Below are positions 1-64,000 of a stretch of 64,000 bases of DNA, piece by piece (position 1 is the stretch's first letter; every line of letters begins with the position of its first letter). Source of the DNA: an uncultured delta proteobacterium (lineage in GTDB: Bacteria; Desulfobacterota; Binatia; UBA9968); contig CAWFJP010000031.1 in the NCBI GenBank assembly GCA_963816145.1, positions 128,001 through 192,000 of the forward strand. Reading direction: 5' to 3'. The position numbers and the translations under genes were made by a program. The notes under the pieces were generated by a model. It did not search any database. It worked only from the letters and a program-made list of their open reading frames with translations, and was not told the origin of the DNA.

Positions 1-1921
1 AGGGAGGTAGCGAATGAAAGAGTCGTACAAGGTAAGACCTAGCCAGTCGCCTTGACCTCGAGTGATGCGTTGTGTCGGGTAACCGGCAGAGCGAAGCGTT
101 CACAGAGGTACAACCGGGCAGTGTATTGAGCTCCGAAAGCACCCTTTTGAGGTGGCCGACCTTATTTTGATATGGGGAAGGCAACAGTCATGTCGAGCGA
201 TTATGGCGAGTTCGATGAGGCCCCCACGGAGTCAGAGACCACCGGCACGGTTGGAAACTTTCCTCGCGGAAGCCGAGAGACCCCGGTAACATCCGTTTCT
301 GCGCAAGCGGATCGGTCGGAGAAGGCGCGAGGCCACAATGCCGACATGCACGTTAGCGGGGAGTCGTACAGTTCCATAGTACCGAAGAAACCAGCGAACA
401 AGGGCTGGGTGCCAAAGCCTGCGGAGTTGGCGGAGGGAAGGGGACTGACCAAGGAGAACATCGAGCAATCGCTACTGGACCGGACACAGAGCCGGAAGAA
501 GAACGGGAGACCGTTTGTCGCCAGGTCGCGCGGGTTGCTAGGTGTACGTGAAGCGGCACGCAGGGATAGGAGGTTGAAGTTCACCAACTTGCAGCACCAT
601 CTTACGGAGGAGTTGTTGGGAGCGAGCTTTTTCGAATTGAAGAAGCAAGCCGCGCCAGGAATCGACGGTGAGAGGTGGCAGGACTATGCAGTGGATTACG
701 AGCGGCGGATCAAAGATCTGCACGAACGAATACACTGCGGAAGGTACCGAGCCCAGCCGTCAAAGCGGAGCTACATCCCGAAGGTTGACGGAACGAAGCG
801 ACCGTTGGGCATAGCAGCGCTGGAGGACAAGATCGTTCAACAGGCGGTGCGCACGGTGCTGGAATGTATCTACGAACAGGACTTTCTGGGGTTCAGTTAC
901 GGCTATCGTCCGAGACGAAGCAGTCATCAAGCCCTGGATGCGCTGTATGTGGGTATCAGTCGGCGCAAGGTGAACTGGATAATCGACGCGGACATTCGAG
1001 GCTTCTTTGACAACATCAGTCACGAATGGCTGATGAAGTTTGTGGAGCACCGAATTGTCGACAAGCGGATGCTGCGGCTTTTGAAGAAATGGCTTCGAGC
1101 CGGAGTATCGGAGGATGGCGAGTGGTCGCCTACGAAAGTGGGAACACCGCAGGGAGCGGTGATATCACCGTTGTTTGCCAACGTGTTCTTGCACTACGTG
1201 GTGGACCTTTGGATCAATGACTGGCGCAAGCGCCAGGCCGAAGGTGAAGTCATCATCGTGCGCTACGCCGACGACTGTGTGATGGGATTTCGCGAGGAGT
1301 CCGACGCCCGAAGATGTTTGGCAGCTCTGGGAGAGCGGTTAGCCAAATTTGGCTTGGAACTGCACCGAGAGAAAACCAGACTGATTGAATTCGGGAGATA
1401 TGCAGAGGAGCGGCGAAGCAGACGCGGTGATGGGCCACCGGAGAGCTTCGACTTTCTGGGTTTCACCCATATCAGTGGTAAGACTCTGGGAGGCGAATTC
1501 ACGATCCAGCGCCTAACGGCGCGCAAGAAACTCCAAGCCAAACTCGCAGAGCTGAAAGCGGAGCTATTGCGGAGAAGACACGACGACCTGGTGAAGGTCG
1601 GGGAGTGGTTGCACCGAGTGTATAGGGGCTGGTGTCAGTATTATGCGGTCCCGGGCAACTCCACACGGCTGCAGCAGTTCCGCAGTGCGCTCCAAGTCAT
1701 GTGGCTGCGCAACTTACAGCGACGCAGCCAACGCGGCCGCCGCCTGACTTGGGCAAAGTTCTCCAAGCTCTGTAGACGCTGGCTACCGACGCCGAAGATC
1801 CTGCATCCCTATCCTAGCGTGAGGTTTGCATGTCAACATCCGCGGTAAGAACCGTATGCGGTAGCGCCGCACGTACGGGTCCGTGCGGGGGGCGGTCAGC
1901 AATGACCGTCCCTACCGCGAT
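1..1921 (+). mobile_element. Group II intron, 5' end outside the window
   Basis: The RT ORF is followed immediately by a domain V hairpin (GAACCGTATGCG...CGCACGTACGGGTCC, from 1849) and domain VI ending ...CCCTACCGCGAT (AY end). Confidence 0.92.
172..1848 (+). CDS. ltrA: Group II intron reverse transcriptase/maturase, no HNH endonuclease domain; start uncertain
   Basis: Motifs APGIDG, RPLGIAALEDKIVQ, GTPQGAVISPL, YADD, FDFLGF, and domain X GWCQYY. Confidence 0.95.
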   Translation: MGKATVMSSDYGEFDEAPTESETTGTVGNFPRGSRETPVTSVSAQADRSEKARGHNADMHVSGESYSSIVPKKPANKGWVPKPAELAEGRGLTKENIEQSLLDRTQSRKKNGRPFVARSRGLLGVREAARRDRRLKFTNLQHHLTEELLGASFFELKKQAAPGIDGERWQDYAVDYERRIKDLHERIHCGRYRAQPSKRSYIPKVDGTKRPLGIAALEDKIVQQAVRTVLECIYEQDFLGFSYGYRPRRSSHQALDALYVGISRRKVNWIIDADIRGFFDNISHEWLMKFVEHRIVDKRMLRLLKKWLRAGVSEDGEWSPTKVGTPQGAVISPLFANVFLHYVVDLWINDWRKRQAEGEVIIVRYADDCVMGFREESDARRCLAALGERLAKFGLELHREKTRLIEFGRYAEERRSRRGDGPPESFDFLGFTHISGKTLGGEFTIQRLTARKKLQAKLAELKAELLRRRHDDLVKVGEWLHRVYRGWCQYYAVPGNSTRLQQFRSALQVMWLRNLQRRSQRGRRLTWAKFSKLCRRWLPTPKILHPYPSVRFACQHPR

Positions 1922-2058
1922 TGAGGCTAGGATCGAACCGATTTCTCCATTGATTAAATGTGGAAGATTTTCCCCACACGTCTACAAAGCCTTTTCCCCC
2001 GCCAACCAAGATTCTTGCGTTACGTTTTCAAACTTCTTTCGACTGTCGGTTGATAAAA

Positions 2059-3507
2059 TCAGTGCCGGCGACCGAGGACCCGTACGCTGAACTTCAGCTC
2101 GGGGCCCGGCGTGGGGGCGACTTTCATGCGCATCTGATAGTCGGAGGGAGCGAGCTCCATCTGCAACCGGTGAAACAGCGTCGCCATCGTGAGCGCGATC
2201 TGCACCTCCGCGATGCCCACACCGAGGCAGGTGTGCTCACCGAGACTGAAAGGGGCGAAGGCGCCGGCTTTCTTGTGCTCGTTTCGTGGCGGCGCGAAGC
2301 GCGTGATGTCGAACTTGGTCGGAATCGAATAGAACTGCTCGAGAAAGTGGGACACCGTGATGGCAATGAAGAGCGGCTCGTCCTTTTCCACCAGGTGACC
2401 GGCGAACTCGAAGTCGCGGGTGGCATTGCGCATGGCGGCCACCGCGATCGGATACATGCGCAGCGTCTCCATGATCGCGCCGTGGAACACCGGCATGGTG
2501 CGCAAAGACTCGGGGGTCACCGGGCCCGCTGCAAACACCCGGTCGACCTCGGCCAGAACCTGCTCATGCACGTCGCGATGCTTGAGAACCGCGTAGAGCA
2601 TGGCCGAGGTGGTGTTGGCCACGGTGTCGAGGCCGGCAAAATACGGCCCCAGCACCGCCATCATCAGCTCCGCCCCTTCGAACAGGGTTTCGTCCTGCTT
2701 GGCGGCTGCCATGATGTCGTCGATGAGGGTGGGCTGCTTGGTATCGACACGGCTGGGGTCGTAGCTGTCGATCATTCGCTGGCCGAGCTCGAAGATGCGC
2801 TTCTTGGCGCGCCGGTAGTCGGGCATCCGCAGCATGATGCGCGGCCGCATGTGGACCACGAGCACGTTGAGCGCATGGCGGATGAAAAGCCGCAGATCGT
2901 CGACGTACTCGCCCGGCGCGCGCCCGGCCACCATGATGCCCAGCTGCTCGGCGGCGAGATGCTGCATGGCCGGAACCACGCGCAACCTTTGCCCCGGTTG
3001 CCACTCGTCTTGCAGCATCCGATCGGTGATGTCGATGAGCTCTTGGTAGCGTCCGCTGATGGATGCGCGGCCGAAGCCGCGCTTCATCACCTTGCGGATC
3101 TTGTCGTGCATTTCACCGTCGGTATTGATCAGGTTCTTCTTGGCCCCGAATTCGTCGACGAACTCTTGCCAGAATTCCTTGGAGCGTAAATGGGTGTCGC
3201 CTTCGCGCGCGATGAAGCGATTGGCCTCCGGGCCGGCCAGGACGGTGTACGGCTTGTTGAACAAACGAATGCGGAAGATGGGGCCGGCTTCGCGGTAGCA
3301 CCTCACGAAGAAGGCCCCGGGATCGGTGCCCATCTCCCAGGCGTTGCCGATGAACGGTAGACCGCGCACGAAAGGGGGTCGCGGTGCGCGGAGCGCCGTG
3401 CTGTGCGGCGCGGTTCCTGCGGACGGCGGCGGCACTCCGCCGGGCAGGGCCACCGTCTCATTTCCCGGCGAACCCGGCAGGCTGTTGGGTGTAGTCGCGA
3501 GCTCCAT
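2059..3507 (-). CDS. Cytochrome P450
   Basis: AGLDTVA I-helix, ETLR (ExxR) and heme motif FSLGEHTCLG; ATG at 3507 downstream of AAAGGAG. Confidence 0.95.
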   Translation of the reverse strand: MELATTPNSLPGSPGNETVALPGGVPPPSAGTAPHSTALRAPRPPFVRGLPFIGNAWEMGTDPGAFFVRCYREAGPIFRIRLFNKPYTVLAGPEANRFIAREGDTHLRSKEFWQEFVDEFGAKKNLINTDGEMHDKIRKVMKRGFGRASISGRYQELIDITDRMLQDEWQPGQRLRVVPAMQHLAAEQLGIMVAGRAPGEYVDDLRLFIRHALNVLVVHMRPRIMLRMPDYRRAKKRIFELGQRMIDSYDPSRVDTKQPTLIDDIMAAAKQDETLFEGAELMMAVLGPYFAGLDTVANTTSAMLYAVLKHRDVHEQVLAEVDRVFAAGPVTPESLRTMPVFHGAIMETLRMYPIAVAAMRNATRDFEFAGHLVEKDEPLFIAITVSHFLEQFYSIPTKFDITRFAPPRNEHKKAGAFAPFSLGEHTCLGVGIAEVQIALTMATLFHRLQMELAPSDYQMRMKVAPTPGPELKFSVRVLGRRH

Positions 3508-3512
3508 GGCAA

Positions 3513-4160
3513 TCACTTCTCCTTTGCGTAACGGGTCAGAAAAGCCTCCACCCCGTCTCTCACCAGCAGCTCCTTGCGCCGCGCAGGTGAGGGGATTCCC
3601 AGGGTGCGCGGCCAGAAGAGACCATTGATGGCGAGCCCCCAGAAATGCAGCGCTGCGGTCTCGAGATGCGGGATGCGCAAGCGGCCGCGCCGTGACTCTT
3701 CGCGCAGCAGGGGGCTTATCCCCAAGAGCTCGAAGGGATCCATCTCGGAGCGAAAAGCACGGCGCAAGGCGGGGGTGCGGATCGATTCGGCCAGGACCAC
3801 GCGAAACAGCCCCAGCGCCTCGGGGTGAAGCAGCCCGTCGAGGAGCGCAAGCGCGAGCCCCTCGAGACGCTCCGCGACCGGGGCCTCGGGATGTGCGCCT
3901 TTTTGGCTGGCCGTTTCGAGAACGCGCCCCCATAGCTCGGCAACCACTTGGTCGAAGAGTGCATCCTTGCTGGCGAAGTGGTTGTAGACCGTGCGCTTGG
4001 ATACGTGCGCGAGCTTGGCCACGTGATCCATGCTGGTGGCGTGGTAGCCCTGGTCGCAGAAGCTCCGCACGGCCGCGCGCAGCACGGCGGCGCGTTTTTT
4101 CTCGGTGCGCGTCTGGGATTCCGCGGGTGCCTGGCGCGAAGGCCGATGTCCGACGTTCAC
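3513..4160 (-). CDS. TetR/AcrR family regulator
   Basis: N-terminal HTH GYHATSMDHVAKLAHVSKRTVYNHFASKDALF. Confidence 0.93.
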   Translation of the reverse strand: MNVGHRPSRQAPAESQTRTEKKRAAVLRAAVRSFCDQGYHATSMDHVAKLAHVSKRTVYNHFASKDALFDQVVAELWGRVLETASQKGAHPEAPVAERLEGLALALLDGLLHPEALGLFRVVLAESIRTPALRRAFRSEMDPFELLGISPLLREESRRGRLRIPHLETAALHFWGLAINGLFWPRTLGIPSPARRKELLVRDGVEAFLTRYAKEK

Positions 4161-4194
4161 GGAGGGGATTGTAGCTCGGTTTGGGCTGGAAGTA

Positions 4195-4211
4195 AACTAC
4201 ACAGTGTAGTT
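4195..4211. promoter_or_regulatory. Probable TetR operator
   Basis: Perfect palindrome AACTACAC-A-GTGTAGTT just upstream of tetR. Confidence 0.7.
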
Positions 4212-4258
4212 CACTAATGCTGCAGCGATTTCCCGATTCGGTGATGCACTCAACTGCC

Positions 4259-4748
4259 CATGGCGTGCTGGCGCCCAACGCGAAGCTGCGTCGTGAAATC
4301 GTTCCAAGTCCGCTAGAGCAAGCAACCGAGCCCTGATGCGATCGCGCGCACGCGCGGGGCACGCCGGCGCGCATGAGTCGGGCCAGGCTGCTCAAACGGG
4401 TCGTCGACATCGACATCGATCACTGGCCGAACTGCGGTGCTGCCTTGAAGATCATCGCCGCCATCGAAGATCCGCCGGCATTTGTCAAAATCCTCAGCCA
4501 TCTCGGTCTGCCCAACCCGCGCCCCGCCGCAGTGATTCGATTTATTCCAAACGACCTGAGCAGCCGAAAGCGCTTGCCAACGCAAGCCGACGCGGCCAAA
4601 AGGAATACTTCGCACGCCTCCGACCGGCGCATCGACCGAGTCGACCGAAGTAACAACGGGATTTTCATCAAACAGAAATTAGATTGACAGTTCCCTGGTC
4701 CGGCGATATAGCTCACCAGAAAAAAAGGTGGTTTGAATTTCCTATACG
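4259..4748 (+). mobile_element. IS91/ISCR-family remnant: transposase C-terminus plus oriIS end
   Basis: Peptides HGVLAPNAKLRREIVP and ARLLKRVVDIDIDHWPNCGAALKIIAAIEDP..KILSHLGLP; oriIS-like GGTTTGAATTTCCTATACG at ~4730-4748. Confidence 0.8.
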
Positions 4749-4929
4749 TCCGCCGTTGCGGGTGATCCGCGGCGCCGACGATCCCGACCAAGGTCCAGAC
4801 AATGAGATGGAAATCCGTCAGGCCGTTTCCGGCTCCCAATATCTCCGGCGCAACAACGCGGGCCGCTTCCCGTTCGCCGAAAAGCGCCAGGAGGTAAATC
4901 GCGCCATCGACGAGTTCCTCGCATCCTGA
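4749..4929 (+). pseudogene. C-terminal fragment of an alpha/beta hydrolase, paralog of 16616-17329
   Basis: PPLRVIRGADDP...FPFAEKRQEVNRAIDEFLAS matches PPLLLIRGVDDP...FPFAERPAEVNRAIDEFLS. Confidence 0.8.
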
Positions 4930-5027
4930 ACATGAGCGGCGTCTTTACACGAAAGTATCCTTCGTAAGGGATGAGGTTCTCCATCGGGCTGCTTTCGCAT
5001 CTTAGACGTAGAAAGAGGGCAGCTGGC

Positions 5028-6230
5028 ATGCGCACAAAGTCTCTTCTCCCACTCATTCGACGTAGCTTTTTGACGCTTTTGCTTTCCTTGGGAACGGCAT
5101 CGGCCGGCGACACTACGGATCCCGACCCGGTCGCTCTTCCGGCCGCTGCTCCATGTAACTTCATCGAATGTACGCACGAGATCCAACCGTGTGGGAGCGT
5201 TTGCGGTTGGCTACCGAACGGAACCGTTCGGTCGTTGAGTCTTGTTCCCCGGCTCGACAATTCGCTCGTTGACATTACACTGGCAAAGCAACCCGACCTT
5301 CAGGCTGCTCTTAAGGAACCGCCGAGATCCAAAGATACCGCAAACGGCAACGTACGCTTCAGTTACATGACGACAGCCGCCGAAGGAGCCGAACCGAGCG
5401 GTTCCGAAAGCATCAAGCCTAGCGCCGCAACGCCGGAACCACATTGGTCGCATTTGCCGATCTGGGGCGCGGAGGCCGAGGCAAGAGGCCATCGGATTCC
5501 GCTTCCCTTCGGAATCGGAGCCACTTTCTACGACGCGCGACAACCGGTCAACGTCAGAGACCTTAAACTAGGCGCCGGTAGTGGCGCTCCGGAGTCGTCC
5601 CCGTTCGTGAAAGTCAAGGGTCCGATTACCTCCTGGCAGCAGAACGTCTCGACCAGGATCGATGTATGGCTATTCCCATTTTTCAACATATACGGCGTTG
5701 CCGGGTACACCAGGGGAAATACCAGAGGCACCGTGACCGTTACCGGTCCGGTGCTCGGACTTTTAAATCAGGATCTACCGCTGTTTGCCGAATTCCACGG
5801 TCCGACCGTGGGCGGGGGCATGACCCTTGCCGCTGGTTTTAAGGTGACTGAGTGGCAAGACCTGCACGCTTTCATGATCGGCGACATCAACCATACGGTT
5901 ACATTCCTGTCCTTCAAAAATGAAAGCTTGATCGCGGGCACGAAGCCCCACGCGACAGTGCCCTCCATTAGAGTCGGTTTGCGCGGCGAAGTGACGAATT
6001 TCATTTCCGCGGGCATGTGGGTTGGGGGCATGTATCAGGCTATCCAGGAAGAAGTCGCGGGTTCGGTGGCCGGCCGATCGATTGAATTTATCATCAATCA
6101 GCGTGCAGCGGCTCCATGGAACACCCTGGTCGGTGGTCAGATCGAATTCGGTACACACTTCAACGTCATCGTCGAAGGAGGATTCGGACCTCGTTCGTCG
6201 ATTCTGACCAGCGCAATCTTCCGGTTCTGA
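5028..6230 (+). CDS. Putative outer-membrane beta-barrel protein
   Basis: Signal-peptide-like N-terminus, amphipathic strands (RIDVWLFPFFNIYG) and C-terminal Phe. Confidence 0.65.
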   Translation: MRTKSLLPLIRRSFLTLLLSLGTASAGDTTDPDPVALPAAAPCNFIECTHEIQPCGSVCGWLPNGTVRSLSLVPRLDNSLVDITLAKQPDLQAALKEPPRSKDTANGNVRFSYMTTAAEGAEPSGSESIKPSAATPEPHWSHLPIWGAEAEARGHRIPLPFGIGATFYDARQPVNVRDLKLGAGSGAPESSPFVKVKGPITSWQQNVSTRIDVWLFPFFNIYGVAGYTRGNTRGTVTVTGPVLGLLNQDLPLFAEFHGPTVGGGMTLAAGFKVTEWQDLHAFMIGDINHTVTFLSFKNESLIAGTKPHATVPSIRVGLRGEVTNFISAGMWVGGMYQAIQEEVAGSVAGRSIEFIINQRAAAPWNTLVGGQIEFGTHFNVIVEGGFGPRSSILTSAIFRF

Positions 6231-6850
6231 CCGTCCCGTCTTTCACAGATAGTTTGTCGGCCGCCGGATCGTGCGCCAAATGTGCGCGATCGGGCTGTTG
6301 TCGCATTTCAAGCCTTCCTTCGGCTGCTTGAAATGACGCCCGACGATGTCGACGAACGGTTCCCAGCTCACGACCGCGTTGGGATCGAAAGAATAAATGC
6401 AAAGATCTGGAAGGCCTGTTTATCGTAGGGAGCCCCGACGACTGCGCTGCGGAGATCGAAAAGTTCCGCGCCCGAGAGGTCGAACACCTGGTGTTTGATT
6501 TGAGACTTCAATACGACGGTTACGAAGAGAGCCTGGAACTGAGCGCTCAGGAACTGCTTGCGAGATTCCCGTAAACCGACGCTTGATATTACATGGCAAG
6601 ACTCTGAATTGGTCCACGGTCAACATTCCGCGCCACGTGAGTCTACAGTCACGGGCAAACTTCACAATGGTTCCGGCGGCTTGAGAGTGAAACATGTGGA
6701 ACGACTGGAACGGTTGGAACAAATCTTTAGCAATCAAAACGACCGTGCCCAAGCAGGCCGAATGGCCAAGGAATCTTACGGCGGCGCGGTGAGTCTAGAA
6801 AATCGAGATGTAAAAGACTGTCCCCGATAACAGACCGGGTGATGCAGAGA

Positions 6851-7057
6851 CTAAAAAATTCCTCGAAAAATTCGCAACAAAAATTCCATCGGTGTGTCGA
6901 TGATCCGATCGACGATCCCAGTCATGAGCAGCACGATCACGATCGGAAAACCGTAGCGCTCGATGCCGGCAACTTTAGACGCGAGCGGACCCGGCAGGAG
7001 ACCGACTAAAACTCGACCGCCATCCAACGGCGGCAGCGGAAGCATGTTGAATACCGC
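6851..7057 (-). pseudogene. Site-2 protease (M50) C-terminal fragment
   Basis: AVFNMLPLPPLDGGRVL (NxxPxxPLDG motif); the HExxH half is missing. Confidence 0.8.
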
Positions 7058-7278
7058 TTTCGGTGGGCGAACTTAGTGAATGGAAATGTTAGGTCAGCCA
7101 CGCGCATCGGGTCATTTAGAGAGAATCTGCGTCTCGCTGGTTATTCACGTGACGCACATTAGCCAAGCCTGTCCGCGGATTTATTCTCAATGTTGACAAG
7201 ACTCGGTTAGCTAATGGATAGTGAGCAAATGCAACGAAGACTACTGCCGTCCGGCACCGATCAAAGGAGTAATATGAC

Positions 7279-7911
7279 ATGGATACGATAGACCGGAACG
7301 ATGCCTACACCGTTACTTCGCTGGACGATCTCGCGAAGATTTATGCCCAGCCGTTGCCCCACATCGCCGCCAAGGAAAGCGACCACATCACCGAGGTCGG
7401 GCGCGCCTTCATCGCGGCATCGCCGTTCCTGGTGTTCGCCACTTCGAACGGGACCAGCATCGACTGTTCGCCCAAGGGCGATGCGCCGGGCTTCGTGCAG
7501 CTGCTCGACGACCGCACGCTGCTGATCCCCGACCGGCCAGGCAACAACCGCATCGACGGGATGAAGAACCTGCTCGTCAACCCGAAGGTCGGGATCATTT
7601 TCATGGTCCCGGGATCCAACGAAACCTATCGCGTGACCGGCAGTGCGACGATCAGCACGGACCCGGAGTTGCTGAAGCGATTCGAGGTGCGCGGCAAGCC
7701 GCCGCGCGTGGTCATGGTCGTCGCTGTCGACGAAGCCTTCAATCACTGTCCCAAAGCGTTCGTGCGGGCGAAGCTGTGGGATGCGCCGGCGCGGCCGAGC
7801 AGCGCGCCGAGCCACGGCGACTTCGCCGCCGCCCGCGACGGCAAGGACGCCGCCTACGCCAGGGATTATAACGAGAAATATGCCGAGCGCCTGAAGACCG
7901 AGCTTTACTGA
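7279..7911 (+). CDS. Pyridoxamine 5'-phosphate oxidase-like FMN-binding protein
   Basis: DCSPKGDAPGFV, IPDRPGNNRIDG, HCPKAFVRAKLW; RBS AAGGAG. Confidence 0.88.
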   Translation: MDTIDRNDAYTVTSLDDLAKIYAQPLPHIAAKESDHITEVGRAFIAASPFLVFATSNGTSIDCSPKGDAPGFVQLLDDRTLLIPDRPGNNRIDGMKNLLVNPKVGIIFMVPGSNETYRVTGSATISTDPELLKRFEVRGKPPRVVMVVAVDEAFNHCPKAFVRAKLWDAPARPSSAPSHGDFAAARDGKDAAYARDYNEKYAERLKTELY

Positions 7912-7988
7912 CCCGGCTGCTGCATCGTTCCCGCCGATCATGAGTTAGTAGATTCAGTGTGCTTTCAGACATGGCCGGAACTCATGAA

Positions 7989-8072
7989 CTCACCACGAAG
8001 ATCACGAAGGACACGAAGTTTTCGGAGGGTTAAATCTCCGAACTTCGTGCTTTTCGTGTCCTTCGTGGTGAG
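7989..8072. repeat. REP-like long hairpin (CACGAAG type)
   Basis: CTCACCACGAAG-ATCACGAAG-GACACGAAG ... CTTCGTG..CTTCGTGGTGAG inverted repeat; a related copy lies at ~28930-29030. Confidence 0.75.
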
Positions 8073-8177
8073 CATGGGCATTTCGTCCTTGGCTACTTGT
8101 CGACATTACGGCAGGAAGCTCAGGCAAGTCTGCCACCAGTGCGACACGTGTAAGCCCAAGTTGCGGAGGAGACCTGC

Positions 8178-8252
8178 ATGATCGCAAACGATATCCTGCT
8201 TGACGCCTTTACGCGCGTCCGCGAGTCGCTGCACCGGACCTTACTTGACCCC
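8178..8252 (+). pseudogene. N-terminal fragment of a DinB-like protein
   Basis: RBS GGAGGAG followed by MIANDILLDAFTRVRESLHRTL; similarity stops at CTTGACCCC. Confidence 0.5.
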
Positions 8253-8500
8253 GATGCGCTGTGAGCTCAGAAAGTTAGACCTCATGGGAGTCCGAGACGT
8301 TATCTGGAAGGGCATACCGGACGGAAAGATGCTTGCCGCGGACATGAAAAAAATAGGCTGAATGACGACGAGGATGGATAGCAAGTTACAACACCTAGTT
8401 CTCAAGGCTGCGCATAATTCCCTAACCAGGCGTCGCCGCAACGGTGATGGCCGCAGCGCGGCGTGTGTTCAATCAGCAGATCGGACAAGGAGGAGCTGCC

Positions 8501-9256
8501 ATGTCGTTTTACGAAAGTGGCCCGGTTCGCATTCGCTATGAGGAAGCCGGTTCCGGTTTCCCGTTGTTGCTCGTCCCCGGCGGGGGATTGAACTCGACGA
8601 TCGACGGCTTGAAGCGCGGCGGGCCCTTTAACGCCATCGAGGAGTTCAAGGGAGAATACCGTGGTATTTTTTCCGACATGCGAAACGCCAATGGCGGCCA
8701 GTCTTGCGGGCCGCTCGAGATCAATCGGCCGTGGGATGCCTATACCGATGATCATATCGGTGTGATGGATCACTTGGGAATCGACAAGTTCGTGGTCATG
8801 GGCTTCTGCATCGGCGGCCCATTGATTTGGAATCTTCTGAAGCGGGCGCCTGATCGCATCGTCGCGGCGGTGCTGGCGCAGCCGAGCGGATTTCGCCCGG
8901 AGCTGCCCAACCACTCATACGATAACAACATGAACGGCTGGGGCCCGGAGTTGGTCAAGCGCCGGCCCGATATCACAATGGAAATGATCGACAAATTTCT
9001 GACCAAGATGTACCGCACCGACGCCGACTTCGTCTGGACCGTAACGCGCGATTTCGTGCGCAACTGCCGGACGCCCGTATTGATCCTGCCGGACGATACA
9101 AAGCCGCATCCGTACGCTGTCGCCATGGAGAGCGCGATGCTCGCGCCGAAGGCGGAAGTGAGCATGTTCCCGTGGAAAGAGCCGAAGGAGCGGATTCCTT
9201 TGGCGGTGCGCCAAATACGTTCCTTCCTCCGTTCGCATCGGCTCGGTGCTGTTTAG
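8501..9256 (+). CDS. Alpha/beta hydrolase with Cys nucleophile elbow
   Basis: GSGFPLLLVPGGG and GFCIGG; RBS AAGGAGG. Confidence 0.88.
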   Translation: MSFYESGPVRIRYEEAGSGFPLLLVPGGGLNSTIDGLKRGGPFNAIEEFKGEYRGIFSDMRNANGGQSCGPLEINRPWDAYTDDHIGVMDHLGIDKFVVMGFCIGGPLIWNLLKRAPDRIVAAVLAQPSGFRPELPNHSYDNNMNGWGPELVKRRPDITMEMIDKFLTKMYRTDADFVWTVTRDFVRNCRTPVLILPDDTKPHPYAVAMESAMLAPKAEVSMFPWKEPKERIPLAVRQIRSFLRSHRLGAV

Positions 9257-9305
9257 ACGGCGTTGTCGCTCGACAACGCCATTGATAGCCAGCGACCGCG
9301 CGCAC

Positions 9306-9536
9306 CTATGCACGTGTTGTCAGGGATCGTTCGAGTGTTTCACGGATAAGCCGGGTGTACGGAATACCGCGTGCCTTGGCCTTTGCCTTAACTGCGTCAA
9401 GCAATGGCTTGGGGACGCGCATGTTGATCTGTGCTTCTTTCTTCTCGAACTCGAATCGCACCGGTTTGAATTGCGAAAAATCGAGATTTGAAAGGTTTTG
9501 AGCGAGAAGGTCTTCTGCTTATTTATTTGTCAGCTT
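9306..9536 (-). pseudogene. CopG/BrnA-like antitoxin pseudogene
   Basis: Own translation: KLTNK*AEDLLAQNLSNLDFSQFKPVRFEFEKKEAQINMRVPKPLLDAVKAKAKARGIPYTRLIRETLE; internal stop, 5' truncated. Confidence 0.72.
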
Positions 9537-9637
9537 ACGCGTCCAGTTGTAGCGCTGAAAATGAGTCGCTAAGCTTGGAAAACAGTAGATTTAAGAACGA
9601 CTGCTATTAATTTACAGTGACTTAGCTTGGTCCGACC
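9532..9637 (+). repeat. Repeat family 3 (probable RAYT 3' end), copy 1
   Basis: Aligns with 19080-19187: AGCTTACG..GAAAATGAG..GCTAAGCT..GACTTAGCTTGGTCCGACC. Confidence 0.75.
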
Positions 9638-10298
9638 GCGGAGCTCGGCAGTCAGCCGGGCAGCATGGTGGTTTTCGATCTGAACAGGGGTGGTCAGCCC
9701 GACGCCGCAACGGTCATCCGGAGCGGCAGCAACGCATCGGTGACACCGCGGCGATAATCCGCGTCGTTATTGCCAGGAGAACCGACTGGGTGATGCGTTA
9801 GGCCGAGCTGGGCGGAGGATGTGTAGTAGGAAAATTACTACCTTGGCGCAGTCGTGTCAGCGAAGTAAGCGCAGCTCAACTTTAGGCGGCGATGCGAACC
9901 TAAGGGTTGTTGGAAAATGATTTGTCCATAAGTGAGCCACTTCGGTAAATTCCCTCGCGTTCCTTGCGCCGAACACAGGCGCAGTCCATGCCACGCCGAA
10001 GCTCACCAGCTGCGAATGTGCACCGATGCAAAATCCGGTTCGATCTATCGCAATTATGCGAACAAAGCTGAAAGCGACATCCTGGAAAGCTAGCGGAATC
10101 ATTGTCGACACTCTTTCGGCATCCGTGTTGCTCTTCTGAATCATCTGTAGTTCGATCGTCGCTGCACGCACCCGCATCCGTTGGAGTGACACCTTCAAAA
10201 TCGGCGCCGGCGTTTCAAACCGGTTGGCCGCCAAATGTCAACAAGCCCTGCGTTGCTCAGGCTTTCGACCAAGGCGATTAACCCGGCGGAGGTTCCAA

Positions 10299-11099
10299 AT
10301 GGAAGAGCAAGCGAAGAAAAAAGTTCATATTACTTGGGAGGAGGCCGTCAGGGCGGAGGCGGAGCAAGACAAAGCGAGACAGGCGCGCTGCCGGCCCATA
10401 CCACCAAGTCAGCTGAAACTTGGCACCACGCTTTTCGTTCCCGGACATGCCCCGAAATTAATGGCTTCAGCGCTGCGTCTCTGGGACGTTGCGTCTAACC
10501 GCAGGCTTAGGACAACGACGGAAACGGCGGGAGCGCATTCTCGAATATCGGAGATTCGACACGAAGATCCGCCGGTGGAATCCCAACGCGGTCGATTCGG
10601 ACCACTCGCGGTTGGCGTAAGGGAAGAATCTCGGCGATTTGATATTAAGCGCGGCCCGACGAAATCGGCAATCGCAATAATCCTGGGGATGGTTTTAGCG
10701 GCCGGTGTCGGGACGGTGTCCTATCTGAGTGTCAAGCGGGGAGCCATTACTCAGCAACACCCAGGTCATACGTCTGAGCCGGAGTTGACGGTTGGCGGCT
10801 CAAAGGCCCAGTCCACCGCGCCTCAAATCGCTTCAACGAAGCCTGAACCCGTTCGGCCGGAAGGCCAAGAAATCGTCGCGAAAAATGGGCCGAGCTATTT
10901 GGGGGACTTTGATGTCGTCGACAACTCCTTTGTTCGCGATAAACCCGAATCAAACGCCATCATCATCGCGACCCTGCAACCCGGCACGCGGGTGAGGGTG
11001 GAAAGCAAATCGGGAGAGTATCTACATGTTCGCTCATTGAACGATGCGCAGGTTGACGGTTATGTGCATGAAGAAGACGCCTTCTTTCAGGCGCATTAA
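10299..11099 (+). CDS. Membrane protein with C-terminal bacterial SH3-like domain
   Basis: One TM segment (IAIILGMVLAAGVGTVSYL) and VRDKPESNAIIIATLQPGTRVRV...GYVH. Confidence 0.6.
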   Translation: MEEQAKKKVHITWEEAVRAEAEQDKARQARCRPIPPSQLKLGTTLFVPGHAPKLMASALRLWDVASNRRLRTTTETAGAHSRISEIRHEDPPVESQRGRFGPLAVGVREESRRFDIKRGPTKSAIAIILGMVLAAGVGTVSYLSVKRGAITQQHPGHTSEPELTVGGSKAQSTAPQIASTKPEPVRPEGQEIVAKNGPSYLGDFDVVDNSFVRDKPESNAIIIATLQPGTRVRVESKSGEYLHVRSLNDAQVDGYVHEEDAFFQAH

Positions 11100-11294
11100 A
11101 GAATGAGGGTCTATCTCCGTCGGACCGACCCCGATGCTCGGCGAACCCTTAGACTGCCAGGGTAGTCGAGATGTAAAAATCAGACTATCTTGAATTTCCC
11201 TTTGGCGTGAAGCATCGATCTCGCCGGCCGCTAACTGGCGCGCGTCTCGGGTGTCAATCCATGCCCGATCGCTGTTATTGTATATACGTAATCG

Positions 11295-11582
11295 ATGTTC
11301 GACCGGGATCTGCGAAAGGCCCGGAGTAACCGGCGCAAGCACGGCGTATCGCTCGACGAGGCCGCCACGGCAGTCCTTGATCCGTACGGCATGGACGGTG
11401 AAGATTTGGATTCCTCGGCTTCCGAACTCCGCCGGTTGCGCCTAGCCAAAAGCAGCATGGGTAGAGTGCTGCTCGTAGCGGATACGATAAGGAGTAAAGA
11501 CGATGAAGAAACGACGCGGATCATCAGCGCGCGGCGCGCGAGCCGGAAAGAACGCAAGCGGTATGAAGCCGAAGACAATTGA
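11295..11582 (+). CDS. brnT: BrnT family toxin
   Basis: KARSNRRKHGVSLDEA...RIISARRASRKERKRYE. Confidence 0.88.
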   Translation: MFDRDLRKARSNRRKHGVSLDEAATAVLDPYGMDGEDLDSSASELRRLRLAKSSMGRVLLVADTIRSKDDEETTRIISARRASRKERKRYEAEDN

Positions 11583-11796
11583 TTTTTCCGATATTCCCGA
11601 ATTGACCGACCGTCAGCTATCGTCCATGCGGCGGGTCGGCAGACCGACTATGGGTGACGAGCCGAGGAAGCTCATCGCGATTCGTTTGGACGCAAAGGTA
11701 TTGGCTTGGTTGCGCAAGACTGCCGCGAAAAAAGGGCTGCCGTATCAGTCGCTCGTGAACGAGATTTTGGCGAGTGAGATGCGCAAGGCGAGTTAG
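11563..11796 (+). CDS. brnA: BrnA family antitoxin
   Basis: IDFSDIPEL...IAIRLDAKVLAWLR...YQSLVNEIL; overlaps brnT. Confidence 0.9.
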   Translation: MKPKTIDFSDIPELTDRQLSSMRRVGRPTMGDEPRKLIAIRLDAKVLAWLRKTAAKKGLPYQSLVNEILASEMRKAS

Positions 11797-11864
11797 GACT
11801 GAGTGAGGCGAACAAAAAATATCGAGTCAAGCATCTTGACTGCTACGACACTAGACCTGACCCC
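11787..11864 (+). repeat. Repeat family 1 terminus
   Basis: GGCGAGTTAGGACTGAGTGA...GCATCTTGACTGCTACGACACTAGACCTGACCCC. Confidence 0.85.
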
Positions 11865-12035
11865 GTGCGCGATACAAGCTGAGTCCCTCGACATCAGCGT
11901 GCTCGGACGCGATATAACGAGTCTCTTTGCAGCGATTGTCGATCGTCCCGGCGATGTTGTGGCGTTGCTAGGGCAACGTCATCGCTATCGCATCGAGCAG
12001 ATCTGATCAGACACCCTAGATTTCAAAAGAGTGGA

Positions 12036-12371
12036 ATGCGACCGGTCCCGCCGGAGGAACTTCTCGATCCAGCTTAGCGTGGTCCGACCCGCGCACGTTG
12101 GTCGGCGGTTCTGACGGATGAATGAGGCATCAGAGGACACGACGATCCGGATCGACACGTTTTTCAAAGCATTCGCGGAATTCTGGACGACCCGGCAAAT
12201 GAACTGCCACCAGCGTAACTCCGAAAAGGCGCTGCCGGCGAGGGTGAGAAAGTGGAGCGAACACAACAGGAGCGTGCCGGCAAGTTAGGACTCAGCGGCG
12301 CGCATAAAAAATACAAAGCAAAGAGCTGACGCTATTGGCATCTTGACTGCCACGACTCTAGACGTGATCCC
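12036..12371 (+). pseudogene. Decayed higA (VapI-type) antitoxin plus family 1 terminus
   Basis: MRPVPP..., AEFW...SEKALPARVRKWSEHNRSVPAS*, then CTGACGCTATTGGCATCTTGACTGCCACGACTCTAGACGTGATCCC. Confidence 0.7.
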
Positions 12372-12476
12372 GCGCCTCTGAAAGGCAATTTGGTCGCGGG
12401 AGCATTCTATGTATATGAAAATAAACGTATTTCTCTCTAATGACCGAGCAAGACATCAGGACTGTCCTGAATCTGC

Positions 12477-12502
12477 TTGATACGTACGGCGATTTGCCGT
12501 AC
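12477..12502 (+). promoter_or_regulatory. TA promoter/operator
   Basis: TTGATA followed by palindrome GTACGGC-GATTT-GCCGTAC upstream of the DUF1778 antitoxin. Confidence 0.6.
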
Positions 12503-12528
12503 AGTTGGCTTGGTAAAGGAGATTCGCC

Positions 12529-12837
12529 ATGGCCTCTATGGAAGCGCACGAAATTGCGGAAAGCCAGAGCAACAAGACGGCACGCCTTGAAGCACGGATC
12601 ACGGAAGAGCAGAAGGAGCTTTTCACTAAAGCTGCCGCGCTGGTTGGACGCTCTCTGAGCGACTTTGTTGTGACCTGCGTCTCTGAAACCGCCGCCCGCA
12701 CCGTGCGAGAACACGAGGTCATGACACTGAGCGTCCGTGATCGTGAAATTTTCGTCAGCGCTCTTCTCAATCCTCCAAAGCCTGGAGCACGACTCCGCAC
12801 GGCGGCGCGACGCTACAAAGAACATGCCGGCAAATAG
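12529..12837 (+). CDS. DUF1778 RHH antitoxin (TacA/AtaR type)
   Basis: ARLEARITEEQKELFTKAAALVGRSLSDFV...LLNPPKPGARLR. Confidence 0.92.
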   Translation: MASMEAHEIAESQSNKTARLEARITEEQKELFTKAAALVGRSLSDFVVTCVSETAARTVREHEVMTLSVRDREIFVSALLNPPKPGARLRTAARRYKEHAGK

Positions 12838-13368
12838 ATGCCGCCAGAGGCTCGGGCGTCATCATGGCTTGTCGAGCGGCTGGGGAAACATGACCGCGCG
12901 GCCTTCACCTGCGGCAACAAAATTCTTGACCGCTATCTGAAAGAGATAGCCAGCCAGGACGCCCGGCGCCTGGTGGCCGCGCCCTTTGTTCTTGTCGAAA
13001 CGGCAGCGCCCAGAAGGATCTGCGGTTACTATACTCTTTCCTCATTCGGCGTTGCTCCCGGTGAGTTGCCCGTCGATGTGGCGCAGAAGCTTCCGGGCTA
13101 TCCCATTTTGCCGGCAACGCTTCTCGGCCGGCTCGCCGTCGATCAGCAACACAGAGGGCAGGGCGCAGGCGAGTTTCTGCTCATGGACGCGCTGCACCGC
13201 GCCCATACTCAGACATCGCAGATCGCTTCCTTCGCCGTCATCGTCGACGCCATCGATGAACAAGCGGCGCGTTTTTATCGGCATTTTGATTTCCTTCCGT
13301 TTCCGGACCGGCCGGACCGGCTTTTTCTTCCGATGAAAACCATCGCCGTCCTATTTCCCACAACATAG
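12838..13368 (+). CDS. GNAT acetyltransferase toxin (TacT/AtaT type)
   Basis: HDRAAFTCG, GYYTLS, LLGRLAVDQQHRGQGAG, VDAIDEQAARFYRHF. Confidence 0.92.
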   Translation: MPPEARASSWLVERLGKHDRAAFTCGNKILDRYLKEIASQDARRLVAAPFVLVETAAPRRICGYYTLSSFGVAPGELPVDVAQKLPGYPILPATLLGRLAVDQQHRGQGAGEFLLMDALHRAHTQTSQIASFAVIVDAIDEQAARFYRHFDFLPFPDRPDRLFLPMKTIAVLFPTT

Positions 13369-13477
13369 AGCGAACAAGGTTCGAGCAAAAGAAAAATTGC
13401 ATCCCAGACGTCTCGCGCAGTTACTCTTTACTGCAATGTCGGCGCGCGGCGCGCGAGCCGTAAAGAACGAAAGCGGT

Positions 13478-13711
13478 ATGAAGTCGAAGCAAATTGACTT
13501 TTCCGATATTCCCGAATTGACCGACCGTCAGCTATCGTCCATGCGGCGGGTCGGCAGACCGACTGTGGGTGATGAGCCGAGGAAGCTCATCGCGATTCGT
13601 TTGGACGCAAAGGTTTTGGCTTGGTTGCGCAAGACTGCCGCGAAAAAAGGGCTGCCGTACCAGACGCTCGTGAACGAGATTTTGGCCAGTGAGATGCGCA
13701 AGGCGAGTTAG
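13478..13711 (+). CDS. brnA: Second BrnA copy, orphan; only the last ~40 nt of brnT remain upstream
   Basis: Near-identical to 11563-11796. Confidence 0.88.
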   Translation: MKSKQIDFSDIPELTDRQLSSMRRVGRPTVGDEPRKLIAIRLDAKVLAWLRKTAAKKGLPYQTLVNEILASEMRKAS

Positions 13712-13911
13712 GGCTGAGTGACGCGGCAAGCAATGCGCGATAAGTCCGGAAAGTCGTGAAGAAAAGTCCAACCCCGATCACTCCTGACCCCGCGCCTCGT
13801 CCGGCGGGCGCCGATGGCGGGGATGCACTTTGCCGCGTGGGTGGCGGTGCGGGGTGATACTTGACCCGAGGCCGGCGCCGTAAATCCCTTAACGAGCACG
13901 GGTTGCTTGGT

Positions 13912-13940
13912 TTGACCATTAGATAATTACCGTGGTAATT
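13912..13940 (+). promoter_or_regulatory. vapBC promoter/operator
   Basis: TTGACC followed by palindrome AATTACC-GT-GGTAATT. Confidence 0.62.
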
Positions 13941-13947
13941 TAATGTC

Positions 13948-14211
13948 ATGGCTTTGGCGCAATCAAAAGTGACGGCTCAGGGGCAGATTTCCGTTCCGGC
14001 GGAAGTGCGGCGAAAACTCGGCATCGGCCCAGGCTCGGTGCTCGAATGGGACGAGGAAGGCGACGCCGTCGTCGTGCGCAAAGCCGGCCGGCATACCTCG
14101 GAAGAGATTCATCGGGCGATCTTTGGTCGGCGGGCGCCGGCGGCGAAGAAGGTGGAAGAGTTCGATGACGGCGTCCGGCGTTATCTGAAGAAAAAACATG
14201 CGCGCCGTTGA
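13948..14211 (+). CDS. AbrB/MazE/SpoVT antitoxin
   Basis: SKVTAQGQISVPAEVRRKLGIGPG. Confidence 0.92.
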   Translation: MALAQSKVTAQGQISVPAEVRRKLGIGPGSVLEWDEEGDAVVVRKAGRHTSEEIHRAIFGRRAPAAKKVEEFDDGVRRYLKKKHARR

Positions 14212-14578
14212 CACCAACGTCCTGGTCCGTCTGGTCGCGCGCGACGACCCCAAGCAGGTTACTGCCGCGGAATCATTCGTGAGCAAAGGGGCGTGGGTGT
14301 CGACGCTGGTTCTCATGGAAGCGACTTGGGTTCTCACGGCTGTGTACGACCTGACCCACGCGGATATCGCGACGGCCATCGACATGCTTTTGCACCACCG
14401 AGATCTGACCCTTCAAGAGCCCGACAGCGTGGCCGCTGCGCTCGAGCAGTATCGCAACCGGCCGGCGTTGGGGTTCGCCGATTGTATGATCCTCGAAGCA
14501 GCGCGGAAAGCCGGCCACCTGCCATTGGGAACCTTCGACCGCAATCTCGCCAAACTCGACGGCGCCGAAGGATTGTAG
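14198..14578 (+). CDS. vapC: VapC PIN-domain toxin
   Basis: AVDTNVLVR...FADCMI...TFD. Confidence 0.92.
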   Translation: MRAVDTNVLVRLVARDDPKQVTAAESFVSKGAWVSTLVLMEATWVLTAVYDLTHADIATAIDMLLHHRDLTLQEPDSVAAALEQYRNRPALGFADCMILEAARKAGHLPLGTFDRNLAKLDGAEGL

Positions 14579-14786
14579 ATCCAACGCATTTTGCCTTTTC
14601 CAAATTTCCGCCTGTTCGCGAAAAATTCTCTGGCGGTTGGTTCCGATGGCGTCGGCTCATTATGCGACGGTGGCTGCAGCGCTGCTCTCCGGCTGGGTGG
14701 GGGCGCGGGCCAAGGCTTAATGCTTTTCAGTGGAGTCAACGCGACCGGGAAGCCGATTTGGTGCAGGTCTGGAATTACGATCTCTG

Positions 14787-14815
14787 TTGACGACATGTCA
14801 GGTCTGACATACACT
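14787..14815 (+). promoter_or_regulatory. Sigma70 promoter with operator
   Basis: TTGACG-17 nt-TACACT; ATGTCAG-GT-CTGACAT palindrome in the spacer. Confidence 0.7.
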
Positions 14816-15156
14816 TGGCGTCGGTGGCCTCGGCAGATAAACCGCTTGTCTGGTTGAAAGGAGAAATAAAAACTCCGCCGTTCTCGTCGACCGCCAGATT
14901 GGAAGCAGGGTATTTGCTTCGCAGGCTGCAGCAGGGCGATACGCCGGCGATGCCTCATTCTCGACCGCTGCCGTCGGTCGGCTCGCGTTGCCATGAGTTG
15001 CGAATCAACGACGAGCGAGCGACGTGGCGGATTATTTATCGGATCGATTCGGACGCGATCATCATCATCGCGGTCTTCAGTAAAAAGACCAGGGCGACCC
15101 CCAAGGCGGTCATTGACGAATGCAAAAAGCGATTAAGGAATTACGACCATGCGTAA
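14815..15156 (+). CDS. higB: RelE/HigB-like toxin (Gp49/DUF891 type); start may be GTG 14824
   Basis: KPLVWLKGEIKTPPFS...SRPLPSVGSRCHELRI...VFSKKT. Confidence 0.85.
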   Translation: MASVASADKPLVWLKGEIKTPPFSSTARLEAGYLLRRLQQGDTPAMPHSRPLPSVGSRCHELRINDERATWRIIYRIDSDAIIIIAVFSKKTRATPKAVIDECKKRLRNYDHA

Positions 15157-15472
15157 GCAAAAGAAAAAACGTCTGGAGGCGAAGGGTTGGAAAATCGGCA
15201 CCGTCAAAGAGTTTTTGGGTCTATCCGACGAGGAGTCCGCATACATCGAGTTAAAGGTGAAGCTTGCAGCCGGTCTGAAGCAGCGGCGGCAGCAACAAGG
15301 TTTGTCGCAGCTGGAGCTCGCGGCAAAACTTCAATCGAGCCAATCGCGTGTCGCCAAGATGGAAGCAGGCGACCCCTCGGTTTCCTTGGATCTGTTGGTC
15401 CGTTCCCTCATTACGCTCGGGACTTCGGACCGCGAGCTGTCTCAGATCATCGCCACTCGCCGAGCCGCGTAA
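15149..15472 (+). CDS. higA: XRE-HTH antitoxin
   Basis: LSQLELAAKLQSSQSRVAKMEAGDPSVSLD; follows the toxin. Confidence 0.85.
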   Translation: MRKQKKKRLEAKGWKIGTVKEFLGLSDEESAYIELKVKLAAGLKQRRQQQGLSQLELAAKLQSSQSRVAKMEAGDPSVSLDLLVRSLITLGTSDRELSQIIATRRAA

Positions 15473-15736
15473 CCGGACGTGCCGTAGAGCAATTGACAAT
15501 CGGCTCGGTGGGTAATCCGGGATAATTCGTCCAACCTGAAAGACAGGACCGCGCTCTCGCGTTGACCACGTGGTGAGACCGACGCAAATCCGAAATATCA
15601 AACTGCAAGATGCGACCCCGGTGCCCCGGTCTGGGGCTTTTCTCCGATCGCGAAGGTATATACTCGCCGCTTCGCCGATGTCTTCTTCTCACATTTGTAA
15701 TTCAGAGGGATGCTGGCCCAACGCTATCAGCGTTCC

Positions 15737-15765
15737 TTGATTGTGACTACAATTAGAACTACAAT
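15737..15765 (+). promoter_or_regulatory. Sigma70 promoter, probably leaderless
   Basis: TTGATT-17 nt-TACAAT, ACTACAATT repeated twice; GTG start 6 nt downstream. Confidence 0.65.
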
Positions 15766-15771
15766 TCTCGC

Positions 15772-16065
15772 GTGAATGAAATCGTCTTCTCTCCGGCCGC
15801 GGTGCGCCAGTTCAAACGGCTGCCTGCCGCGGCCCGAAGGCTGATTAAGGAGAGCATACGCGAACGTTTGTCGGAACAAGATCCTACGGAAGAAACCCGC
15901 AATCGCTTTCGGTTGCGGCGAATCTCTGAGCACGCGGATTACGAGCTTCGCGTTGATCCGTGGCGCGTATTTTACCGTGTCCAAAATAAATCAGTGACAG
16001 TTGAGCTGATTGGACAGAAGAAGGGGAACGTCCTCTTGATCGAAGGGAAGGAGTTTGCGCTGTGA
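15772..16065 (+). CDS. RelE/ParE family toxin
   Basis: IVFSPAAVRQFKRL...YELRVDPWRVFYRV. Confidence 0.85.
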   Translation: MNEIVFSPAAVRQFKRLPAAARRLIKESIRERLSEQDPTEETRNRFRLRRISEHADYELRVDPWRVFYRVQNKSVTVELIGQKKGNVLLIEGKEFAL

Positions 16066-16310
16066 AAATCGAAAGTCTCCGTGAAGTTAAAGCAAATTTG
16101 AGCAAGATCGTTAACGAGTTGCCTTCGGAACGGTCGGTCGTGATCACCAAAAATGGCCGTCCTTGCGCGGTGCTTTTCCCTGTCACCGAGGACACAGACA
16201 TTGAAAGCATGGTGCTCGCGCAAAATAAGGAGTTCTGGCAACTCATGGACCGCGCTCACAAAGAAGGAGAAAAAAAGGGGTTTACCAGACTCGAAGACTT
16301 GCCTGATTAG
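16062..16310 (+). CDS. Phd/YefM antitoxin
   Basis: SLREVKANLSKIV...VVITKNGRPCAVL. Confidence 0.9.
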   Translation: MKIESLREVKANLSKIVNELPSERSVVITKNGRPCAVLFPVTEDTDIESMVLAQNKEFWQLMDRAHKEGEKKGFTRLEDLPD

Positions 16311-16313
16311 GCG

Positions 16314-16559
16314 ATGCGACCGGTTCCGCCGGGAGAAATTCTTATCGAGGAGTTTTTGCAACCCCCGGGTCTCACGGCAAGCGCGCGAGCCAAGGCGACC
16401 TGCGCAACGCCGAAAAGGCGCTGCCGGCGAGGGTGAGAAAGAGGATCGAACAAAACAGGAGCGTGCCGGCGAGTTAGAACCGAGTGACGCGAACAAGAAA
16501 TATAAAGTAATGATCTGACGCTATCGGCATCTTGACTGCTACGACTCTAGACCTGACCC
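16314..16559 (+). pseudogene. Internally deleted higA plus family 1 terminus
   Basis: MRPVPPGEILIEEFLQPPGLTASARAKA joined to DLRNAEKALPARVRKRIEQNRSVPAS*, then ...GGCATCTTGACTGCTACGACTCTAGACCTGACCC. Confidence 0.8.
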
Positions 16560-16615
16560 GATTTCCTGTGCTGTTAACAAAAAATTTGACCCCTTTGGCT
16601 GGTTCCCGCCGTTTC

Positions 16616-17329
16616 TCACATCTGGAGCGAGAGAAACTCATCGATGGCGCGGTTCACTTCTGCAGGCCGCTCGGCGAAGGGGAAATGACCGCAACCGTTT
16701 AGCTTCACGTACTGTGAACCGGCAACAGCCTGGTGGATCTCGAGCTCGTATTCCGGCGTCTTGGCCGGATCGTCGACGCCGCGGATCAAAAGCAGCGGCG
16801 GCTCGAGAGTATGAATGCGGTCCCGGACATCGAACTGATCGATCGCGACAAAATCACGATACTGCGACAATGGACCCACCCGACGGTGACATTCGACGAG
16901 ACGTTCGCCCAGCTCCGGCTCCATAAACGAAAATTGATGCCGCATGAGCTCCAGCCATTGCCGGTACGACTCGGGATCCGCCGTGGCTTTCGAGCGCAGC
17001 TCCAGCGCCCCCGGCGCGCGCTCGCGCGGGCGCATGCCCGTCGTCATCAGCACCAGCGCCTTGACCTCGTCGGGATAGTCGAGAGCGTATTGGAGCGCGA
17101 TGCAACCGCCCAAGGTATAGCCCACCAGCACCAGCTCTTTCCGTTTGCCTTGCGACCATAACCAGCCTCTCAGCCATTCCGCATATCGCTCCACACTCGT
17201 ACAAGCGGCTCCTTCGGGATGTCCCGGCAAGGTTGGCGCGAGGCTGCCCGGATAATGCTCGAGCTGATACACGAACGATTCGGCGCACCCGCCGGCGCCG
17301 GGCCCGTGAATGAAAACCATCTGCGTCAT
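16616..17329 (-). CDS. Alpha/beta hydrolase
   Basis: VFIHGPG, GYTLGG elbow, GHFPFAE. Confidence 0.88.
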   Translation of the reverse strand: MTQMVFIHGPGAGGCAESFVYQLEHYPGSLAPTLPGHPEGAACTSVERYAEWLRGWLWSQGKRKELVLVGYTLGGCIALQYALDYPDEVKALVLMTTGMRPRERAPGALELRSKATADPESYRQWLELMRHQFSFMEPELGERLVECHRRVGPLSQYRDFVAIDQFDVRDRIHTLEPPLLLIRGVDDPAKTPEYELEIHQAVAGSQYVKLNGCGHFPFAERPAEVNRAIDEFLSLQM

Positions 17330-17357
17330 AGGTTGTTCGGCCTCCTTGGGTCCTAGG

Positions 17358-18710
17358 CTAGGCGCACAATTGACTCAGCTCCCGCACATCCGCCAGCCGA
17401 TCGAGTCTCTGTACCAGATCGCGCACGCGCCGCGCCCGGTCGGCGCCGATGACGGGTTCCGCGTTGGCCAAAAATTTAGCTTCGATCTCCGCATCGCTCA
17501 TGGGATTGTCCGCGGTGCCGCCGGCATGCTCGACGAAAGTTCGGTGGCGCACGCCGGCGACGGTGGCGACCGCCTCTGCCTGATCGCTGCGCAGTGAAGG
17601 ATCGGTCGTCACTTTGATCTTCTGGCGCAGCGCGACTACGGCCGGGTCGCCGGCGCGCTCGTCCATGTACTGCGGGATGCGCGCGGCGCCGTCGATCCAG
17701 GCCACGGCGGCGCTGTGATAGATGCTGAATTTCGATTGCAGACCGGTGTCGGGAGTCTCGACTCCGGTAACCGAAATCACCAATGGATTGACGCGCAGCG
17801 CTATCGCTTCGATGCGCGTGGGATCGACGCCGCCCTGGGAGCGTATGGCGATCACCGCATCGATCGCCGGATGTTGAACCACGCCGCAGGCGTAGGGTTT
17901 GTGCCCGTTGCGCTCGATTTCCCAGCCCGTGCCCAAATTCTGAACGAGCTCGTCGGGCGACGCCGCGTCACTGTAAATGCGGCAATAGCCGCGCTTGCCC
18001 TCGATGATTTCCAGCGAGCCGTCGAAACCGCCCTCGGCAAGCAGGGCAGCCAGCACCCCGCTCGATGCCGCCTTGCCGGCGTGAAAGGATTTGCACATGG
18101 TGCCGCGATTTTGCTGCATGCCCGCGGATTGGGTCGCGGCGATCGCCATCGCGTAGGTCAGCCGTTGGGCGTCGAGCCCGAGTAGTTTTCCTGCCGCCAC
18201 AGCCGCGGCGATGCTGCCGAGCGTGCCGGTCAAATGCCAGCCGCCCTTGTGATGCCCCGGCGCCGTTCGGCCGCTGCGTACTCCGGCTTCGAATCCTACC
18301 GCGTAGGCCATGAGAAATTCCGCGCCGCTCGCCGACCCTCGCTCCGCCAGTGAAAACAGCGCCGGAAGGGTCGGCGAGCTCGCGTGCAGCAGAGTGCCGC
18401 CCATGTGGGTGTCGTCGTAGTCGAGCAGGTGCCCGGCCTGCCCGTTGGCGATCGGCGCATCGAGGAATCCAAGTTTTAGACTGCGTCCGAACACCGTCGC
18501 CTGGGGTTTGCCGCCGCACTCTTGCAGCACCAGGAGCAAACGATCGAGCGTCGGATGCCTGCTCCCGGCCAGCGCGCAGCCCAGCCAGTCGAGCACGCCG
18601 CGCCTTCCTTCATCGACGGCTTTCTTGGGCAGGTCGGAAAATTGCGCCGCTGCCATGCGCGCGCAGAATTTTTGCGTCACGCCGATAATTTCTTGCGCTG
18701 CTTGGTTCAC
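17358..18710 (-). CDS. MmgE/PrpD family protein
   Basis: GHLLDYDDTH, GWHLTGT, KSFHAG, KPYACG, SKFSIY. Confidence 0.93.
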   Translation of the reverse strand: MNQAAQEIIGVTQKFCARMAAAQFSDLPKKAVDEGRRGVLDWLGCALAGSRHPTLDRLLLVLQECGGKPQATVFGRSLKLGFLDAPIANGQAGHLLDYDDTHMGGTLLHASSPTLPALFSLAERGSASGAEFLMAYAVGFEAGVRSGRTAPGHHKGGWHLTGTLGSIAAAVAAGKLLGLDAQRLTYAMAIAATQSAGMQQNRGTMCKSFHAGKAASSGVLAALLAEGGFDGSLEIIEGKRGYCRIYSDAASPDELVQNLGTGWEIERNGHKPYACGVVQHPAIDAVIAIRSQGGVDPTRIEAIALRVNPLVISVTGVETPDTGLQSKFSIYHSAAVAWIDGAARIPQYMDERAGDPAVVALRQKIKVTTDPSLRSDQAEAVATVAGVRHRTFVEHAGGTADNPMSDAEIEAKFLANAEPVIGADRARRVRDLVQRLDRLADVRELSQLCA

Positions 18711-18757
18711 GCGCCACCTCGTTCATCCAACTGACACGGTGTTGAAAAGCCTTGATT

Positions 18758-18903
18758 CAGGCTGTTCAAAAAGGTCCAGATGCGAGGCGCGCGAGAAATC
18801 GATCCTTCGACTTCGCTCAGGACAGGCTCGAGGCGTATTTACTGATACGTTGGAGCGAGGCGATCGAGCGCAACGAAGCAGGTGGGCCTTTTTCAACGGC
18901 CTG
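18758..18903. mobile_element. MITE with nested REP-like unit
   Basis: TIRs CAGGCTGTTCAAAAAGG / CCTTTTTCAACGGCCTG; internal CCTTCGACTTCGCTCAGGACAGG. Confidence 0.7.
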
Positions 18904-18959
18904 CTAACCCTGACTTACTCCAGCCGGCAACTTGATTGCAATGGGATGAGAAAGCGCGC

Positions 18960-19187
18960 GAGGGTCGGGGACTTGAATTCTGTTGAGCAGATGAAGAGCA
19001 AACTCGGATTAAAAGCGGCACATCGCGATTGTTCTAAGTTGAGCGCTGATTCGCTCGTAATCCAAAATTGATTGGGTGAAGCTTACGGGTTCAATTTTAC
19101 CGGCGAAAATGAGATGCTAAGCTCCGAAAACGCTAGGTTTTGGGACGAAAATCCTGAAGCTGCAGCGACTTAGCTTGGTCCGACCCC
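18960..19187 (+). pseudogene. Probable REP-associated tyrosine transposase (RAYT) C-terminal remnant; repeat family 3 copy 2
   Basis: VGDLNSVEQMKSKLGLKAAHRD ... AYGFNFTGENEMLSSENARFWDENPEAAAT*, then CTTGGTCCGACCCC. Family assignment from recall only. Confidence 0.55.
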
Positions 19188-19197
19188 GCACGTCCTC

Positions 19198-19246
19198 GAT
19201 CTGACGCTTTCGGCATCTCGACTGCTACGACTCTAGACCCGGCGCC
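19198..19246 (+). repeat. Family 1 terminus
   Basis: GATCTGACGCTTTCGGCATCTCGACTGCTACGACTCTAGACCCGGCGCC. Confidence 0.8.
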
Positions 19247-19285
19247 TTGCCCAGCGACCCTCAAGGCCCTGCTGTGATGTCACCC

Positions 19286-19316
19286 TTGACCGATGTTCGC
19301 AATAATGAGAACATCG
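19286..19316 (+). promoter_or_regulatory. higBA promoter/operator
   Basis: TTGACC overlapping palindrome CGATGTTC-N10-GAACATCG. Confidence 0.62.
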
Positions 19317-19328
19317 AATATAGGACCT

Positions 19329-19694
19329 ATGGCGAAAATTGCGGTTGTCTTTTATCAGGATGACTCGAATGCGGTCCCGGTGCTCGATTGGTTGAATTCG
19401 TTGCCTGCGAAAGCCCTGGATAAATGTCGCGTTCGAATCGAACGGTTGCGCGATTTGGGACATGAACTGCGACGTCCGGAAGCCGACTATTTGCGGGATG
19501 GAATTTATGAGCTGCGGGTGCGGCTCGGAACCACGAACTATCGAATGCTTTATTTCTTTCACGGTCGAATTGCCGCCGTTCTGGCGCATGGGCTGGTCAA
19601 GGAAAGCGAAGTGCCGCCGCGCGATATCGAGTCGGCGATCCAACGAAAAGTGAGCTTTCAAAGGGACCCGGACCGACACACGTTCAAGGAGTGA
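19329..19694 (+). CDS. higB: HigB/RelE (Gp49-like) toxin
   Basis: PVLDWL...LRRPEADYLRDGIYELRV...YRMLYFF...HGLVKE. Confidence 0.88.
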   Translation: MAKIAVVFYQDDSNAVPVLDWLNSLPAKALDKCRVRIERLRDLGHELRRPEADYLRDGIYELRVRLGTTNYRMLYFFHGRIAAVLAHGLVKESEVPPRDIESAIQRKVSFQRDPDRHTFKE

Positions 19695-20032
19695 AAAATA
19701 TGGCGCGGGCAAAGAAGAAAGCGACAGCGGATGCGGTTGAAATTCTCCACCGTCGCTATTATGCGGGCAAGCCGCAACGACTCGCGGCTCTGGAACAAGC
19801 GCGGGCGAACGATCACGTGGCTCGCAAGCTCACGGCGCTGAGAATTGCAAATGGGCTAAGCCAACGGCAACTGGCGCGACTGATCGGCACCACGGCATCG
19901 GTTATTTGCCGTCTCGAAGACGCCAATTACGAGGGCCATTCCCTGGCCATGCTCAATCGAATCGCCGCGGCCTTGAACCAGCGGGTCGAGATTCGCTTTG
20001 TGCCGGCAGAACGGCGACTACGTTCAGCGTGA
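19691..20032 (+). CDS. higA: XRE-HTH antitoxin
   Basis: GLSQRQLARLIGTTASVICRLEDANYEGHSL. Confidence 0.87.
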   Translation: MKNMARAKKKATADAVEILHRRYYAGKPQRLAALEQARANDHVARKLTALRIANGLSQRQLARLIGTTASVICRLEDANYEGHSLAMLNRIAAALNQRVEIRFVPAERRLRSA

Positions 20033-20048
20033 TTTTAGGCCCGCCGGA

Positions 20049-20293
20049 TTGTGACTGGTGCCTCCAGATGAAATTCTCAACGAAGAGTTTTTGAAACTGC
20101 CGGGTCTGACGGCAAGCGCGCTCGCCAAGCCGACCTGGGCAACGCCGAAAAGGCGCTGCCAGCGAGGGTGAGAAAGAGGATCGAACACAACAGGAGCAAG
20201 CCGGAGAGTTAGAACCGAGTGACGCGAACAAGAATATTAAGTAATGATCTGACGCTGTTGGTATATTGACCGCTACAGCTCTTGACCTGACCC
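20049..20293 (+). pseudogene. Internally deleted higA plus family 1 terminus, third copy
   Basis: Closely matches 16314-16559 including the deletion junction; ends CTTGACCTGACCC. Confidence 0.8.
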
Positions 20294-20297
20294 TCGG

Positions 20298-20442
20298 GCC
20301 TCCATCGCCTACCCGGCCGGCTCACGATTCATCCGCGTCACCGGCACCAATCTGGAGACCATCGCGCGCGGCCGCTACAACAAAGAGGCGGGCACGATGG
20401 TGGTAGAGCAACGCCCCAATTTCCGCGGCTCCGCCTGACCCC
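20298..20442 (+). pseudogene. 3' tail of an unidentified GC-rich gene ending at GCCTGACCCC
   Basis: ASIAYPAGSRFIRVTGTNLETIARGRYNKEAGTMVVEQRPNFRGSA*, with typical GC3 codon bias and no N-terminus. Confidence 0.5.
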
Positions 20443-20616
20443 GCTTAGCGTAGTTCGACTGGCGCGCCTATCGCGGCGCACGCCACCAGCAATGTCAAAA
20501 TAAAAGACTTTAGCTCAATGTCGGCGCGCGCGTCGGTTGAGCCATTGGAAAAGGGAGAGTATACTTCCGCCCAGAGTTTTTTTATGGCTCCCGGCAAAAA
20601 AGCGAAAGGATCGAGC

Positions 20617-20820
20617 ATGGAAGCGCTGACGATTAACGCTGTCTACGAGAATGGCAAACTGACCCCGCTGACACCGCTTCCGTGCCACGATAAGGAGCAA
20701 GTCCTGCTGAAAGTGGTGCGCCACAGCAACGTCGAGAAATCGCAGGGTCTGCTCAAAGGTCTGGACCCGGAAACCGTCCAGGATGTTGCTGAAAGCCATG
20801 AGTTCTCAATCCTCGCCTAA
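20617..20820 (+). CDS. DUF104/AF2212-like antitoxin
   Basis: TINAVYENGKLTPL. Confidence 0.85.
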   Translation: MEALTINAVYENGKLTPLTPLPCHDKEQVLLKVVRHSNVEKSQGLLKGLDPETVQDVAESHEFSILA

Positions 20821-21319
20821 AGACCTCGCCGCAATCCCGTCCGGCAGCCGCGTTTTTATCGACGCGAACATTTTCGTATACCATTTTACCAGCACGCCGT
20901 TGACGGCCGCGTGCACGGCATTTCTCAAACGAGTCGAAGTGGGTGAACTCGAGGGCATCACCTCCGTTATAACCTTGGCTGAGGTTGCGCATCGGCTGAT
21001 GATATTGGAAGCGATCCGGACTCACGGATTGAAAGCCAATGTCGCTGTCAGGAAATTGAAGGAAAACCCGTCACTTGTGCAACAGCTCTCAGATTACCGC
21101 ACCGCCACCGCGATGGTTTCGACTTTTAATGTCTCCATCGAGCCGGTCACTTCCACTCATTTGCAAAGCGCCCAAGAGTTCTCCGTAACCGGCGGACTTC
21201 TAACCAACGATTCTCTTACCGCGGCCGTGATGCAATCGTTATCTCTCACTGACCTGGCTTCAAACGACCCGGATTTTTCGCTTGTGCCAGGATTCAACGT
21301 TTGGCAGCCAAAAGGTTAG
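20798..21319 (+). CDS. vapC: VapC PIN-domain toxin
   Basis: VFIDANIFVY...LLTNDSL...ASNDPDF. Confidence 0.9.
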   Translation: MSSQSSPKDLAAIPSGSRVFIDANIFVYHFTSTPLTAACTAFLKRVEVGELEGITSVITLAEVAHRLMILEAIRTHGLKANVAVRKLKENPSLVQQLSDYRTATAMVSTFNVSIEPVTSTHLQSAQEFSVTGGLLTNDSLTAAVMQSLSLTDLASNDPDFSLVPGFNVWQPKG

Positions 21320-21524
21320 ATCGGGCACTCACTGATCTGGGCGCAGAGAATATAGCGATTCAGGCCGGGGCAGGTTACTAAGAGCCATTGGCAGATGCAG
21401 CTCTCAATTTCCGCGGGGCCAACGATGACGTTGTTGACGTGGTGGAACTCCTCGGGAAAAAGATTGCCGTAAGCAAATAAGCAAAGCCTGGCACTGGCAT
21501 CTAAACTATCTATGCCCAAACGAA

Positions 21525-21549
21525 AACGCCGGGGCAAATTCCCGGCGTT
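21525..21549 (-). terminator. Intrinsic terminator-like hairpin
   Basis: AACGCCGGG-GCAAATT-CCCGGCGTT with a T-tract on the minus strand. Confidence 0.55.
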
Positions 21550-21590
21550 CGGTCAATCATAAGTAAAGATTTGATTCCAAAAACTGTTTT

Positions 21591-21670
21591 CTGAGCGGCG
21601 CGCAAAAAAAAATAAAGCAAAGATCTGCCGCTATTGGCATCTTGACTGGCACGACTCTAGACCGGACCCC
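21591..21670 (+). repeat. Family 1 terminus
   Basis: CTGAGCGGCGCGCAAAA...GATCTGCCGCTATTGGCATCTTGACTGGCACGACTCTAGACCGGACCCC. Confidence 0.85.
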
Positions 21671-21753
21671 AAGCCTCCTCGCGACTTCCCTTATTTTCGC
21701 CGGCTATCGTGGACCAATCGTAGTATAAATCTACTGATTATGTACGATCGGAG

Positions 21754-22017
21754 ATGGACTTTATGAGAGAAGGTGAATATTTAGATTCTTTGATTGACGA
21801 ATATGAGACCCGTCTAGCGCAGTCCTTGGTTAGGAATAAGAATGGCGAATACAAGGTGTCAGATATTCTCAAGGAACTGGCGGGTTCGGCAGATTGGAGC
21901 GTGCCGGCGGCACATGAGATATTGACGCTCGCTGAGGAATACGGTGCGTTTATGCTGCGTAACGCCTTGGCAGTAGCTGTTGTGCTTGGGAAGGAAGATG
22001 GATCTAAAGGCTTTTGA
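21754..22017 (+). CDS. Hypothetical 87-aa protein
   Basis: GGAG directly before the ATG (a second ATG at 21763 gives normal RBS spacing); lies just downstream of a terminus motif. Confidence 0.55.
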   Translation: MDFMREGEYLDSLIDEYETRLAQSLVRNKNGEYKVSDILKELAGSADWSVPAAHEILTLAEEYGAFMLRNALAVAVVLGKEDGSKGF

Positions 22018-22052
22018 CACGGCGGCGGTTTGAAGTACGGCCGAGAAATTTG

Positions 22053-24063
22053 TCACAGAGCTGTGATGCCTACTTCGGTAAGAAAGTTGAAAGTTGAATC
22101 GTAAAACTCAGGTGATCGAGTCGGATCACTCGGCTCACCCGGCGGCACAAAGATTATCATTCCTTGCCGAGCGCGAGTAAGCAGGACTCGATAAGCGTTA
22201 AGTAGGTAACGTCGGTTGTCGAGATTGCCGATATTGATCCATCGATCACCGCGAAAGTCATGATAGCTCCAGCCGGATCCGGTGAAACGCAGGTCGCCGT
22301 CCCAAGTCACACAGGTCCAATCCAATTCCAAGCCCTGCACCTGAAACTCTGTCGCGGCATCTTCGAGATAGTAGCTTGATCGCGTGTCTTCTTTGTCGTT
22401 GAGAAACCAATGCACCGGGTCAACGTCCACTCGAATATCAATCGCGTGAGGTTTGAGGCGTTGCGCTTTCGACGAGGCGACTAATCCGAATCGCTCAGTT
22501 CCCCTGGCATGGGAGCGAATCCATTGCTTAGCCCGATTCAAGTCGCGGGTAACAGCGACGGGATAACGATCGGCCAGTTGTATGAAGGCGTCTCGCGCCG
22601 ATCGTTTTTCGCAGTCCAGCAGCGCTTTGACAAACGCCGACACGTTTTCAGCGCGGAACGATCTCATCGACACGGCGAGATGCAAGCAGTCGTCAAAGTG
22701 AGTATTCGGCCGCTGGCGAATGACTTCTAAGACTTTGCCAGCGGCATATTCGGTATCGGTGAGTCTCGATGAAATATGCATGTGCCATTGCGGGAATCTC
22801 GAATTCACAGCGTCAAGCCACGCATCGATTCCGGCTTCGCCTATATGGATTTCCTGTCCACCTCCGACAAGGCAAACAATGACGGCCCATTCGGTGTGGC
22901 GATCCATGCACGAAATCAGGAACTCCGGCTCGGAGTCGGAGAACCCTGGCCGATTCTTTCTTCGCTTCATGAAATTCGCGGTTTGTCGCAAGTTCCAAGC
23001 GCGTTGGGCTTCGTCAAAGATCACAACATGTTCGGCCGGAGGGCCGGAGTCGACCAATGCCTCGTCGCGAAAGTTATGAACATTCTGGATGAAAGCTTTG
23101 ACGCTCTCGCCAACTTTGCCCTTCCGTACTCGAACGCCAAGTTCCTTCTGACGTGCGACCTCATCGCGGGTCAGCGCCTCACGGAGCACAGCCACGAGCG
23201 GACCGTTCCCCGAAAGAAACACGGCGTGTGTCGGTTGGTTGACGTCCCGGCGTCGAGTTGCAACATTCAGCCCAACTAGGGTTTTGCCAGCTCCTGGAAC
23301 ACCTGTAACAAAGCAGATGAGTTTGCGCCTTTGATCTCTTGCCTCATCGACGAGTTCTTCAATGCGGGATGATGTGACGCGCAGATTCTGCGCTCCCGCA
23401 TCGTAACGGGCGATCGCTTCAACCGAATGTTGCGCATAGAGAGCGCGTGCGGCCTCGATAATCGTGGGCGTGGGACGATACGGAGCGTTCGGCCATTGTT
23501 GGTTGTCGATGACTGCGCCGGTTACAGTTCGCAATGCTAGGTCAATGGCGTGGCGAAAACCGGCGGGATGCACGTTAATAGGGTGATAGACCTTGTCGGC
23601 GTCGGCGTGAAGTGTCAATTCAGCGGATTCACTGGCTTCGGTAGCGATGAGAATCGGCACGATCGAAGCAGTATGGCTCGCTTCGTGAAAATTCTTCAGG
23701 TCTAACGCATAATCCCAAACTTGATCCGTCGCCGCGCGGTCAAAATTGCTTTCACCAATTTTGAACTCAATCACGAATACGACAGGGCCGACGACCAGTA
23801 CCGCATCTATCCGCCGGCCCATCCGCGGGATGTTGAACTCCAAAAACAACGCGCCGGTTAAACCGGCGAGCTGCTCTTGCAGGAAGCCGATCTCTGCCAA
23901 CCAGGCGTCCTTCTGAGTCGGCAAGCAAAGAAAACTCGCTGTTTGTTGCCAGTCGTCCGACAATTGTATCTGGTTGGGTTTGTAAAAAATCGGCAATGGA
24001 AGACGAGTACCAGGCTCGGGAGGATACTGATGTTGTCGCCGGTAGTTCGGGCGGTGCATCCAT
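22053..24063 (-). CDS. DUF2075 (Schlafen group 3-like) nuclease-helicase with a +1 frameshift near 23922
   Basis: N-terminus RAWYSSSIADFL in an alternate frame; RRIDAVL..VIEFK (PD-(D/E)xK), Walker A GVPGAGKT, FDEAQRAW, QGLELD, YRVLLTRAR. Confidence 0.85.
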
Positions 24064-26144
24064 ATTCGCGATGATGCCAAGAAAGTTTGTTGAAGTGAAG
24101 CACGAATTGTTTGCACTTCGTTGCGGTTCTCACCGCTGTGGATGAATAATGTGCAATCGGATAGTAGCACCACGCGCGGTTTGGCCCGGTGTTTTCAGTT
24201 GTTTAGATGTCCAGGCACGACCCCGCAGTCGTCACATTAGCAGAGGCCGTTGGAAGCCGGCGGCCAGTCTGTTTTCGCTACAGGGAGCTTGTTAAAGTAG
24301 GAGAGTACGCTTGAGAGGCTGAGAGCATAACAAATAAGCCAAGCTGACAAGCCTGGCACCGGCTGTCACGACAAGGGTTGTCCGTCAGGCAACCCAACGT
24401 ACCGCCCGTTCTGTTGGCGGTGCAGGTAGTTGCCTGTCCTTACGCGGCCACAAAATGATTGCACATTCGTCGTATAATCATTCTCGCATTCCAGGTACTT
24501 GACTTGGATATCGTAGAATTATCATTAGTTCAGGGAGAGGTGTCCCAATGACCGATATAGGGTCAAGGCAGGTCGAGGTCGTGATTCTGCTGAAAAACCC
24601 GGTTGATTTATTGTGTCGTGGGATGGCGGGTATCGTTGAAGATTTGTCGCCACTCTTTATGTGATGTATGCGCGTCGACGTTTGGATCACAGGACAAATT
24701 CTCACCCAGTAATCATGTGGGAGTTGTTCGCCTGTGGACCGATACGGCTGTTTCGGGAAAGATCCTCCCCCAGCTCTTAACGCTTCGATCACAGTTAGAG
24801 ACGTTTTCTCGAGTGCAACGGGGGCCGGCGATCGATCCTGTTGCCGGAGTGACGCTTTTGCAGTTCATGGAGAAGGCATCGAACGGCGACCGCTGGCAAG
24901 TGGCCTATCTCTGGGCAGGAAGTACGACTGGACTTGGAGCTTCCCTATGAAGGGTTTCACCGACGGCAGCGGCTCCTTTGCGACGTTGGCGAGAAAAAGG
25001 CCGGCGGGTCATCTTATGACGGGCATAAGCATTCGAATCGAACCAGGACCGAGGGAGGCGAGCAGGCAAAACAGCGGCACATACGGGCTTAATCTCGGGC
25101 TGTTACAGAGATGAGCCGGTTGGAATGGCGGAGGAGACGTTGCGCTTGGCGCTAGAGGGTTGGCCGGAGTTCGACGGCGTGCGACAGAGTTCTGGGCCGC
25201 GATGTGGTCTTGTACCCCAGATCAGGGACGAAACGGCTAAGAAAGCCGAACCGTCATCGCCACCCACGCAATGGTGATCGATCGCTCGAAGTCTGGAATG
25301 GATCGCCAAGGTATCGCCCACGTACATTGCGTTGTATTCGACCAAACTCAAGCGAGAGCAGTTGGCGAATCGGAATAATGCCGTTCAACAGAAAGTTCTC
25401 CGGTCGCAATCGCTCGCAGGGAAGGACCTGTCCTGGCAATTCATCGAAAGAGATTGCACGGATGGTACGGTCGATGTGGTGAGAGGTTGAGGCCAGCTAG
25501 CCGGGAGATATTTCTGAGCTCCTGTGACACGCTTTTTGATCGTTGGTGGATCATTGATCCGGAGAACGCAAATCAACCCGGTGTATGCGGTTCACAACGC
25601 AATGGACGGCGATATGATGACGCTCAAAAATTTTTGTCAGGCCGTAGTGCCGAGGACCCCGCAAACGACCTGGAGAGCAAGCATGGAGCTCTGGGGCCAC
25701 TCTCCCGATTTCGCTTCACGGGTCGTACATTACGGCTTGATACCGACCCTGTCGAGACGGCCCCGATTTGTTGGCCTTTCCGCCGGCAAATGAACTCCTC
25801 GCCATAGATTGCACGACTGGGACTTCCTAACGAAAACAACGAGCGTCTGCAAACTCATCAGCCGAGCAGAACGAGTACGAGCAGCCCTGCAGGGCTCTGG
25901 CCATTCGTACATTGACATACTTCCCGATCTGATTGTGAACGACCTCGACCGAGAAGTGCCATTCAGCGGGACGATGTACCGAGACGGCCAGGCCACGGAC
26001 GTGGCCGTCGCGGCAAGGGAAGAGATAGACAGTTTGGTGGGTCGCGCCAGGAGTCCGCCCTTCGCCATTCGCAGGGTGTTTTCTGAAGCAAAAGCGATTA
26101 TTAAGATGGCTAGCATCGAGGCTTAGCTGATTCTCCAAGCAAGA

Positions 26145-26220
26145 GGGTCAGGGTCAAGGGTCAGGTCTAGTGTCGTACCATCTGCAGTGCAAGCGTCAGG
26201 CATGAGTATTGAGTTATTCA
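26145..26220 (-). repeat. Family 1 terminus, inverted, with stuttered GGGTCA x3
   Basis: Minus strand reads ...CTGACGCTT...TACGACACTAGACCTGACCC-TTGACCC-TGACCC. Confidence 0.8.
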
Positions 26221-26244
26221 AGTTGACCACACGTCAATCCGCTT

Positions 26245-26380
26245 CCAGGTCTTTCAATTTAAACAATCGTCCAGCTTTTATCTCGCTCTCAATTCCACAA
26301 CTTTTTGCTCGCGGCCGCGACGCTCTCATGCAGGACGCGTAACTTCGCCCACGCGACCTGCGGGTGCACTCCCCGCCTAG
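26245..26380 (-). repeat. Repeat family 2: MetE-like gene tail plus terminus
   Basis: Minus strand VHPQVAWAKLRVLHESVAAASKKLWN*, then TTGTTTAAATTGAAAGACCTGG. Confidence 0.8.
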
Positions 26381-26449
26381 GGAAACGCTGCCAATCTATT
26401 TCCGCACCCCGCTAAAGTCAGAATTGTTCTTTCGAAGAACAGCGCGTCA

Positions 26450-27416
26450 TCAGGGGCGCTTTGCGCCAGCGACGGCTTCGTTTAACGGACCCCAGTTCGT
26501 CATCTTCGATAGAGGCGTATCGATGGGGATTTCTTCCGAGAGGAGAACGTTTTTCAAGCCCTCGTCGGTGGAATGGCCGTTTTCCGGCCAGACATCCTTG
26601 ATTGCTTCATACGCCCGGCGCGTCATCTCGGCGCTTTCAAGCTTGATGAACTCTTGCAGCAGGGGAAGCACTTCGTCGCGTCTGGTTCGGGTGTACGCGA
26701 TGCCTTTGAGAACGCCGCTGATGACATTTCTCACTTCCGCCGGCCGCTCTCGGATCCGATCGTCATGAGTGGCCAGACCGCTGAGCGGCAGGTCGATCAC
26801 ATCTTTGACGAAGACCAGGCGCCGGAATCCCTCTTTCTCCACGAGGAAATCGTAGGGAATCGCCGTCATGACCGCGTCGACACGTTTTTGCCGCAAGGCC
26901 ATGACCCGGTTATAGTCCGAGCCGAGGCCGATGACCCCGACCTGCGCCGGGTTGACGTCGAACTTTTTTCAGGATGGCGAGCAACTCCTTGTGGGGCGTT
27001 GCGCCGGTTTGGCTCACCGCGACCACACGGTTGCGCAAATCGCGCACCGACGCGATCTCCGGCGACACCAGGAGCAAGTGATGGGTCTTCGCCGCCAAGA
27101 TCATGATCTGCTTGATCGGCAGGCCGCGGCCCGCGCCGCTCATGACCCTGCCTAGATTGGTAATGTAGGGAATCTCCTTTTGCACCAGCGCGGGCACGGC
27201 GGCTTGATTCGACAGAATGACCGGCTTGATCGTGAAGCCGTACTCACGAAACAAGCCCTTCTTCATTGCGACGTAAAGAGGAAACCAGGAAATGGAGTTG
27301 GTCTGGGTTCCCAAAAGCAATTCTGGAAGATCTTGGCTGCGAGCTCCCGGGACGAAGCTGACGCCGATAATCGCCGCCAGCAACGGCACGATCATCAGTT
27401 TGATTGTCGAATTCAT
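26450..27416 (-). CDS. ABC substrate-binding protein (NMT1/SsuA-like), frameshift at a T6 run near 26965
   Basis: Signal peptide and FPLYVAMKKGLFREYG; the two ORFs join if one base is removed. Confidence 0.8.
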
Positions 27417-27476
27417 GAGTTGTTTTACGATGTCGCTCGTTCTTACTGGAGCGGCGCTGTTGTTGTCAAGAAACCA

Positions 27477-27612
27477 GGTAATGGTTCAGTTAGGAAAAGA
27501 TCTCTCACTTCGTTCGAGATGACAGCTCGCTACATTGCATTGTCATTCCGAGCGGATGCGAGGAATCTTTCCCTGGGTGCGATTCAAAGAAAACTCAAAC
27601 TGCACCATTACC
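27477..27612. mobile_element. MITE with nested REP pair
   Basis: TIRs GGTAATGGTTCAGTT / AACTGCACCATTACC; flanks AGAAACCA / AGAAACGA; internal GAGATGACA..TGTCATTCCGAGC. Confidence 0.75.
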
Positions 27613-27740
27613 AGAAACGAGCGCGGCTTGACAGTTATTTTCATGCACTGATATAGCCAAAGTAAATTAATCTGATCGCCGTGTGATGCTTCGCCACGAC
27701 TAGCGCATCGTTCGAATCACCGGCCATTCGACAAGGTCTT

Positions 27741-28571
27741 ATGCCGCTCAAAATCGGTTTTATCGGTCTCGGCAGAATGGGCAAACCCATCGCCGTGAAT
27801 ATCGCCAAAGCGGGCTTTGACCTGACGGTCTATGATTTGCGCGAGGAACCCTGCCGAGAACTTGCGTCGCTTGGCGCCAAGGCTGCCTCCTCGGCGCGGC
27901 AAGTCGCGGAACTTTGCGATATAGTCGAGATCATTGTCGTCGACGACGACCAGACCGAGCAAGTTATCGCCGGCGAGCTAGGATTAATTCATGGCGCTCA
28001 CCCGGGATTGATCGTCGCCCTGCACAGCACCCTTCTGCCGTCCACGGTGCGCAATATCGCTGCGATGTGCGGCGCCAAAGGCGCCGTGGTGATCGACGCG
28101 CCGGTCAGCGGCGGTCAGAAGGGCGCCGAAGACCGGCAGCTCTGCTATATGGTGGGCGGAGAGGCGGAGGTTCTGGAAAAATGCCGGCCGATTTTTGCCA
28201 CATCCGCCAGCCATATCTTTCATCTCGGCGAGCTTGGCACGGGCGCCCTGGCGAAGATGCTCATTCAAGTCGTGGTCGGCTTGAACATGATCGCCGCTCA
28301 TGAGTGCGAGTCGCTTTGCGCCAAAACCGGGCTGGATTTCAAGTCGCTTCAGGATGTGTTGCACGTCAGCGCCGGGCAGAGTTTCGTTCTCGACCATTGG
28401 TTGGGGCGGTTCAAGCGGCCGGGCGAGTCCGAAGCGGTGCGCCGCGAGCGCGCTGAGGTTTTTTCCAAGAGCTTGTATCCCGCCATGGAACTTGCCCGTG
28501 ACGTCGGGGTATCGCTTCCCGGTACCTCGGTCGCCCAGGGGCTCATCATGCGCGTGATGGGGATCGATTAG
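27741..28571 (+). CDS. 3-hydroxyisobutyrate dehydrogenase-family oxidoreductase
   Basis: IGFIGLGRMG, DAPVSGG. Confidence 0.92.
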   Translation: MPLKIGFIGLGRMGKPIAVNIAKAGFDLTVYDLREEPCRELASLGAKAASSARQVAELCDIVEIIVVDDDQTEQVIAGELGLIHGAHPGLIVALHSTLLPSTVRNIAAMCGAKGAVVIDAPVSGGQKGAEDRQLCYMVGGEAEVLEKCRPIFATSASHIFHLGELGTGALAKMLIQVVVGLNMIAAHECESLCAKTGLDFKSLQDVLHVSAGQSFVLDHWLGRFKRPGESEAVRRERAEVFSKSLYPAMELARDVGVSLPGTSVAQGLIMRVMGID

Positions 28572-28739
28572 CGCGATAAGGCGCGCGGAATTCTAAAAAC
28601 ATGAACGGCCGCGCCTCAAAGCCGGTGTGGCGCTAAGGGGTCGATCGAAACTCAGTTCCGGTGTTAGACCGTGGCTTACGTTAATGTAGTGTCTAGACAG
28701 TGTTGGTACTTTATCCGGCGTATATTGCCACGAAGGTCA

Positions 28740-29030
28740 CAGCGCGGCTGCGCCGCAACCGACGAAGATTCGGAATTGAATGATTTAACCGCAAAGGGCG
28801 CAAAGAACGCAAAACAAGATTTCCGAGGTATTCCTAATGTAGGGGCGTATGGCATACGCCCTGGGGCGGCGGGTTGGGGATTGCACGGCGACAAGATTTG
28901 CCCAGGCCGCGCAAATTTTCAACTATAGTAGTACGAAGAGCACGAAGGAAGAAGAATAACCTCGAGAATTTCGTTCGCCTATCTAATCCGGTTTTCCGTT
29001 CTTCGTGTCCTTCGCGCGCTTCGTGGTGAA
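28740..29030. repeat. Cluster of REP-like palindromes
   Basis: AACCGCAAAGGGCGCAAAGAACGCAAA; GTAGGGGCGTATGGCATACGCCC; CACGAAG...CTTCGTGGTG. Confidence 0.65.
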
Positions 29031-29140
29031 TCGAGAAGTTTCTGGCGCGTAGGATTGTATTCACGGATTCTACGTTGACCTCTCAAAGAATGACTGCGTG
29101 CAATGATTACGCGCTGCGTTAGAAAGATGAGAGTTATTTT

Positions 29141-30286
29141 ATGTCGGTAATGATTGGCGTCAATGATTTTATCTCCGCCGGACCGGAGACTCTGGCTGGA
29201 AAGTTCCTGCGCAGGTTTTGGCAGCCGGTCTATTGCGCTCACGAGATTCTCCCGGGGCGCGCTGTGCCGATCCGGGTCATGGGGGAGAATTTTACCCTGT
29301 ATCGAGGCGAAAGCGGCACGGCGCACCTGGTGGGAGACCGATGCGCCCATCGCGGCACTCAACTTTCGGTGGGCTGGATCGAGGGAGACGCCATTCGCTG
29401 CTTTTATCACGGCTGGAAATACGATTGCTCGGGGCAGTGCGTGGAACAGCCCGCGGAACCGAAGTCGTTTGCCGAGAATATGCGCATTCCGAGTTATCCC
29501 GTGCGAGAGTATCTCGGCTTGATCTTCGCCTATTTCGGCGCAGGCGACCCGCCCCCTTTCAATCGCTTTCCCAAATTTGAAGACCCGCAGTCCGTCGTGG
29601 ATGCGATCCGCTTCGATCGCACCTGCAATTACTACAACAACATCGAGAATTCGTTGGACAACACCCATGTGCGCTTTGTGCACAGCCGCCACCGCGAGTC
29701 CGCGCGCGACCACGCCGCCGCCGGGGATCCGGTGATCAAGGTTGAGGAGTCGGACTGGGGCGTGCGCCGCTATGCGGGATACCCCAACGGGACGGAAAGC
29801 GTGTTTTTCTTCGGCATGCCCAACATCAATTACATCATCGGGCAGGTGGTGGACCGGGACGTCAAACGAGTCGAGTCGCTGATTTTCAAGGTTCCGGTGG
29901 ACGATGATCGCCATCTTCACTTCGAAGCGCGCTTGATGCCGTTTCCCGGCGAAAAGGGACAAGAGTGGCTCAAGCGCCGGCGCGCGCAAAGAGCCAAGGA
30001 GGCGGCGGACCGCCTGGAACTGGTCAGAGCGGTCCTGGAGGGCCGGCAGCGCTTGGACGACATCGACCCGGGCCGCACGGATCACGTGGTGATCGAGGAC
30101 GAGGTGGCGCAAACCGGCCAGGGAGCGATCGCGAATCGCAGCCGGGAGCATTTAGGGCGAAGCGACATAGGGATCGTGTTTCTGAGAAAACTTTGGGAGC
30201 GAGAGCTTCGAGCGTTGGCCGAAGGCAAGCCGCTGAAACAGTGGGTCTATCGCCCGGACATGTTGCCAATCTATCCGGGCGCGTAG
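29141..30286 (+). CDS. Rieske non-heme iron oxygenase (phthalate 4,5-dioxygenase-like)
   Basis: CAHRG...CFYHGW; ENSLDNTHVRFVH. Confidence 0.92.
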   Translation: MSVMIGVNDFISAGPETLAGKFLRRFWQPVYCAHEILPGRAVPIRVMGENFTLYRGESGTAHLVGDRCAHRGTQLSVGWIEGDAIRCFYHGWKYDCSGQCVEQPAEPKSFAENMRIPSYPVREYLGLIFAYFGAGDPPPFNRFPKFEDPQSVVDAIRFDRTCNYYNNIENSLDNTHVRFVHSRHRESARDHAAAGDPVIKVEESDWGVRRYAGYPNGTESVFFFGMPNINYIIGQVVDRDVKRVESLIFKVPVDDDRHLHFEARLMPFPGEKGQEWLKRRRAQRAKEAADRLELVRAVLEGRQRLDDIDPGRTDHVVIEDEVAQTGQGAIANRSREHLGRSDIGIVFLRKLWERELRALAEGKPLKQWVYRPDMLPIYPGA

Positions 30287-30525
30287 AATCACTGGGTCGA
30301 GATTACGGTTCGAATCACCCAATGTGTGATTAATTTTTGAATGTTTCACTCAGGTGTTAACGTTGCTCCGTCCTAGCGTGTCTCGGTCAATCCTTTGAGA
30401 GCCGAGCTGGCGCACCGGGATATGAGGATGTACGAGATCGATCAAATGGGTGGGAAAATCTGAGCTTGGGCCATTCAATCTTGACAATCTTCCGGCCCCT
30501 TTTCCGCTTCCCGTTTGAAATTAGC

Positions 30526-31096
30526 ATGAAATGGACTGAAACAGTGATGCGTTACGTGACCGGATTCGGCGCCCTGTCATTGGTTGCGTTTATATGGATC
30601 TCCGCGCCGTCGGATGCCGCCGAAGATATCGATATGGCCAAAGTCAGAGCGTTGGCGGCGCTTCCGGTGAAAGAAATTCTCGGCGATGCTGCCGGTGCCC
30701 GAACTGCCCCGCGCAAACTATTGGAAGACCGTGCGCGGCAGTCGCGTGCCGGTCGTCGTCATGTTTTATTCCAACGTGGATCAGGAATCGCAACGGCTGG
30801 CGACTTTGGTTCGTTATATCTCGATCAAATACAAGAACAAGATTTCCTACTATCGCGTGATGGTCGCCGCCAACGGCAAACCGGCCAAAGGGATCGCCGC
30901 CGATTATGAGAAAAGCTATAGCTTGGACAAGACTCCGGGGATTCTTTTCTACGATAACGATGCGCAAAAAATGGTCTTGGAGGGCGAGCAATATATCGAC
31001 GCGAACTTCAAAGAATTTCGCACGCCGAGCCTGCTATTATGGAAAGTCTATTACAACGCCGTGTGCAGTTATATCGACAAAAACATCCTCGACTGA
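30526..31096 (+). CDS. Exported thioredoxin-like protein without CxxC, frameshift near 30682
   Basis: Signal-peptide ORF joins PVVVMFYS...PGILFY if one G is removed. Confidence 0.55.
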
Positions 31097-31281
31097 CGCA
31101 ATAAAAAGCAGCGGAGCGCGCTTGGGAGCTGGGAGTGTCAAGCAAATCAGCAAACCGCCGGCACGACTCGAAAAACAAGCGACCTTTGCATTAGTCCAGG
31201 GATCGAATCTTGCCCGGTGATTTTCGCCGACCAAGGAGTTGCCGCTTGCCATCCAACATTGCGCCATGGTAGAGCGCAGCC

Positions 31282-32133
31282 ATGGCGACGAACCCGCTGA
31301 AGCTGATAGTTTTCACGATTTTGTTTATGTTCCTTGCCATGATCGCTGCGCGGGAAATCCGCGCCGCCGCGGCAGCGGAGACTCAAGGGGGAAAGCTTGC
31401 CGGAATGGTCAACATCCCGGCCGGGGAATTTACGATGGGGCGCGACGGTGGCGCAAAAAACGAAACGCCGGCGCATAAATTATTTCTCCCAGCCTTCCAT
31501 ATCGATCGAAATCTCGTTACCGCCAGAGAGTACGCAAAGTTCATCCAGGAAAAAGGTCCCACCGGGCCCAAGGGTGAAATGTATTTGGATGTCGCGGATG
31601 CCGACGTTCTGGTCCACAATCGAGACGGCAAGTGGCTGCCCAAGGAAGGTTTTGAGAATCACCCTGCCGGTGAATTGAGCCGGCACGGCGCCGCCGCCTA
31701 TTGCGCGTGGGCCGGTAAGCGGCTCCCCAGCGAAGCGGAGTGGGAAAAAGCCGCGCGTGGAACCGACGGCCGGCTCTACCCGTGGGGCAATGACATGCCC
31801 CGCCCTGATCTGGCGTTTATCGGCGGCTTTCGCGGTCAAACGGTTGCCGTCGGGCAGTTTCCCAAAGGGGCAAGCCCCTACGGGGTGCTCGATATGGCCG
31901 GACAGGTTTGGGAATGGACTCGTTCGATTTATAAACCCTATCCCTATAATCCAAAGGACGGACGCGAGGAGCCGGCGACCGCCGACACGGTGGTCGCCCG
32001 CGGCGGTAATTCATCCAGCGGTCCCGACGGGCTTACGTCCACATCCCGTGAGGTCGTTGACGCCGGTCGCGCCGCCGGAGGCCACGCCTACATAGGATTC
32101 CGTTGTGTATCCGACACGCAGTTGGTTTTGTAA
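31282..32133 (+). CDS. FGE-sulfatase (SUMF1/PvdO) domain protein
   Basis: IPAGEFTMG, RLPSEAEWEKAARG, DMAGQVWEW, IGFRC. Confidence 0.92.
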   Translation: MATNPLKLIVFTILFMFLAMIAAREIRAAAAAETQGGKLAGMVNIPAGEFTMGRDGGAKNETPAHKLFLPAFHIDRNLVTAREYAKFIQEKGPTGPKGEMYLDVADADVLVHNRDGKWLPKEGFENHPAGELSRHGAAAYCAWAGKRLPSEAEWEKAARGTDGRLYPWGNDMPRPDLAFIGGFRGQTVAVGQFPKGASPYGVLDMAGQVWEWTRSIYKPYPYNPKDGREEPATADTVVARGGNSSSGPDGLTSTSREVVDAGRAAGGHAYIGFRCVSDTQLVL

Positions 32134-32344
32134 AAATCGCCCAGCACGACCGCTCCAAAGCGGGAAAAAACTCGCGGTAAATTTTTCAACCGGTGAATTT
32201 GTATGTCGCCACAGAGCGCCTGCCGCATCTCGCCGGCCATTATTTCGTTGACTGGAGACAGATACGGTCCAATGTTTGGGAAAGCGCACTGAACCAAAAA
32301 AAGTGCAGAACTCTCGATTTCGAGAATCTCCAAACGCGCGACTG

Positions 32345-32962
32345 CTAGCTGTTTACAGCGGCCCTCTTGAGATCGGCGGCCAGCTTGATGTTTTCGGACC
32401 GGGTGACGCTGACGTTGAAATTGTAGGCGGGCGAGCGGAACTGGCTGAGCGCAAATTGCTGGCCCTCGGCTCGGCTGGCGTGGATGCAATTCTCCGGCAC
32501 GTGGACGATGTAGTTTCTTATGTGAAACCCTATGACCGCGTGATAGACGCAATTGTTCGAGCCGATGCCGGTGACGACGATATGGTCCCGGCAAGGGCGG
32601 AGATCGAATTTCCTCAGCTGCTCTTCCATGGACGTTTGATAGAAGCAGTCGTGGGAATACTTTTTTACGACCGGTTCGTTAGCAATGGGTTTAAGCTCCT
32701 CGACAAACTCCACCGCTGGGCTGTCGTCGATGAGCGAGTACTCTTTACCGAAGAAGGTGAATTCGGGATGATCCTTCGTTCTCACCGATTGAACGTGGAT
32801 GATGTTGCCATCGGCCTGGCGAAAGCGGTCCAACAAAGCCCTGATGTTGCGGATGACGGGTTTGAGTGTGGCGCCGTGCCGTTCACAGCCTTCAGCCTGC
32901 ATGTCGACAATGATGAGAGCGGAACCTTGTGGAGAAAGCTCGATTGCCTGTTCAGCGTCCAT
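32345..32962 (-). CDS. Isochorismatase-family cysteine hydrolase
   Basis: ALIIVDMQ, KYSHDCF, GIGSNNCV. Confidence 0.9.
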   Translation of the reverse strand: MDAEQAIELSPQGSALIIVDMQAEGCERHGATLKPVIRNIRALLDRFRQADGNIIHVQSVRTKDHPEFTFFGKEYSLIDDSPAVEFVEELKPIANEPVVKKYSHDCFYQTSMEEQLRKFDLRPCRDHIVVTGIGSNNCVYHAVIGFHIRNYIVHVPENCIHASRAEGQQFALSQFRSPAYNFNVSVTRSENIKLAADLKRAAVNS

Positions 32963-33185
32963 GAGAACCTCCCGAAGAGTGCATCACATGTTCTTTACCG
33001 AGATCGGGCCGCGCGCGTCAAGTAAGTGTCGTCGAAATATTTCTGCGGCGGGTCCGAAATATCGATTTGTTTCAAAAGCACCGCGATGTTTTCCTTCTTG
33101 AGCCGGATATCCAGATCGGCCGCGTAATAATCCAACGCTTTTCTCTCGATGGCAATATCGCCGCGGAGCCCGGCTTAGTGGTCAA

Positions 33186-33340
33186 ATCTTGCCTTGTGAT
33201 TTTCGCTGACCAAGGAGTTGCCGCTTGCCATCCAACATTCCGCCATGGTAGAGCGCAGCCATGGTTGCGAACCCGTGGAAGCTGATAGTTTTCACGATTT
33301 GGTTTATGTTCCTTGCCATGACCGCTGCGTGGGAAAATCT
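33186..33340 (+). pseudogene. Duplicated promoter and 5' end of the FGE-domain gene
   Basis: Closely matches ~31207-31359 and stops at the family 2 repeat end. Confidence 0.85.
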
Positions 33341-33517
33341 GGGGCCAGGCCTTTCAATCTTAACAATCATCCAGCCCCTTTCTCGCTCTCAATTTCATAA
33401 CCTCTTGCTCGCGATCGCCGCGCCTTCCGGCCGGCAGGACACGTAAGTTCGCCCACGCGGTCTGCGGGCGTCCTCGCCCGCCCAGGCCGCAGTCGGTGCC
33501 GGCGATGGCGTTTTCTC
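33333..33517 (-). repeat. Repeat family 2: MetE-like tail plus terminus
   Basis: Minus strand ENAIAGTDCGLGGRGRPQTAWANLRVL..GAAIASKRL, then TTGTTAAGATTGAAAGGCCTGGCCCCAGATTTTC. Confidence 0.85.
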
Positions 33518-33578
33518 ATGTTTAAGGAATAACCATCGGAACCGAGCGCGGGCACGTGTTTGCGCAACGGGCGGTGCC

Positions 33579-33884
33579 TTATGTTGAGCTACGTTCTTGC
33601 CAATAACGAGGACGCCGTTTTCCGTGGGCTACGGCGAGAACAACAACCTCTTCGCCGTGCAGCTCGTAGATAATCGAATAGGGGAATTTACGAACGATGA
33701 ATCGCCGCCGTTGGTTATCGAACTTCGGCCAGCGCAGCGGGCTCTGCGAGATGAGACGGACGCCGCGGTCTACTTCAGTTTCAAAGTTTGCAGCTAATGT
33801 GGCGCCGCGATCATGATACCACGAATAAGCTGCGGCATAGTCTTCGGAAGCGCCCGGATGAAACGTAACCTTAGCGAGAGCCAC
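33579..33884 (-). CDS. RelE/ParE toxin
   Basis: VTFHPGASED...FPYSIIY...LAVAHGKRRPRYW. Confidence 0.9.
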   Translation of the reverse strand: MALAKVTFHPGASEDYAAAYSWYHDRGATLAANFETEVDRGVRLISQSPLRWPKFDNQRRRFIVRKFPYSIIYELHGEEVVVLAVAHGKRRPRYWQERSST

Positions 33885-34110
33885 GAATCCGTTCTCTCGC
33901 TCGAGACTTTACAGCGGCCCAAGGTATGGGGCGGACGATTCCTTGTTTGACTTCATCGGAGCGGCGTTCGACTTCCGCACCCCAAGCTGCATCGACATCG
34001 TCGTCGCTCTGCGGATCTAGGCTCGCCAGTAGTTCCTCGACGATTTCGAGTCGATCGTTTTCGGGAAGTCGTTTGGCTGCGTTGACAATGTCTTTGGCAG
34101 GGCGTGTCAT
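33871..34110 (-). CDS. Addiction-module antitoxin (TIGR02574-like)
   Basis: LPENDRLEIVEELLASL...AWGAEVERR...IPW. Confidence 0.9.
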   Translation of the reverse strand: MTRPAKDIVNAAKRLPENDRLEIVEELLASLDPQSDDDVDAAWGAEVERRSDEVKQGIVRPIPWAAVKSRARERIRGSR

Positions 34111-34201
34111 GGATCAAACCTCACAATTTCAGTCGGTACAGTAAAACCCCGCTCTTTTAGCCGGTTACCGAGCAGGACTTAAGTTTATTACCATTTCCAG
34201 A

Positions 34202-34245
34202 GGGGCGCCAGGGTCATAGGCGCCAGGGCCTGAGTATTGACTTGT
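34202..34245 (-). repeat. Degenerate terminus motif
   Basis: GGGGCGCCAGGGTC..GCGCCAGGGCCTGAGTATTGA; the TGAGTATTGA arm is shared with 26203 and, with one mismatch, 37040. Confidence 0.5.
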
Positions 34246-34368
34246 TAGCTATCAGAATATTCTGTACCGCTCGACTTGAGTCCATTGAGGGGCTCTCGCT
34301 AAATGAAGAGGCGTCAATTGTTTGTATTGAACATCGTGAGCGTCAATGACGAATAACTATTCGTCATA

Positions 34369-34686
34369 TCACCCCGCTTTCAGTTCGCGTTCCAACCGTT
34401 CCGCGAGCCATATTCGGGCAAGGGTCGTCGCGTCCGTTGTTCGCTGGCGCGCAAGCTTGCTCAGCACGGCCTTCATGGCCGGCGGAAGACGCATATTGAG
34501 TTGGGCGGTATTGTCCTGGAAAATCGCTTCTCGAAGAACCTCGTCTAAATCGTTGTGATCCTCGACGACTTCAGATACGCCCGTTTCTAGCCGATCGAAT
34601 ACGTCATGGGATTTTGTCCAGCGGATAACCTCTTCATCCGTCGACTTGCTCGTCAGGCGGGAAGCTTTTCGATTTGTCTTTTTCAT
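34369..34686 (-). CDS. CopG-like antitoxin
   Basis: TDEEVIRW..HD...QLNMRLPPAMKAVLSKLA..TTLARIWLAERL. Confidence 0.72.
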   Translation of the reverse strand: MKKTNRKASRLTSKSTDEEVIRWTKSHDVFDRLETGVSEVVEDHNDLDEVLREAIFQDNTAQLNMRLPPAMKAVLSKLARQRTTDATTLARIWLAERLERELKAG

Positions 34687-34940
34687 CTTCGGTGTCTCCG
34701 ATAACGCCTTTTTTGGGCTTCGGTCATGCCGTTCATATGAAAAACTCTTAGCCGATGGTCCGGTAAAACACGATAGACAACATGGAGGTATGATCCGCTT
34801 AAATTCCTTCCGAGCAATTCATAGACCTCGTCAAGCCCGCGTTGACTGCGAATCTTCAAGTAATCCGCCGCTAACAGTTCATAAAAGTCTTGTTTGGTGT
34901 AGCCGTGCCGAAACGCGGAGCTGGTGAATACGGCCTCCAT
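34683..34940 (-). CDS. BrnT/RelE-like toxin
   Basis: RHG...YELLGRNLSGSYLHVVY..RVFHMNGMTEAQKRRY; ATGA overlap with the antitoxin. Confidence 0.72.
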   Translation of the reverse strand: MEAVFTSSAFRHGYTKQDFYELLAADYLKIRSQRGLDEVYELLGRNLSGSYLHVVYRVLPDHRLRVFHMNGMTEAQKRRYRRHRR

Positions 34941-35014
34941 TGAGCGGGATTCTAGCAATTGCTATACGTCACCGCAAACCTCAATCGACTGTTCTCGCCG
35001 CAAGGGAATCAACT

Positions 35015-35168
35015 GGGGCCAGGCCTTTCAATCTTAACAATCTTCCGGCCGCTTTCTCGCCCTCATTTCCACAACTTTTTGCTCGCGATCGCCGCGCCGT
35101 CGCGCAGGACAGGTAACTTCGCCCACCCGATCTGCGGGTGTACTCGCCCGCGTAGGCGCCAGTCGAGC
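35015..35168 (-). repeat. Repeat family 2: MetE-like tail plus terminus
   Basis: Minus strand GRVHPQIGWAKLPVLRDGAAIASKKLWK*, then TTGTTAAGATTGAAAGGCCTGGCCCC. Confidence 0.87.
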
Positions 35169-35220
35169 GGGCGCCAAGGGGCCGTAGCCACGCACACTCG
35201 CCTCGGTGCCCGGCAGTGCT

Positions 35221-36777
35221 TTAACCTGCCGGCACTTTGGCCACGGGCTTGCCGCGGAGCCCTGCCTTAACAAGCTGCGCGAGAAATTCGGCGAACGGCG
35301 CAATGTTCTGCCGCACGCTCGCATCTTCAAGAGCAGCCATGTAGGCATGGCGCCGCTCCAAAGGCACCACTGTCCAGGGGTAACCGCCTGAAGCCAGCAT
35401 CACGTTCATCAGGAAGCGGCCGATACGGCCGTTGCCGTCCATATAGGGGTGGATATAGACGAAGATGAAATGCCCGAGCACGACCCGCACCGACGGCTCG
35501 GATTCCTGCGTCAGCATCTCGAAAAATACCGGCATGGCATCGCGCACCGCTTTGTAGTCGGGCGGAACGTGCATTGAGCGCCGGATATAGACGGGCGCGT
35601 TGCGATGCCCGGCAAGGTCTGCAGGCCGCAGCAAGCCAGCGGTGACGCTCGGTGCAAACATTTCCCGGTACCATGCTCCGTGATCCTCCTCGGCGACGTT
35701 GCCGGGATTCTCGCCGGCCAGCACCCGGCGCACGCTCTTCTGCACGGCCTGGAATGCCAGCCAGTAGCCTCTTGCCGCCAGAGCATTGCGGTGCTCGCGG
35801 TCCTGTTCGTTTGCATCAGGGTTCCAAGTGCCGCCGCGCACCCGCTCGATCAGCGCGGGGCTGACGCGGTAGCCTTCGATCGATAGCGAGTGATAGGCGT
35901 CGGTGACATAAACATCCTGCACATGCTTGAGATAGGTCTCGATATTCTTCGGCCGTCCCGGCGATTCAGGAAATTTTTCGATGACGGGGCCGCGCATCTG
36001 CTGCCACGTCAGGCGGATGCGGCCCGCGTAAGGAGACGCTTCGCGCCGGGGAAGCACGAGATTGATCCTGCCGGCGAACGGGTCTTGTTCACGCACGTCG
36101 TAACCGGCAGCGCGCATGGCGCTGACGATGTCATCCGCAATGCGGTCGCGGCCGATGTTGCGGAACGCTCCGGCAAGCCGTCCGGCAATCGTGCTGTGCC
36201 CGCCCTCCAGAAGGCGGTTTAGCACTTCGGAAGCATCGCGGATCGCCGCAAGCGCGGCGCGCGCGTCGGTAGGGTTGTTTTCGAAAAACGCGGGCGAGCT
36301 GGCAATGAGAGAAGCAAGCAGCGAAAACAGCCTCAGCCCTTCTTTCTCCTCGATATCTTTCTCATCCGGGATGGCGGTGCGAACATCCAGAAGCGATGTT
36401 CCGTAGGGAAGCGGTGTCGCGTTGTTGCCCCCTCGCGGCGAGCGCACCACGAGCTGGGGCGGCACCGTTCGGTTGCCGGTATGCAGAGAGAGGGAATGCT
36501 CCGGTGATAGACACCACGCGCGGCCAAAGCGCTCGCGCAGGTAGGCCGCGCAAAAGGCCCAGAACGAGGCGTACCAGGCTGTGCTTTCACCGGCGGCGTC
36601 ATCCGGGCGCGCGGCTATGTACCAGCCCTTGATGACCTCTTGCAGGAAGCCGTTCTTTAGCAGGCGCTCCCGGTGGGCACGGGAAAGATCGGCTGCCCGG
36701 ATCGCGGCAATGCCCTGGTCCTGAAGCGCCTTCAGGGCGTCAAGGGATTCAGCCAGTTTTTCCTGTGGCGATGGCAT
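35221..36777 (-). CDS. Fic family protein, 518 aa with a long N-terminal extension
   Basis: Fic motif HPYMDGNGRIGR. Confidence 0.93.
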   Translation of the reverse strand: MPSPQEKLAESLDALKALQDQGIAAIRAADLSRAHRERLLKNGFLQEVIKGWYIAARPDDAAGESTAWYASFWAFCAAYLRERFGRAWCLSPEHSLSLHTGNRTVPPQLVVRSPRGGNNATPLPYGTSLLDVRTAIPDEKDIEEKEGLRLFSLLASLIASSPAFFENNPTDARAALAAIRDASEVLNRLLEGGHSTIAGRLAGAFRNIGRDRIADDIVSAMRAAGYDVREQDPFAGRINLVLPRREASPYAGRIRLTWQQMRGPVIEKFPESPGRPKNIETYLKHVQDVYVTDAYHSLSIEGYRVSPALIERVRGGTWNPDANEQDREHRNALAARGYWLAFQAVQKSVRRVLAGENPGNVAEEDHGAWYREMFAPSVTAGLLRPADLAGHRNAPVYIRRSMHVPPDYKAVRDAMPVFFEMLTQESEPSVRVVLGHFIFVYIHPYMDGNGRIGRFLMNVMLASGGYPWTVVPLERRHAYMAALEDASVRQNIAPFAEFLAQLVKAGLRGKPVAKVPAG

Positions 36778-36792
36778 CGGTACGTTCCATTA

Positions 36793-36912
36793 TTAGTTTT
36801 TGGTGCCGGATATATGTTAGTTTATTATGTTGTACTATTATTAGTTTATTATGCTGTAGCATTTTTAGTTTATTCTGTCGAGCGTCTTTTAGTCTCTTGT
36901 GCGGGTTGATTT
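36793..36912. repeat. Five 24-bp-period tandem repeats upstream of fic
   Basis: TTAGT at 36793, 36817, 36841, 36865 and 36889. Confidence 0.85.
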
Positions 36913-37281
36913 TGAGCATATAAGCGAGTGCTAAAGTAAGGCTAAGCATAGAGAGCATAGAGCGATCGAGAGCATAGAGGGTCGCATCTTTACTTAAGGC
37001 GTTCGGCTGTCGATTACCCACGGGTTATCGGGCCGAGCCTGGGTATTGAGTTATTTTTTCCCGACCGACGGGACCCTAGGTACAGGCTCCGGTCTTGAAT
37101 CAATGCAGACGAAAGACCAATGGGCGACCCGAACTCCGTCTTGAGTCGAGTTTGATTTTTGGAAAAGAACTTTGAAAGGCACCGGTGGCGTGCTGATAGC
37201 TGATGGCCGGCGGGCCGTAGACCGTGACTTGGTCCTCTTTTAGCCGGGCATAAATTTTATGCTCGTCATAGCGCTTACGCG

Positions 37282-38383
37282 CTAGCGCCTCTTTCCGTCG
37301 CCGAAAAGCTCCCCGACCAATTTTCGCACCGGCTCGATGTCCTCGTATTTCGCCAAACTCGTCAGCATGTACTTGCCGCCCTCTTTGGGGACCTGTAACT
37401 CCAGGAATTCGAGCATGTCCTTGGGAATATCCGTGCGAAATGAGTTTCTTCCGGTGTTCTTTTGCCAATTGAGTTGACCGTCGCGCGACAAAAACCAGTT
37501 GACGTAAAGCTGCGCCGCATTGGGATGGGGCCCGTCTTTGAACATGCTGATATGACCCGAGCCGCTGGCGATGGCGTCGCCTTCTTTGTCGCTGAAGATT
37601 TGCGCCACCGGCAAACCTTGCTTGCGCGCGCTTGCGGTATTTTCGATCTTCGCCAGCAAGTTGATTTGATATTTCCCCGCCGCCAGCCAATCCATCATCT
37701 GGCGCTCGTCCTGAGCGAAAACAACATCCATCTCGGCCACCAGCCGGCGCAGATATTTGGCCCCAAGATCGTCATCGTAATAGAGGAAGCGCCAACTGCC
37801 GACGTTGCCCAAGCCGCGCGGATCGTTCGACACGAACTTGCCCTTCCACTTGGGGTTGAGCAAATCCCACCAGGACTTGATCTCGCTCGCTTTCACCAAT
37901 CCGGTGTTGATCGCGCCGATCCCCGAGCCGGCATCGCCCTGCGACATGAACACATACCGGTTGTCGCTATCGGCATAAAAATGCTTCTTGCCCCACCACT
38001 TGGATAGATCGCGGACTTCGGGTGAAAGTAGAATCTCGGGCAGCGATTTGAGCGCGCCGGCTTTGTGGTAAAGGATCATCGGCGGACCGCCGCCGACCGC
38101 AACATCGACAAGATACTTGCCCGCGCGTCGCTCGGCGAAAACTTTCTTGGAAAGATCGCTGCCCTGGCCGCCGACGAAATTTATTTTGATTTTTGGATAC
38201 GCGTCGGCGAAGGCCTGAATCGACTTGGCGACGCCGGCCCGCGCCTGCCCATAAATCGTCACTTCGCTTTCCTTCTCGGCAGCGGCGACGAGTTTGTCCC
38301 AATCCGGTTGTGGCTGGGCGAAGACAGCGGGAAGAAAAATCAAATTGACCAGCGAGATAGCAGATCAGGCTACCAACCCGCAT
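37282..38383 (-). CDS. ABC extracellular solute-binding protein; frameshift in the signal peptide near 38362
   Basis: WDKLVAAAEKE, DLLNPKWKGK, PHPNAAQLYVNWFLSRDGQ. Confidence 0.85.
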
Positions 38384-38576
38384 CGCCAATACTTTCGCGC
38401 CGGCTGCCAACCCCATAGCGTCGAACCATAATCGAATACGTCCCCGGTTCGCAAACACAAGCGGCGGCCGATAGGGTGGCATCGAGCTAGTCCCGGGTTT
38501 GACGGACACCATGAAAGGGCTTAAAAATCCGGGAGAGGTTTTCGCTCGGAAAGCCGAAGCGATTTAGCGCTGAGTT

Positions 38577-38859
38577 TTAACCCTAGACCGACAATAAAAA
38601 TTCGCTTCGACTCGCCATCGTGATAGATGAACCATCCGCTCAGGGCTCTCTGCAATAAGATTTCCTTCCCCCGCCACGGGGGAAGGCAGGATGGGGGCCG
38701 TCCCTCGCTGCGATGGTTTGCCCCCACCTTCATCCTCCCCCGAAGCGGGGGAGGAAACAGAAAGTCACTGCCGGTTATGCTTCTGGCCCGCTGTGTACTT
38801 CAATTTTGTACTCTCGAATTCAAATAAAATGCGTTCAGATATTGTCGGTTTAGAGTTAA
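38577..38859. mobile_element. MITE copy 1 with internal REP hairpins
   Basis: TIRs TTAACCCTAGACCGACAAT / ATTGTCGGTTTAGAGTTAA; internal CCTTCCCCCG..CGGGGGAAGG hairpins. Confidence 0.85.
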
Positions 38860-39037
38860 GTCGAATATTCCCCGCAGCTTGCTGCGGGCGCAAAATTGTT
38901 GGGGTTTCCAAAGGGGGTTGAACATCCCCTTTGGTCGCGATCGGGGTCCATACTCCGATCGCGAAATGCCGGGTTGATTGAGCGGCCGCGCGGCTGCTGA
39001 AAAGTTTATCGCTTAAGCAGAGATCGGAGGGGAGAAC

Positions 39038-39205
39038 ATGGAAGAGGGTGTGACGATTGCCAAGGTGCCGGACTGGATGACGCTCAAGCCCGAGATGATG
39101 GCGCATCTGATCCGGGAGCACGAGAAGTTGGGGCGCACCCTGAGCGAAGCAGAGACCGTCACATTGCTGCGCAGCTTGGGATTCGAAATCAGCGAGCCGA
39201 AGTGA
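39038..39205 (+). CDS. Small hypothetical protein, 55 aa
   Basis: Strong RBS GGAGGGGAG; MEEGVTIAKVPDWMTLKPEMMAHLIREHEKLGRTLSEAETVTLLRSLGFEISEPK. Confidence 0.5.
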   Translation: MEEGVTIAKVPDWMTLKPEMMAHLIREHEKLGRTLSEAETVTLLRSLGFEISEPK

Positions 39206-39291
39206 TGCGGCATAGAGGGCCGCTTCGAGCAGAAATCCCAAGGTCATTCCTGCCTGGATGGCCCGAAAATCTGCGGCCAGGTCTTTCAGTT

Positions 39292-39577
39292 TTAACCCTA
39301 GACCGACAATAAAAATTCGCTTCCACTTGGCATCACGTGAAAGATGAACCATTCTCTCCGGGCTATCTGGAATAAGATTTCCTTCCCCCGTCTCGGGGGA
39401 AGGAAGGATGGGGGCCGTCTCCGGCTGCGACTGTTTGCCCCCACCTTCATCCTCCCCCGAGGCGGGGGAGGAAATAAAAAGTCACCGCCCGTTATGCTTC
39501 TTGGCCTCCGTGCACTCCGACTTTGTACTCTCAAACTCAAAAAGAATACGCTTCAGATATTGTCGGTTTAAGGTTAA
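39292..39577. mobile_element. MITE copy 2, inserted at the TTAA of a family 2 repeat (39265-39645)
   Basis: Direct repeat of 38577-38859; the flanks rejoin as GAAAATCTGCGGCCAGGTCTTTCAGTTTTAACAATCCTCCAGCC. Confidence 0.85.
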
Positions 39578-39648
39578 CAATCCTCCAGCCCGTTTCTCAC
39601 CCTCAACTCCACAGCTTCTCACTCGCCATCGCGGCGCCGCAGCACCGG

Positions 39649-40386
39649 CTATTTCACACATTCGATGAAGCTGATCGGCGGATAATCCAAAAGGCTCGTC
39701 CAGTACTCCTGGTTCTTTTCCGCCAGCCCGGCCGGCGACAGTCTTGGCGCATGCCAGCGAACCTGGCGAAAGCCCGCCTGACGGAAGGCGTCTTCATGAG
39801 TCGCTACGCTCAGGTAATAGTTTTCGATGTCGAAGGGACCGTCTTCGAGATAAAACGTCCAGGTGATCGGCGCGCCCTCGCGCCAGTCGCCCACCACGGT
39901 AGTTTCGAAGCCGTACTTGCGGTACGAAGGCGCGGCGGGAAAATTCAAGGCCGGGTTGCAGTTCACCGTCAGGAAACGACCGCCTGGTCGCAGCGAGCGC
40001 GCGATGCCATCGCACATCGACTGCAGCTCGTCGCGATTGTGGGCGTAGTTGAGCAGATAAGCGGCCACCGCCAGGTCGAACGGCTCCATGCCGGATAATT
40101 GCCGCGCGTCGCCGACGATATAGTCGATGCCGAGCTGATGCTGGCTCTCCTGACGGCGGGCCAGCTCGATCATGCCCGCGGACAGATCGACGCCGGTCAC
40201 CCGCGCCGCGCCGTGCTGACGAATCATCCTGGTATAAAAACCTTCGCCGCAGGCGACGTCGAGCACCGCCAGGCCGCGCGGATCGGCCATCAACTCCATG
40301 AGCGTGTAGCACTCGATGAAGGTCCGCCAGGGTTGCTGCTTGGAACGCTGGTACTGCTCGGCAATGGGATCGTAGTTCGTGGTCAT
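39649..40386 (-). CDS. Class I SAM-dependent methyltransferase
   Basis: VLDVACGEG, GVDLS, VGDA. Confidence 0.92.
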   Translation of the reverse strand: MTTNYDPIAEQYQRSKQQPWRTFIECYTLMELMADPRGLAVLDVACGEGFYTRMIRQHGAARVTGVDLSAGMIELARRQESQHQLGIDYIVGDARQLSGMEPFDLAVAAYLLNYAHNRDELQSMCDGIARSLRPGGRFLTVNCNPALNFPAAPSYRKYGFETTVVGDWREGAPITWTFYLEDGPFDIENYYLSVATHEDAFRQAGFRQVRWHAPRLSPAGLAEKNQEYWTSLLDYPPISFIECVK

Positions 40387-40404
40387 CAGCGGCTCTACTC
40401 CGGT

Positions 40405-41112
40405 TTAAGCAGGTTGCCGATTCGCGCCGGGCGAGTTGGCCGGCGAATTTCTCAACTCGAATTCCGGCGGCGGCGGACACTGCGGATTCACCCACTGGAT
40501 GACCTCGGCCCAGCCGGCGCTGTCGGGGTCATGCTGCAGGTAGCCATGGATCGGTTTGACCGCCGTCCAGCCGTCTTTGATGTGGATGCTCAGCACCGGA
40601 TCGAAGAGTGTGGCGCTCAAAACTGCGGCGACGTAGTCCTCGATGGCCATCGTCGAGCAGTGTTTGCAGAAGCCGGGCAATCGGCTGGCGCCGACCAGAC
40701 GCCACAGTTTTTCGTCCTGCACGAGAAAGCGCGCCTGATCCGTCAAGGCGTGGGCGATGCCATGGTGTTGCTGGTCGGGGTGCACCATGATGTCGGCGCC
40801 GTAAAGCGTGTGTCCCTCGGGATTGTGATCGAGGAACGAACCGCCGGCGGTGAGGATATCCCACGGGTCGTCGATGTGAAAATCCATCAGGCGCAGTCGC
40901 AAAGTGAAATGGACGCCGGCCACGGCATTACGAGACTCTTCGATGGCCACGAACTGCCCCTGGGGAAAGACCTGGCGGTGGTCTTCGAGTTCTTCGGCCG
41001 TGTAGGGCTCCTCGCTGGGGTAGACCATTTTGCAGATCTCGATGATCGCGTCGTAGTCCGAGGGGGCGACCAGACGGATGCGGTAGTTGGGTGGAAGCAT
41101 GTCAGGCTGCAT
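40405..41112 (-). CDS. GNAT-fold N-acetyltransferase
   Basis: FPQGQFVA, LYGADIMVHPDQQHHGIA, DPVLS. Confidence 0.8.
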   Translation of the reverse strand: MQPDMLPPNYRIRLVAPSDYDAIIEICKMVYPSEEPYTAEELEDHRQVFPQGQFVAIEESRNAVAGVHFTLRLRLMDFHIDDPWDILTAGGSFLDHNPEGHTLYGADIMVHPDQQHHGIAHALTDQARFLVQDEKLWRLVGASRLPGFCKHCSTMAIEDYVAAVLSATLFDPVLSIHIKDGWTAVKPIHGYLQHDPDSAGWAEVIQWVNPQCPPPPEFELRNSPANSPGANRQPA

Positions 41113-41267
41113 AGGTCGTAGCTGAAACCCCTTTCATCGTTACGGGTCGACGCTTGCGCCCCGTGCGCTCTGGCCGGAATGAGTCCTGTAATATGCAAGC
41201 GGGCCGTTGATCTGACGCGATGCTATATAGTCTGGCTCGCGGGCCGTCAAGCGAGTGACGCCGGCGT

Positions 41268-41834
41268 TCAGCCGCAGACGCCGCCGAGCAGGCCGCTCTT
41301 CAATCCGGGATTCGGCGTGTTGGCGCCGAGCCAGATCGAAAAGAACGCTTTGGCGAAATCGTCGCCCTTGATCGTGCCTTTGGCCGCGCCGTTGACATCC
41401 ACTTCGAGCCCCATGCCGGGTCGATATACGAAGGTCAGGCGTTGGCCGGTTTTCATATCCGCCATCCAGCCCTTGAGCGTCTCGAGATAATCCCTGAACG
41501 GCGCGAGCCGCTTGTCGAACCCTTCGTCCCAGGCTTTGTTGAGCTCGGCGGCGCTGACGTTGCGCAGGAACTGAAGGACCAGTCGTTTCGGGCTGCTCGA
41601 ACCGAGCAGCAGATTGGCGTCGGCGGAGGTCTTGGTCACGTAAAGCGCCGCGACATAGACGTTGACCTTCAACATCGTCGCCTGCCGGAGCCCCAAACCG
41701 TTGAGCGCGAGGGCGCGCCCGTCGACCTGGAGCTGATCCGGAAAACTGACGCCTTTGCATTCCTTTCCCTGTGCCGGCGCAACGGCCAACGCCATGATGA
41801 TGCCCAGTGAGACCAGCAATAAATTCCGTGTCAT
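41268..41834 (-). CDS. Exported chalcone-isomerase-like protein
   Basis: LNGLGLR..VYVAALY...FAKAFFSIWLG...LKSGLLG. Confidence 0.85.
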   Translation of the reverse strand: MTRNLLLVSLGIIMALAVAPAQGKECKGVSFPDQLQVDGRALALNGLGLRQATMLKVNVYVAALYVTKTSADANLLLGSSSPKRLVLQFLRNVSAAELNKAWDEGFDKRLAPFRDYLETLKGWMADMKTGQRLTFVYRPGMGLEVDVNGAAKGTIKGDDFAKAFFSIWLGANTPNPGLKSGLLGGVCG

Positions 41835-42191
41835 CTTTGCTCCATGATGGTAAAATTTGCCGGTTGCCTGAGCGTTGGCGGCGATTGCTCGTCACCCAAC
41901 TAAACCTTGCGAGCAGCGAGAGACATCATAAGCGGTGAAGTCTTGTTTCTTGCTGTCAATCCCCGCGTAGGCTTTCACTGTTCCCATGCCAGGAAAGTCC
42001 TGACAATCACAGCTCGGCTCGCCGGCGTTCGAGAACGTAGGTCAAGAGTTTAGCGTCCGCCTTCGTTTGTCTGCTGGTGAAGTTTTCCTGACGCGAGCGC
42101 AGACCCAGATCAAGTAGAGAAACTCCGACCCTCTCGCTTGCCTGTCGCTCTCCCGGTGTATTTGTTTGCGCAAAAACGTTCGTCGAGCCGT

Positions 42192-43712
42192 TTAGCCTGT
42201 GATTTTCATTTCCGAGGCAAGAATCTTGCCGTCCGGTGAGCCCTTCCAGATAACGTTTCGCGCCACGCCGTAAAGTTCCGCCAGCGTATAGAGCGGCGCG
42301 AACGGCACGTCGTCCATGAGAATGCGGCCCGCCTGATGGAGAATCGCGATGCGCTTCTTGTGATCGCCGGTGCGTTGTTCCTCGTCGATGAGCTTGTCGA
42401 ATTCCGGATTGTTGTAGTTGATGCGCTTGGAACCGCCGGTGCGAAAATATTGTTCGAAATAGACATCGGCGTCGCTACCGTTGCTGCCGGCGTAGTAGAA
42501 CGGCAACTTGCCGCCGTTGACGCCGTCCTTGCCCCAGTAGATGGCGTACTCTTGCGGCACCAGCTCGACTTTGATGCCGGCCTTGCCCAACTGATCGGCG
42601 ATCACTTCGCAAACCTCTTTGCCTTTGAGGTGGCGGTCCGGGGCCAAATAGAGCTTGGTCTCGAGTCCGTTCGGATAACCGGCTTTGGCCAGCAGCTCGC
42701 GGGCTTTTTTCGGGTCGTAAGGATAACGCTTGATCTTCGGGTCGAAGCCCACCCAATTGGAGCCCAGCGGGCCGTTCACCACCGCGCCGTGGCCGTCGTA
42801 GATATGCTTCAACATGACGTGGGGATCGAGGGCGTAGTTGATCGCCTGGCGCAGGAGCTTGTTGTCGAAAGGTTTCATCTGCACGTTCATGCCGAGAAAA
42901 TACATGCGAAAGCCGACCACCTCCTGAAGCCGAACGCGCGGATGCTTGGCGATGCGGTCGACCTCTTCGATGGGCAGATTGCTGATCAGATCCGCCTGCC
43001 CCGCCGACAGCCCCGCCACGCGCGCCGATTCCTCCTTGACGCCTTTGATGATCACCTCGCGGATTTGCGGCTTGGCGCCCCAGTATTCGTCGTTGCGCCG
43101 CAGCACCAGGTTGCCGCCGCGCTGCCAGCTGACGTATTTGTACGGCCCGGTGCCGGCGGTGGCGTTGTCCAGATCGTCGCCGTATTCCTTCGACAGAATA
43201 AACCGCGTCTCCAGCCTGGTGAGCAAAAGCGCGTTGGGCGTCTTGGTCGTAAGAACGACGGTGTAATCGTCGGGTGTTTCGACCTCGACGCCTTGCACGT
43301 AGGCGCCCTGCAAGCTGCGCTTGTCGTTTTGCAATTTGTCGATGGAGAACGCCACGTCCTTGGAGGTAAACGGCGCGCCGTTGTGAAACCGCACACCTTT
43401 GCGCAAGTGAAAAATCCACTTGCGCCCCTGAAACTCCCACGACTGAGCCAGCACGCCGACATATTCGTTGCGGTCATAATCCATCTGGATCAGCGGCTCG
43501 ATGACGTGGCGCCAGATCCCCGTGATGCCGCCGCCGCTGTAGCCGTAGGGATGGAGCGAGTCGAGACTGACGCCCTGATAGATGACGATGCGATCTTTAG
43601 TTGCCGCCGCCGCCCGTGACGCCAAGGCCGGCGCCAAGAGGGTTCCCAATCCTAGAGCTGCGCTGTGGCGCAAGAATTGGCGCCGATCGAGCGCCGTGTC
43701 AGGTTTACGCAT
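42192..43712 (-). CDS. ABC peptide/nickel substrate-binding protein (family 5), Tat signal
   Basis: RRQFLR, LRKGVRFHNGAPFTSKDV, GTGPYK, LRQAINYAL. Confidence 0.93.
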   Translation of the reverse strand: MRKPDTALDRRQFLRHSAALGLGTLLAPALASRAAAATKDRIVIYQGVSLDSLHPYGYSGGGITGIWRHVIEPLIQMDYDRNEYVGVLAQSWEFQGRKWIFHLRKGVRFHNGAPFTSKDVAFSIDKLQNDKRSLQGAYVQGVEVETPDDYTVVLTTKTPNALLLTRLETRFILSKEYGDDLDNATAGTGPYKYVSWQRGGNLVLRRNDEYWGAKPQIREVIIKGVKEESARVAGLSAGQADLISNLPIEEVDRIAKHPRVRLQEVVGFRMYFLGMNVQMKPFDNKLLRQAINYALDPHVMLKHIYDGHGAVVNGPLGSNWVGFDPKIKRYPYDPKKARELLAKAGYPNGLETKLYLAPDRHLKGKEVCEVIADQLGKAGIKVELVPQEYAIYWGKDGVNGGKLPFYYAGSNGSDADVYFEQYFRTGGSKRINYNNPEFDKLIDEEQRTGDHKKRIAILHQAGRILMDDVPFAPLYTLAELYGVARNVIWKGSPDGKILASEMKITG

Positions 43713-43830
43713 TGGAGTTCTCCCGCGCTAAAGTGAGCCCGTTATATTCAGCCTGCCACGAACCTGTCAATAAAAATCTCCGCGGTATCAAGGATCATGG
43801 ATCAACTGTCGGATCATGCTTTCTTGCTAT

Positions 43831-43955
43831 CCATCCTCCCCGATTCCCCCCGCCACTCCACAGCTTCTCACTAGCTATCGCCGCGCCATCGCGCGGGACA
43901 GGTAACTTCGCCCGCGCGATCTGCGGGTGTACGCGCCCGCCTACGCCGTAGTCGT
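43831..43955 (-). repeat. Repeat family 2, degenerate MetE-like tail
   Basis: Minus strand DYGVGGRVHPQIARAKLPVPRDGAAIASEKLW. Confidence 0.75.
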
Positions 43956-44270
43956 CACGTTAACAAAAGCCGTTGGACAGGTGCGGCCGGTCTGTATTCG
44001 ATACGGCAAACTCGTTGAGGTGAGGAGTGCGTGTGAGTTGCGCGTCGAGCGGTGAATAACTATACACCACACTGAGAACAGTGTTAGAGTCTTAGTTGAG
44101 CACGAGAATAATCATCGGGTCCTGGCGAAGCTAAATTTGCATGAGTCTACACGATACGCACGATTCCTTTTCCCTGGAAGCCCGAGAGTGACGTAGAGCG
44201 ACCGAACTCCTGGTCGCGCGGCAAGAGGACTTGGTAAATGGTTTCATGATCGAATTGGAGGTAATGCGGA

Positions 44271-45263
44271 ATGTTGCGCTCATGGACCGCTCTCGTGATA
44301 ATTTTTTTCCCGTTCCTTCATCATTACAGTTGGGCAGCCGAACCTCTAACCAAATTAATCGCGGCTTATGGCACCATCACGTCGGGGTATTCCGTAATAT
44401 GGGTAGCCAAGGACGCGGGGATCTTTGCCCAGAACGGGCTCGACGTTGATGTGCTGTTAATCCAAAGCTCACCGATCTTGGCTGCGGCGATGCTATCGGG
44501 CAACGTCCCGGTGGCGATTATGGGCGGCGCTGCAGCCGTAACCAGCAATCTCTCCGGGAGCGATTTGGTCCTGATCGGCAGCCTGAGGAAGACTTCAAGC
44601 CTGTCTTTCCTGGTCACGACGAAGGAGATTTCCAGACCGGAGCAGTTGAAGGGGAAAATTCTCGGCATCGACCGCTATGGCGGCGCGGGCGATTTTATTT
44701 TGCGGCTGGTGTTGGAAAGACTCGGACTTAATCCCGACAAGGACGTGACGATCCGGCAAGTGGGGCAATCACCGCTGAGACTCGCCGCACTGCAAGCCGG
44801 ACTAATCCAGGGAACGACGCTCTCTGCCGAGGATAAGGTCGCCGCAGATAAGTTAGGTTTGCCCTTGCTGATCGATGTCAGAAAGCTCGGCGTGGAATTC
44901 TTGGGTGCGGATATTGTCGCGACGCGAAGGATGATCAAAACCGAGGAAGCCACGGTTCGCCGGTTTATGAAGGCGCTGGTCGAAGGAATCCGCTACTACA
45001 AAACTCACAAGGCCGAAACCATGCAAACGATGGCTCGCTACATGAAGGTTAAGGACCCGGCGCTGATCGAGGCCGGTTATGAATTCAACGTGCAGGAATA
45101 CCAGCGCAAGCCTTACCCCTCGGTGGGCGGCATTAAAGTATCGTTGGAGCAGATCGCCCAGACCAATCCAAAGGCCAAGACCGTCAACGTTGAGCGTTTT
45201 TTCGACGCGCGCTTCGTTCGCGAGCTTGATCAGAGCGGTTTCATCGATGGTCTATACAAGTAA
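44271..45263 (+). CDS. ABC substrate-binding protein (NMT1/SsuA-like)
   Basis: WVAKDAGIFAQNGLDV...FVRELDQSGFIDGLY. Confidence 0.9.
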   Translation: MLRSWTALVIIFFPFLHHYSWAAEPLTKLIAAYGTITSGYSVIWVAKDAGIFAQNGLDVDVLLIQSSPILAAAMLSGNVPVAIMGGAAAVTSNLSGSDLVLIGSLRKTSSLSFLVTTKEISRPEQLKGKILGIDRYGGAGDFILRLVLERLGLNPDKDVTIRQVGQSPLRLAALQAGLIQGTTLSAEDKVAADKLGLPLLIDVRKLGVEFLGADIVATRRMIKTEEATVRRFMKALVEGIRYYKTHKAETMQTMARYMKVKDPALIEAGYEFNVQEYQRKPYPSVGGIKVSLEQIAQTNPKAKTVNVERFFDARFVRELDQSGFIDGLYK

Positions 45264-45359
45264 CCTTGAAGGCGATTTGCCGGACCCGTGATTCGGACCG
45301 ACGAGTGAGCTCCAGGTTCTAAATTCATTCACAACGCTGTTCGAACGGAGGATTACGGA

Positions 45360-47021
45360 ATGAAGTTTGTCAGCGCCGCGGAAAAAATCCTTTGGGACGA
45401 CCAGTTCGACTTGATTTGTATCGGCTCGGGCCTTGGGGGAATGGCGGCAGCGGTAGCGGCGACCGAGCTCGGGATGCGTTCGCTGGTTATCGAGAAAGCG
45501 AATAAGATCGGCGGCACGACCAGCTGGTCGTCGGGTATTGTCTGGGTCGGCAACAGCCATCTCGCCCGCTCAAAAGGAGCGACGGACTCCGCCGCCGAAA
45601 GCCGCGCCTATCTCGACTATCTCGGGGGAGGACGCAACAATCCCGAGATCACCGGGTGCTTCATCGAACAGTCGCCCAGAGCGTTGCAGTTTTTCGAGCA
45701 GAGAGTCGGACTGCCTTTTTACGTTCTGGACGGCTTGGCTGATCATTACTATCCATTAGGTCAAGGATCTAAACCTTGGGGGAGAAGCCACCAGCTGCGT
45801 CCCTTTGATGCCGGCACTCTCGGCTCATGGCAGAGCAAACTCGATCGCACACCATTCGCCCACGGACGGATGACTTTTGAAGAGATGACCGCTGCGGGTG
45901 GTTGGGGCGGCTACCGTAATCTCGACGAGAAAGTCGTCAATGAACGTCAGGTGCAGGACATTCGAACGCTGGGGGGCGCGGTGGCGGGCCATTTTTTCAA
46001 AGCGGCACTCGATCGCGATATTTCCTTTCGTCTCGATACGGCGGCGAACCAATTTATTGTCCAAGATAACCGCGTGGTGGGAGTCGAGGTTTCTTGCGAC
46101 GGAAAGACTCTCGCCCTCAGCGCAAGGAATGGTGTGGTCTTGGCGACCGGAAAATACGATTCCAACTCGCAACTCATGGGCTGGTTCGATGAGTTCAACC
46201 CTTGGCCGCCCCATGGCTCGCCGAGAAATCGCGGCGATGGTTTGGTGATGGGCCTGGAGATCGGCGCAGCCTTCACCGTCATGCACTGGAACTTGAGCAT
46301 CAAACTCGGCCGCCACGTTAAAGGAGAAAGCGTCGACGGCCAACCGATTTTGCGCGTTGCTGGCACCCACGAGTTGGGCCATCCCCACGGCATCCTGGTG
46401 AACCGTGCAGGGAGCCGCTTCGCCGATGAGTCTTCGTTTGGAGACGTCGCCAGCAAACTGCGCCATTACGATGCCGGCAGCCATCAGTTGCTTAACGTTC
46501 CCTGCTATTTTGTTTGCGATGCGCAGTATCTACGCAAGTATGGCTTGCCGCCGGTACCGCCCGGTGCCGACCCTCCGGACTGGCTGCCGCGCGGCAACAC
46601 GCTTGCCGACCTCGGTAAAATTATCGGTGTGGACAGCGCCGGGTTGACCGCAGCGGTGGAGCGCTTCAACGGATTCGTCGAGAAGAGCGAGGACGCCGAC
46701 TTCCAACGCGGCCGCATGATCTGGTCACGACAAGCGGCCGGAGATTTGAACCAGAAAAATCCGAACCTCGGCGTAATTTCAGAACCTCCTTTCTTTGGCT
46801 TTGAGATGCAGCCGTTCGGCGGCAATTCCATCGGTTTGATCACCAGCCGGGATGCCCAAGTGCTTCATGTACGCGGCCGTCCGATTCCGGGTCTCTACGC
46901 CTGCGGTGACGTGGTTGCGCTCGAACATGTCGGAGTTGGATTTCAAGCGGGGCTGCCGCTCGCGGGCGGAATGACTTTTGGCTGGCTCGCGGCCCAGCAC
47001 GCCGCGCAGAAATTTTTCTGA
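45360..47021 (+). CDS. FAD-binding dehydrogenase (3-ketosteroid dehydrogenase/SdhA-like)
   Basis: IGSGLGG, EKANKIGGTTSWS, VNRAGSRFADE, IPGLYACG. Confidence 0.88.
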   Translation: MKFVSAAEKILWDDQFDLICIGSGLGGMAAAVAATELGMRSLVIEKANKIGGTTSWSSGIVWVGNSHLARSKGATDSAAESRAYLDYLGGGRNNPEITGCFIEQSPRALQFFEQRVGLPFYVLDGLADHYYPLGQGSKPWGRSHQLRPFDAGTLGSWQSKLDRTPFAHGRMTFEEMTAAGGWGGYRNLDEKVVNERQVQDIRTLGGAVAGHFFKAALDRDISFRLDTAANQFIVQDNRVVGVEVSCDGKTLALSARNGVVLATGKYDSNSQLMGWFDEFNPWPPHGSPRNRGDGLVMGLEIGAAFTVMHWNLSIKLGRHVKGESVDGQPILRVAGTHELGHPHGILVNRAGSRFADESSFGDVASKLRHYDAGSHQLLNVPCYFVCDAQYLRKYGLPPVPPGADPPDWLPRGNTLADLGKIIGVDSAGLTAAVERFNGFVEKSEDADFQRGRMIWSRQAAGDLNQKNPNLGVISEPPFFGFEMQPFGGNSIGLITSRDAQVLHVRGRPIPGLYACGDVVALEHVGVGFQAGLPLAGGMTFGWLAAQHAAQKFF

Positions 47022-47092
47022 GCGGGAGTAGCGATAAATCGGGGAATACGACTGTGTCTCGATCCTTCCGTCAAATCGCGCAGGAGGTTGCC

Positions 47093-48148
47093 GTGAAAAA
47101 ACTGGCCGTCATGATCTTCTTGTCCATGCTGGCGGGCCTGGGGATTCCCGGACAGGGATTCTCTCAGGCGAACTTCTATCAGGGCAAAACCATCAACGTC
47201 GTCTATGGCGGCGGTCCGGGAGGCACGGTGGATCTGCGCTTCAGAGCTACCGCTTCTATTCTCCGCAAACACATACCGGGAAGACCGACCTTCGTCATCG
47301 AGTACATGCCGGGCGGCGGATCGCGCAAGGCCGGCAACTATATCTACAGGGCCCGAGCGGACGGGCTGACCATGGGCGTCATGCTCTCTAGCTTTGTCCC
47401 TCTGGCCGTGCTCGGCTCGAGCGGGGTCCTCTATGACATCGACAAGCTAAACTATCTTGGCTCTCCCACCAGCGGCGAACCTTACATTTTTTTGAGCCGT
47501 AAGGAGGCGCGGCTGGATAGCATCGACAAGCTCCGCAGCGCCTCAGGCGTGCGCATCGGCGCTCAGTCCGTCGGCCACAACCTCTATAACATCGGCCGCA
47601 TTCTCGCGTATGTACTCGGCATGAAGGAGCCAAAGTTTGTTACCGGGTTCGCCCAAGGCGCCGAGGTCAATCTGGCCATGATGCAAGGCGAGCTCGACGC
47701 CAGATGGACCATCCAGGCTACGCTAGTGCGGGAAGCGCCTGACTGGATCGACAAGAAGTTGATGGATTTTCACGTCGTCAACGAGGTTCCGAAAGGGCGC
47801 AGACACCCTCATCCGGTCTTTGCCCAGCTGCCCGATATCGAACGACTGACGAAATCGGAAAAGGAGCGCAAGCTTCTGGCCATGCAAAGGGCCTTTGTCA
47901 GCGCGGGAACTCCATTCCTCTTTCCTCCGGGAACACCTCCCGACAAGGTGCAGATGCTGCGGCAGGCGATGCGCAAGACTTTTGCCGACCCCGAATTCCA
48001 CGCGGAATTCAAAAAATTGGTCGGCGAGGAGCCCACGCCGTTGCCGCCGGAGGAACTCGAAAAGGCGATTCGCGAGCTGCCGCGGGAGCGAGAAATCGTC
48101 GATTTGTTCAATAAGCTCTCCGGCGCCGACGCCATGCCGCTGCCCTAG
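47093..48148 (+). CDS. TctC/Bug tripartite tricarboxylate transporter substrate-binding protein
   Basis: FYQGKTI, GPGGTVD, YMPGGGS, PPGTPPD. Confidence 0.88.
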   Translation: MKKLAVMIFLSMLAGLGIPGQGFSQANFYQGKTINVVYGGGPGGTVDLRFRATASILRKHIPGRPTFVIEYMPGGGSRKAGNYIYRARADGLTMGVMLSSFVPLAVLGSSGVLYDIDKLNYLGSPTSGEPYIFLSRKEARLDSIDKLRSASGVRIGAQSVGHNLYNIGRILAYVLGMKEPKFVTGFAQGAEVNLAMMQGELDARWTIQATLVREAPDWIDKKLMDFHVVNEVPKGRRHPHPVFAQLPDIERLTKSEKERKLLAMQRAFVSAGTPFLFPPGTPPDKVQMLRQAMRKTFADPEFHAEFKKLVGEEPTPLPPEELEKAIRELPREREIVDLFNKLSGADAMPLP

Positions 48149-48351
48149 GCTGGGTCACCGACAGCATCATCACTGCTTTCTCGTAAGCGCGCGGCTGCTT
48201 GGCGCTCGGGCTCTTTCACCTGGGGAAATGTGTGATTGCCAGACCTGGCCGCAGGTTCGTGACTGCTGACAAGAATTAATTTTCAAAATGTCGAAATCCG
48301 GGTCGGCCAAACGATTATGGGTGTAGGACAACAAAATCAAAGGAGAGTGAC

Positions 48352-48729
48352 ATGCAATTCATGATGCTGATGATTCCCGCCGTCTACCAAGGCGGCAAGA
48401 AAGTCGACCCGGGATTTGTCCCTGATCCGAAAAAAGTCGAACAAATGATGCGCTTTAACGAGGAATTGGGCCAGGTCTTCAAGATTCTGTCATTGAACGG
48501 CCTGCATCCAGTGAACACGGGCGCCCGCGTGTCGTTCAGCAACGGGAAAACGACGGTAACCGACGGTCCCTTCATCGAAACCAAAGAAGTGCTCGGCGGT
48601 TATTGGTTGATCGAGGCGCCATCGAAAGCGGAAGTGGTGCAGTGGACGCAGCGTTGCCCGGCCGAGGAGGGCGACGTCATCGAGATCCGGCAGGTTTTCG
48701 ACGAAGCGGATTTCGCGATCAAAAAATAG
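48352..48729 (+). CDS. YciI family (DGPF) protein
   Basis: VTDGPFIETKEVLGGYW. Confidence 0.9.
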   Translation: MQFMMLMIPAVYQGGKKVDPGFVPDPKKVEQMMRFNEELGQVFKILSLNGLHPVNTGARVSFSNGKTTVTDGPFIETKEVLGGYWLIEAPSKAEVVQWTQRCPAEEGDVIEIRQVFDEADFAIKK

Positions 48730-49517
48730 CCGGCCCCGGCGCGCGGGGCGGGATTGCGGTCGGTGCGCTGAGCAAATGCCGCGTCGAGCTTCCCGCCGCT
48801 TTTTCCTTCCCGGCTGCCTAGCGCCATTGAAAAAAGATTCTCTCGAATCTCGCCGCAGCTGTTCAGCTGGAAGACCGCTCGCGAATTTCAACGGATCTGA
48901 AAGATTTTCTTGCAAATTTTCTCGTAGTTCGGACCTCTCTCCCGTCGTCGCCGATGCACGCGCGAACACAGCGCGCATAACTGATGCACCGGTGGTGAGT
49001 CCGAGATAGCGCGATTGGTTGAACGATAGGAACCGATAGAGGATCCGACACGGTCAAGCTGAGCTGATCCGGATTGCATCATGGCAAATCATTTTCACTT
49101 GGCTCTGCTGCACCTCGGCTCGATTTGAGCGCCTGCGTTCGACAACGAGTACCACCGAGATAAGAAATAAAAATATTAAATGGCTTTTTTATCCGCTCTT
49201 TTCTTATCCTGTCATTGTTTTTCTCCCGGCCGCGTTGGTTCTTCGATTGCAGGGATTGCATTAGGTTGCTCATGGGAATAAATCAAAGTCCATCTAAGAG
49301 CTCATGGCTAAAATAAAACGCACAAGGCCGGCTCGTCATCGCGGCGGCCAGTCTGGATCAAAGACCGGCAAATGGATTTGCGCTGCGGATCATAAGTAAG
49401 CCACATTATGCATTCTTCCTTATCGTCCGATACGGAGCAGGAAACAGCAAAAATACTATCACAGGTTATTCGGCTATTATCGCGAAATGTGGCGCCGAGA
49501 ATCGTTGAGCCGGCAAT

Positions 49518-52500
49518 ATGACCCAAGACAACCTCAACACTCCAAACGAGACGCGTCTGCTGAGCCGTGAAATCGTATTGGCACACCAGCAGCAATCTTT
49601 TCACGCGCTGCTGCGGCACGTGTGGCAAAGCTCGTCATTTTACCGCGACCTTTATTCCGCTTCAGGTATCGGGCAGGCCGAATTAGCAGAGGTGACTCCG
49701 TCCGATCTACCGATTATCAATAAAAAGCTGCTGATGGAAAATTTTGCCGGCGCGGTTACCGATCCTCGATTGAAAAAAAACGATTTGGAACGCTGGCTTC
49801 ACGAAAATCGCAATCCGGCGGCCAACTATTGCGATGACTTCATTGTCGTTCATTCATCGGGATCCTCGGGTAATCCCGCGATATTTGTTTGCAGCCGGGC
49901 CGATTGGCAGCTGGCCGCTAGCGCCATGGCCGGCCGTTTGCCGCCGCCGGCAAACTACCCGGCGGGAAAGACCCGGGTCGCGTTTCACCTCGCCACTCAT
50001 GGCAACTTCGGCGGAGTCGCGGTAGCGGCGCGTCTGTCTCGACGGATCTACGAAACGTTGATTTTATCCGTGCACGATTCCCATCAAGAGGTGGCAAGGA
50101 AGCTCAACGATTTCCAGCCGCATCAACTGCACGGCTATGCCAGCGGGGTGCACGATCTGTCCCTCCTGGCAATGACAGGGGAATTGAGGATTTCCCCCAA
50201 ACGGATCGTTGTCGGCGGCGACAAGCTCACAGCGAGCGTGGAAAGAGATATCCGCCGGGTATGGAATGTCCCGGTTTATGATTTTTATAGCGCTTCGGAG
50301 TCCAATTATATCGCGCTAAGGCAGTGCGGCGATGATGAGATGACGGTTATCGAGGACTTAAATATCCTCGAAGTTTTGGATGACGCGGATCGACCGGTGC
50401 CGGAAAATCAAGAGGGAAGAGTCGTGGTGACCAACCTCTACAACCGCACTCTGCCGATCATTCGCTACGAACTGGGCGATTATGTCTCGTTAGGGAAGGA
50501 AAACCCTGGTCGACTCTATGCCACGATAAAAGATATCAGGGGCCGCGCGATAGATGCATTGCCGATAACGCTGCACGACGGTCGCAAAGATAGGTTAAAC
50601 TCGCATGTATTGAGTGCGATTTATGTTCCCGCACTTGAAAAGTTCCAATATATTTCCCAGCGAGCGGATTACTTCGAGATTTTATACGTCAGCGCAGAGA
50701 ATCTCGACGCTGTGATCCGGACTCAGTTCCAACGCATCCTTGATTTAAAAGGCGCGGCAAAAACGACTTTCCAGGTCCGGCGAGTGGCACGGATCGCCAG
50801 CGATCCGCATACCGGTAAATACAATCTCGTCAAAATACACCATCAGCCGAGAACGGACGGCCTCGGCGTGATCGGCGAATTGAACCGGTTTCGCGAGAGC
50901 GCGGCCGATGAGCGCACTTTGACCGGCGCTTTTGGTGAACCGGTTGAGTCGATGGCGCGGCAATGTCCGGACGAGTTGAGCCGGAACACTGACAGCCATG
51001 CGACGCAGTCGGAAACAATCGAACCGAATCGCGTCCCGGTTAAAGCGCAATCGTCCATCGATGCCGAGGCGCGGCGCCTCGCTCGATCGGAGTCACGCCG
51101 GGGTCAAGGAGAATATCGCACGAGCCGCCTAAACCGACGCCTCACGAACCCGCCGCCGGAGCAGCAGGTGATACAAGCAAAGTCTTTTCACCCGTCCGGG
51201 ACTTTCGTTGAGTTCATGAAAGAAGAGATCGAGCGCTCCATCCCTGAGCGATTCGAGAAAATCGTCAGCCTGCACTGCCATCGAATCGCGGTCAAAACGG
51301 CGGATCGGGCGGTTACCTACGCGGAGCTCAACGCGATCGCCAATCGTTTGGCCCGGGAAATTATCGCCGGGGCGGGGACCACCCAGGAACCCGTCGCGCT
51401 TCTATTTGATAACGGCGCGGCGCTATTCGCGGCCATGCTCGGAGTATTGAAGGCGGGGAGATTCTTCGTTGCCGTGGACCCCTCGTTGCCGAAGGCGCGG
51501 ATCGCGGTCCTATTGGAAGACTCTCAGGCGACGCTGGTGGTCACCGATGGTCAATACCTTGCATTGGCCGGCCAAGTGGCAAGTACCCGCTGTCGACTAC
51601 TCGATCTCGAATCAATCGATCAGAGCATTCCTGCAACCAATCTCGGTTTGCCAGTGTCGGCAGACGCGCTGGCTCTGATATTTTACACCTCGGGTTCCAG
51701 TGGTGCGGCGAAGGCCTTGCTGTGGAGTCATCGGGTTCTGCTCCATCACCTAATGCTCACAACCAATGCTTTCCATGGCTGCGCGGAGGACAGGATAAGT
51801 CTTTTGGCATCCGGAACTTCGGGCGCTGTCACCAATGGCTTATTCGCTCTGCTCATCGGAGCGGCTCTGCTGCCGTTCGATGTTCGAAAAGAAGGCATCG
51901 CGCGCCTACCGTCCTGGCTGTCGGAGGAGCGGATCTCGATCTGCTGGTTTAGCCCCCAGCTGTTTCGCAACCTTCGCGAAGCTTTGGGAGGCAGGGAACA
52001 ATTTACCGATCTTCGTCTGATTCGCTTGGCGGGTGAGGCGGTTTACCGCAGCGACATTGACTTATACAAACAACATTTCCCCGGCAATTGTCTTCTCGTC
52101 AATGCGTTATCTTCCAGTGAAGCGGGGTTCCTGAGCATCTGCTACGTCGATCACAACTGCGACATTTCCGGGAATGAAGTGCCGGTGGGTTATCCTGTGG
52201 CGGATAAGCAAATTTTCTTACTGGACGAGGAAGGTAACGACGTTGGCTTCAACCAAGTCGGCGAGATCGTCGTGCGCAGCCGCTATCTTTCCCTAGGCTA
52301 TTGGCGCCGGCCGGATCTCACCGACGCTAAGTTTCGCGCCGATGGTCCCGGAGACCGCGACGAACGTCTTTATTTCACCGGGGACATGGGTCTCATGCGC
52401 CCCGACGGGTGTCTTATCTACAAAGGGCGCAAGGACTTTCGTGTCAAGATCCGCGGCTACGGAGTCGAGTTTGCGGAGGTGGAGAAGGTATTGCTTGAGC

Positions 52501-53120
52501 ATACCGGCATCAGGGAGGCAGTTGTGGCGGCGCCGGAGAATGAATCGGGTGAGGCTCGTTTAGTTGCCTACGTCACTTGCACTAGCCAACCCAGCCCCAG
52601 CGTCACGGAGCTTCGCGGCTTTGCTAAGCAGAACCTGCCGGACTACATGATCCCATCAGCGTTCGTGATACTCGATGAAATGCCCTTAACGCCCAATGGC
52701 AAAGTCGACCGTCGAGCGCTTCCTGACCTGGATCACGCCAGGCCACAGCTGAACACCCCATTCGTTTCACCGGGAACTTCCATCGAGAAACAGCTAGCCG
52801 ACATCTGGGCCGAAGCCCTGGACCTCGCCGAGGTTGGGATTCATGACAATTTCTTTGACTTGGGCGGGCACTCGCTCGCCGCCTTCCAGGTGATTTCGCG
52901 GGTCAACAATCGCTTTCAGTTGGAGCTGCCTGCTCACTCGTTGTTCCGGTCGCAGACAGTCGCTGAGATGGCTTTGCTCATCACGCAGAGCCAGGCGCAC
53001 ACTTTGAATCAGGAAGATCTGGATCGCATTCTGACTGATTTGGAGTCGGTTTCGGACCTGCAGGCGCAAGCATGCGTCGCTCGAGAGAACGCCGAAAACG
53101 TCGGAGTCAAAGGCAAGTGA
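49518..53120 (+). CDS. Fusion of a PaaK/F390-like adenylate-forming domain with NRPS adenylation and PCP domains
   Basis: N-terminal SSGSSG, YSASE, RYELGD; C-terminal YTSGSSG, TGDMG, GRKDFRVKIRG, PLTPNGKVDR, FFDLGGHSL. Confidence 0.88.
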   Translation: MTQDNLNTPNETRLLSREIVLAHQQQSFHALLRHVWQSSSFYRDLYSASGIGQAELAEVTPSDLPIINKKLLMENFAGAVTDPRLKKNDLERWLHENRNPAANYCDDFIVVHSSGSSGNPAIFVCSRADWQLAASAMAGRLPPPANYPAGKTRVAFHLATHGNFGGVAVAARLSRRIYETLILSVHDSHQEVARKLNDFQPHQLHGYASGVHDLSLLAMTGELRISPKRIVVGGDKLTASVERDIRRVWNVPVYDFYSASESNYIALRQCGDDEMTVIEDLNILEVLDDADRPVPENQEGRVVVTNLYNRTLPIIRYELGDYVSLGKENPGRLYATIKDIRGRAIDALPITLHDGRKDRLNSHVLSAIYVPALEKFQYISQRADYFEILYVSAENLDAVIRTQFQRILDLKGAAKTTFQVRRVARIASDPHTGKYNLVKIHHQPRTDGLGVIGELNRFRESAADERTLTGAFGEPVESMARQCPDELSRNTDSHATQSETIEPNRVPVKAQSSIDAEARRLARSESRRGQGEYRTSRLNRRLTNPPPEQQVIQAKSFHPSGTFVEFMKEEIERSIPERFEKIVSLHCHRIAVKTADRAVTYAELNAIANRLAREIIAGAGTTQEPVALLFDNGAALFAAMLGVLKAGRFFVAVDPSLPKARIAVLLEDSQATLVVTDGQYLALAGQVASTRCRLLDLESIDQSIPATNLGLPVSADALALIFYTSGSSGAAKALLWSHRVLLHHLMLTTNAFHGCAEDRISLLASGTSGAVTNGLFALLIGAALLPFDVRKEGIARLPSWLSEERISICWFSPQLFRNLREALGGREQFTDLRLIRLAGEAVYRSDIDLYKQHFPGNCLLVNALSSSEAGFLSICYVDHNCDISGNEVPVGYPVADKQIFLLDEEGNDVGFNQVGEIVVRSRYLSLGYWRRPDLTDAKFRADGPGDRDERLYFTGDMGLMRPDGCLIYKGRKDFRVKIRGYGVEFAEVEKVLLEHTGIREAVVAAPENESGEARLVAYVTCTSQPSPSVTELRGFAKQNLPDYMIPSAFVILDEMPLTPNGKVDRRALPDLDHARPQLNTPFVSPGTSIEKQLADIWAEALDLAEVGIHDNFFDLGGHSLAAFQVISRVNNRFQLELPAHSLFRSQTVAEMALLITQSQAHTLNQEDLDRILTDLESVSDLQAQACVARENAENVGVKGK

Positions 53121-53153
53121 GTTCGGCGCACTCGATCATCCGCTAATTTCATT

Positions 53154-54206
53154 TCAACGGATCTGAAAGATTTCCTTCCAGGTTTTCTCGTACTTCGGAA
53201 ACTCTCTCACGTCGTCGATGGTCAGCATGTAGGGCGTCGCCGGGCGGACTTTTTCCATGGGCTCCACTTTGGGATGAGCCGGAGTTTCGCCCGCTTGAGC
53301 ATAGACTTTCTGTCCTTCTTCACTGACGGCCCAGCGAACCCAGAGTTGCGCGGCATTGGGATGCGGCGCGCCCTTCATGACCATCACCGAGCCGCCGACT
53401 TCACCCACGCCTTCGGTCATCAGCGGTTGAATCGGGGCGCCTTTTTTCATGCGCCCGGGAAAATGGTGCGAGTAGCAAGTAAAACAAATGGCGCGCTGAC
53501 CGGCCATGAGAAACTCGGTCAACTGCGAATGGCCGCGATGAAACTCCGGTTGATTGGCGGCGATTTTCTTGAACAGGTCGATGGCCTTGTCATCGCTATT
53601 GTATTTTCGTTTGGCAAAGCCGACGAGCATTTGATAATCGCGCGGCTCGCCCATGATGTTGTCTTTCCATTTAGGGTTGGCGAGCTCCTCGTAATTTTTC
53701 GGCTCTTCGCCTTTCTTGACCAGATTGGTGTTCCAGCCGGCGATGTAGAATTGCATATCGGTCGCGACCCAAAGGTCGCCTTTCAACTGGGCCGGATACG
53801 CCGCGGCCTCGGGTATGGCGACGTGCTCGACGATTTTCAGGTCCAAGATTTGCGGCAAATAGGTCAGCGCCCCGCTTATGACGTCGGCAATGACGCGTCC
53901 TCCCTTCTGCTCGGAGAGCACCCGCGCGATCAGCTTATCGCTGGTGGCGTCGATATGATCGACGGTCACGCCGGGAAAGCGCTTCATGAACGCAGGCGGA
54001 ACCACCGACATCGTCTGCGGCGATAACGGCGCATAAAGCGTAATCTTTCCTTCCTTTTTTGCTTTCTCATAAAGTTGATCGAGGGAATCCGCTGCAGCCG
54101 CGAACAGCTTGCCGGCCGAAGCAGCGCAGATTATGAGCGCCAAGACGAGCGTCGAGACAAAGGTTGCGGGTCGGATTGAACTCGATAATTTTCTCTTTTG
54201 ATTCAT
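53154..54206 (-). CDS. ABC extracellular solute-binding protein (Fe3+/thiamine-like)
   Basis: EKAKKEGK, NPKWK, APHPNAAQLW. Confidence 0.88.
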   Translation of the reverse strand: MNQKRKLSSSIRPATFVSTLVLALIICAASAGKLFAAAADSLDQLYEKAKKEGKITLYAPLSPQTMSVVPPAFMKRFPGVTVDHIDATSDKLIARVLSEQKGGRVIADVISGALTYLPQILDLKIVEHVAIPEAAAYPAQLKGDLWVATDMQFYIAGWNTNLVKKGEEPKNYEELANPKWKDNIMGEPRDYQMLVGFAKRKYNSDDKAIDLFKKIAANQPEFHRGHSQLTEFLMAGQRAICFTCYSHHFPGRMKKGAPIQPLMTEGVGEVGGSVMVMKGAPHPNAAQLWVRWAVSEEGQKVYAQAGETPAHPKVEPMEKVRPATPYMLTIDDVREFPKYEKTWKEIFQIR

Positions 54207-54636
54207 CTTTCTTCTCCGTAAGCCTCGTTCCATGATTCTGAAACAATATCCGGGAAAACTCTCCTTGGTTGCGGGCGCCGATGTAAATGCGTCTCTGCAA
54301 CTCCTCCATGGAGGAAAACAGCGAAGATGTCAAACCTTTGGGCCGGGAACCGAAACGGTATCGCACCTTGTCCCAGGCGACGACGAAGAACATCGCGCGC
54401 CCATTCTGAGCGCATGTTTGCGCGGTGCGAACCCCGATTCGAGCGTTACCGGCCAAGTGAGTCGGTCGTGCGAATGATCGAGTTCGTCCAGCTAGTCAAT
54501 AACCTCCGCTTTGCTTTACCCTTGTCGTCCCTCTTCACCTGGCAGCTCGCCCAGTCGAAGCCTCCCAAGCGATTGTAATTCGACAATTCGAGCCATTATT
54601 GATATTTGTATGGCTCTTCATTGCCAATCTGGGTTT

Positions 54637-55650
54637 ATGTCGAAAAATTCTCGATCCAAAATAAGGCGTGAATTGTCTGCTCAAAGGTCTTCTCCGAATC
54701 AGTTCGAAGGCATGCTCGGAGTTAGCTTGCCGATGCTCGAAGTATTCCAGCGCGTTATCGATGCCGCGTCCGCAGATATTCCCGTCTTGATCACGGGTGA
54801 AACAGGAACTGGGAAAGACCTCGTTGCCAGCGCGATTCACAATCGAAGCAGAAGAAAAGACAAGCCCTTTGTAGCTGTTAACACGGGCGCGATGGCTACG
54901 GAACTGATCGCCAGTGAGCTATTCGGCCATGAAAAGGGCGCCTACACAGGCGCCAGCGCCGTGCGCAAAGGCAGTTTCGAATTGGCCGACGGCGGGACAA
55001 TCTTTCTCGACGAGATCAGCACCATGGATGAGAAATGCCAGGTGTTTTTGCTCAGAGTCCTAGAATCAAAATCCTTCCGTCGGGTGGGCGGTGAGAAGGA
55101 CATCCGCGTCGATGTTCGGGTCATTGGTGCGACTAATGAAAACCTAGAGATGGCGGTCACAAAAAAACAATTTCGTGAAGATCTCTACTTTAGATTTGAT
55201 GTCTTTCGCATCAATCTGCCGCCGCTTCGGGATAGACCGGGTGGGCTACAGGTTCTCTCGCAAAACTTCTTGGAGCAATTTAATCATATGTATAACAAGC
55301 AGCTGCGGAGCGTTTCCGCAGAAGCACTCCGCTACCTCGAAAGTTATTCCTGGCCCGGCAATGTGCGTGAACTCAAGAATGTTATCCAGCGCGCGGTCCT
55401 TGTTGCAAAAGGTATTGAGCTGACGCCTGATCTGCTGCCAGCGAGAATCAAAGATGTCGGAGAGTCGGCTCGTAATTCATTCTTGGCAAACTTGCCGATC
55501 CATGTCGGCATGACTCTGGAAGCTGCAGAGAGAGAATTTCTCGCCATGACTCTCGGGTCTGTAGCAGGGAATAAGACGCGAGCCGCGTCGATCCTGGGGA
55601 TTAGTCGCCGCACTCTTTACGACAAACTCAAGCGACACCGCCTGGCGTAA
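54637..55650 (+). CDS. Sigma54-dependent Fis-family activator without an input domain
   Basis: GETGTGKD, SELFGHEKGAYTGA, FLDEI, WPGNVREL, C-terminal HTH. Confidence 0.93.
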   Translation: MSKNSRSKIRRELSAQRSSPNQFEGMLGVSLPMLEVFQRVIDAASADIPVLITGETGTGKDLVASAIHNRSRRKDKPFVAVNTGAMATELIASELFGHEKGAYTGASAVRKGSFELADGGTIFLDEISTMDEKCQVFLLRVLESKSFRRVGGEKDIRVDVRVIGATNENLEMAVTKKQFREDLYFRFDVFRINLPPLRDRPGGLQVLSQNFLEQFNHMYNKQLRSVSAEALRYLESYSWPGNVRELKNVIQRAVLVAKGIELTPDLLPARIKDVGESARNSFLANLPIHVGMTLEAAEREFLAMTLGSVAGNKTRAASILGISRRTLYDKLKRHRLA

Positions 55651-55825
55651 AGCGCCAGAAAAGTTTTTGCCCGCAAGGCGAAAGATTCTCGCGGCGTAAG
55701 AATCTCGCTCACCTTTCATCGATCAGTTAGCTCACAGCGTATAGAATCCGCACACTTTCCCCACGGTCACGGAACCGCTATTCCAAGCCCGTCGTAACCT
55801 ATTGAATTCCTTTCGGACCAATAGC

Positions 55826-55842
55826 TTGGCATTTCTCTTGCT
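55826..55842 (+). promoter_or_regulatory. Sigma54 -24/-12 promoter
   Basis: TTGGCATTTCTCTTGCT (GG-N10-GC). Confidence 0.75.
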
Positions 55843-55983
55843 GTAGATTTTTGCTGATTCGGAATTTTATCACAACGTTGAGACGCGGAATCGGTAACGT
55901 TTATTAACGATGATTCTCTCGCAATGAAAAAGCGCGTTTCCTCTCCGAGTTATTAGAGGCGCTCTTCGACTGGTCGGTTTTCT

Positions 55984-56337
55984 GTGAGACTTGAGAAAAT
56001 CATGGTCATCGGTGCGGAAATTCCGCGGTCCTTGAATGCAATATTTCAAGCAGCGAATTCTCACATCACAAAAGTCCCGAGCGGGAAAGTGGCAGTGGCG
56101 CGCGCGCAACGTGAGATGTTCGATGCGGCAATCTTACTGTCCACAGGTAAAGACATGGATTTAACGGAGACCGTGCTTAACCTCAACGACATTAGCGGCT
56201 CTATGGAACTGATTATTTTATCTGACCACACGGATACGATTCAAAGTGCGGTGCCCCAAAAGACTCTGGTGAAATTTGTTTCGAGCGTGACCGTTATGAC
56301 GACGCGAGAATTGGAAAAGCATCTAAACTGGTTCTAG
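55984..56337 (+). CDS. Small protein, degenerate receiver-like
   Basis: SGKVAVARAQREMFDAAILL..MD..ELIILS pattern; the canonical Asp is not evident. Confidence 0.5.
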   Translation: MRLEKIMVIGAEIPRSLNAIFQAANSHITKVPSGKVAVARAQREMFDAAILLSTGKDMDLTETVLNLNDISGSMELIILSDHTDTIQSAVPQKTLVKFVSSVTVMTTRELEKHLNWF

Positions 56338-56354
56338 AAGAAGAAAGCGTCACA

Positions 56355-56942
56355 ATGAGCGATCATCGGCATATCGAGTCTAGCGTGGCTGGCAGGAGTG
56401 TTCTCATCGCCTTGCTGCTTCTGACCTTGGCGGCTTGTTCCACCACATCCCCCGCGAAACCGCCCGAGACCACGACGATTCAACCGCAACAACCAATGGC
56501 GGCTAGCCCGAGACAAACCAAGACGGCGCCTTCTAAATCGGGCTCAAGCTTGGACGCACTTCGCGAGGGCGTCCCGCCAGCCTCAGGGCCATTAAAGGAT
56601 ATCTATTTTGATTTTGACCAATATAACTTAAGCGCGGACGCCCGGGAGATGCTCAAGTCTCACCCAGGATGGCTGAAGAACAATGCATCGGCTCAGGTGG
56701 AAGTCGAGGGGCATTGCGATGAACGCGGTACTGGCGAATACAATTTGGCGCTCGGGGCGAAGCGCGCCCAGGCCGCCAAAGACTACTTGGTCGCGTTGGG
56801 AGTTCCAGCGGAACGGTTAACGACGGTCACCTATGGAAAAGAGCTTCCGGTCTGCGGCGAACACACTGAGGAGTGCTGGCAAAAAAATCGCCACGACCGG
56901 TTTGTCGTGAAAAATGTTCGCCAATCGGCGGATACTTTTTAA
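56355..56942 (+). CDS. pal: Peptidoglycan-associated lipoprotein (OmpA-like)
   Basis: Lipobox LAAC; IYFDFD, EGHCDERGTGEYNLALGAKRA, YGKE. Confidence 0.92.
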   Translation: MSDHRHIESSVAGRSVLIALLLLTLAACSTTSPAKPPETTTIQPQQPMAASPRQTKTAPSKSGSSLDALREGVPPASGPLKDIYFDFDQYNLSADAREMLKSHPGWLKNNASAQVEVEGHCDERGTGEYNLALGAKRAQAAKDYLVALGVPAERLTTVTYGKELPVCGEHTEECWQKNRHDRFVVKNVRQSADTF

Positions 56943-57001
56943 CCCGATTAATTTCCGCGATCAAAGACGGAAGGCTTCACCAAGAGTTATGGAGGTCTGC
57001 T

Positions 57002-57877
57002 ATGGCCAACGAAAAACTAGCCGCGCAAGAAGTGCTTCTGGATGTGAGCGTCGCCGAGGCGTCGAAACTCTACAAGTTCTACCTCAATCAGGAGAGCAAG
57101 ATCTTGGGGGCCGCCGCAGTCATCGTCTTCCTCCTGCTGTGGGAGTTTATGGGCGGCGCCTTGAGCGTTTACAATCCCATCCCAATTCTGCGCATCAACC
57201 CCATGTTCATGAGCGCGCCGTCGCTCATTTTCAAGGCGGCGGTCGGCCTATTCTCGTCGGGCGAGATTTATAATGACCTCAAGGTTAGCGGCATCGAGTT
57301 TTTTGGCGGCTATATCCTGTCGGTCGTTGTCGCTATTCCCTTCGGCATTCTGACCGGTTGGTACAAGAGGGCTAGTTACGTCTTTGATCCTTTCGTCAAT
57401 GCCATGAACGCTACCCCGCGTGTGGCTCTTCTGCCGCTGGTGATCATTTGGCTGGGCATCGGCATTCCTTCCAAGGTCGGAATTATCTTTCTCGGCGCGG
57501 TTTTCCCGATGTTGATCAACGCGCGGGACGGCGTAAAAACGACCCCGCTCAATTTAATCAACGCGGCGAGGAGTTTCGGCGCGTCCGAATGGCAAGTATT
57601 TAAGAGTGTCGTCTTCCCCTCGACCCTGCCGTTTCTGCTGACCGGTCTGAGAATCGCCGTCGGGCGCGCACTGGTTGGCGTATTGGTTGGCGAGCTCTAC
57701 GCGGCGACAGCGGGGATCGGTTTCATGATCACCGTGGCCGGCGCAACGTTCCAGACAGATAAAGTATTTGTTGGTGTATCGATCTTTGCATTCTCCGGGA
57801 TCGTACTTACCGAAATTCTCGATCGAATCGAGCACCGGTTCGATAAATGGCGTCCCAAAGTGGGATCAGGCGCATAG
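57002..57877 (+). CDS. ABC permease (SsuC/TauC type)
   Basis: PRVALLPL, AARSFGAS, GELYAATAGIG. Confidence 0.92.
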   Translation: MANEKLAAQEVLLDVSVAEASKLYKFYLNQESKILGAAAVIVFLLLWEFMGGALSVYNPIPILRINPMFMSAPSLIFKAAVGLFSSGEIYNDLKVSGIEFFGGYILSVVVAIPFGILTGWYKRASYVFDPFVNAMNATPRVALLPLVIIWLGIGIPSKVGIIFLGAVFPMLINARDGVKTTPLNLINAARSFGASEWQVFKSVVFPSTLPFLLTGLRIAVGRALVGVLVGELYAATAGIGFMITVAGATFQTDKVFVGVSIFAFSGIVLTEILDRIEHRFDKWRPKVGSGA

Positions 57878-58319
57878 CCATCATTGTTGCTTATTAAGGC
57901 GATGAAAATGTCGTTCCAACTCTTCATATTGAAGGTGCCGAAAAAGTACACACGAGGCTGGAAATGGATTTTGTTTATAATTGCCTCCTCTCATTCCATC
58001 TCGCGGGTGTGGAGAATAACACTTCCGTTGCCGCAGTGGTTTATGCGCAAGCACACCTATTCGAATTCATTTGATTCCTAGAAAAAGACCATCTCGGTAC
58101 AATTCGTCATCGCCGCGGGATTAGCTGAGAGCGACTTCTGAAAACAATATATTCATCGAGCCGCTCGCCCAAGCTGCTTCGAAGGCCGCGGGAAAATTCC
58201 CTTATACGTCATTGCAAAATACACCATGAGCGCAGCAAACAGGTCTTGACCGGGATCTAGACGCCGAAAAACAGCGTTCGTAAGGATTTCGGGTAATTGC
58301 AAACGGAGTATGAAGCTAA

Positions 58320-60059
58320 ATGACTGAGAGCGTTGAAGCGCAAATTGAAACGGTAACAAAGAGGACTGTAAATAATAAGTGGAGCGAGTATCGCCTGCTT
58401 TTTTATTCGGCCTTGATCGGGGTTGCGGGCGGACTTGGAGCCCAGATATTCGTCTGGATTTTGAATTTCACCGAACACCTGCTGCTAGTGGGAGTCGCCG
58501 GTTACCAGCCGCCCGAACCGGGAAGTTTGAATCCTCAGCCCATTATTGGCCCTTGGGGGTTGTGGCTGATTCCACTGGTAACCACCCTCGGCGGACTTCT
58601 CTCGGGAATATTGGTCTACACCTTCGCTCCTGAGGCGGAAGGTCATGGCACCGACGCTGCTGTGGAAGCATTTCACTTCAAAGGCGGTAGAGTCAGGCCG
58701 ATTGTTCCATTAATTAAGGTGTTCGCGTCCGCCATCACGATCGGATCCGGCGGAGCGGCAGGACGCGAAGGACCAACCGCGCAAATCAGCGTCGGTTTCG
58801 GTTCGATGCTCGCGGACCTGTTGCACCTGCCTGATGACGAGCGGCGCATCCTGGTGCTGGCGGGAATGGCTGCCGGCCTCGCCGCGATCTTCCGATCCCC
58901 ACTAGGGATGGCGATCTTTTCAGTGGAAATTCTCTATTCGGGCATGGCCTTCGAAACCGAAGCTCTTATCTATACGGTAGTCGCGTCGGTCGTCGCATAC
59001 GCGGTGAACGGCTTGTTTGTCGGCTGGTCGCCGATTTTTCTGTTTCCTCAAAACGTTCATTTTACGCAGCCCATTGCGCTCATCGGTTATGCGATTCTCG
59101 GGGTGGTCGCCGGCGTGATCGGTGCCATTGAACCAGCGATCTTTTATGGGATTAGGGATATATTTCGCGCCATAAAAATTCCCAATCACGTAAAGCCCGC
59201 GATTGGCGGTCTCTTGATGGGATTGATTGCCGTCGTGGTTCCCGAAACGATCTCCACCGGATATGGCTGGGTTCAGAAAGCGATGACCGGCGATTACATC
59301 GGCTGGTCACTGATCTTTCTAGCCCTCGCAAAAATTGTGGCGATGTCTTTGACGATATCGTCGGGCGGCTCGGGCGGGGTATTCGGCCCCAACGTGTACA
59401 TCGGCGGTATGGTCGGCGCATGGGTCGCCTTTGTCGCAGACCGTTTCATCCCGGGCGCCGGTTTTAACACCGCCGCCTTCGCGGTCGTTGGCATGGCCGC
59501 AGTTTTCGCAGGCACCGCGCGGGTTCCAATCGCGACGTTGATCATGGTCGCCGAAATGACTGGCGGCTACGGGCTTATCGTTCCATCGATGCTGGCGACG
59601 ATAATCGCTTTTGTCGTGGAACGAACCGTATCGGCCGGGTTTAAATATCCTCGGCTATACGAGGCACAAGTAGAGTTGCGGTCCGATTCCCCAACGCATT
59701 TGGAAAGCATGCTCCAAGCAACCTTTTCGGTACTTGAACGCGGCCCGCTCGTGGATCTGCGCAACGTTACTTTGCCCCATTTAGCTTCTCTGCTGCGCCA
59801 TGGCACGCCGATTCCCATTCACGGAGGTCAAGGCAACTTATCGAATATAACTTTGCCACAAAATTCGCTGCTGGCGGGTCGGACTATAGCAGAATTGTTC
59901 GAGCCGTTTCCCGAGCTACTCGCTGTAGCGATTATCCGCGATCAGCAGATCCATATGCCACGCGGATCCACCCTAATCCATGGCGGAGACCAAGTGTTGA
60001 TTGCGGCAAACCAAGCGGCAAGTCTACAAGCTTTCAAAGAATTGGCCGGCAGCACTTAA
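58320..60059 (+). CDS. ClC chloride channel/antiporter with C-terminal TrkA-C domain
   Basis: GHGTD, GREGPT, GGSGGVFGP, and an RCK-C-like tail. Confidence 0.92.
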   Translation: MTESVEAQIETVTKRTVNNKWSEYRLLFYSALIGVAGGLGAQIFVWILNFTEHLLLVGVAGYQPPEPGSLNPQPIIGPWGLWLIPLVTTLGGLLSGILVYTFAPEAEGHGTDAAVEAFHFKGGRVRPIVPLIKVFASAITIGSGGAAGREGPTAQISVGFGSMLADLLHLPDDERRILVLAGMAAGLAAIFRSPLGMAIFSVEILYSGMAFETEALIYTVVASVVAYAVNGLFVGWSPIFLFPQNVHFTQPIALIGYAILGVVAGVIGAIEPAIFYGIRDIFRAIKIPNHVKPAIGGLLMGLIAVVVPETISTGYGWVQKAMTGDYIGWSLIFLALAKIVAMSLTISSGGSGGVFGPNVYIGGMVGAWVAFVADRFIPGAGFNTAAFAVVGMAAVFAGTARVPIATLIMVAEMTGGYGLIVPSMLATIIAFVVERTVSAGFKYPRLYEAQVELRSDSPTHLESMLQATFSVLERGPLVDLRNVTLPHLASLLRHGTPIPIHGGQGNLSNITLPQNSLLAGRTIAELFEPFPELLAVAIIRDQQIHMPRGSTLIHGGDQVLIAANQAASLQAFKELAGST

Positions 60060-60175
60060 CAAGGCATCATTGGGATGGTTTGAAAGACGCACTAAACTGC
60101 TCTTGGATGGATTGTACTTGCCATGAGCTGGTACTAAATTCGCACTAGGTCAATCAAACCAATGAGGAGACGTCA

Positions 60176-60821
60176 ATGGAAATCGTTCTTTACTACGCCC
60201 CCAACACCTGCGCGCTCGCTCCCTATGTCACGCTGGCCGAGGCCGGCGCCGATTTCGAGGTCCGGCCGCTCGATTTCCGCAAGCGGCAGAATTTCTCGCC
60301 CGAGTACCTGAAGATAAACCCCAAACACAAGGTGCCCGCGCTGGTGATCGACGGCAAGATCCTGACCGAGAACGTCGCCATCCATCAATGGGTCCATCGA
60401 ACCTTTCCCGGCAGCGAAGATCCTGCCCGCCGATCCGTGGGAGCAGTTGCAGGCGATCTCGCTGCATGGCTGGTGTGCCAGCGGCATCCACCCCTATCTG
60501 AGCCGGATCAACAACCCGCCCAAAGTCTGCGACGCCAACGGCGCGTCCGATAGCGTGATCAAGTTTGCCACCGAAGCGCTCTTCGAGAACTTCAAAATCG
60601 GTGATGATTTGCTCGCCGGGCGCGAATACTTCTTCGACCATTTCACCGCCCCGGACGCGCATTTCTTTTGGTGTTGCCGGCGCGCCACCCAATTGAAAGT
60701 GGACATCTCAGGCTTCGCCAACGTCGCGGCGCATTTCAAGCGCATGCAGAAGCGCCCGAGCGTCAAGAAGCTCGTCGCCTATGAGAAAGAAGTGAATGAA
60801 GGGTTTGCCAAGACGGCCTAG
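60176..60821 (+). CDS. Glutathione S-transferase, frameshift near 60408
   Basis: YLKINPKHKVPAL..LTENVAI; C-terminal half FTAPDAH in the next frame. Confidence 0.85.
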
Positions 60822-60988
60822 GAACCACTCGAGTTGCGCAGACACACGCAGTTGCCGAGCATCGCGCGGCGCCTTACGAGGCATCAGCGAGACGGACACC
60901 AAAATTTTTCGAACTGTGATTAAGATCAACGCCGAAAATAGCAAAGTCAAGATTCAGGACTCTGCCCTGAATCGTTCTCGGGAGTAAT

Positions 60989-61960
60989 ATGCCACGAACC
61001 GCAGCCGTGATCGGCCGATCAGGTTTTCGCATTCCAGCCCTTCTGCTGATCGCCGTCATGGCGCTTGCGGTCGGCTGGGCTCGCCGCTTTCCGAAGCCTG
61101 AAGTCACGACGATTAAAGTCCCCAACCCCGCCGAGCTCCAGCGATATATACTGTCGCGCAAGCCCGACGTAGCGCAATTCAAGTTACGTGGACCCTTTGC
61201 CGTCACCGAGCGCAAAGACCTGGAAATCCCGCTGGCTTCCGGTCTCACAGTGACAGCGGACTTGTACCTGTGCGCAGTGGCCCAAAAAGCCCCTTTGGTC
61301 ATCGTGTTGCACGGTTACGACAATTCCAAGAGGGACCATGCCTTCCAAGCGATGCATTTGGCCTCCTGGGGCATGCATGCCATGGCCATCGACTTGCCCA
61401 ATCACGGTCCGTGGATTGCCAACGGCAGAACTCTTGCCAGGCTGGTCGACGCGATTCATCGGAGGCCGCAGCTCGTCGACGAGCGCATCGACGCGGACAA
61501 GATCATTCTGATGGGCCACTCATTCGGCGCGACCGCCATCGCCACCGCGTTGGGGGAAAAAGCCCCCGCGTTGGGTGGCGTGCTTCTCGATCCCGCCGGC
61601 ATCGGCCGGGAATTGCCGAAGTTGCTGCAGCGGATCACCCGTCCGGTGATGGTGATCGGTGCGGACGAGGACATCTGGCCTACTCGCAACCGCGGGCAAT
61701 TTTACCGCTTCATTCCGCGCGCGGTCGGCGAGATCTCGATACGGGACACGCTCCACGAAGATGCACAGTATCCGAACGAGCACACGCTGCGCGCATTCGA
61801 GGACAAGCCCGATGACACCGAGGAAGCGCAGATCGCTTTCGTCAGCGCGCTGACCGCTTCCGCCTTCGGCCTTGCGGCCACCGGCGGCATAGACTATGGC
61901 TGGAACAGCTTTGACCAGGCCATTAAGAACGGCACTTTTTTCAACGCGAGGAGAAAATAA
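60989..61960 (+). CDS. Membrane-anchored alpha/beta hydrolase
   Basis: LHGY, GHSFG, LLDP; hydrophobic N-terminus. Confidence 0.85.
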   Translation: MPRTAAVIGRSGFRIPALLLIAVMALAVGWARRFPKPEVTTIKVPNPAELQRYILSRKPDVAQFKLRGPFAVTERKDLEIPLASGLTVTADLYLCAVAQKAPLVIVLHGYDNSKRDHAFQAMHLASWGMHAMAIDLPNHGPWIANGRTLARLVDAIHRRPQLVDERIDADKIILMGHSFGATAIATALGEKAPALGGVLLDPAGIGRELPKLLQRITRPVMVIGADEDIWPTRNRGQFYRFIPRAVGEISIRDTLHEDAQYPNEHTLRAFEDKPDDTEEAQIAFVSALTASAFGLAATGGIDYGWNSFDQAIKNGTFFNARRK

Positions 61961-62874
61961 TGGTCATCCCTTCAGTCCTATCGTCGGTGCAAGGATGGAA
62001 CACTGCGGCAGCGCGCCTGACCGTTTTGATCATCATCGTGCAGGCGCTTGGGCTTCGAGCTGTCTGGCCACAGGAACCCAATGAAGCGCGGCTCGACGAG
62101 GAAATCTCCAAGCAGGACAAAATCTACCAAAGGCGGGGCGCCGATATTCCCCGTGGCTACGTCACCAACCGAGGGCTCACGAACTACGCGGAGCTTCTTC
62201 CCGCGGGTTTCTGCGCCGCTCTCGGCAAGCTTGGCAGCTCGGATCGCTGGCTCGATATCGGCGCAGGCTCCGGACAAGCGATACTGGACTACTATGTGCC
62301 CGAAGCCGGTGCGGCGTCCGGCGAAAATTGCGTCGGGCCCGGCGCCAAGGCTCGCGCTGTCGCGATGTCCATAGAGGAACGGCAAACCGACAAGTGGCGA
62401 GAGCAAGCCGCGAGTCTCGGCGGCGACCGTATGCGCTACCTCAGCGGCAAGCGTCTGCGCCAATATTCGCCCGAGGAGTTGGGGAAATTTCAGCTCATTA
62501 CCGACGTGTTCGGCGGTTTCTCCTATACCGAGGACTTGTCCCAGTTCGTTGACAAGGTGCTGAGCTTGCTGGAGGTCGGCGGCGCCTTCTACACCCTGCT
62601 GCCAGGCGTGCACTTAGAGAATGACCAGGATAAACTCGGCATCTTGTATTTGACCGAGCTGGAGGGGGCTGCCGGCCGCCCCGAGAAAGTGTGCTCCTGG
62701 TTGAAGAAGACCACCTGCGCGAAAGTCGGCTGCGAGTCCAAGAGCGACTGGAAAAGGCCCACCGAGCTGATAAAAGTCGAGAAGGTCTGCAGCGATGTCT
62801 CTGTCCCGCGCATGAAATTATTGGAGTTCGAGGCGGGATATCCTCCCGGCCGGCGCTTCCAATTGGAGCAGTAG
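61960..62874 (+). CDS. SAM methyltransferase-like protein with putative signal peptide
   Basis: WLDIGAGSG; hydrophobic leader. Confidence 0.7.
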   Translation: MVIPSVLSSVQGWNTAAARLTVLIIIVQALGLRAVWPQEPNEARLDEEISKQDKIYQRRGADIPRGYVTNRGLTNYAELLPAGFCAALGKLGSSDRWLDIGAGSGQAILDYYVPEAGAASGENCVGPGAKARAVAMSIEERQTDKWREQAASLGGDRMRYLSGKRLRQYSPEELGKFQLITDVFGGFSYTEDLSQFVDKVLSLLEVGGAFYTLLPGVHLENDQDKLGILYLTELEGAAGRPEKVCSWLKKTTCAKVGCESKSDWKRPTELIKVEKVCSDVSVPRMKLLEFEAGYPPGRRFQLEQ

Positions 62875-62990
62875 GGGTGGTGGAGTTGAATTCACAGCGC
62901 CGGTGCGCGATGAACAAAACGAAAAGCTGGAAAGTCTGGAGGTAAAAATCTTAACGTTCATTGCCCGTGTGAATCGTTCTCAGGATTAAC

Positions 62991-63152
62991 CTGCCGGGAA
63001 CCGCGGCCGCGATCGACCAATCAGATTCCAGCCCTGCTGATCGTCCTCATGGCGGCTTCGGTCTTCCGGCCACCGGCGGTGTAAATTATGGCTGGAACAG
63101 CTTTGAGAAGGCTATCAACAACAGCCGCCTTTCCAACACGAGGAGGAAGTAA
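62991..63152 (+). pseudogene. Internally deleted duplicate of the 60989 hydrolase
   Basis: Retains the start (PGTAAAI..IPALLIVLMA) and the end (FGLPATGGVNYGWNSFEKAI..TRRK*). Confidence 0.8.
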
Positions 63153-63157
63153 TCGTC

Positions 63158-64000
63158 GTGCGTTCAGTTATATCGTCAGTGAAAAAATCGAGGACCGCGG
63201 GAACGCTCCTCGCCGTTGTGATCTTCCTGCAAGCGATTAGCGCTAGCGCTGGCTGGCCACAGGAATCCGCTCCACCGCGGATCGACGAAGAATTCACCAA
63301 GCAGGAAACAATCTACCGCGGCCGGGGCGCCGACGGTACGAGAGGCTATATTACCAGCCGAGGGCTTTCGGACTATGTGGCACTACTTCCCTCCGGCTTC
63401 TGCAACACGCTCGCCAAGCTCGGCAGCGCGGACCGATGGCTGGATATCGGAGCGGGCGCCGGACTGGCGATATTGGACTACTACAATCTCGCAAAGTGCG
63501 CTCGGCGTGGCGTCAAGGCGCGTGCGGTGGCGATGTCGATCGAGGATCGCCGGAGCGATGCATGGAAAAAGCAGGCGGCGAGCCTCGACGCCAACCGGCT
63601 ACGCTATCTCACCGGCAAGCGTCTGCGGCATTATTCACCCGAGGAGCTGGGGAAATTCCAGATGATTACCGATGTCTACGGCGGCTTCTCCTACACCGAA
63701 GACTTGTCCCAGTTCGTAGAGAAGGTGCTTAGCCTCCTGGAGGCCAAGGGTGTCTTCTACACGATGTTGCAAGGCGTGCGTTTAGAGAATGGCAAGGACC
63801 AACCCGATACGGCTTATCAAACCGAGCTGCTGGACCCGGCCAGTGGCAACGTGAAAGTTTGCTCCTGGCTGAAGAAGATAAGCTGCGTGAAGGTTGGCTG
63901 TGAGTCGAGCAGTGAATGGGCACCCACCGAGCGGATCAATATCCGGAAGGTCTGCAGCGATGTATCCGTTCCGCGCTTGAAATTATTGGAATACCAGTCT
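63158..64000 (+). CDS. Paralog of the 61960 methyltransferase-like gene, runs off the window
   Basis: AGGAGG then GTG; WLDIGAGAG, GGFSYTEDLSQFV; frame open to the end. Confidence 0.8.
   Translation, partial: MRSVISSVKKSRTAGTLLAVVIFLQAISASAGWPQESAPPRIDEEFTKQETIYRGRGADGTRGYITSRGLSDYVALLPSGFCNTLAKLGSADRWLDIGAGAGLAILDYYNLAKCARRGVKARAVAMSIEDRRSDAWKKQAASLDANRLRYLTGKRLRHYSPEELGKFQMITDVYGGFSYTEDLSQFVEKVLSLLEAKGVFYTMLQGVRLENGKDQPDTAYQTELLDPASGNVKVCSWLKKISCVKVGCESSSEWAPTERINIRKVCSDVSVPRLKLLEYQS

Follow-up and report, generated by a model that had tools for sequence, protein, structure and literature searches.

The 64,000-nt stretch of DNA analysed here (the window) carries an array of gene modules and short terminal sequences on the plus strand between 8 and 24 kb. 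The first candidate terminus, TTGACCCC (8247..8252), has one mismatch to STSWCCCC, lies in a short open frame and is a doubtful member of the series. The first module is an alpha/beta hydrolase gene (8444..9256; Pfam Abhydrolase_1, 1.2e-9). Downstream lies a copy of repeat family B, a 3' remnant of a TIRYT gene (9532..9640) that translates as ..SSEN..WDE..*, resembling the C-terminus of the C18 TIRYT, and ends in ..TAGCTTGGTCCGACC. An SH3-domain protein gene with the end ..GGACCGACCCC (10224..11132; end at 11127-11132) is followed by a BrnT-BrnA operon (11295..11864; Pfam BrnT_toxin, BrnA_antitoxin), whose A-type tail (repeat D9, 11831-11864) has the terminus CTAGACCTGACCCC, an exact match to STSWCCCC. 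Then come what we read as an N-terminal fragment of a higA-type gene with the short B-type end GCTTAGCGTGGTCCGACCC (12040..12091), and a decayed higA (repeat D1) with a brnA 3' remnant (..GAGTTAG) and an A-type tail (12103..12372). The TacA-GNAT (TacT-like) operon at 12529..13791 is followed by a duplicated brnA (13397-13711, 95% to 11524-11810) and CCTGACCCC (13783-13791). The next two modules contain a MazE/AbrB-PIN operon and a Gp49(HigB)-HTH operon, ending in ATATCAAACTGCAAGATGCGACCCC (13948..15619), and a ParE-Phd operon with a decayed higA (16315-16499), an A-type tail (to 16560) and a second end, TTTGACCCC (16585-16593; whole module 15772..16593).

The module at 16600..19187 consists of minus-strand genes for an alpha/beta hydrolase and for MmgE/PrpD, a plus-strand TIRYT C-terminal remnant (18964-19170) and the family B end GGTCCGACCCC. 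After a 5'-truncated A-type copy (19198..19247), there is another Gp49(HigB)-HTH operon with a decayed higA and an A-type tail with the terminus CTTGACCTGACCC (19293..20294); the same gene order, with a TAAAAGATTTTACCC tail, occurs in G014:C9. A 141-nt piece from the 3' end of a gene found across the genus, of which this genome's own copy lies at C10:87027-87167, has the terminus CCTGACCCC (20300..20442). The short B-type motif GCTTAGCGTAGTTCGAC, an AF2212-like/PIN operon and an A-type tail with the terminus CGGACCCC occupy 20444..21670. The last interval (21754..24224) holds an 87-aa plus-strand ORF, a Schlafen-group-3/DUF2075-type helicase gene (22053-24173, minus strand) and ACGACCCC (24217-24224, plus strand). 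Thus BrnTA, TacAT, VapBC, HigBA, ParE/Phd and PIN operons, gene fragments and metabolic genes lie between the ends, and several solo ends retain the final codons of a TIRYT gene. All ends are oriented as the genes and none is reversed. Contigs from four soil/wetland metagenome runs, one possibly the source sample, span the junctions at 9640, 11132, 11864, 12091, 16560, 19187/19247, 20442 and 21670, and these are therefore not an assembly artefact of this single genome.

An earlier note on this DNA had listed further copies of the motif on the minus strand. There is no minus-strand excess of GACCCC at 26-44 kb, and the listed sites are mostly other repeats, with one A-type end among them. The latter is joined to a TCAATACTCATGCCTGACGC repeat and has three tandem TGACCC (26145..26212, minus strand, the tandem at 26145-26163); TCAATACTCAGGC.. 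repeats are found at 26200, 34228 and 37037. A minus-strand family C copy with the terminus ..AGGCCTGGCCCCAGAT lies at 33326..33495, and others at 26236-26391, 30447-30508, 35000-35165, 39268-39296, 39600-39638 and 43849-43954. The family C terminus ..AGGCCTGGCCCC(AGAT) occurs at 33341 and 35015 and, degenerate, at 26245, 30468 and 39273. A minus-strand operon of a ParE toxin and an Unstab_antitox antitoxin (33579..34110) is placed between a family C copy and the type-1 TIR copy TCAATACTCAGGCCCTGGCGCC (34200..34240, minus), which includes a tandem duplication of CCCTGGCGCC. A Fic-domain protein gene (35221..36777, minus) is accompanied by the type-1 copy TCAATACCCAGGC (37037-37049), then the type-2 copy TAAAGATGCGACCC (36979-36992), both on the minus strand (36979..37049). 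The gene content reported in the earlier note, namely toxin-antitoxin (TA) operons, a Fic gene and gene fragments co-oriented with the motif, is confirmed, with metabolic genes in addition.

The top hexamer of the plus strand at 8-27 kb is GACCCC, with 17 copies against 2.4 expected per strand (Poisson 8e-10), and there are no copies on the minus strand of 8,000-27,000; TGACCC occurs 11 times on the plus strand of 8,000-21,700 and never on the minus strand. The per-strand count of 10 in C31:140,000-150,000 (mean 1.26) is the maximum among all 10-kb bins of the 7.8-Mb genome. The motif points the same way as the genes and reverses with them near 22-26 kb, where the cumulative GC skew is still rising. 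The exact sequence CCTGACCCC occurs three times in the whole window (11856, 13783, 20434), each time on the plus strand, and RGRCCTGACCCC with at most one mismatch six times against 0.91 expected. Of the plus-strand motif of the earlier note, it is the short core that is enriched and oriented; the strict motif fits few of the ends. When the 15 ends listed there and the one at 16593 are scored against the published consensus STSWCCCC, only 3/16 have no mismatch, 9/16 have one, 3/16 two and 1/16 three.

The window motif ...CTGACCCC is the reverse complement of GGGGWSAS, the known outer end of the terminal inverted repeats (TIRs) on either side of TIRYT genes. Passages of two papers (Di Nocera et al. 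2013, PMC3733652; Quentin et al. 2018, PMC6006769) give GGGGWSAS, or GGGG[AT][CG]A[CG], as the terminus of the TIRs flanking these genes, and place TIRYT among the Y1 proteins as subclass 2.1, with a Bac_DnaA_C or an HTH tail. In the relevant passages of PMC3733652, TIR families are moderately abundant, occurring as single, dimeric or clustered copies, and TIRYT acting on TIRs is a proposal. The motif system, with its TIR repeat families and clusters, is thus not novel. The motif is the outer TIR terminus of a TIRtron: a TIRYT gene, encoding a RAYT-like HUH tyrosine transposase of the Y1 type whose tail is a DnaA-like HTH, between GGGGWSAS... and ...STSWCCCC.

The genome has intact genes of this kind of its own. 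The product of one, on contig C29, contains Y1_Tnp and Bac_DnaA_C domains and scores 66 bits with NCBIfam REP_Tyr_transpos against 17 with transpos_IS200. The gene is flanked by inverted copies, GGGGTCAGGCCTGAGTATTGA upstream and TCAATACTCAGGCTTGACCC downstream, and a TIRYT gene on C3 by GGGTCAAATCTTTAC and TAAAGATTTGACCC. Four relatives contain 20 TIRYT genes between them. GGGTCA is present in the 130 nt upstream of 14 of these (chance 0.022), TGAC[CA]C lies no more than 40 nt from the stop codon in 14 (chance 0.012), and 12 carry both. Family B derives from the 3' end of a TIRYT gene (36% over 69 aa, E 5.6e-5). The association with a RAYT-like HUH enzyme suggested in the earlier note is supported. 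Genomes of the genus contain from 4 to 31 TIRYT gene matches, including tandem co-oriented copies. Short tandem duplications of the terminus with its flank occur both at intact TIRtron ends and at solo ends of the window. No intact TIRYT gene was found on the contig of the window, and thus any action would be in trans.

The repeats differ in their make-up. A fixed 3' end with variable 5' extent, ascribed earlier to the copies in general, is observed for family A. The A-type tail is present in this genome only, behind four different genes; the relatives have other tails behind the same higA, and brnA copies are near-identical yet differ in their tails. Hence the tails also spread or are replaced independently, like dispersed repeats. 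The decayed higA and brnA remnants indicate much deletion, and one metagenome contig links 11816 to 12312, an A copy to an A copy. No long open frame containing family C was observed in five genomes. The family C terminus resembles a TIRtron end of G014, AGGCCTGACACCAGAT.

Homology to other sequences breaks at the outer end of the motif in three cases only. The module 16600-19187 has 98% identity to G018:C18, against 81-86% for other genes of the window, and the homology ends exactly after GGTCCGACCCC. Homology to a G003 locus ends after ..GATTTGACCC, at about 15618-15619 of the window. The copied 3' end of the C10 gene runs as far as ..CCTGACC, and the native gene carries a look-alike site at this point. 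The coincidence of breakpoints with the motif, predicted earlier, holds for these three, but not systematically: among matches of at least 80% identity and at least 100 nt, 2/26 distinct right ends are no more than 4 nt from a motif end (expected 0.2; 94/5000 random draws reach 2). Most matches simply stop at gene ends, and on the left a shared module begins 6-90 nt past the preceding motif, not at it. Contigs of the four metagenome runs gave no evidence of circles, whose junctions the earlier note had proposed to look for, or of precise excision at the motif. Clear co-orientation of exact GACCCC is seen in one of nine loci of relatives (L031, 11 vs 2; others 1-5 vs 0-3). As for the proposed genome-wide enrichment beside TA genes, the array is indeed the per-strand maximum, but the link with TA toxin genes outside it is weak (23 same-strand vs 12 opposite-strand within 2 kb of 29 loci; expected 15.7, sd 4.2).

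The explanation that we tentatively prefer, holding its probability to be a little short of even, is that window 8-27 kb forms a TA/defence island, together with a smaller stretch of reversed direction around 33-37 kb, in which each module is closed by one TIR end, the solo ends are still substrates for TIRYT enzymes encoded elsewhere in the genome, and modules have been moved. A TIRYT protein would nick one strand immediately outside ...CCCC and rejoin the nicked end to another co-oriented end. DNA flanked by a pair of ends, or situated upstream of a look-alike site, could then be excised, inserted beside an existing end, or exchanged, and the resulting array would be partly integron-like in behaviour, without an integrase. 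The data show what the motif is, that it is enriched and oriented, that it goes with TIRYT genes and that homology breaks at its outer end; the nicking at ...CCCC, the trans action of the enzyme and the moving of modules are what we infer here. Against this explanation stand the low number of breakpoint coincidences, the left borders, the tails that spread on their own, the intragenic GACCCC copies, the rarity of clear co-orientation in relatives, the weak TA link outside the array, the contig's lack of an intact TIRYT gene and the status of TIRYT activity on TIRs as a proposal. Single TIR ends of the same direction closing a row of TA modules hint at a cassette-shuffling role. The probability of integron-like capture in trans, as a hypothesis, ranges from doubtful to nearly even.

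Alternatively, the ends may be dispersed TIR repeats, REP-like or MITE-like, and decayed TIRtrons accumulated in a recombination-prone TA island, the enzyme moving no modules. Junctions would coincide with ends since repeats insert in the gaps between operons and are themselves sites of homologous recombination and deletion. This is a serious possibility, though we hold it to be somewhat improbable. It agrees with the published occurrence of TIR families as single, dimeric and clustered copies (passages of PMC3733652), with the genome-specific A-type tail behind four genes, the joined A copies, the extensive deletion, the weak genome-wide TA association and the result of the systematic breakpoint test. 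However, decay of whole TIRtrons should leave TIRs in both orientations, whereas the strand counts are 17 vs 0 for GACCCC and 11 vs 0 for TGACCC. Moreover, the orientation goes with genes and not with replication, a chromosomal gene fragment stops exactly at a look-alike site, and a module of 98% identity stops exactly at a TIR outer end.

Other mechanisms fare worse. The fixed 3' end and variable 5' extent of family A and the C10 gene fragment could result from one-ended or rolling-circle mobilisation from the motif by an IS91/ISCR/Helitron-type (Y2 or Rep) enzyme, the kind that the earlier note named as typical of fixed-end, variable-length mobilisation. This is the wrong HUH class and a very unlikely source: the genome has one Y2_Tnp gene only, located on C14, with neither GACCCC nor GGGGTC within 6 kb, and the genes flanked by the motif are Y1 TIRYT genes instead. 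Still less probable is a degenerate integron array, an attC cluster without its own integrase. The reported lack of IntI holds for the window, with no recombinase gene and no attC on its contig, but not for the genome, as C15 has two true integrases above the TIGR02249 cut-off that might serve such a cluster, and the modules are cassette-like in size (0.15-2.6 kb), co-oriented and rich in TA genes. However, the C15 arrays have canonical GCCTAAC...GTTAGGC sites, whereas paired xxxxAAC/GTTxxxx hairpins, under relaxed scan settings, number 41 per 64 kb in the window, inside the background of eight random chunks (21-64), compared to 20 per 20 kb on C15. None of the 41 is at a module junction, and the family B hairpin is coding sequence of the TIRYT remnant. 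Finally, 4/17 GACCCC copies are intragenic, in Pfam-supported plus-strand genes (14246, 15096, 15371, 20661), and codon usage may therefore account for some of the excess. As an explanation of the whole, chance or GAC-CCC codon usage in co-oriented genes is close to negligible, since about ten of the 17 copies close modules in intergenic DNA, behind upstream sequences that are unrelated, the GACCCC maximum of the whole genome lies in this stretch, and the motif is tied to TIRYT flanks.

Among known systems close to the array are TIRtrons, which share with it, according to passages of PMC3733652 and PMC6006769, the terminus GGGGWSAS and an enzyme with a Y1 HUH core and a DnaA-like or HTH tail, and, in PMC3733652, TIRs that are also moderately abundant repeat families of single or clustered copies. 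The array differs in that its copies are solo ends of one direction throughout and lie 3' of TA and other modules, some with TIRYT remnants, and in the breaks of homology at the outer end; those passages link TIRs to neither gene modules nor TA operons.

REPtrons (RAYT with REP/REPIN) likewise have a domesticated-looking Y1 HUH enzyme and a flanking inverted short repeat that is also dispersed intergenically, and the genome contains a classical RAYT with palindromic flanks as well. However, the window repeats lack both a GTAG or CGTC tag and a strong hairpin, copies are in tens rather than hundreds, and TIRYT genes are multi-copy in the genus, their proteins scoring under the RAYT equivalog cut-off. 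The IS200/IS605 "peel and paste" elements share the Y1 HUH superfamily, precise ends and the lack of target duplication, none being observed at TIRtron flanks; a similar strand-specific logic would explain the co-orientation. Unlike TIRtrons, they have dissimilar left and right subterminal hairpins instead of TIRs, and the TIRYT enzyme is twice as long, with transpos_IS200 scores of 17-28 bits against a cut-off of 55.

Integron arrays and CALINs also consist of small co-oriented modules, many of them TA operons, each with a closing element resembling a recombination site, and CALINs have no enzyme gene nearby; the window has neither attC structure nor tyrosine recombinase, and its conserved part is a 6-8-nt transposon TIR terminus. 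The pdif modules of Acinetobacter plasmids are small, often contain TA operons, are bounded by short recombination sites and are shuffled between replicons. The pdif sites are XerC/XerD sites of alternating orientation, whereas those of the window are co-oriented and of the HUH type.

At 8-27 kb of the window (C31:128001-192000, in a genome of 7.8 Mb, 31 contigs and 56-57% G+C), the + strand holds 17 copies of GACCCC, the core of the motif, and the - strand none (2.4 expected; Poisson probability 8e-10). It is the top hexamer of this region, and C31:140-150 kb is the top 10-kb bin genome-wide for per-strand GACCCC (10 copies vs a mean of 1.26). About ten copies are intergenic and lie at module ends, and the sequences upstream of them are mutually unrelated; 4 of the 17 are intragenic. 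The oriented repeated end proposed in the earlier note is thereby partly confirmed: the + strand excess of the core is borne out, but the strict motif is rare. The long form CCTGACCCC has three copies in the window, a 12-mer with one mismatch allowed has six (0.91 expected), and the consensus STSWCCCC is fitted exactly by only 3 of 16 ends. Several ends, among them 11132, 13791 and 24224, have just the last 6-9 nt in common.

TGACCC shows the same polarity, 11 copies to none at 8-21.7 kb, and from 22 kb onward it lies on the - strand. Cumulative GC skew rises across the entire window. Since TGACCC flips at 22 kb, where the genes flip, while the skew keeps rising, the orientation of the motif tracks genes and not replication. 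The further copies that had been claimed on the - strand at 26-44 kb are weakly supported. The motif has no excess there, and these sites are family C repeats, one inverted A-type copy and TCAATACTCAGGC.. repeats. When exact GACCCC is counted, co-orientation is equally strong in only one of nine loci of related genomes.

The TA operons recognised by Pfam at 8-27 kb are BrnT/BrnA, TacA/GNAT, a second BrnA, MazE/PIN, Gp49(HigB)/HTH (twice), ParE/Phd and AF2212/PIN. The same region contains two alpha/beta hydrolases, MmgE/PrpD and a Schlafen-type helicase. Beyond 27 kb there are a ParE with antitoxin, a Fic protein and many metabolic genes. A 185-nt repeat, D1, consists of a decayed higA joined to the final bases of a brnA. 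At 36784-36903, where the Fic gene starts on the other strand, an AT-rich unit of 24 nt is repeated head to tail about five times. Tandem paralogous genes at 61861-63997 form three long direct repeats (75-78% identity, spacing about 1.17-1.19 kb) and have several copies in related genomes. No tRNA was found in the window, and the only Rfam match at the gathering level is a group II intron (domains D1-D4, 19-241, + strand; RF02005, 164 bits). It is followed by a 558-aa open frame (172-1848, + strand), a candidate reverse transcriptase of this intron.

The earlier suggestion of an HUH, RAYT-like system is supported, and the flanks of the genes concerned, together with a published consensus, now allow it to be named. 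Terminal inverted repeats (TIRs) of TIRYT genes, which together form 'TIRtrons', are described as sharing GGGGWSAS, the reverse complement of STSWCCCC, e.g. CTGACCCC (PMC3733652). TIRYTs have a Y1 HUH core of RAYT type and exceed RAYTs in length. With their DnaA-like or HTH tails they fall into subclass 2.1 of the Y1 proteins (PMC6006769). The studied genome contains three such RAYT-like genes of about 320 aa. The one on contig C29, the single one scanned with Pfam, matches Y1_Tnp (2.7e-16) and Bac_DnaA_C (3.2e-7). All three score 66-74 bits with the NCBIfam model REP_Tyr_transpos, below its cut-off of 80 yet above transpos_IS200, and HVH and GRY motifs can be recognised in translation. A TIRYT used as query found no match among PDB sequences. 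The C29 gene is flanked by inverted motif copies, GGGGTCAGGCCTGAGTATTGA ... TCAATACTCAGGCTTGACCC, and its left end, GGGGTCAG, fits GGGGWSAS exactly. The gene on C3 has the inverted flanks GGGTCAAATCTTTAC ... TAAAGATTTGACCC; here and at the C18 gene the fit to GGGGWSAS is approximate. Among 20 TIRYT genes of four relatives, GGGTCA lies upstream of 14 (chance 2%), TGAC[CA]C lies at the stop codon of 14 (chance 1%), and 12 have the relaxed motif on both sides. A second Y1 system, separate from this one, is present on C3 (724497-725126, locus L015), where a 209-aa Y1_Tnp protein, RAYT-like in our reading, has palindrome flanks GGGGCGGGTTTCAAACCCGCCCCTACAT and three paralogues elsewhere (44-45% identity).

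The intact TIRYT genes of the genome lie outside the window, which has only a C-terminal remnant at 18964-19170. Between the PrpD gene and this remnant lies an element of approximately 165 nt (18740-18906) that is repeated many times, with about 80% identity, in numerous genomes of the genus. Three local repeat families carry the motif in the window. Family B comprises the last 30 or so codons of a TIRYT gene and 16 nt ending in GGTCCGACCCC; its reading as an attC-style hairpin was dropped as the main one, because the stretch is TIRYT coding sequence. For family C, an origin as a gene remnant was rejected: the only matches of its 45-aa translation, in five genomes, were short frames of 35-103 aa. 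The A-type tail (12335-12352 and other A-type copies) holds TTGGCATCTTGACTGC, a sequence that looks, by eye, like a -24/-12 promoter of the sigma-54 type. The match to TIRs extends past the hexamer for three types of copy: family B, TCAATACTCAGGC.., found 22 times in the genome (three of them at 26-38 kb of the window), and TAAAGATNYGACCC, found 24 times (one of them in the window).

TIRYT genes are multi-copy across the genus, and the copies include tandem, co-oriented ones amid Rhs-like fragments. In the relative G014 (locus L070, C8:230000-249999), three intact and two partial TIRtrons follow one another in the same direction between Rhs/YD-repeat-like gene fragments. As this tandem array demonstrates, TIRtrons cluster outside TA islands too. 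Short tandem duplications of 8-18 nt, consisting of the last TIR bases and the adjoining flank, occur at solo ends as well as, in relatives, on either side of intact TIRtrons. They were seen in the loci L074, L075, L076, L081, L083, L086, L090 and L031 (10976-12030), in the window at 26145-26163 and 34200-34225, and at C31:192090-192123. They may mark places where ends were cut and joined more than once.

Modules of the window are found in related genomes in other contexts; none of the conclusions depends on the unpublished genome G005. Homology to contig C18 of the relative G018 is 98% over 16600-18730 and continues into family B, with the break exactly after GGTCCGACCCC. Other window genes are only 81-86% identical to G018, and thus the module starting at 16600 looks recently exchanged. 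Homology to a locus of another relative, G003, ends after ..GATTTGACCC, that is, at 15619. A 141-nt piece at 20300-20440 duplicates the last part (3') of a gene found across the genus, which this genome carries on C10; homology ends at CCTGACC, where the native C10 gene contains a look-alike of the motif. Other results tell against the ends as module borders. In a systematic count with an 80% filter, 2 of 26 right ends of matches coincided with a motif end (0.2 expected); the G003 case, at 75% identity, is below this filter and was counted apart. The left borders of modules lie 6-90 nt past the preceding motif end, and the tails vary independently of the genes they follow. Genome-wide, the link of the motif to TA toxin genes is weak, with 23 same-strand vs 12 opposite-strand cases where 15.7 are expected, at loci that are not all independent.

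Near-identical DNA, covering part of 11001-21000, was found in soil and wetland metagenome runs (20 rows, 19 studies). Four runs were compared as Logan contigs, and no circles or precise module excisions were seen in these short contigs, which are informative only where they cover the window. A joint of 11794 to 15678, with 28 letters between them that include TCAATACTCAGGCC, occurs in one contig (depth 4.5, likeness threshold 90) and is too weak to use, as are 'goes back' joints in the metagenome contigs. A long, perfect-looking palindrome at 7990-8075, CACCACGAAG...CTTCGTGGTG, recurs many times in related genomes; metagenome contigs there are very deep, and their flanks are many and differing.

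Our favoured explanation, to which we give slightly less than an even chance, is that the motif ends still serve TIRYT enzymes as substrates in trans. A nick by TIRYT outside ...CCCC, followed by the rejoining of co-oriented ends, would excise, insert or swap the DNA between them; DNA upstream of a look-alike site might occasionally be picked up. In our reading, the tandem duplications of terminus and flank fit repeated processing at the ends. Cutting and joining at the TIR by TIRYT has been put forward as a future assay (PMC3733652). A serious rival is that TIR repeats and decayed TIRtrons accumulated passively; that reading offers no explanation for the complete absence of the opposite orientation. 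An IS91/ISCR/Helitron Y2 or Rep-type HUH transposase with the motif at its ori end is not suggested by the data: the only Y2_Tnp gene of the genome is on C14, and GACCCC/GGGGTC is absent within 6 kb of it. This IS91-family gene directly follows a tyrosine recombinase gene (C14:677375-679207).

An integron or CALIN would end its cassettes in attC sites, imperfect hairpins of the form R''(RYYYAAC)-L''...L'-R'(GTTRRRY). Elsewhere in the genome, at C15:184057-185001 and 202187-203131 (loci L001, L002, L016), two integron integrase genes score above the cut-off of TIGR02249 and are accompanied by attC arrays of the canonical form GCCTAAC...GTTAGGC. A 9-nt unit, GTTCAAANC, is repeated immediately upstream of each of these genes, and in an alignment of six C15 attC sites the left arms of two long sites are out of register. 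The absence of IntI and of a convincing attC, as initially described, thus applies to the window and not to the genome. No tyrosine recombinase, and no Phage_integrase match, was found on C31. A strict scan gave no attC in the window and, on both strands, one site only in the true C15 array, and so is insensitive; a relaxed hairpin scan gave attC-like pairs at background level in the window and none at junctions. The array is not assigned to integrons.

A bolder version of the TIRYT reading, which we consider unlikely, is an integron-like cassette system in which TIRYT in trans would be a single-strand site-specific recombinase on co-oriented solo TIR ends. DNA between two ends, or upstream of a chance look-alike site, would be cut out as a circle and re-insert beside another end. 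Gene cassettes would then be run by an HUH nuclease in place of a tyrosine recombinase, and the system would serve as a store of TA and defence modules that lineages exchange. TIRYT/TIRtron elements are widespread, and the cited portions of PMC3733652 and PMC6006769 show no activity or role for them. An array with every module closed by the same oriented TIRtron end is a concrete, testable link between these elements and the assembly of TA/defence islands outside integrons. No published account of arrays of TA modules closed by RAYT/HUH-type ends was found in a literature search of titles and abstract openings. Even under passive accumulation, the region would be a clear case of TIR repeats at the seams of a TA island, a modest result that is useful for annotation.

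As in a CALIN, which does not require IntI and attI next to the array, the array of the window stands without IntI. REPtrons have a short palindrome tagged with GTAG/CGTC and present in high copy, whereas the window repeats have no tag and tens of copies. The RAYT gene of a REPtron is single-copy, whereas TIRYT has 4-31 matches per genome in the relatives. REP/RAYT membership was rejected.
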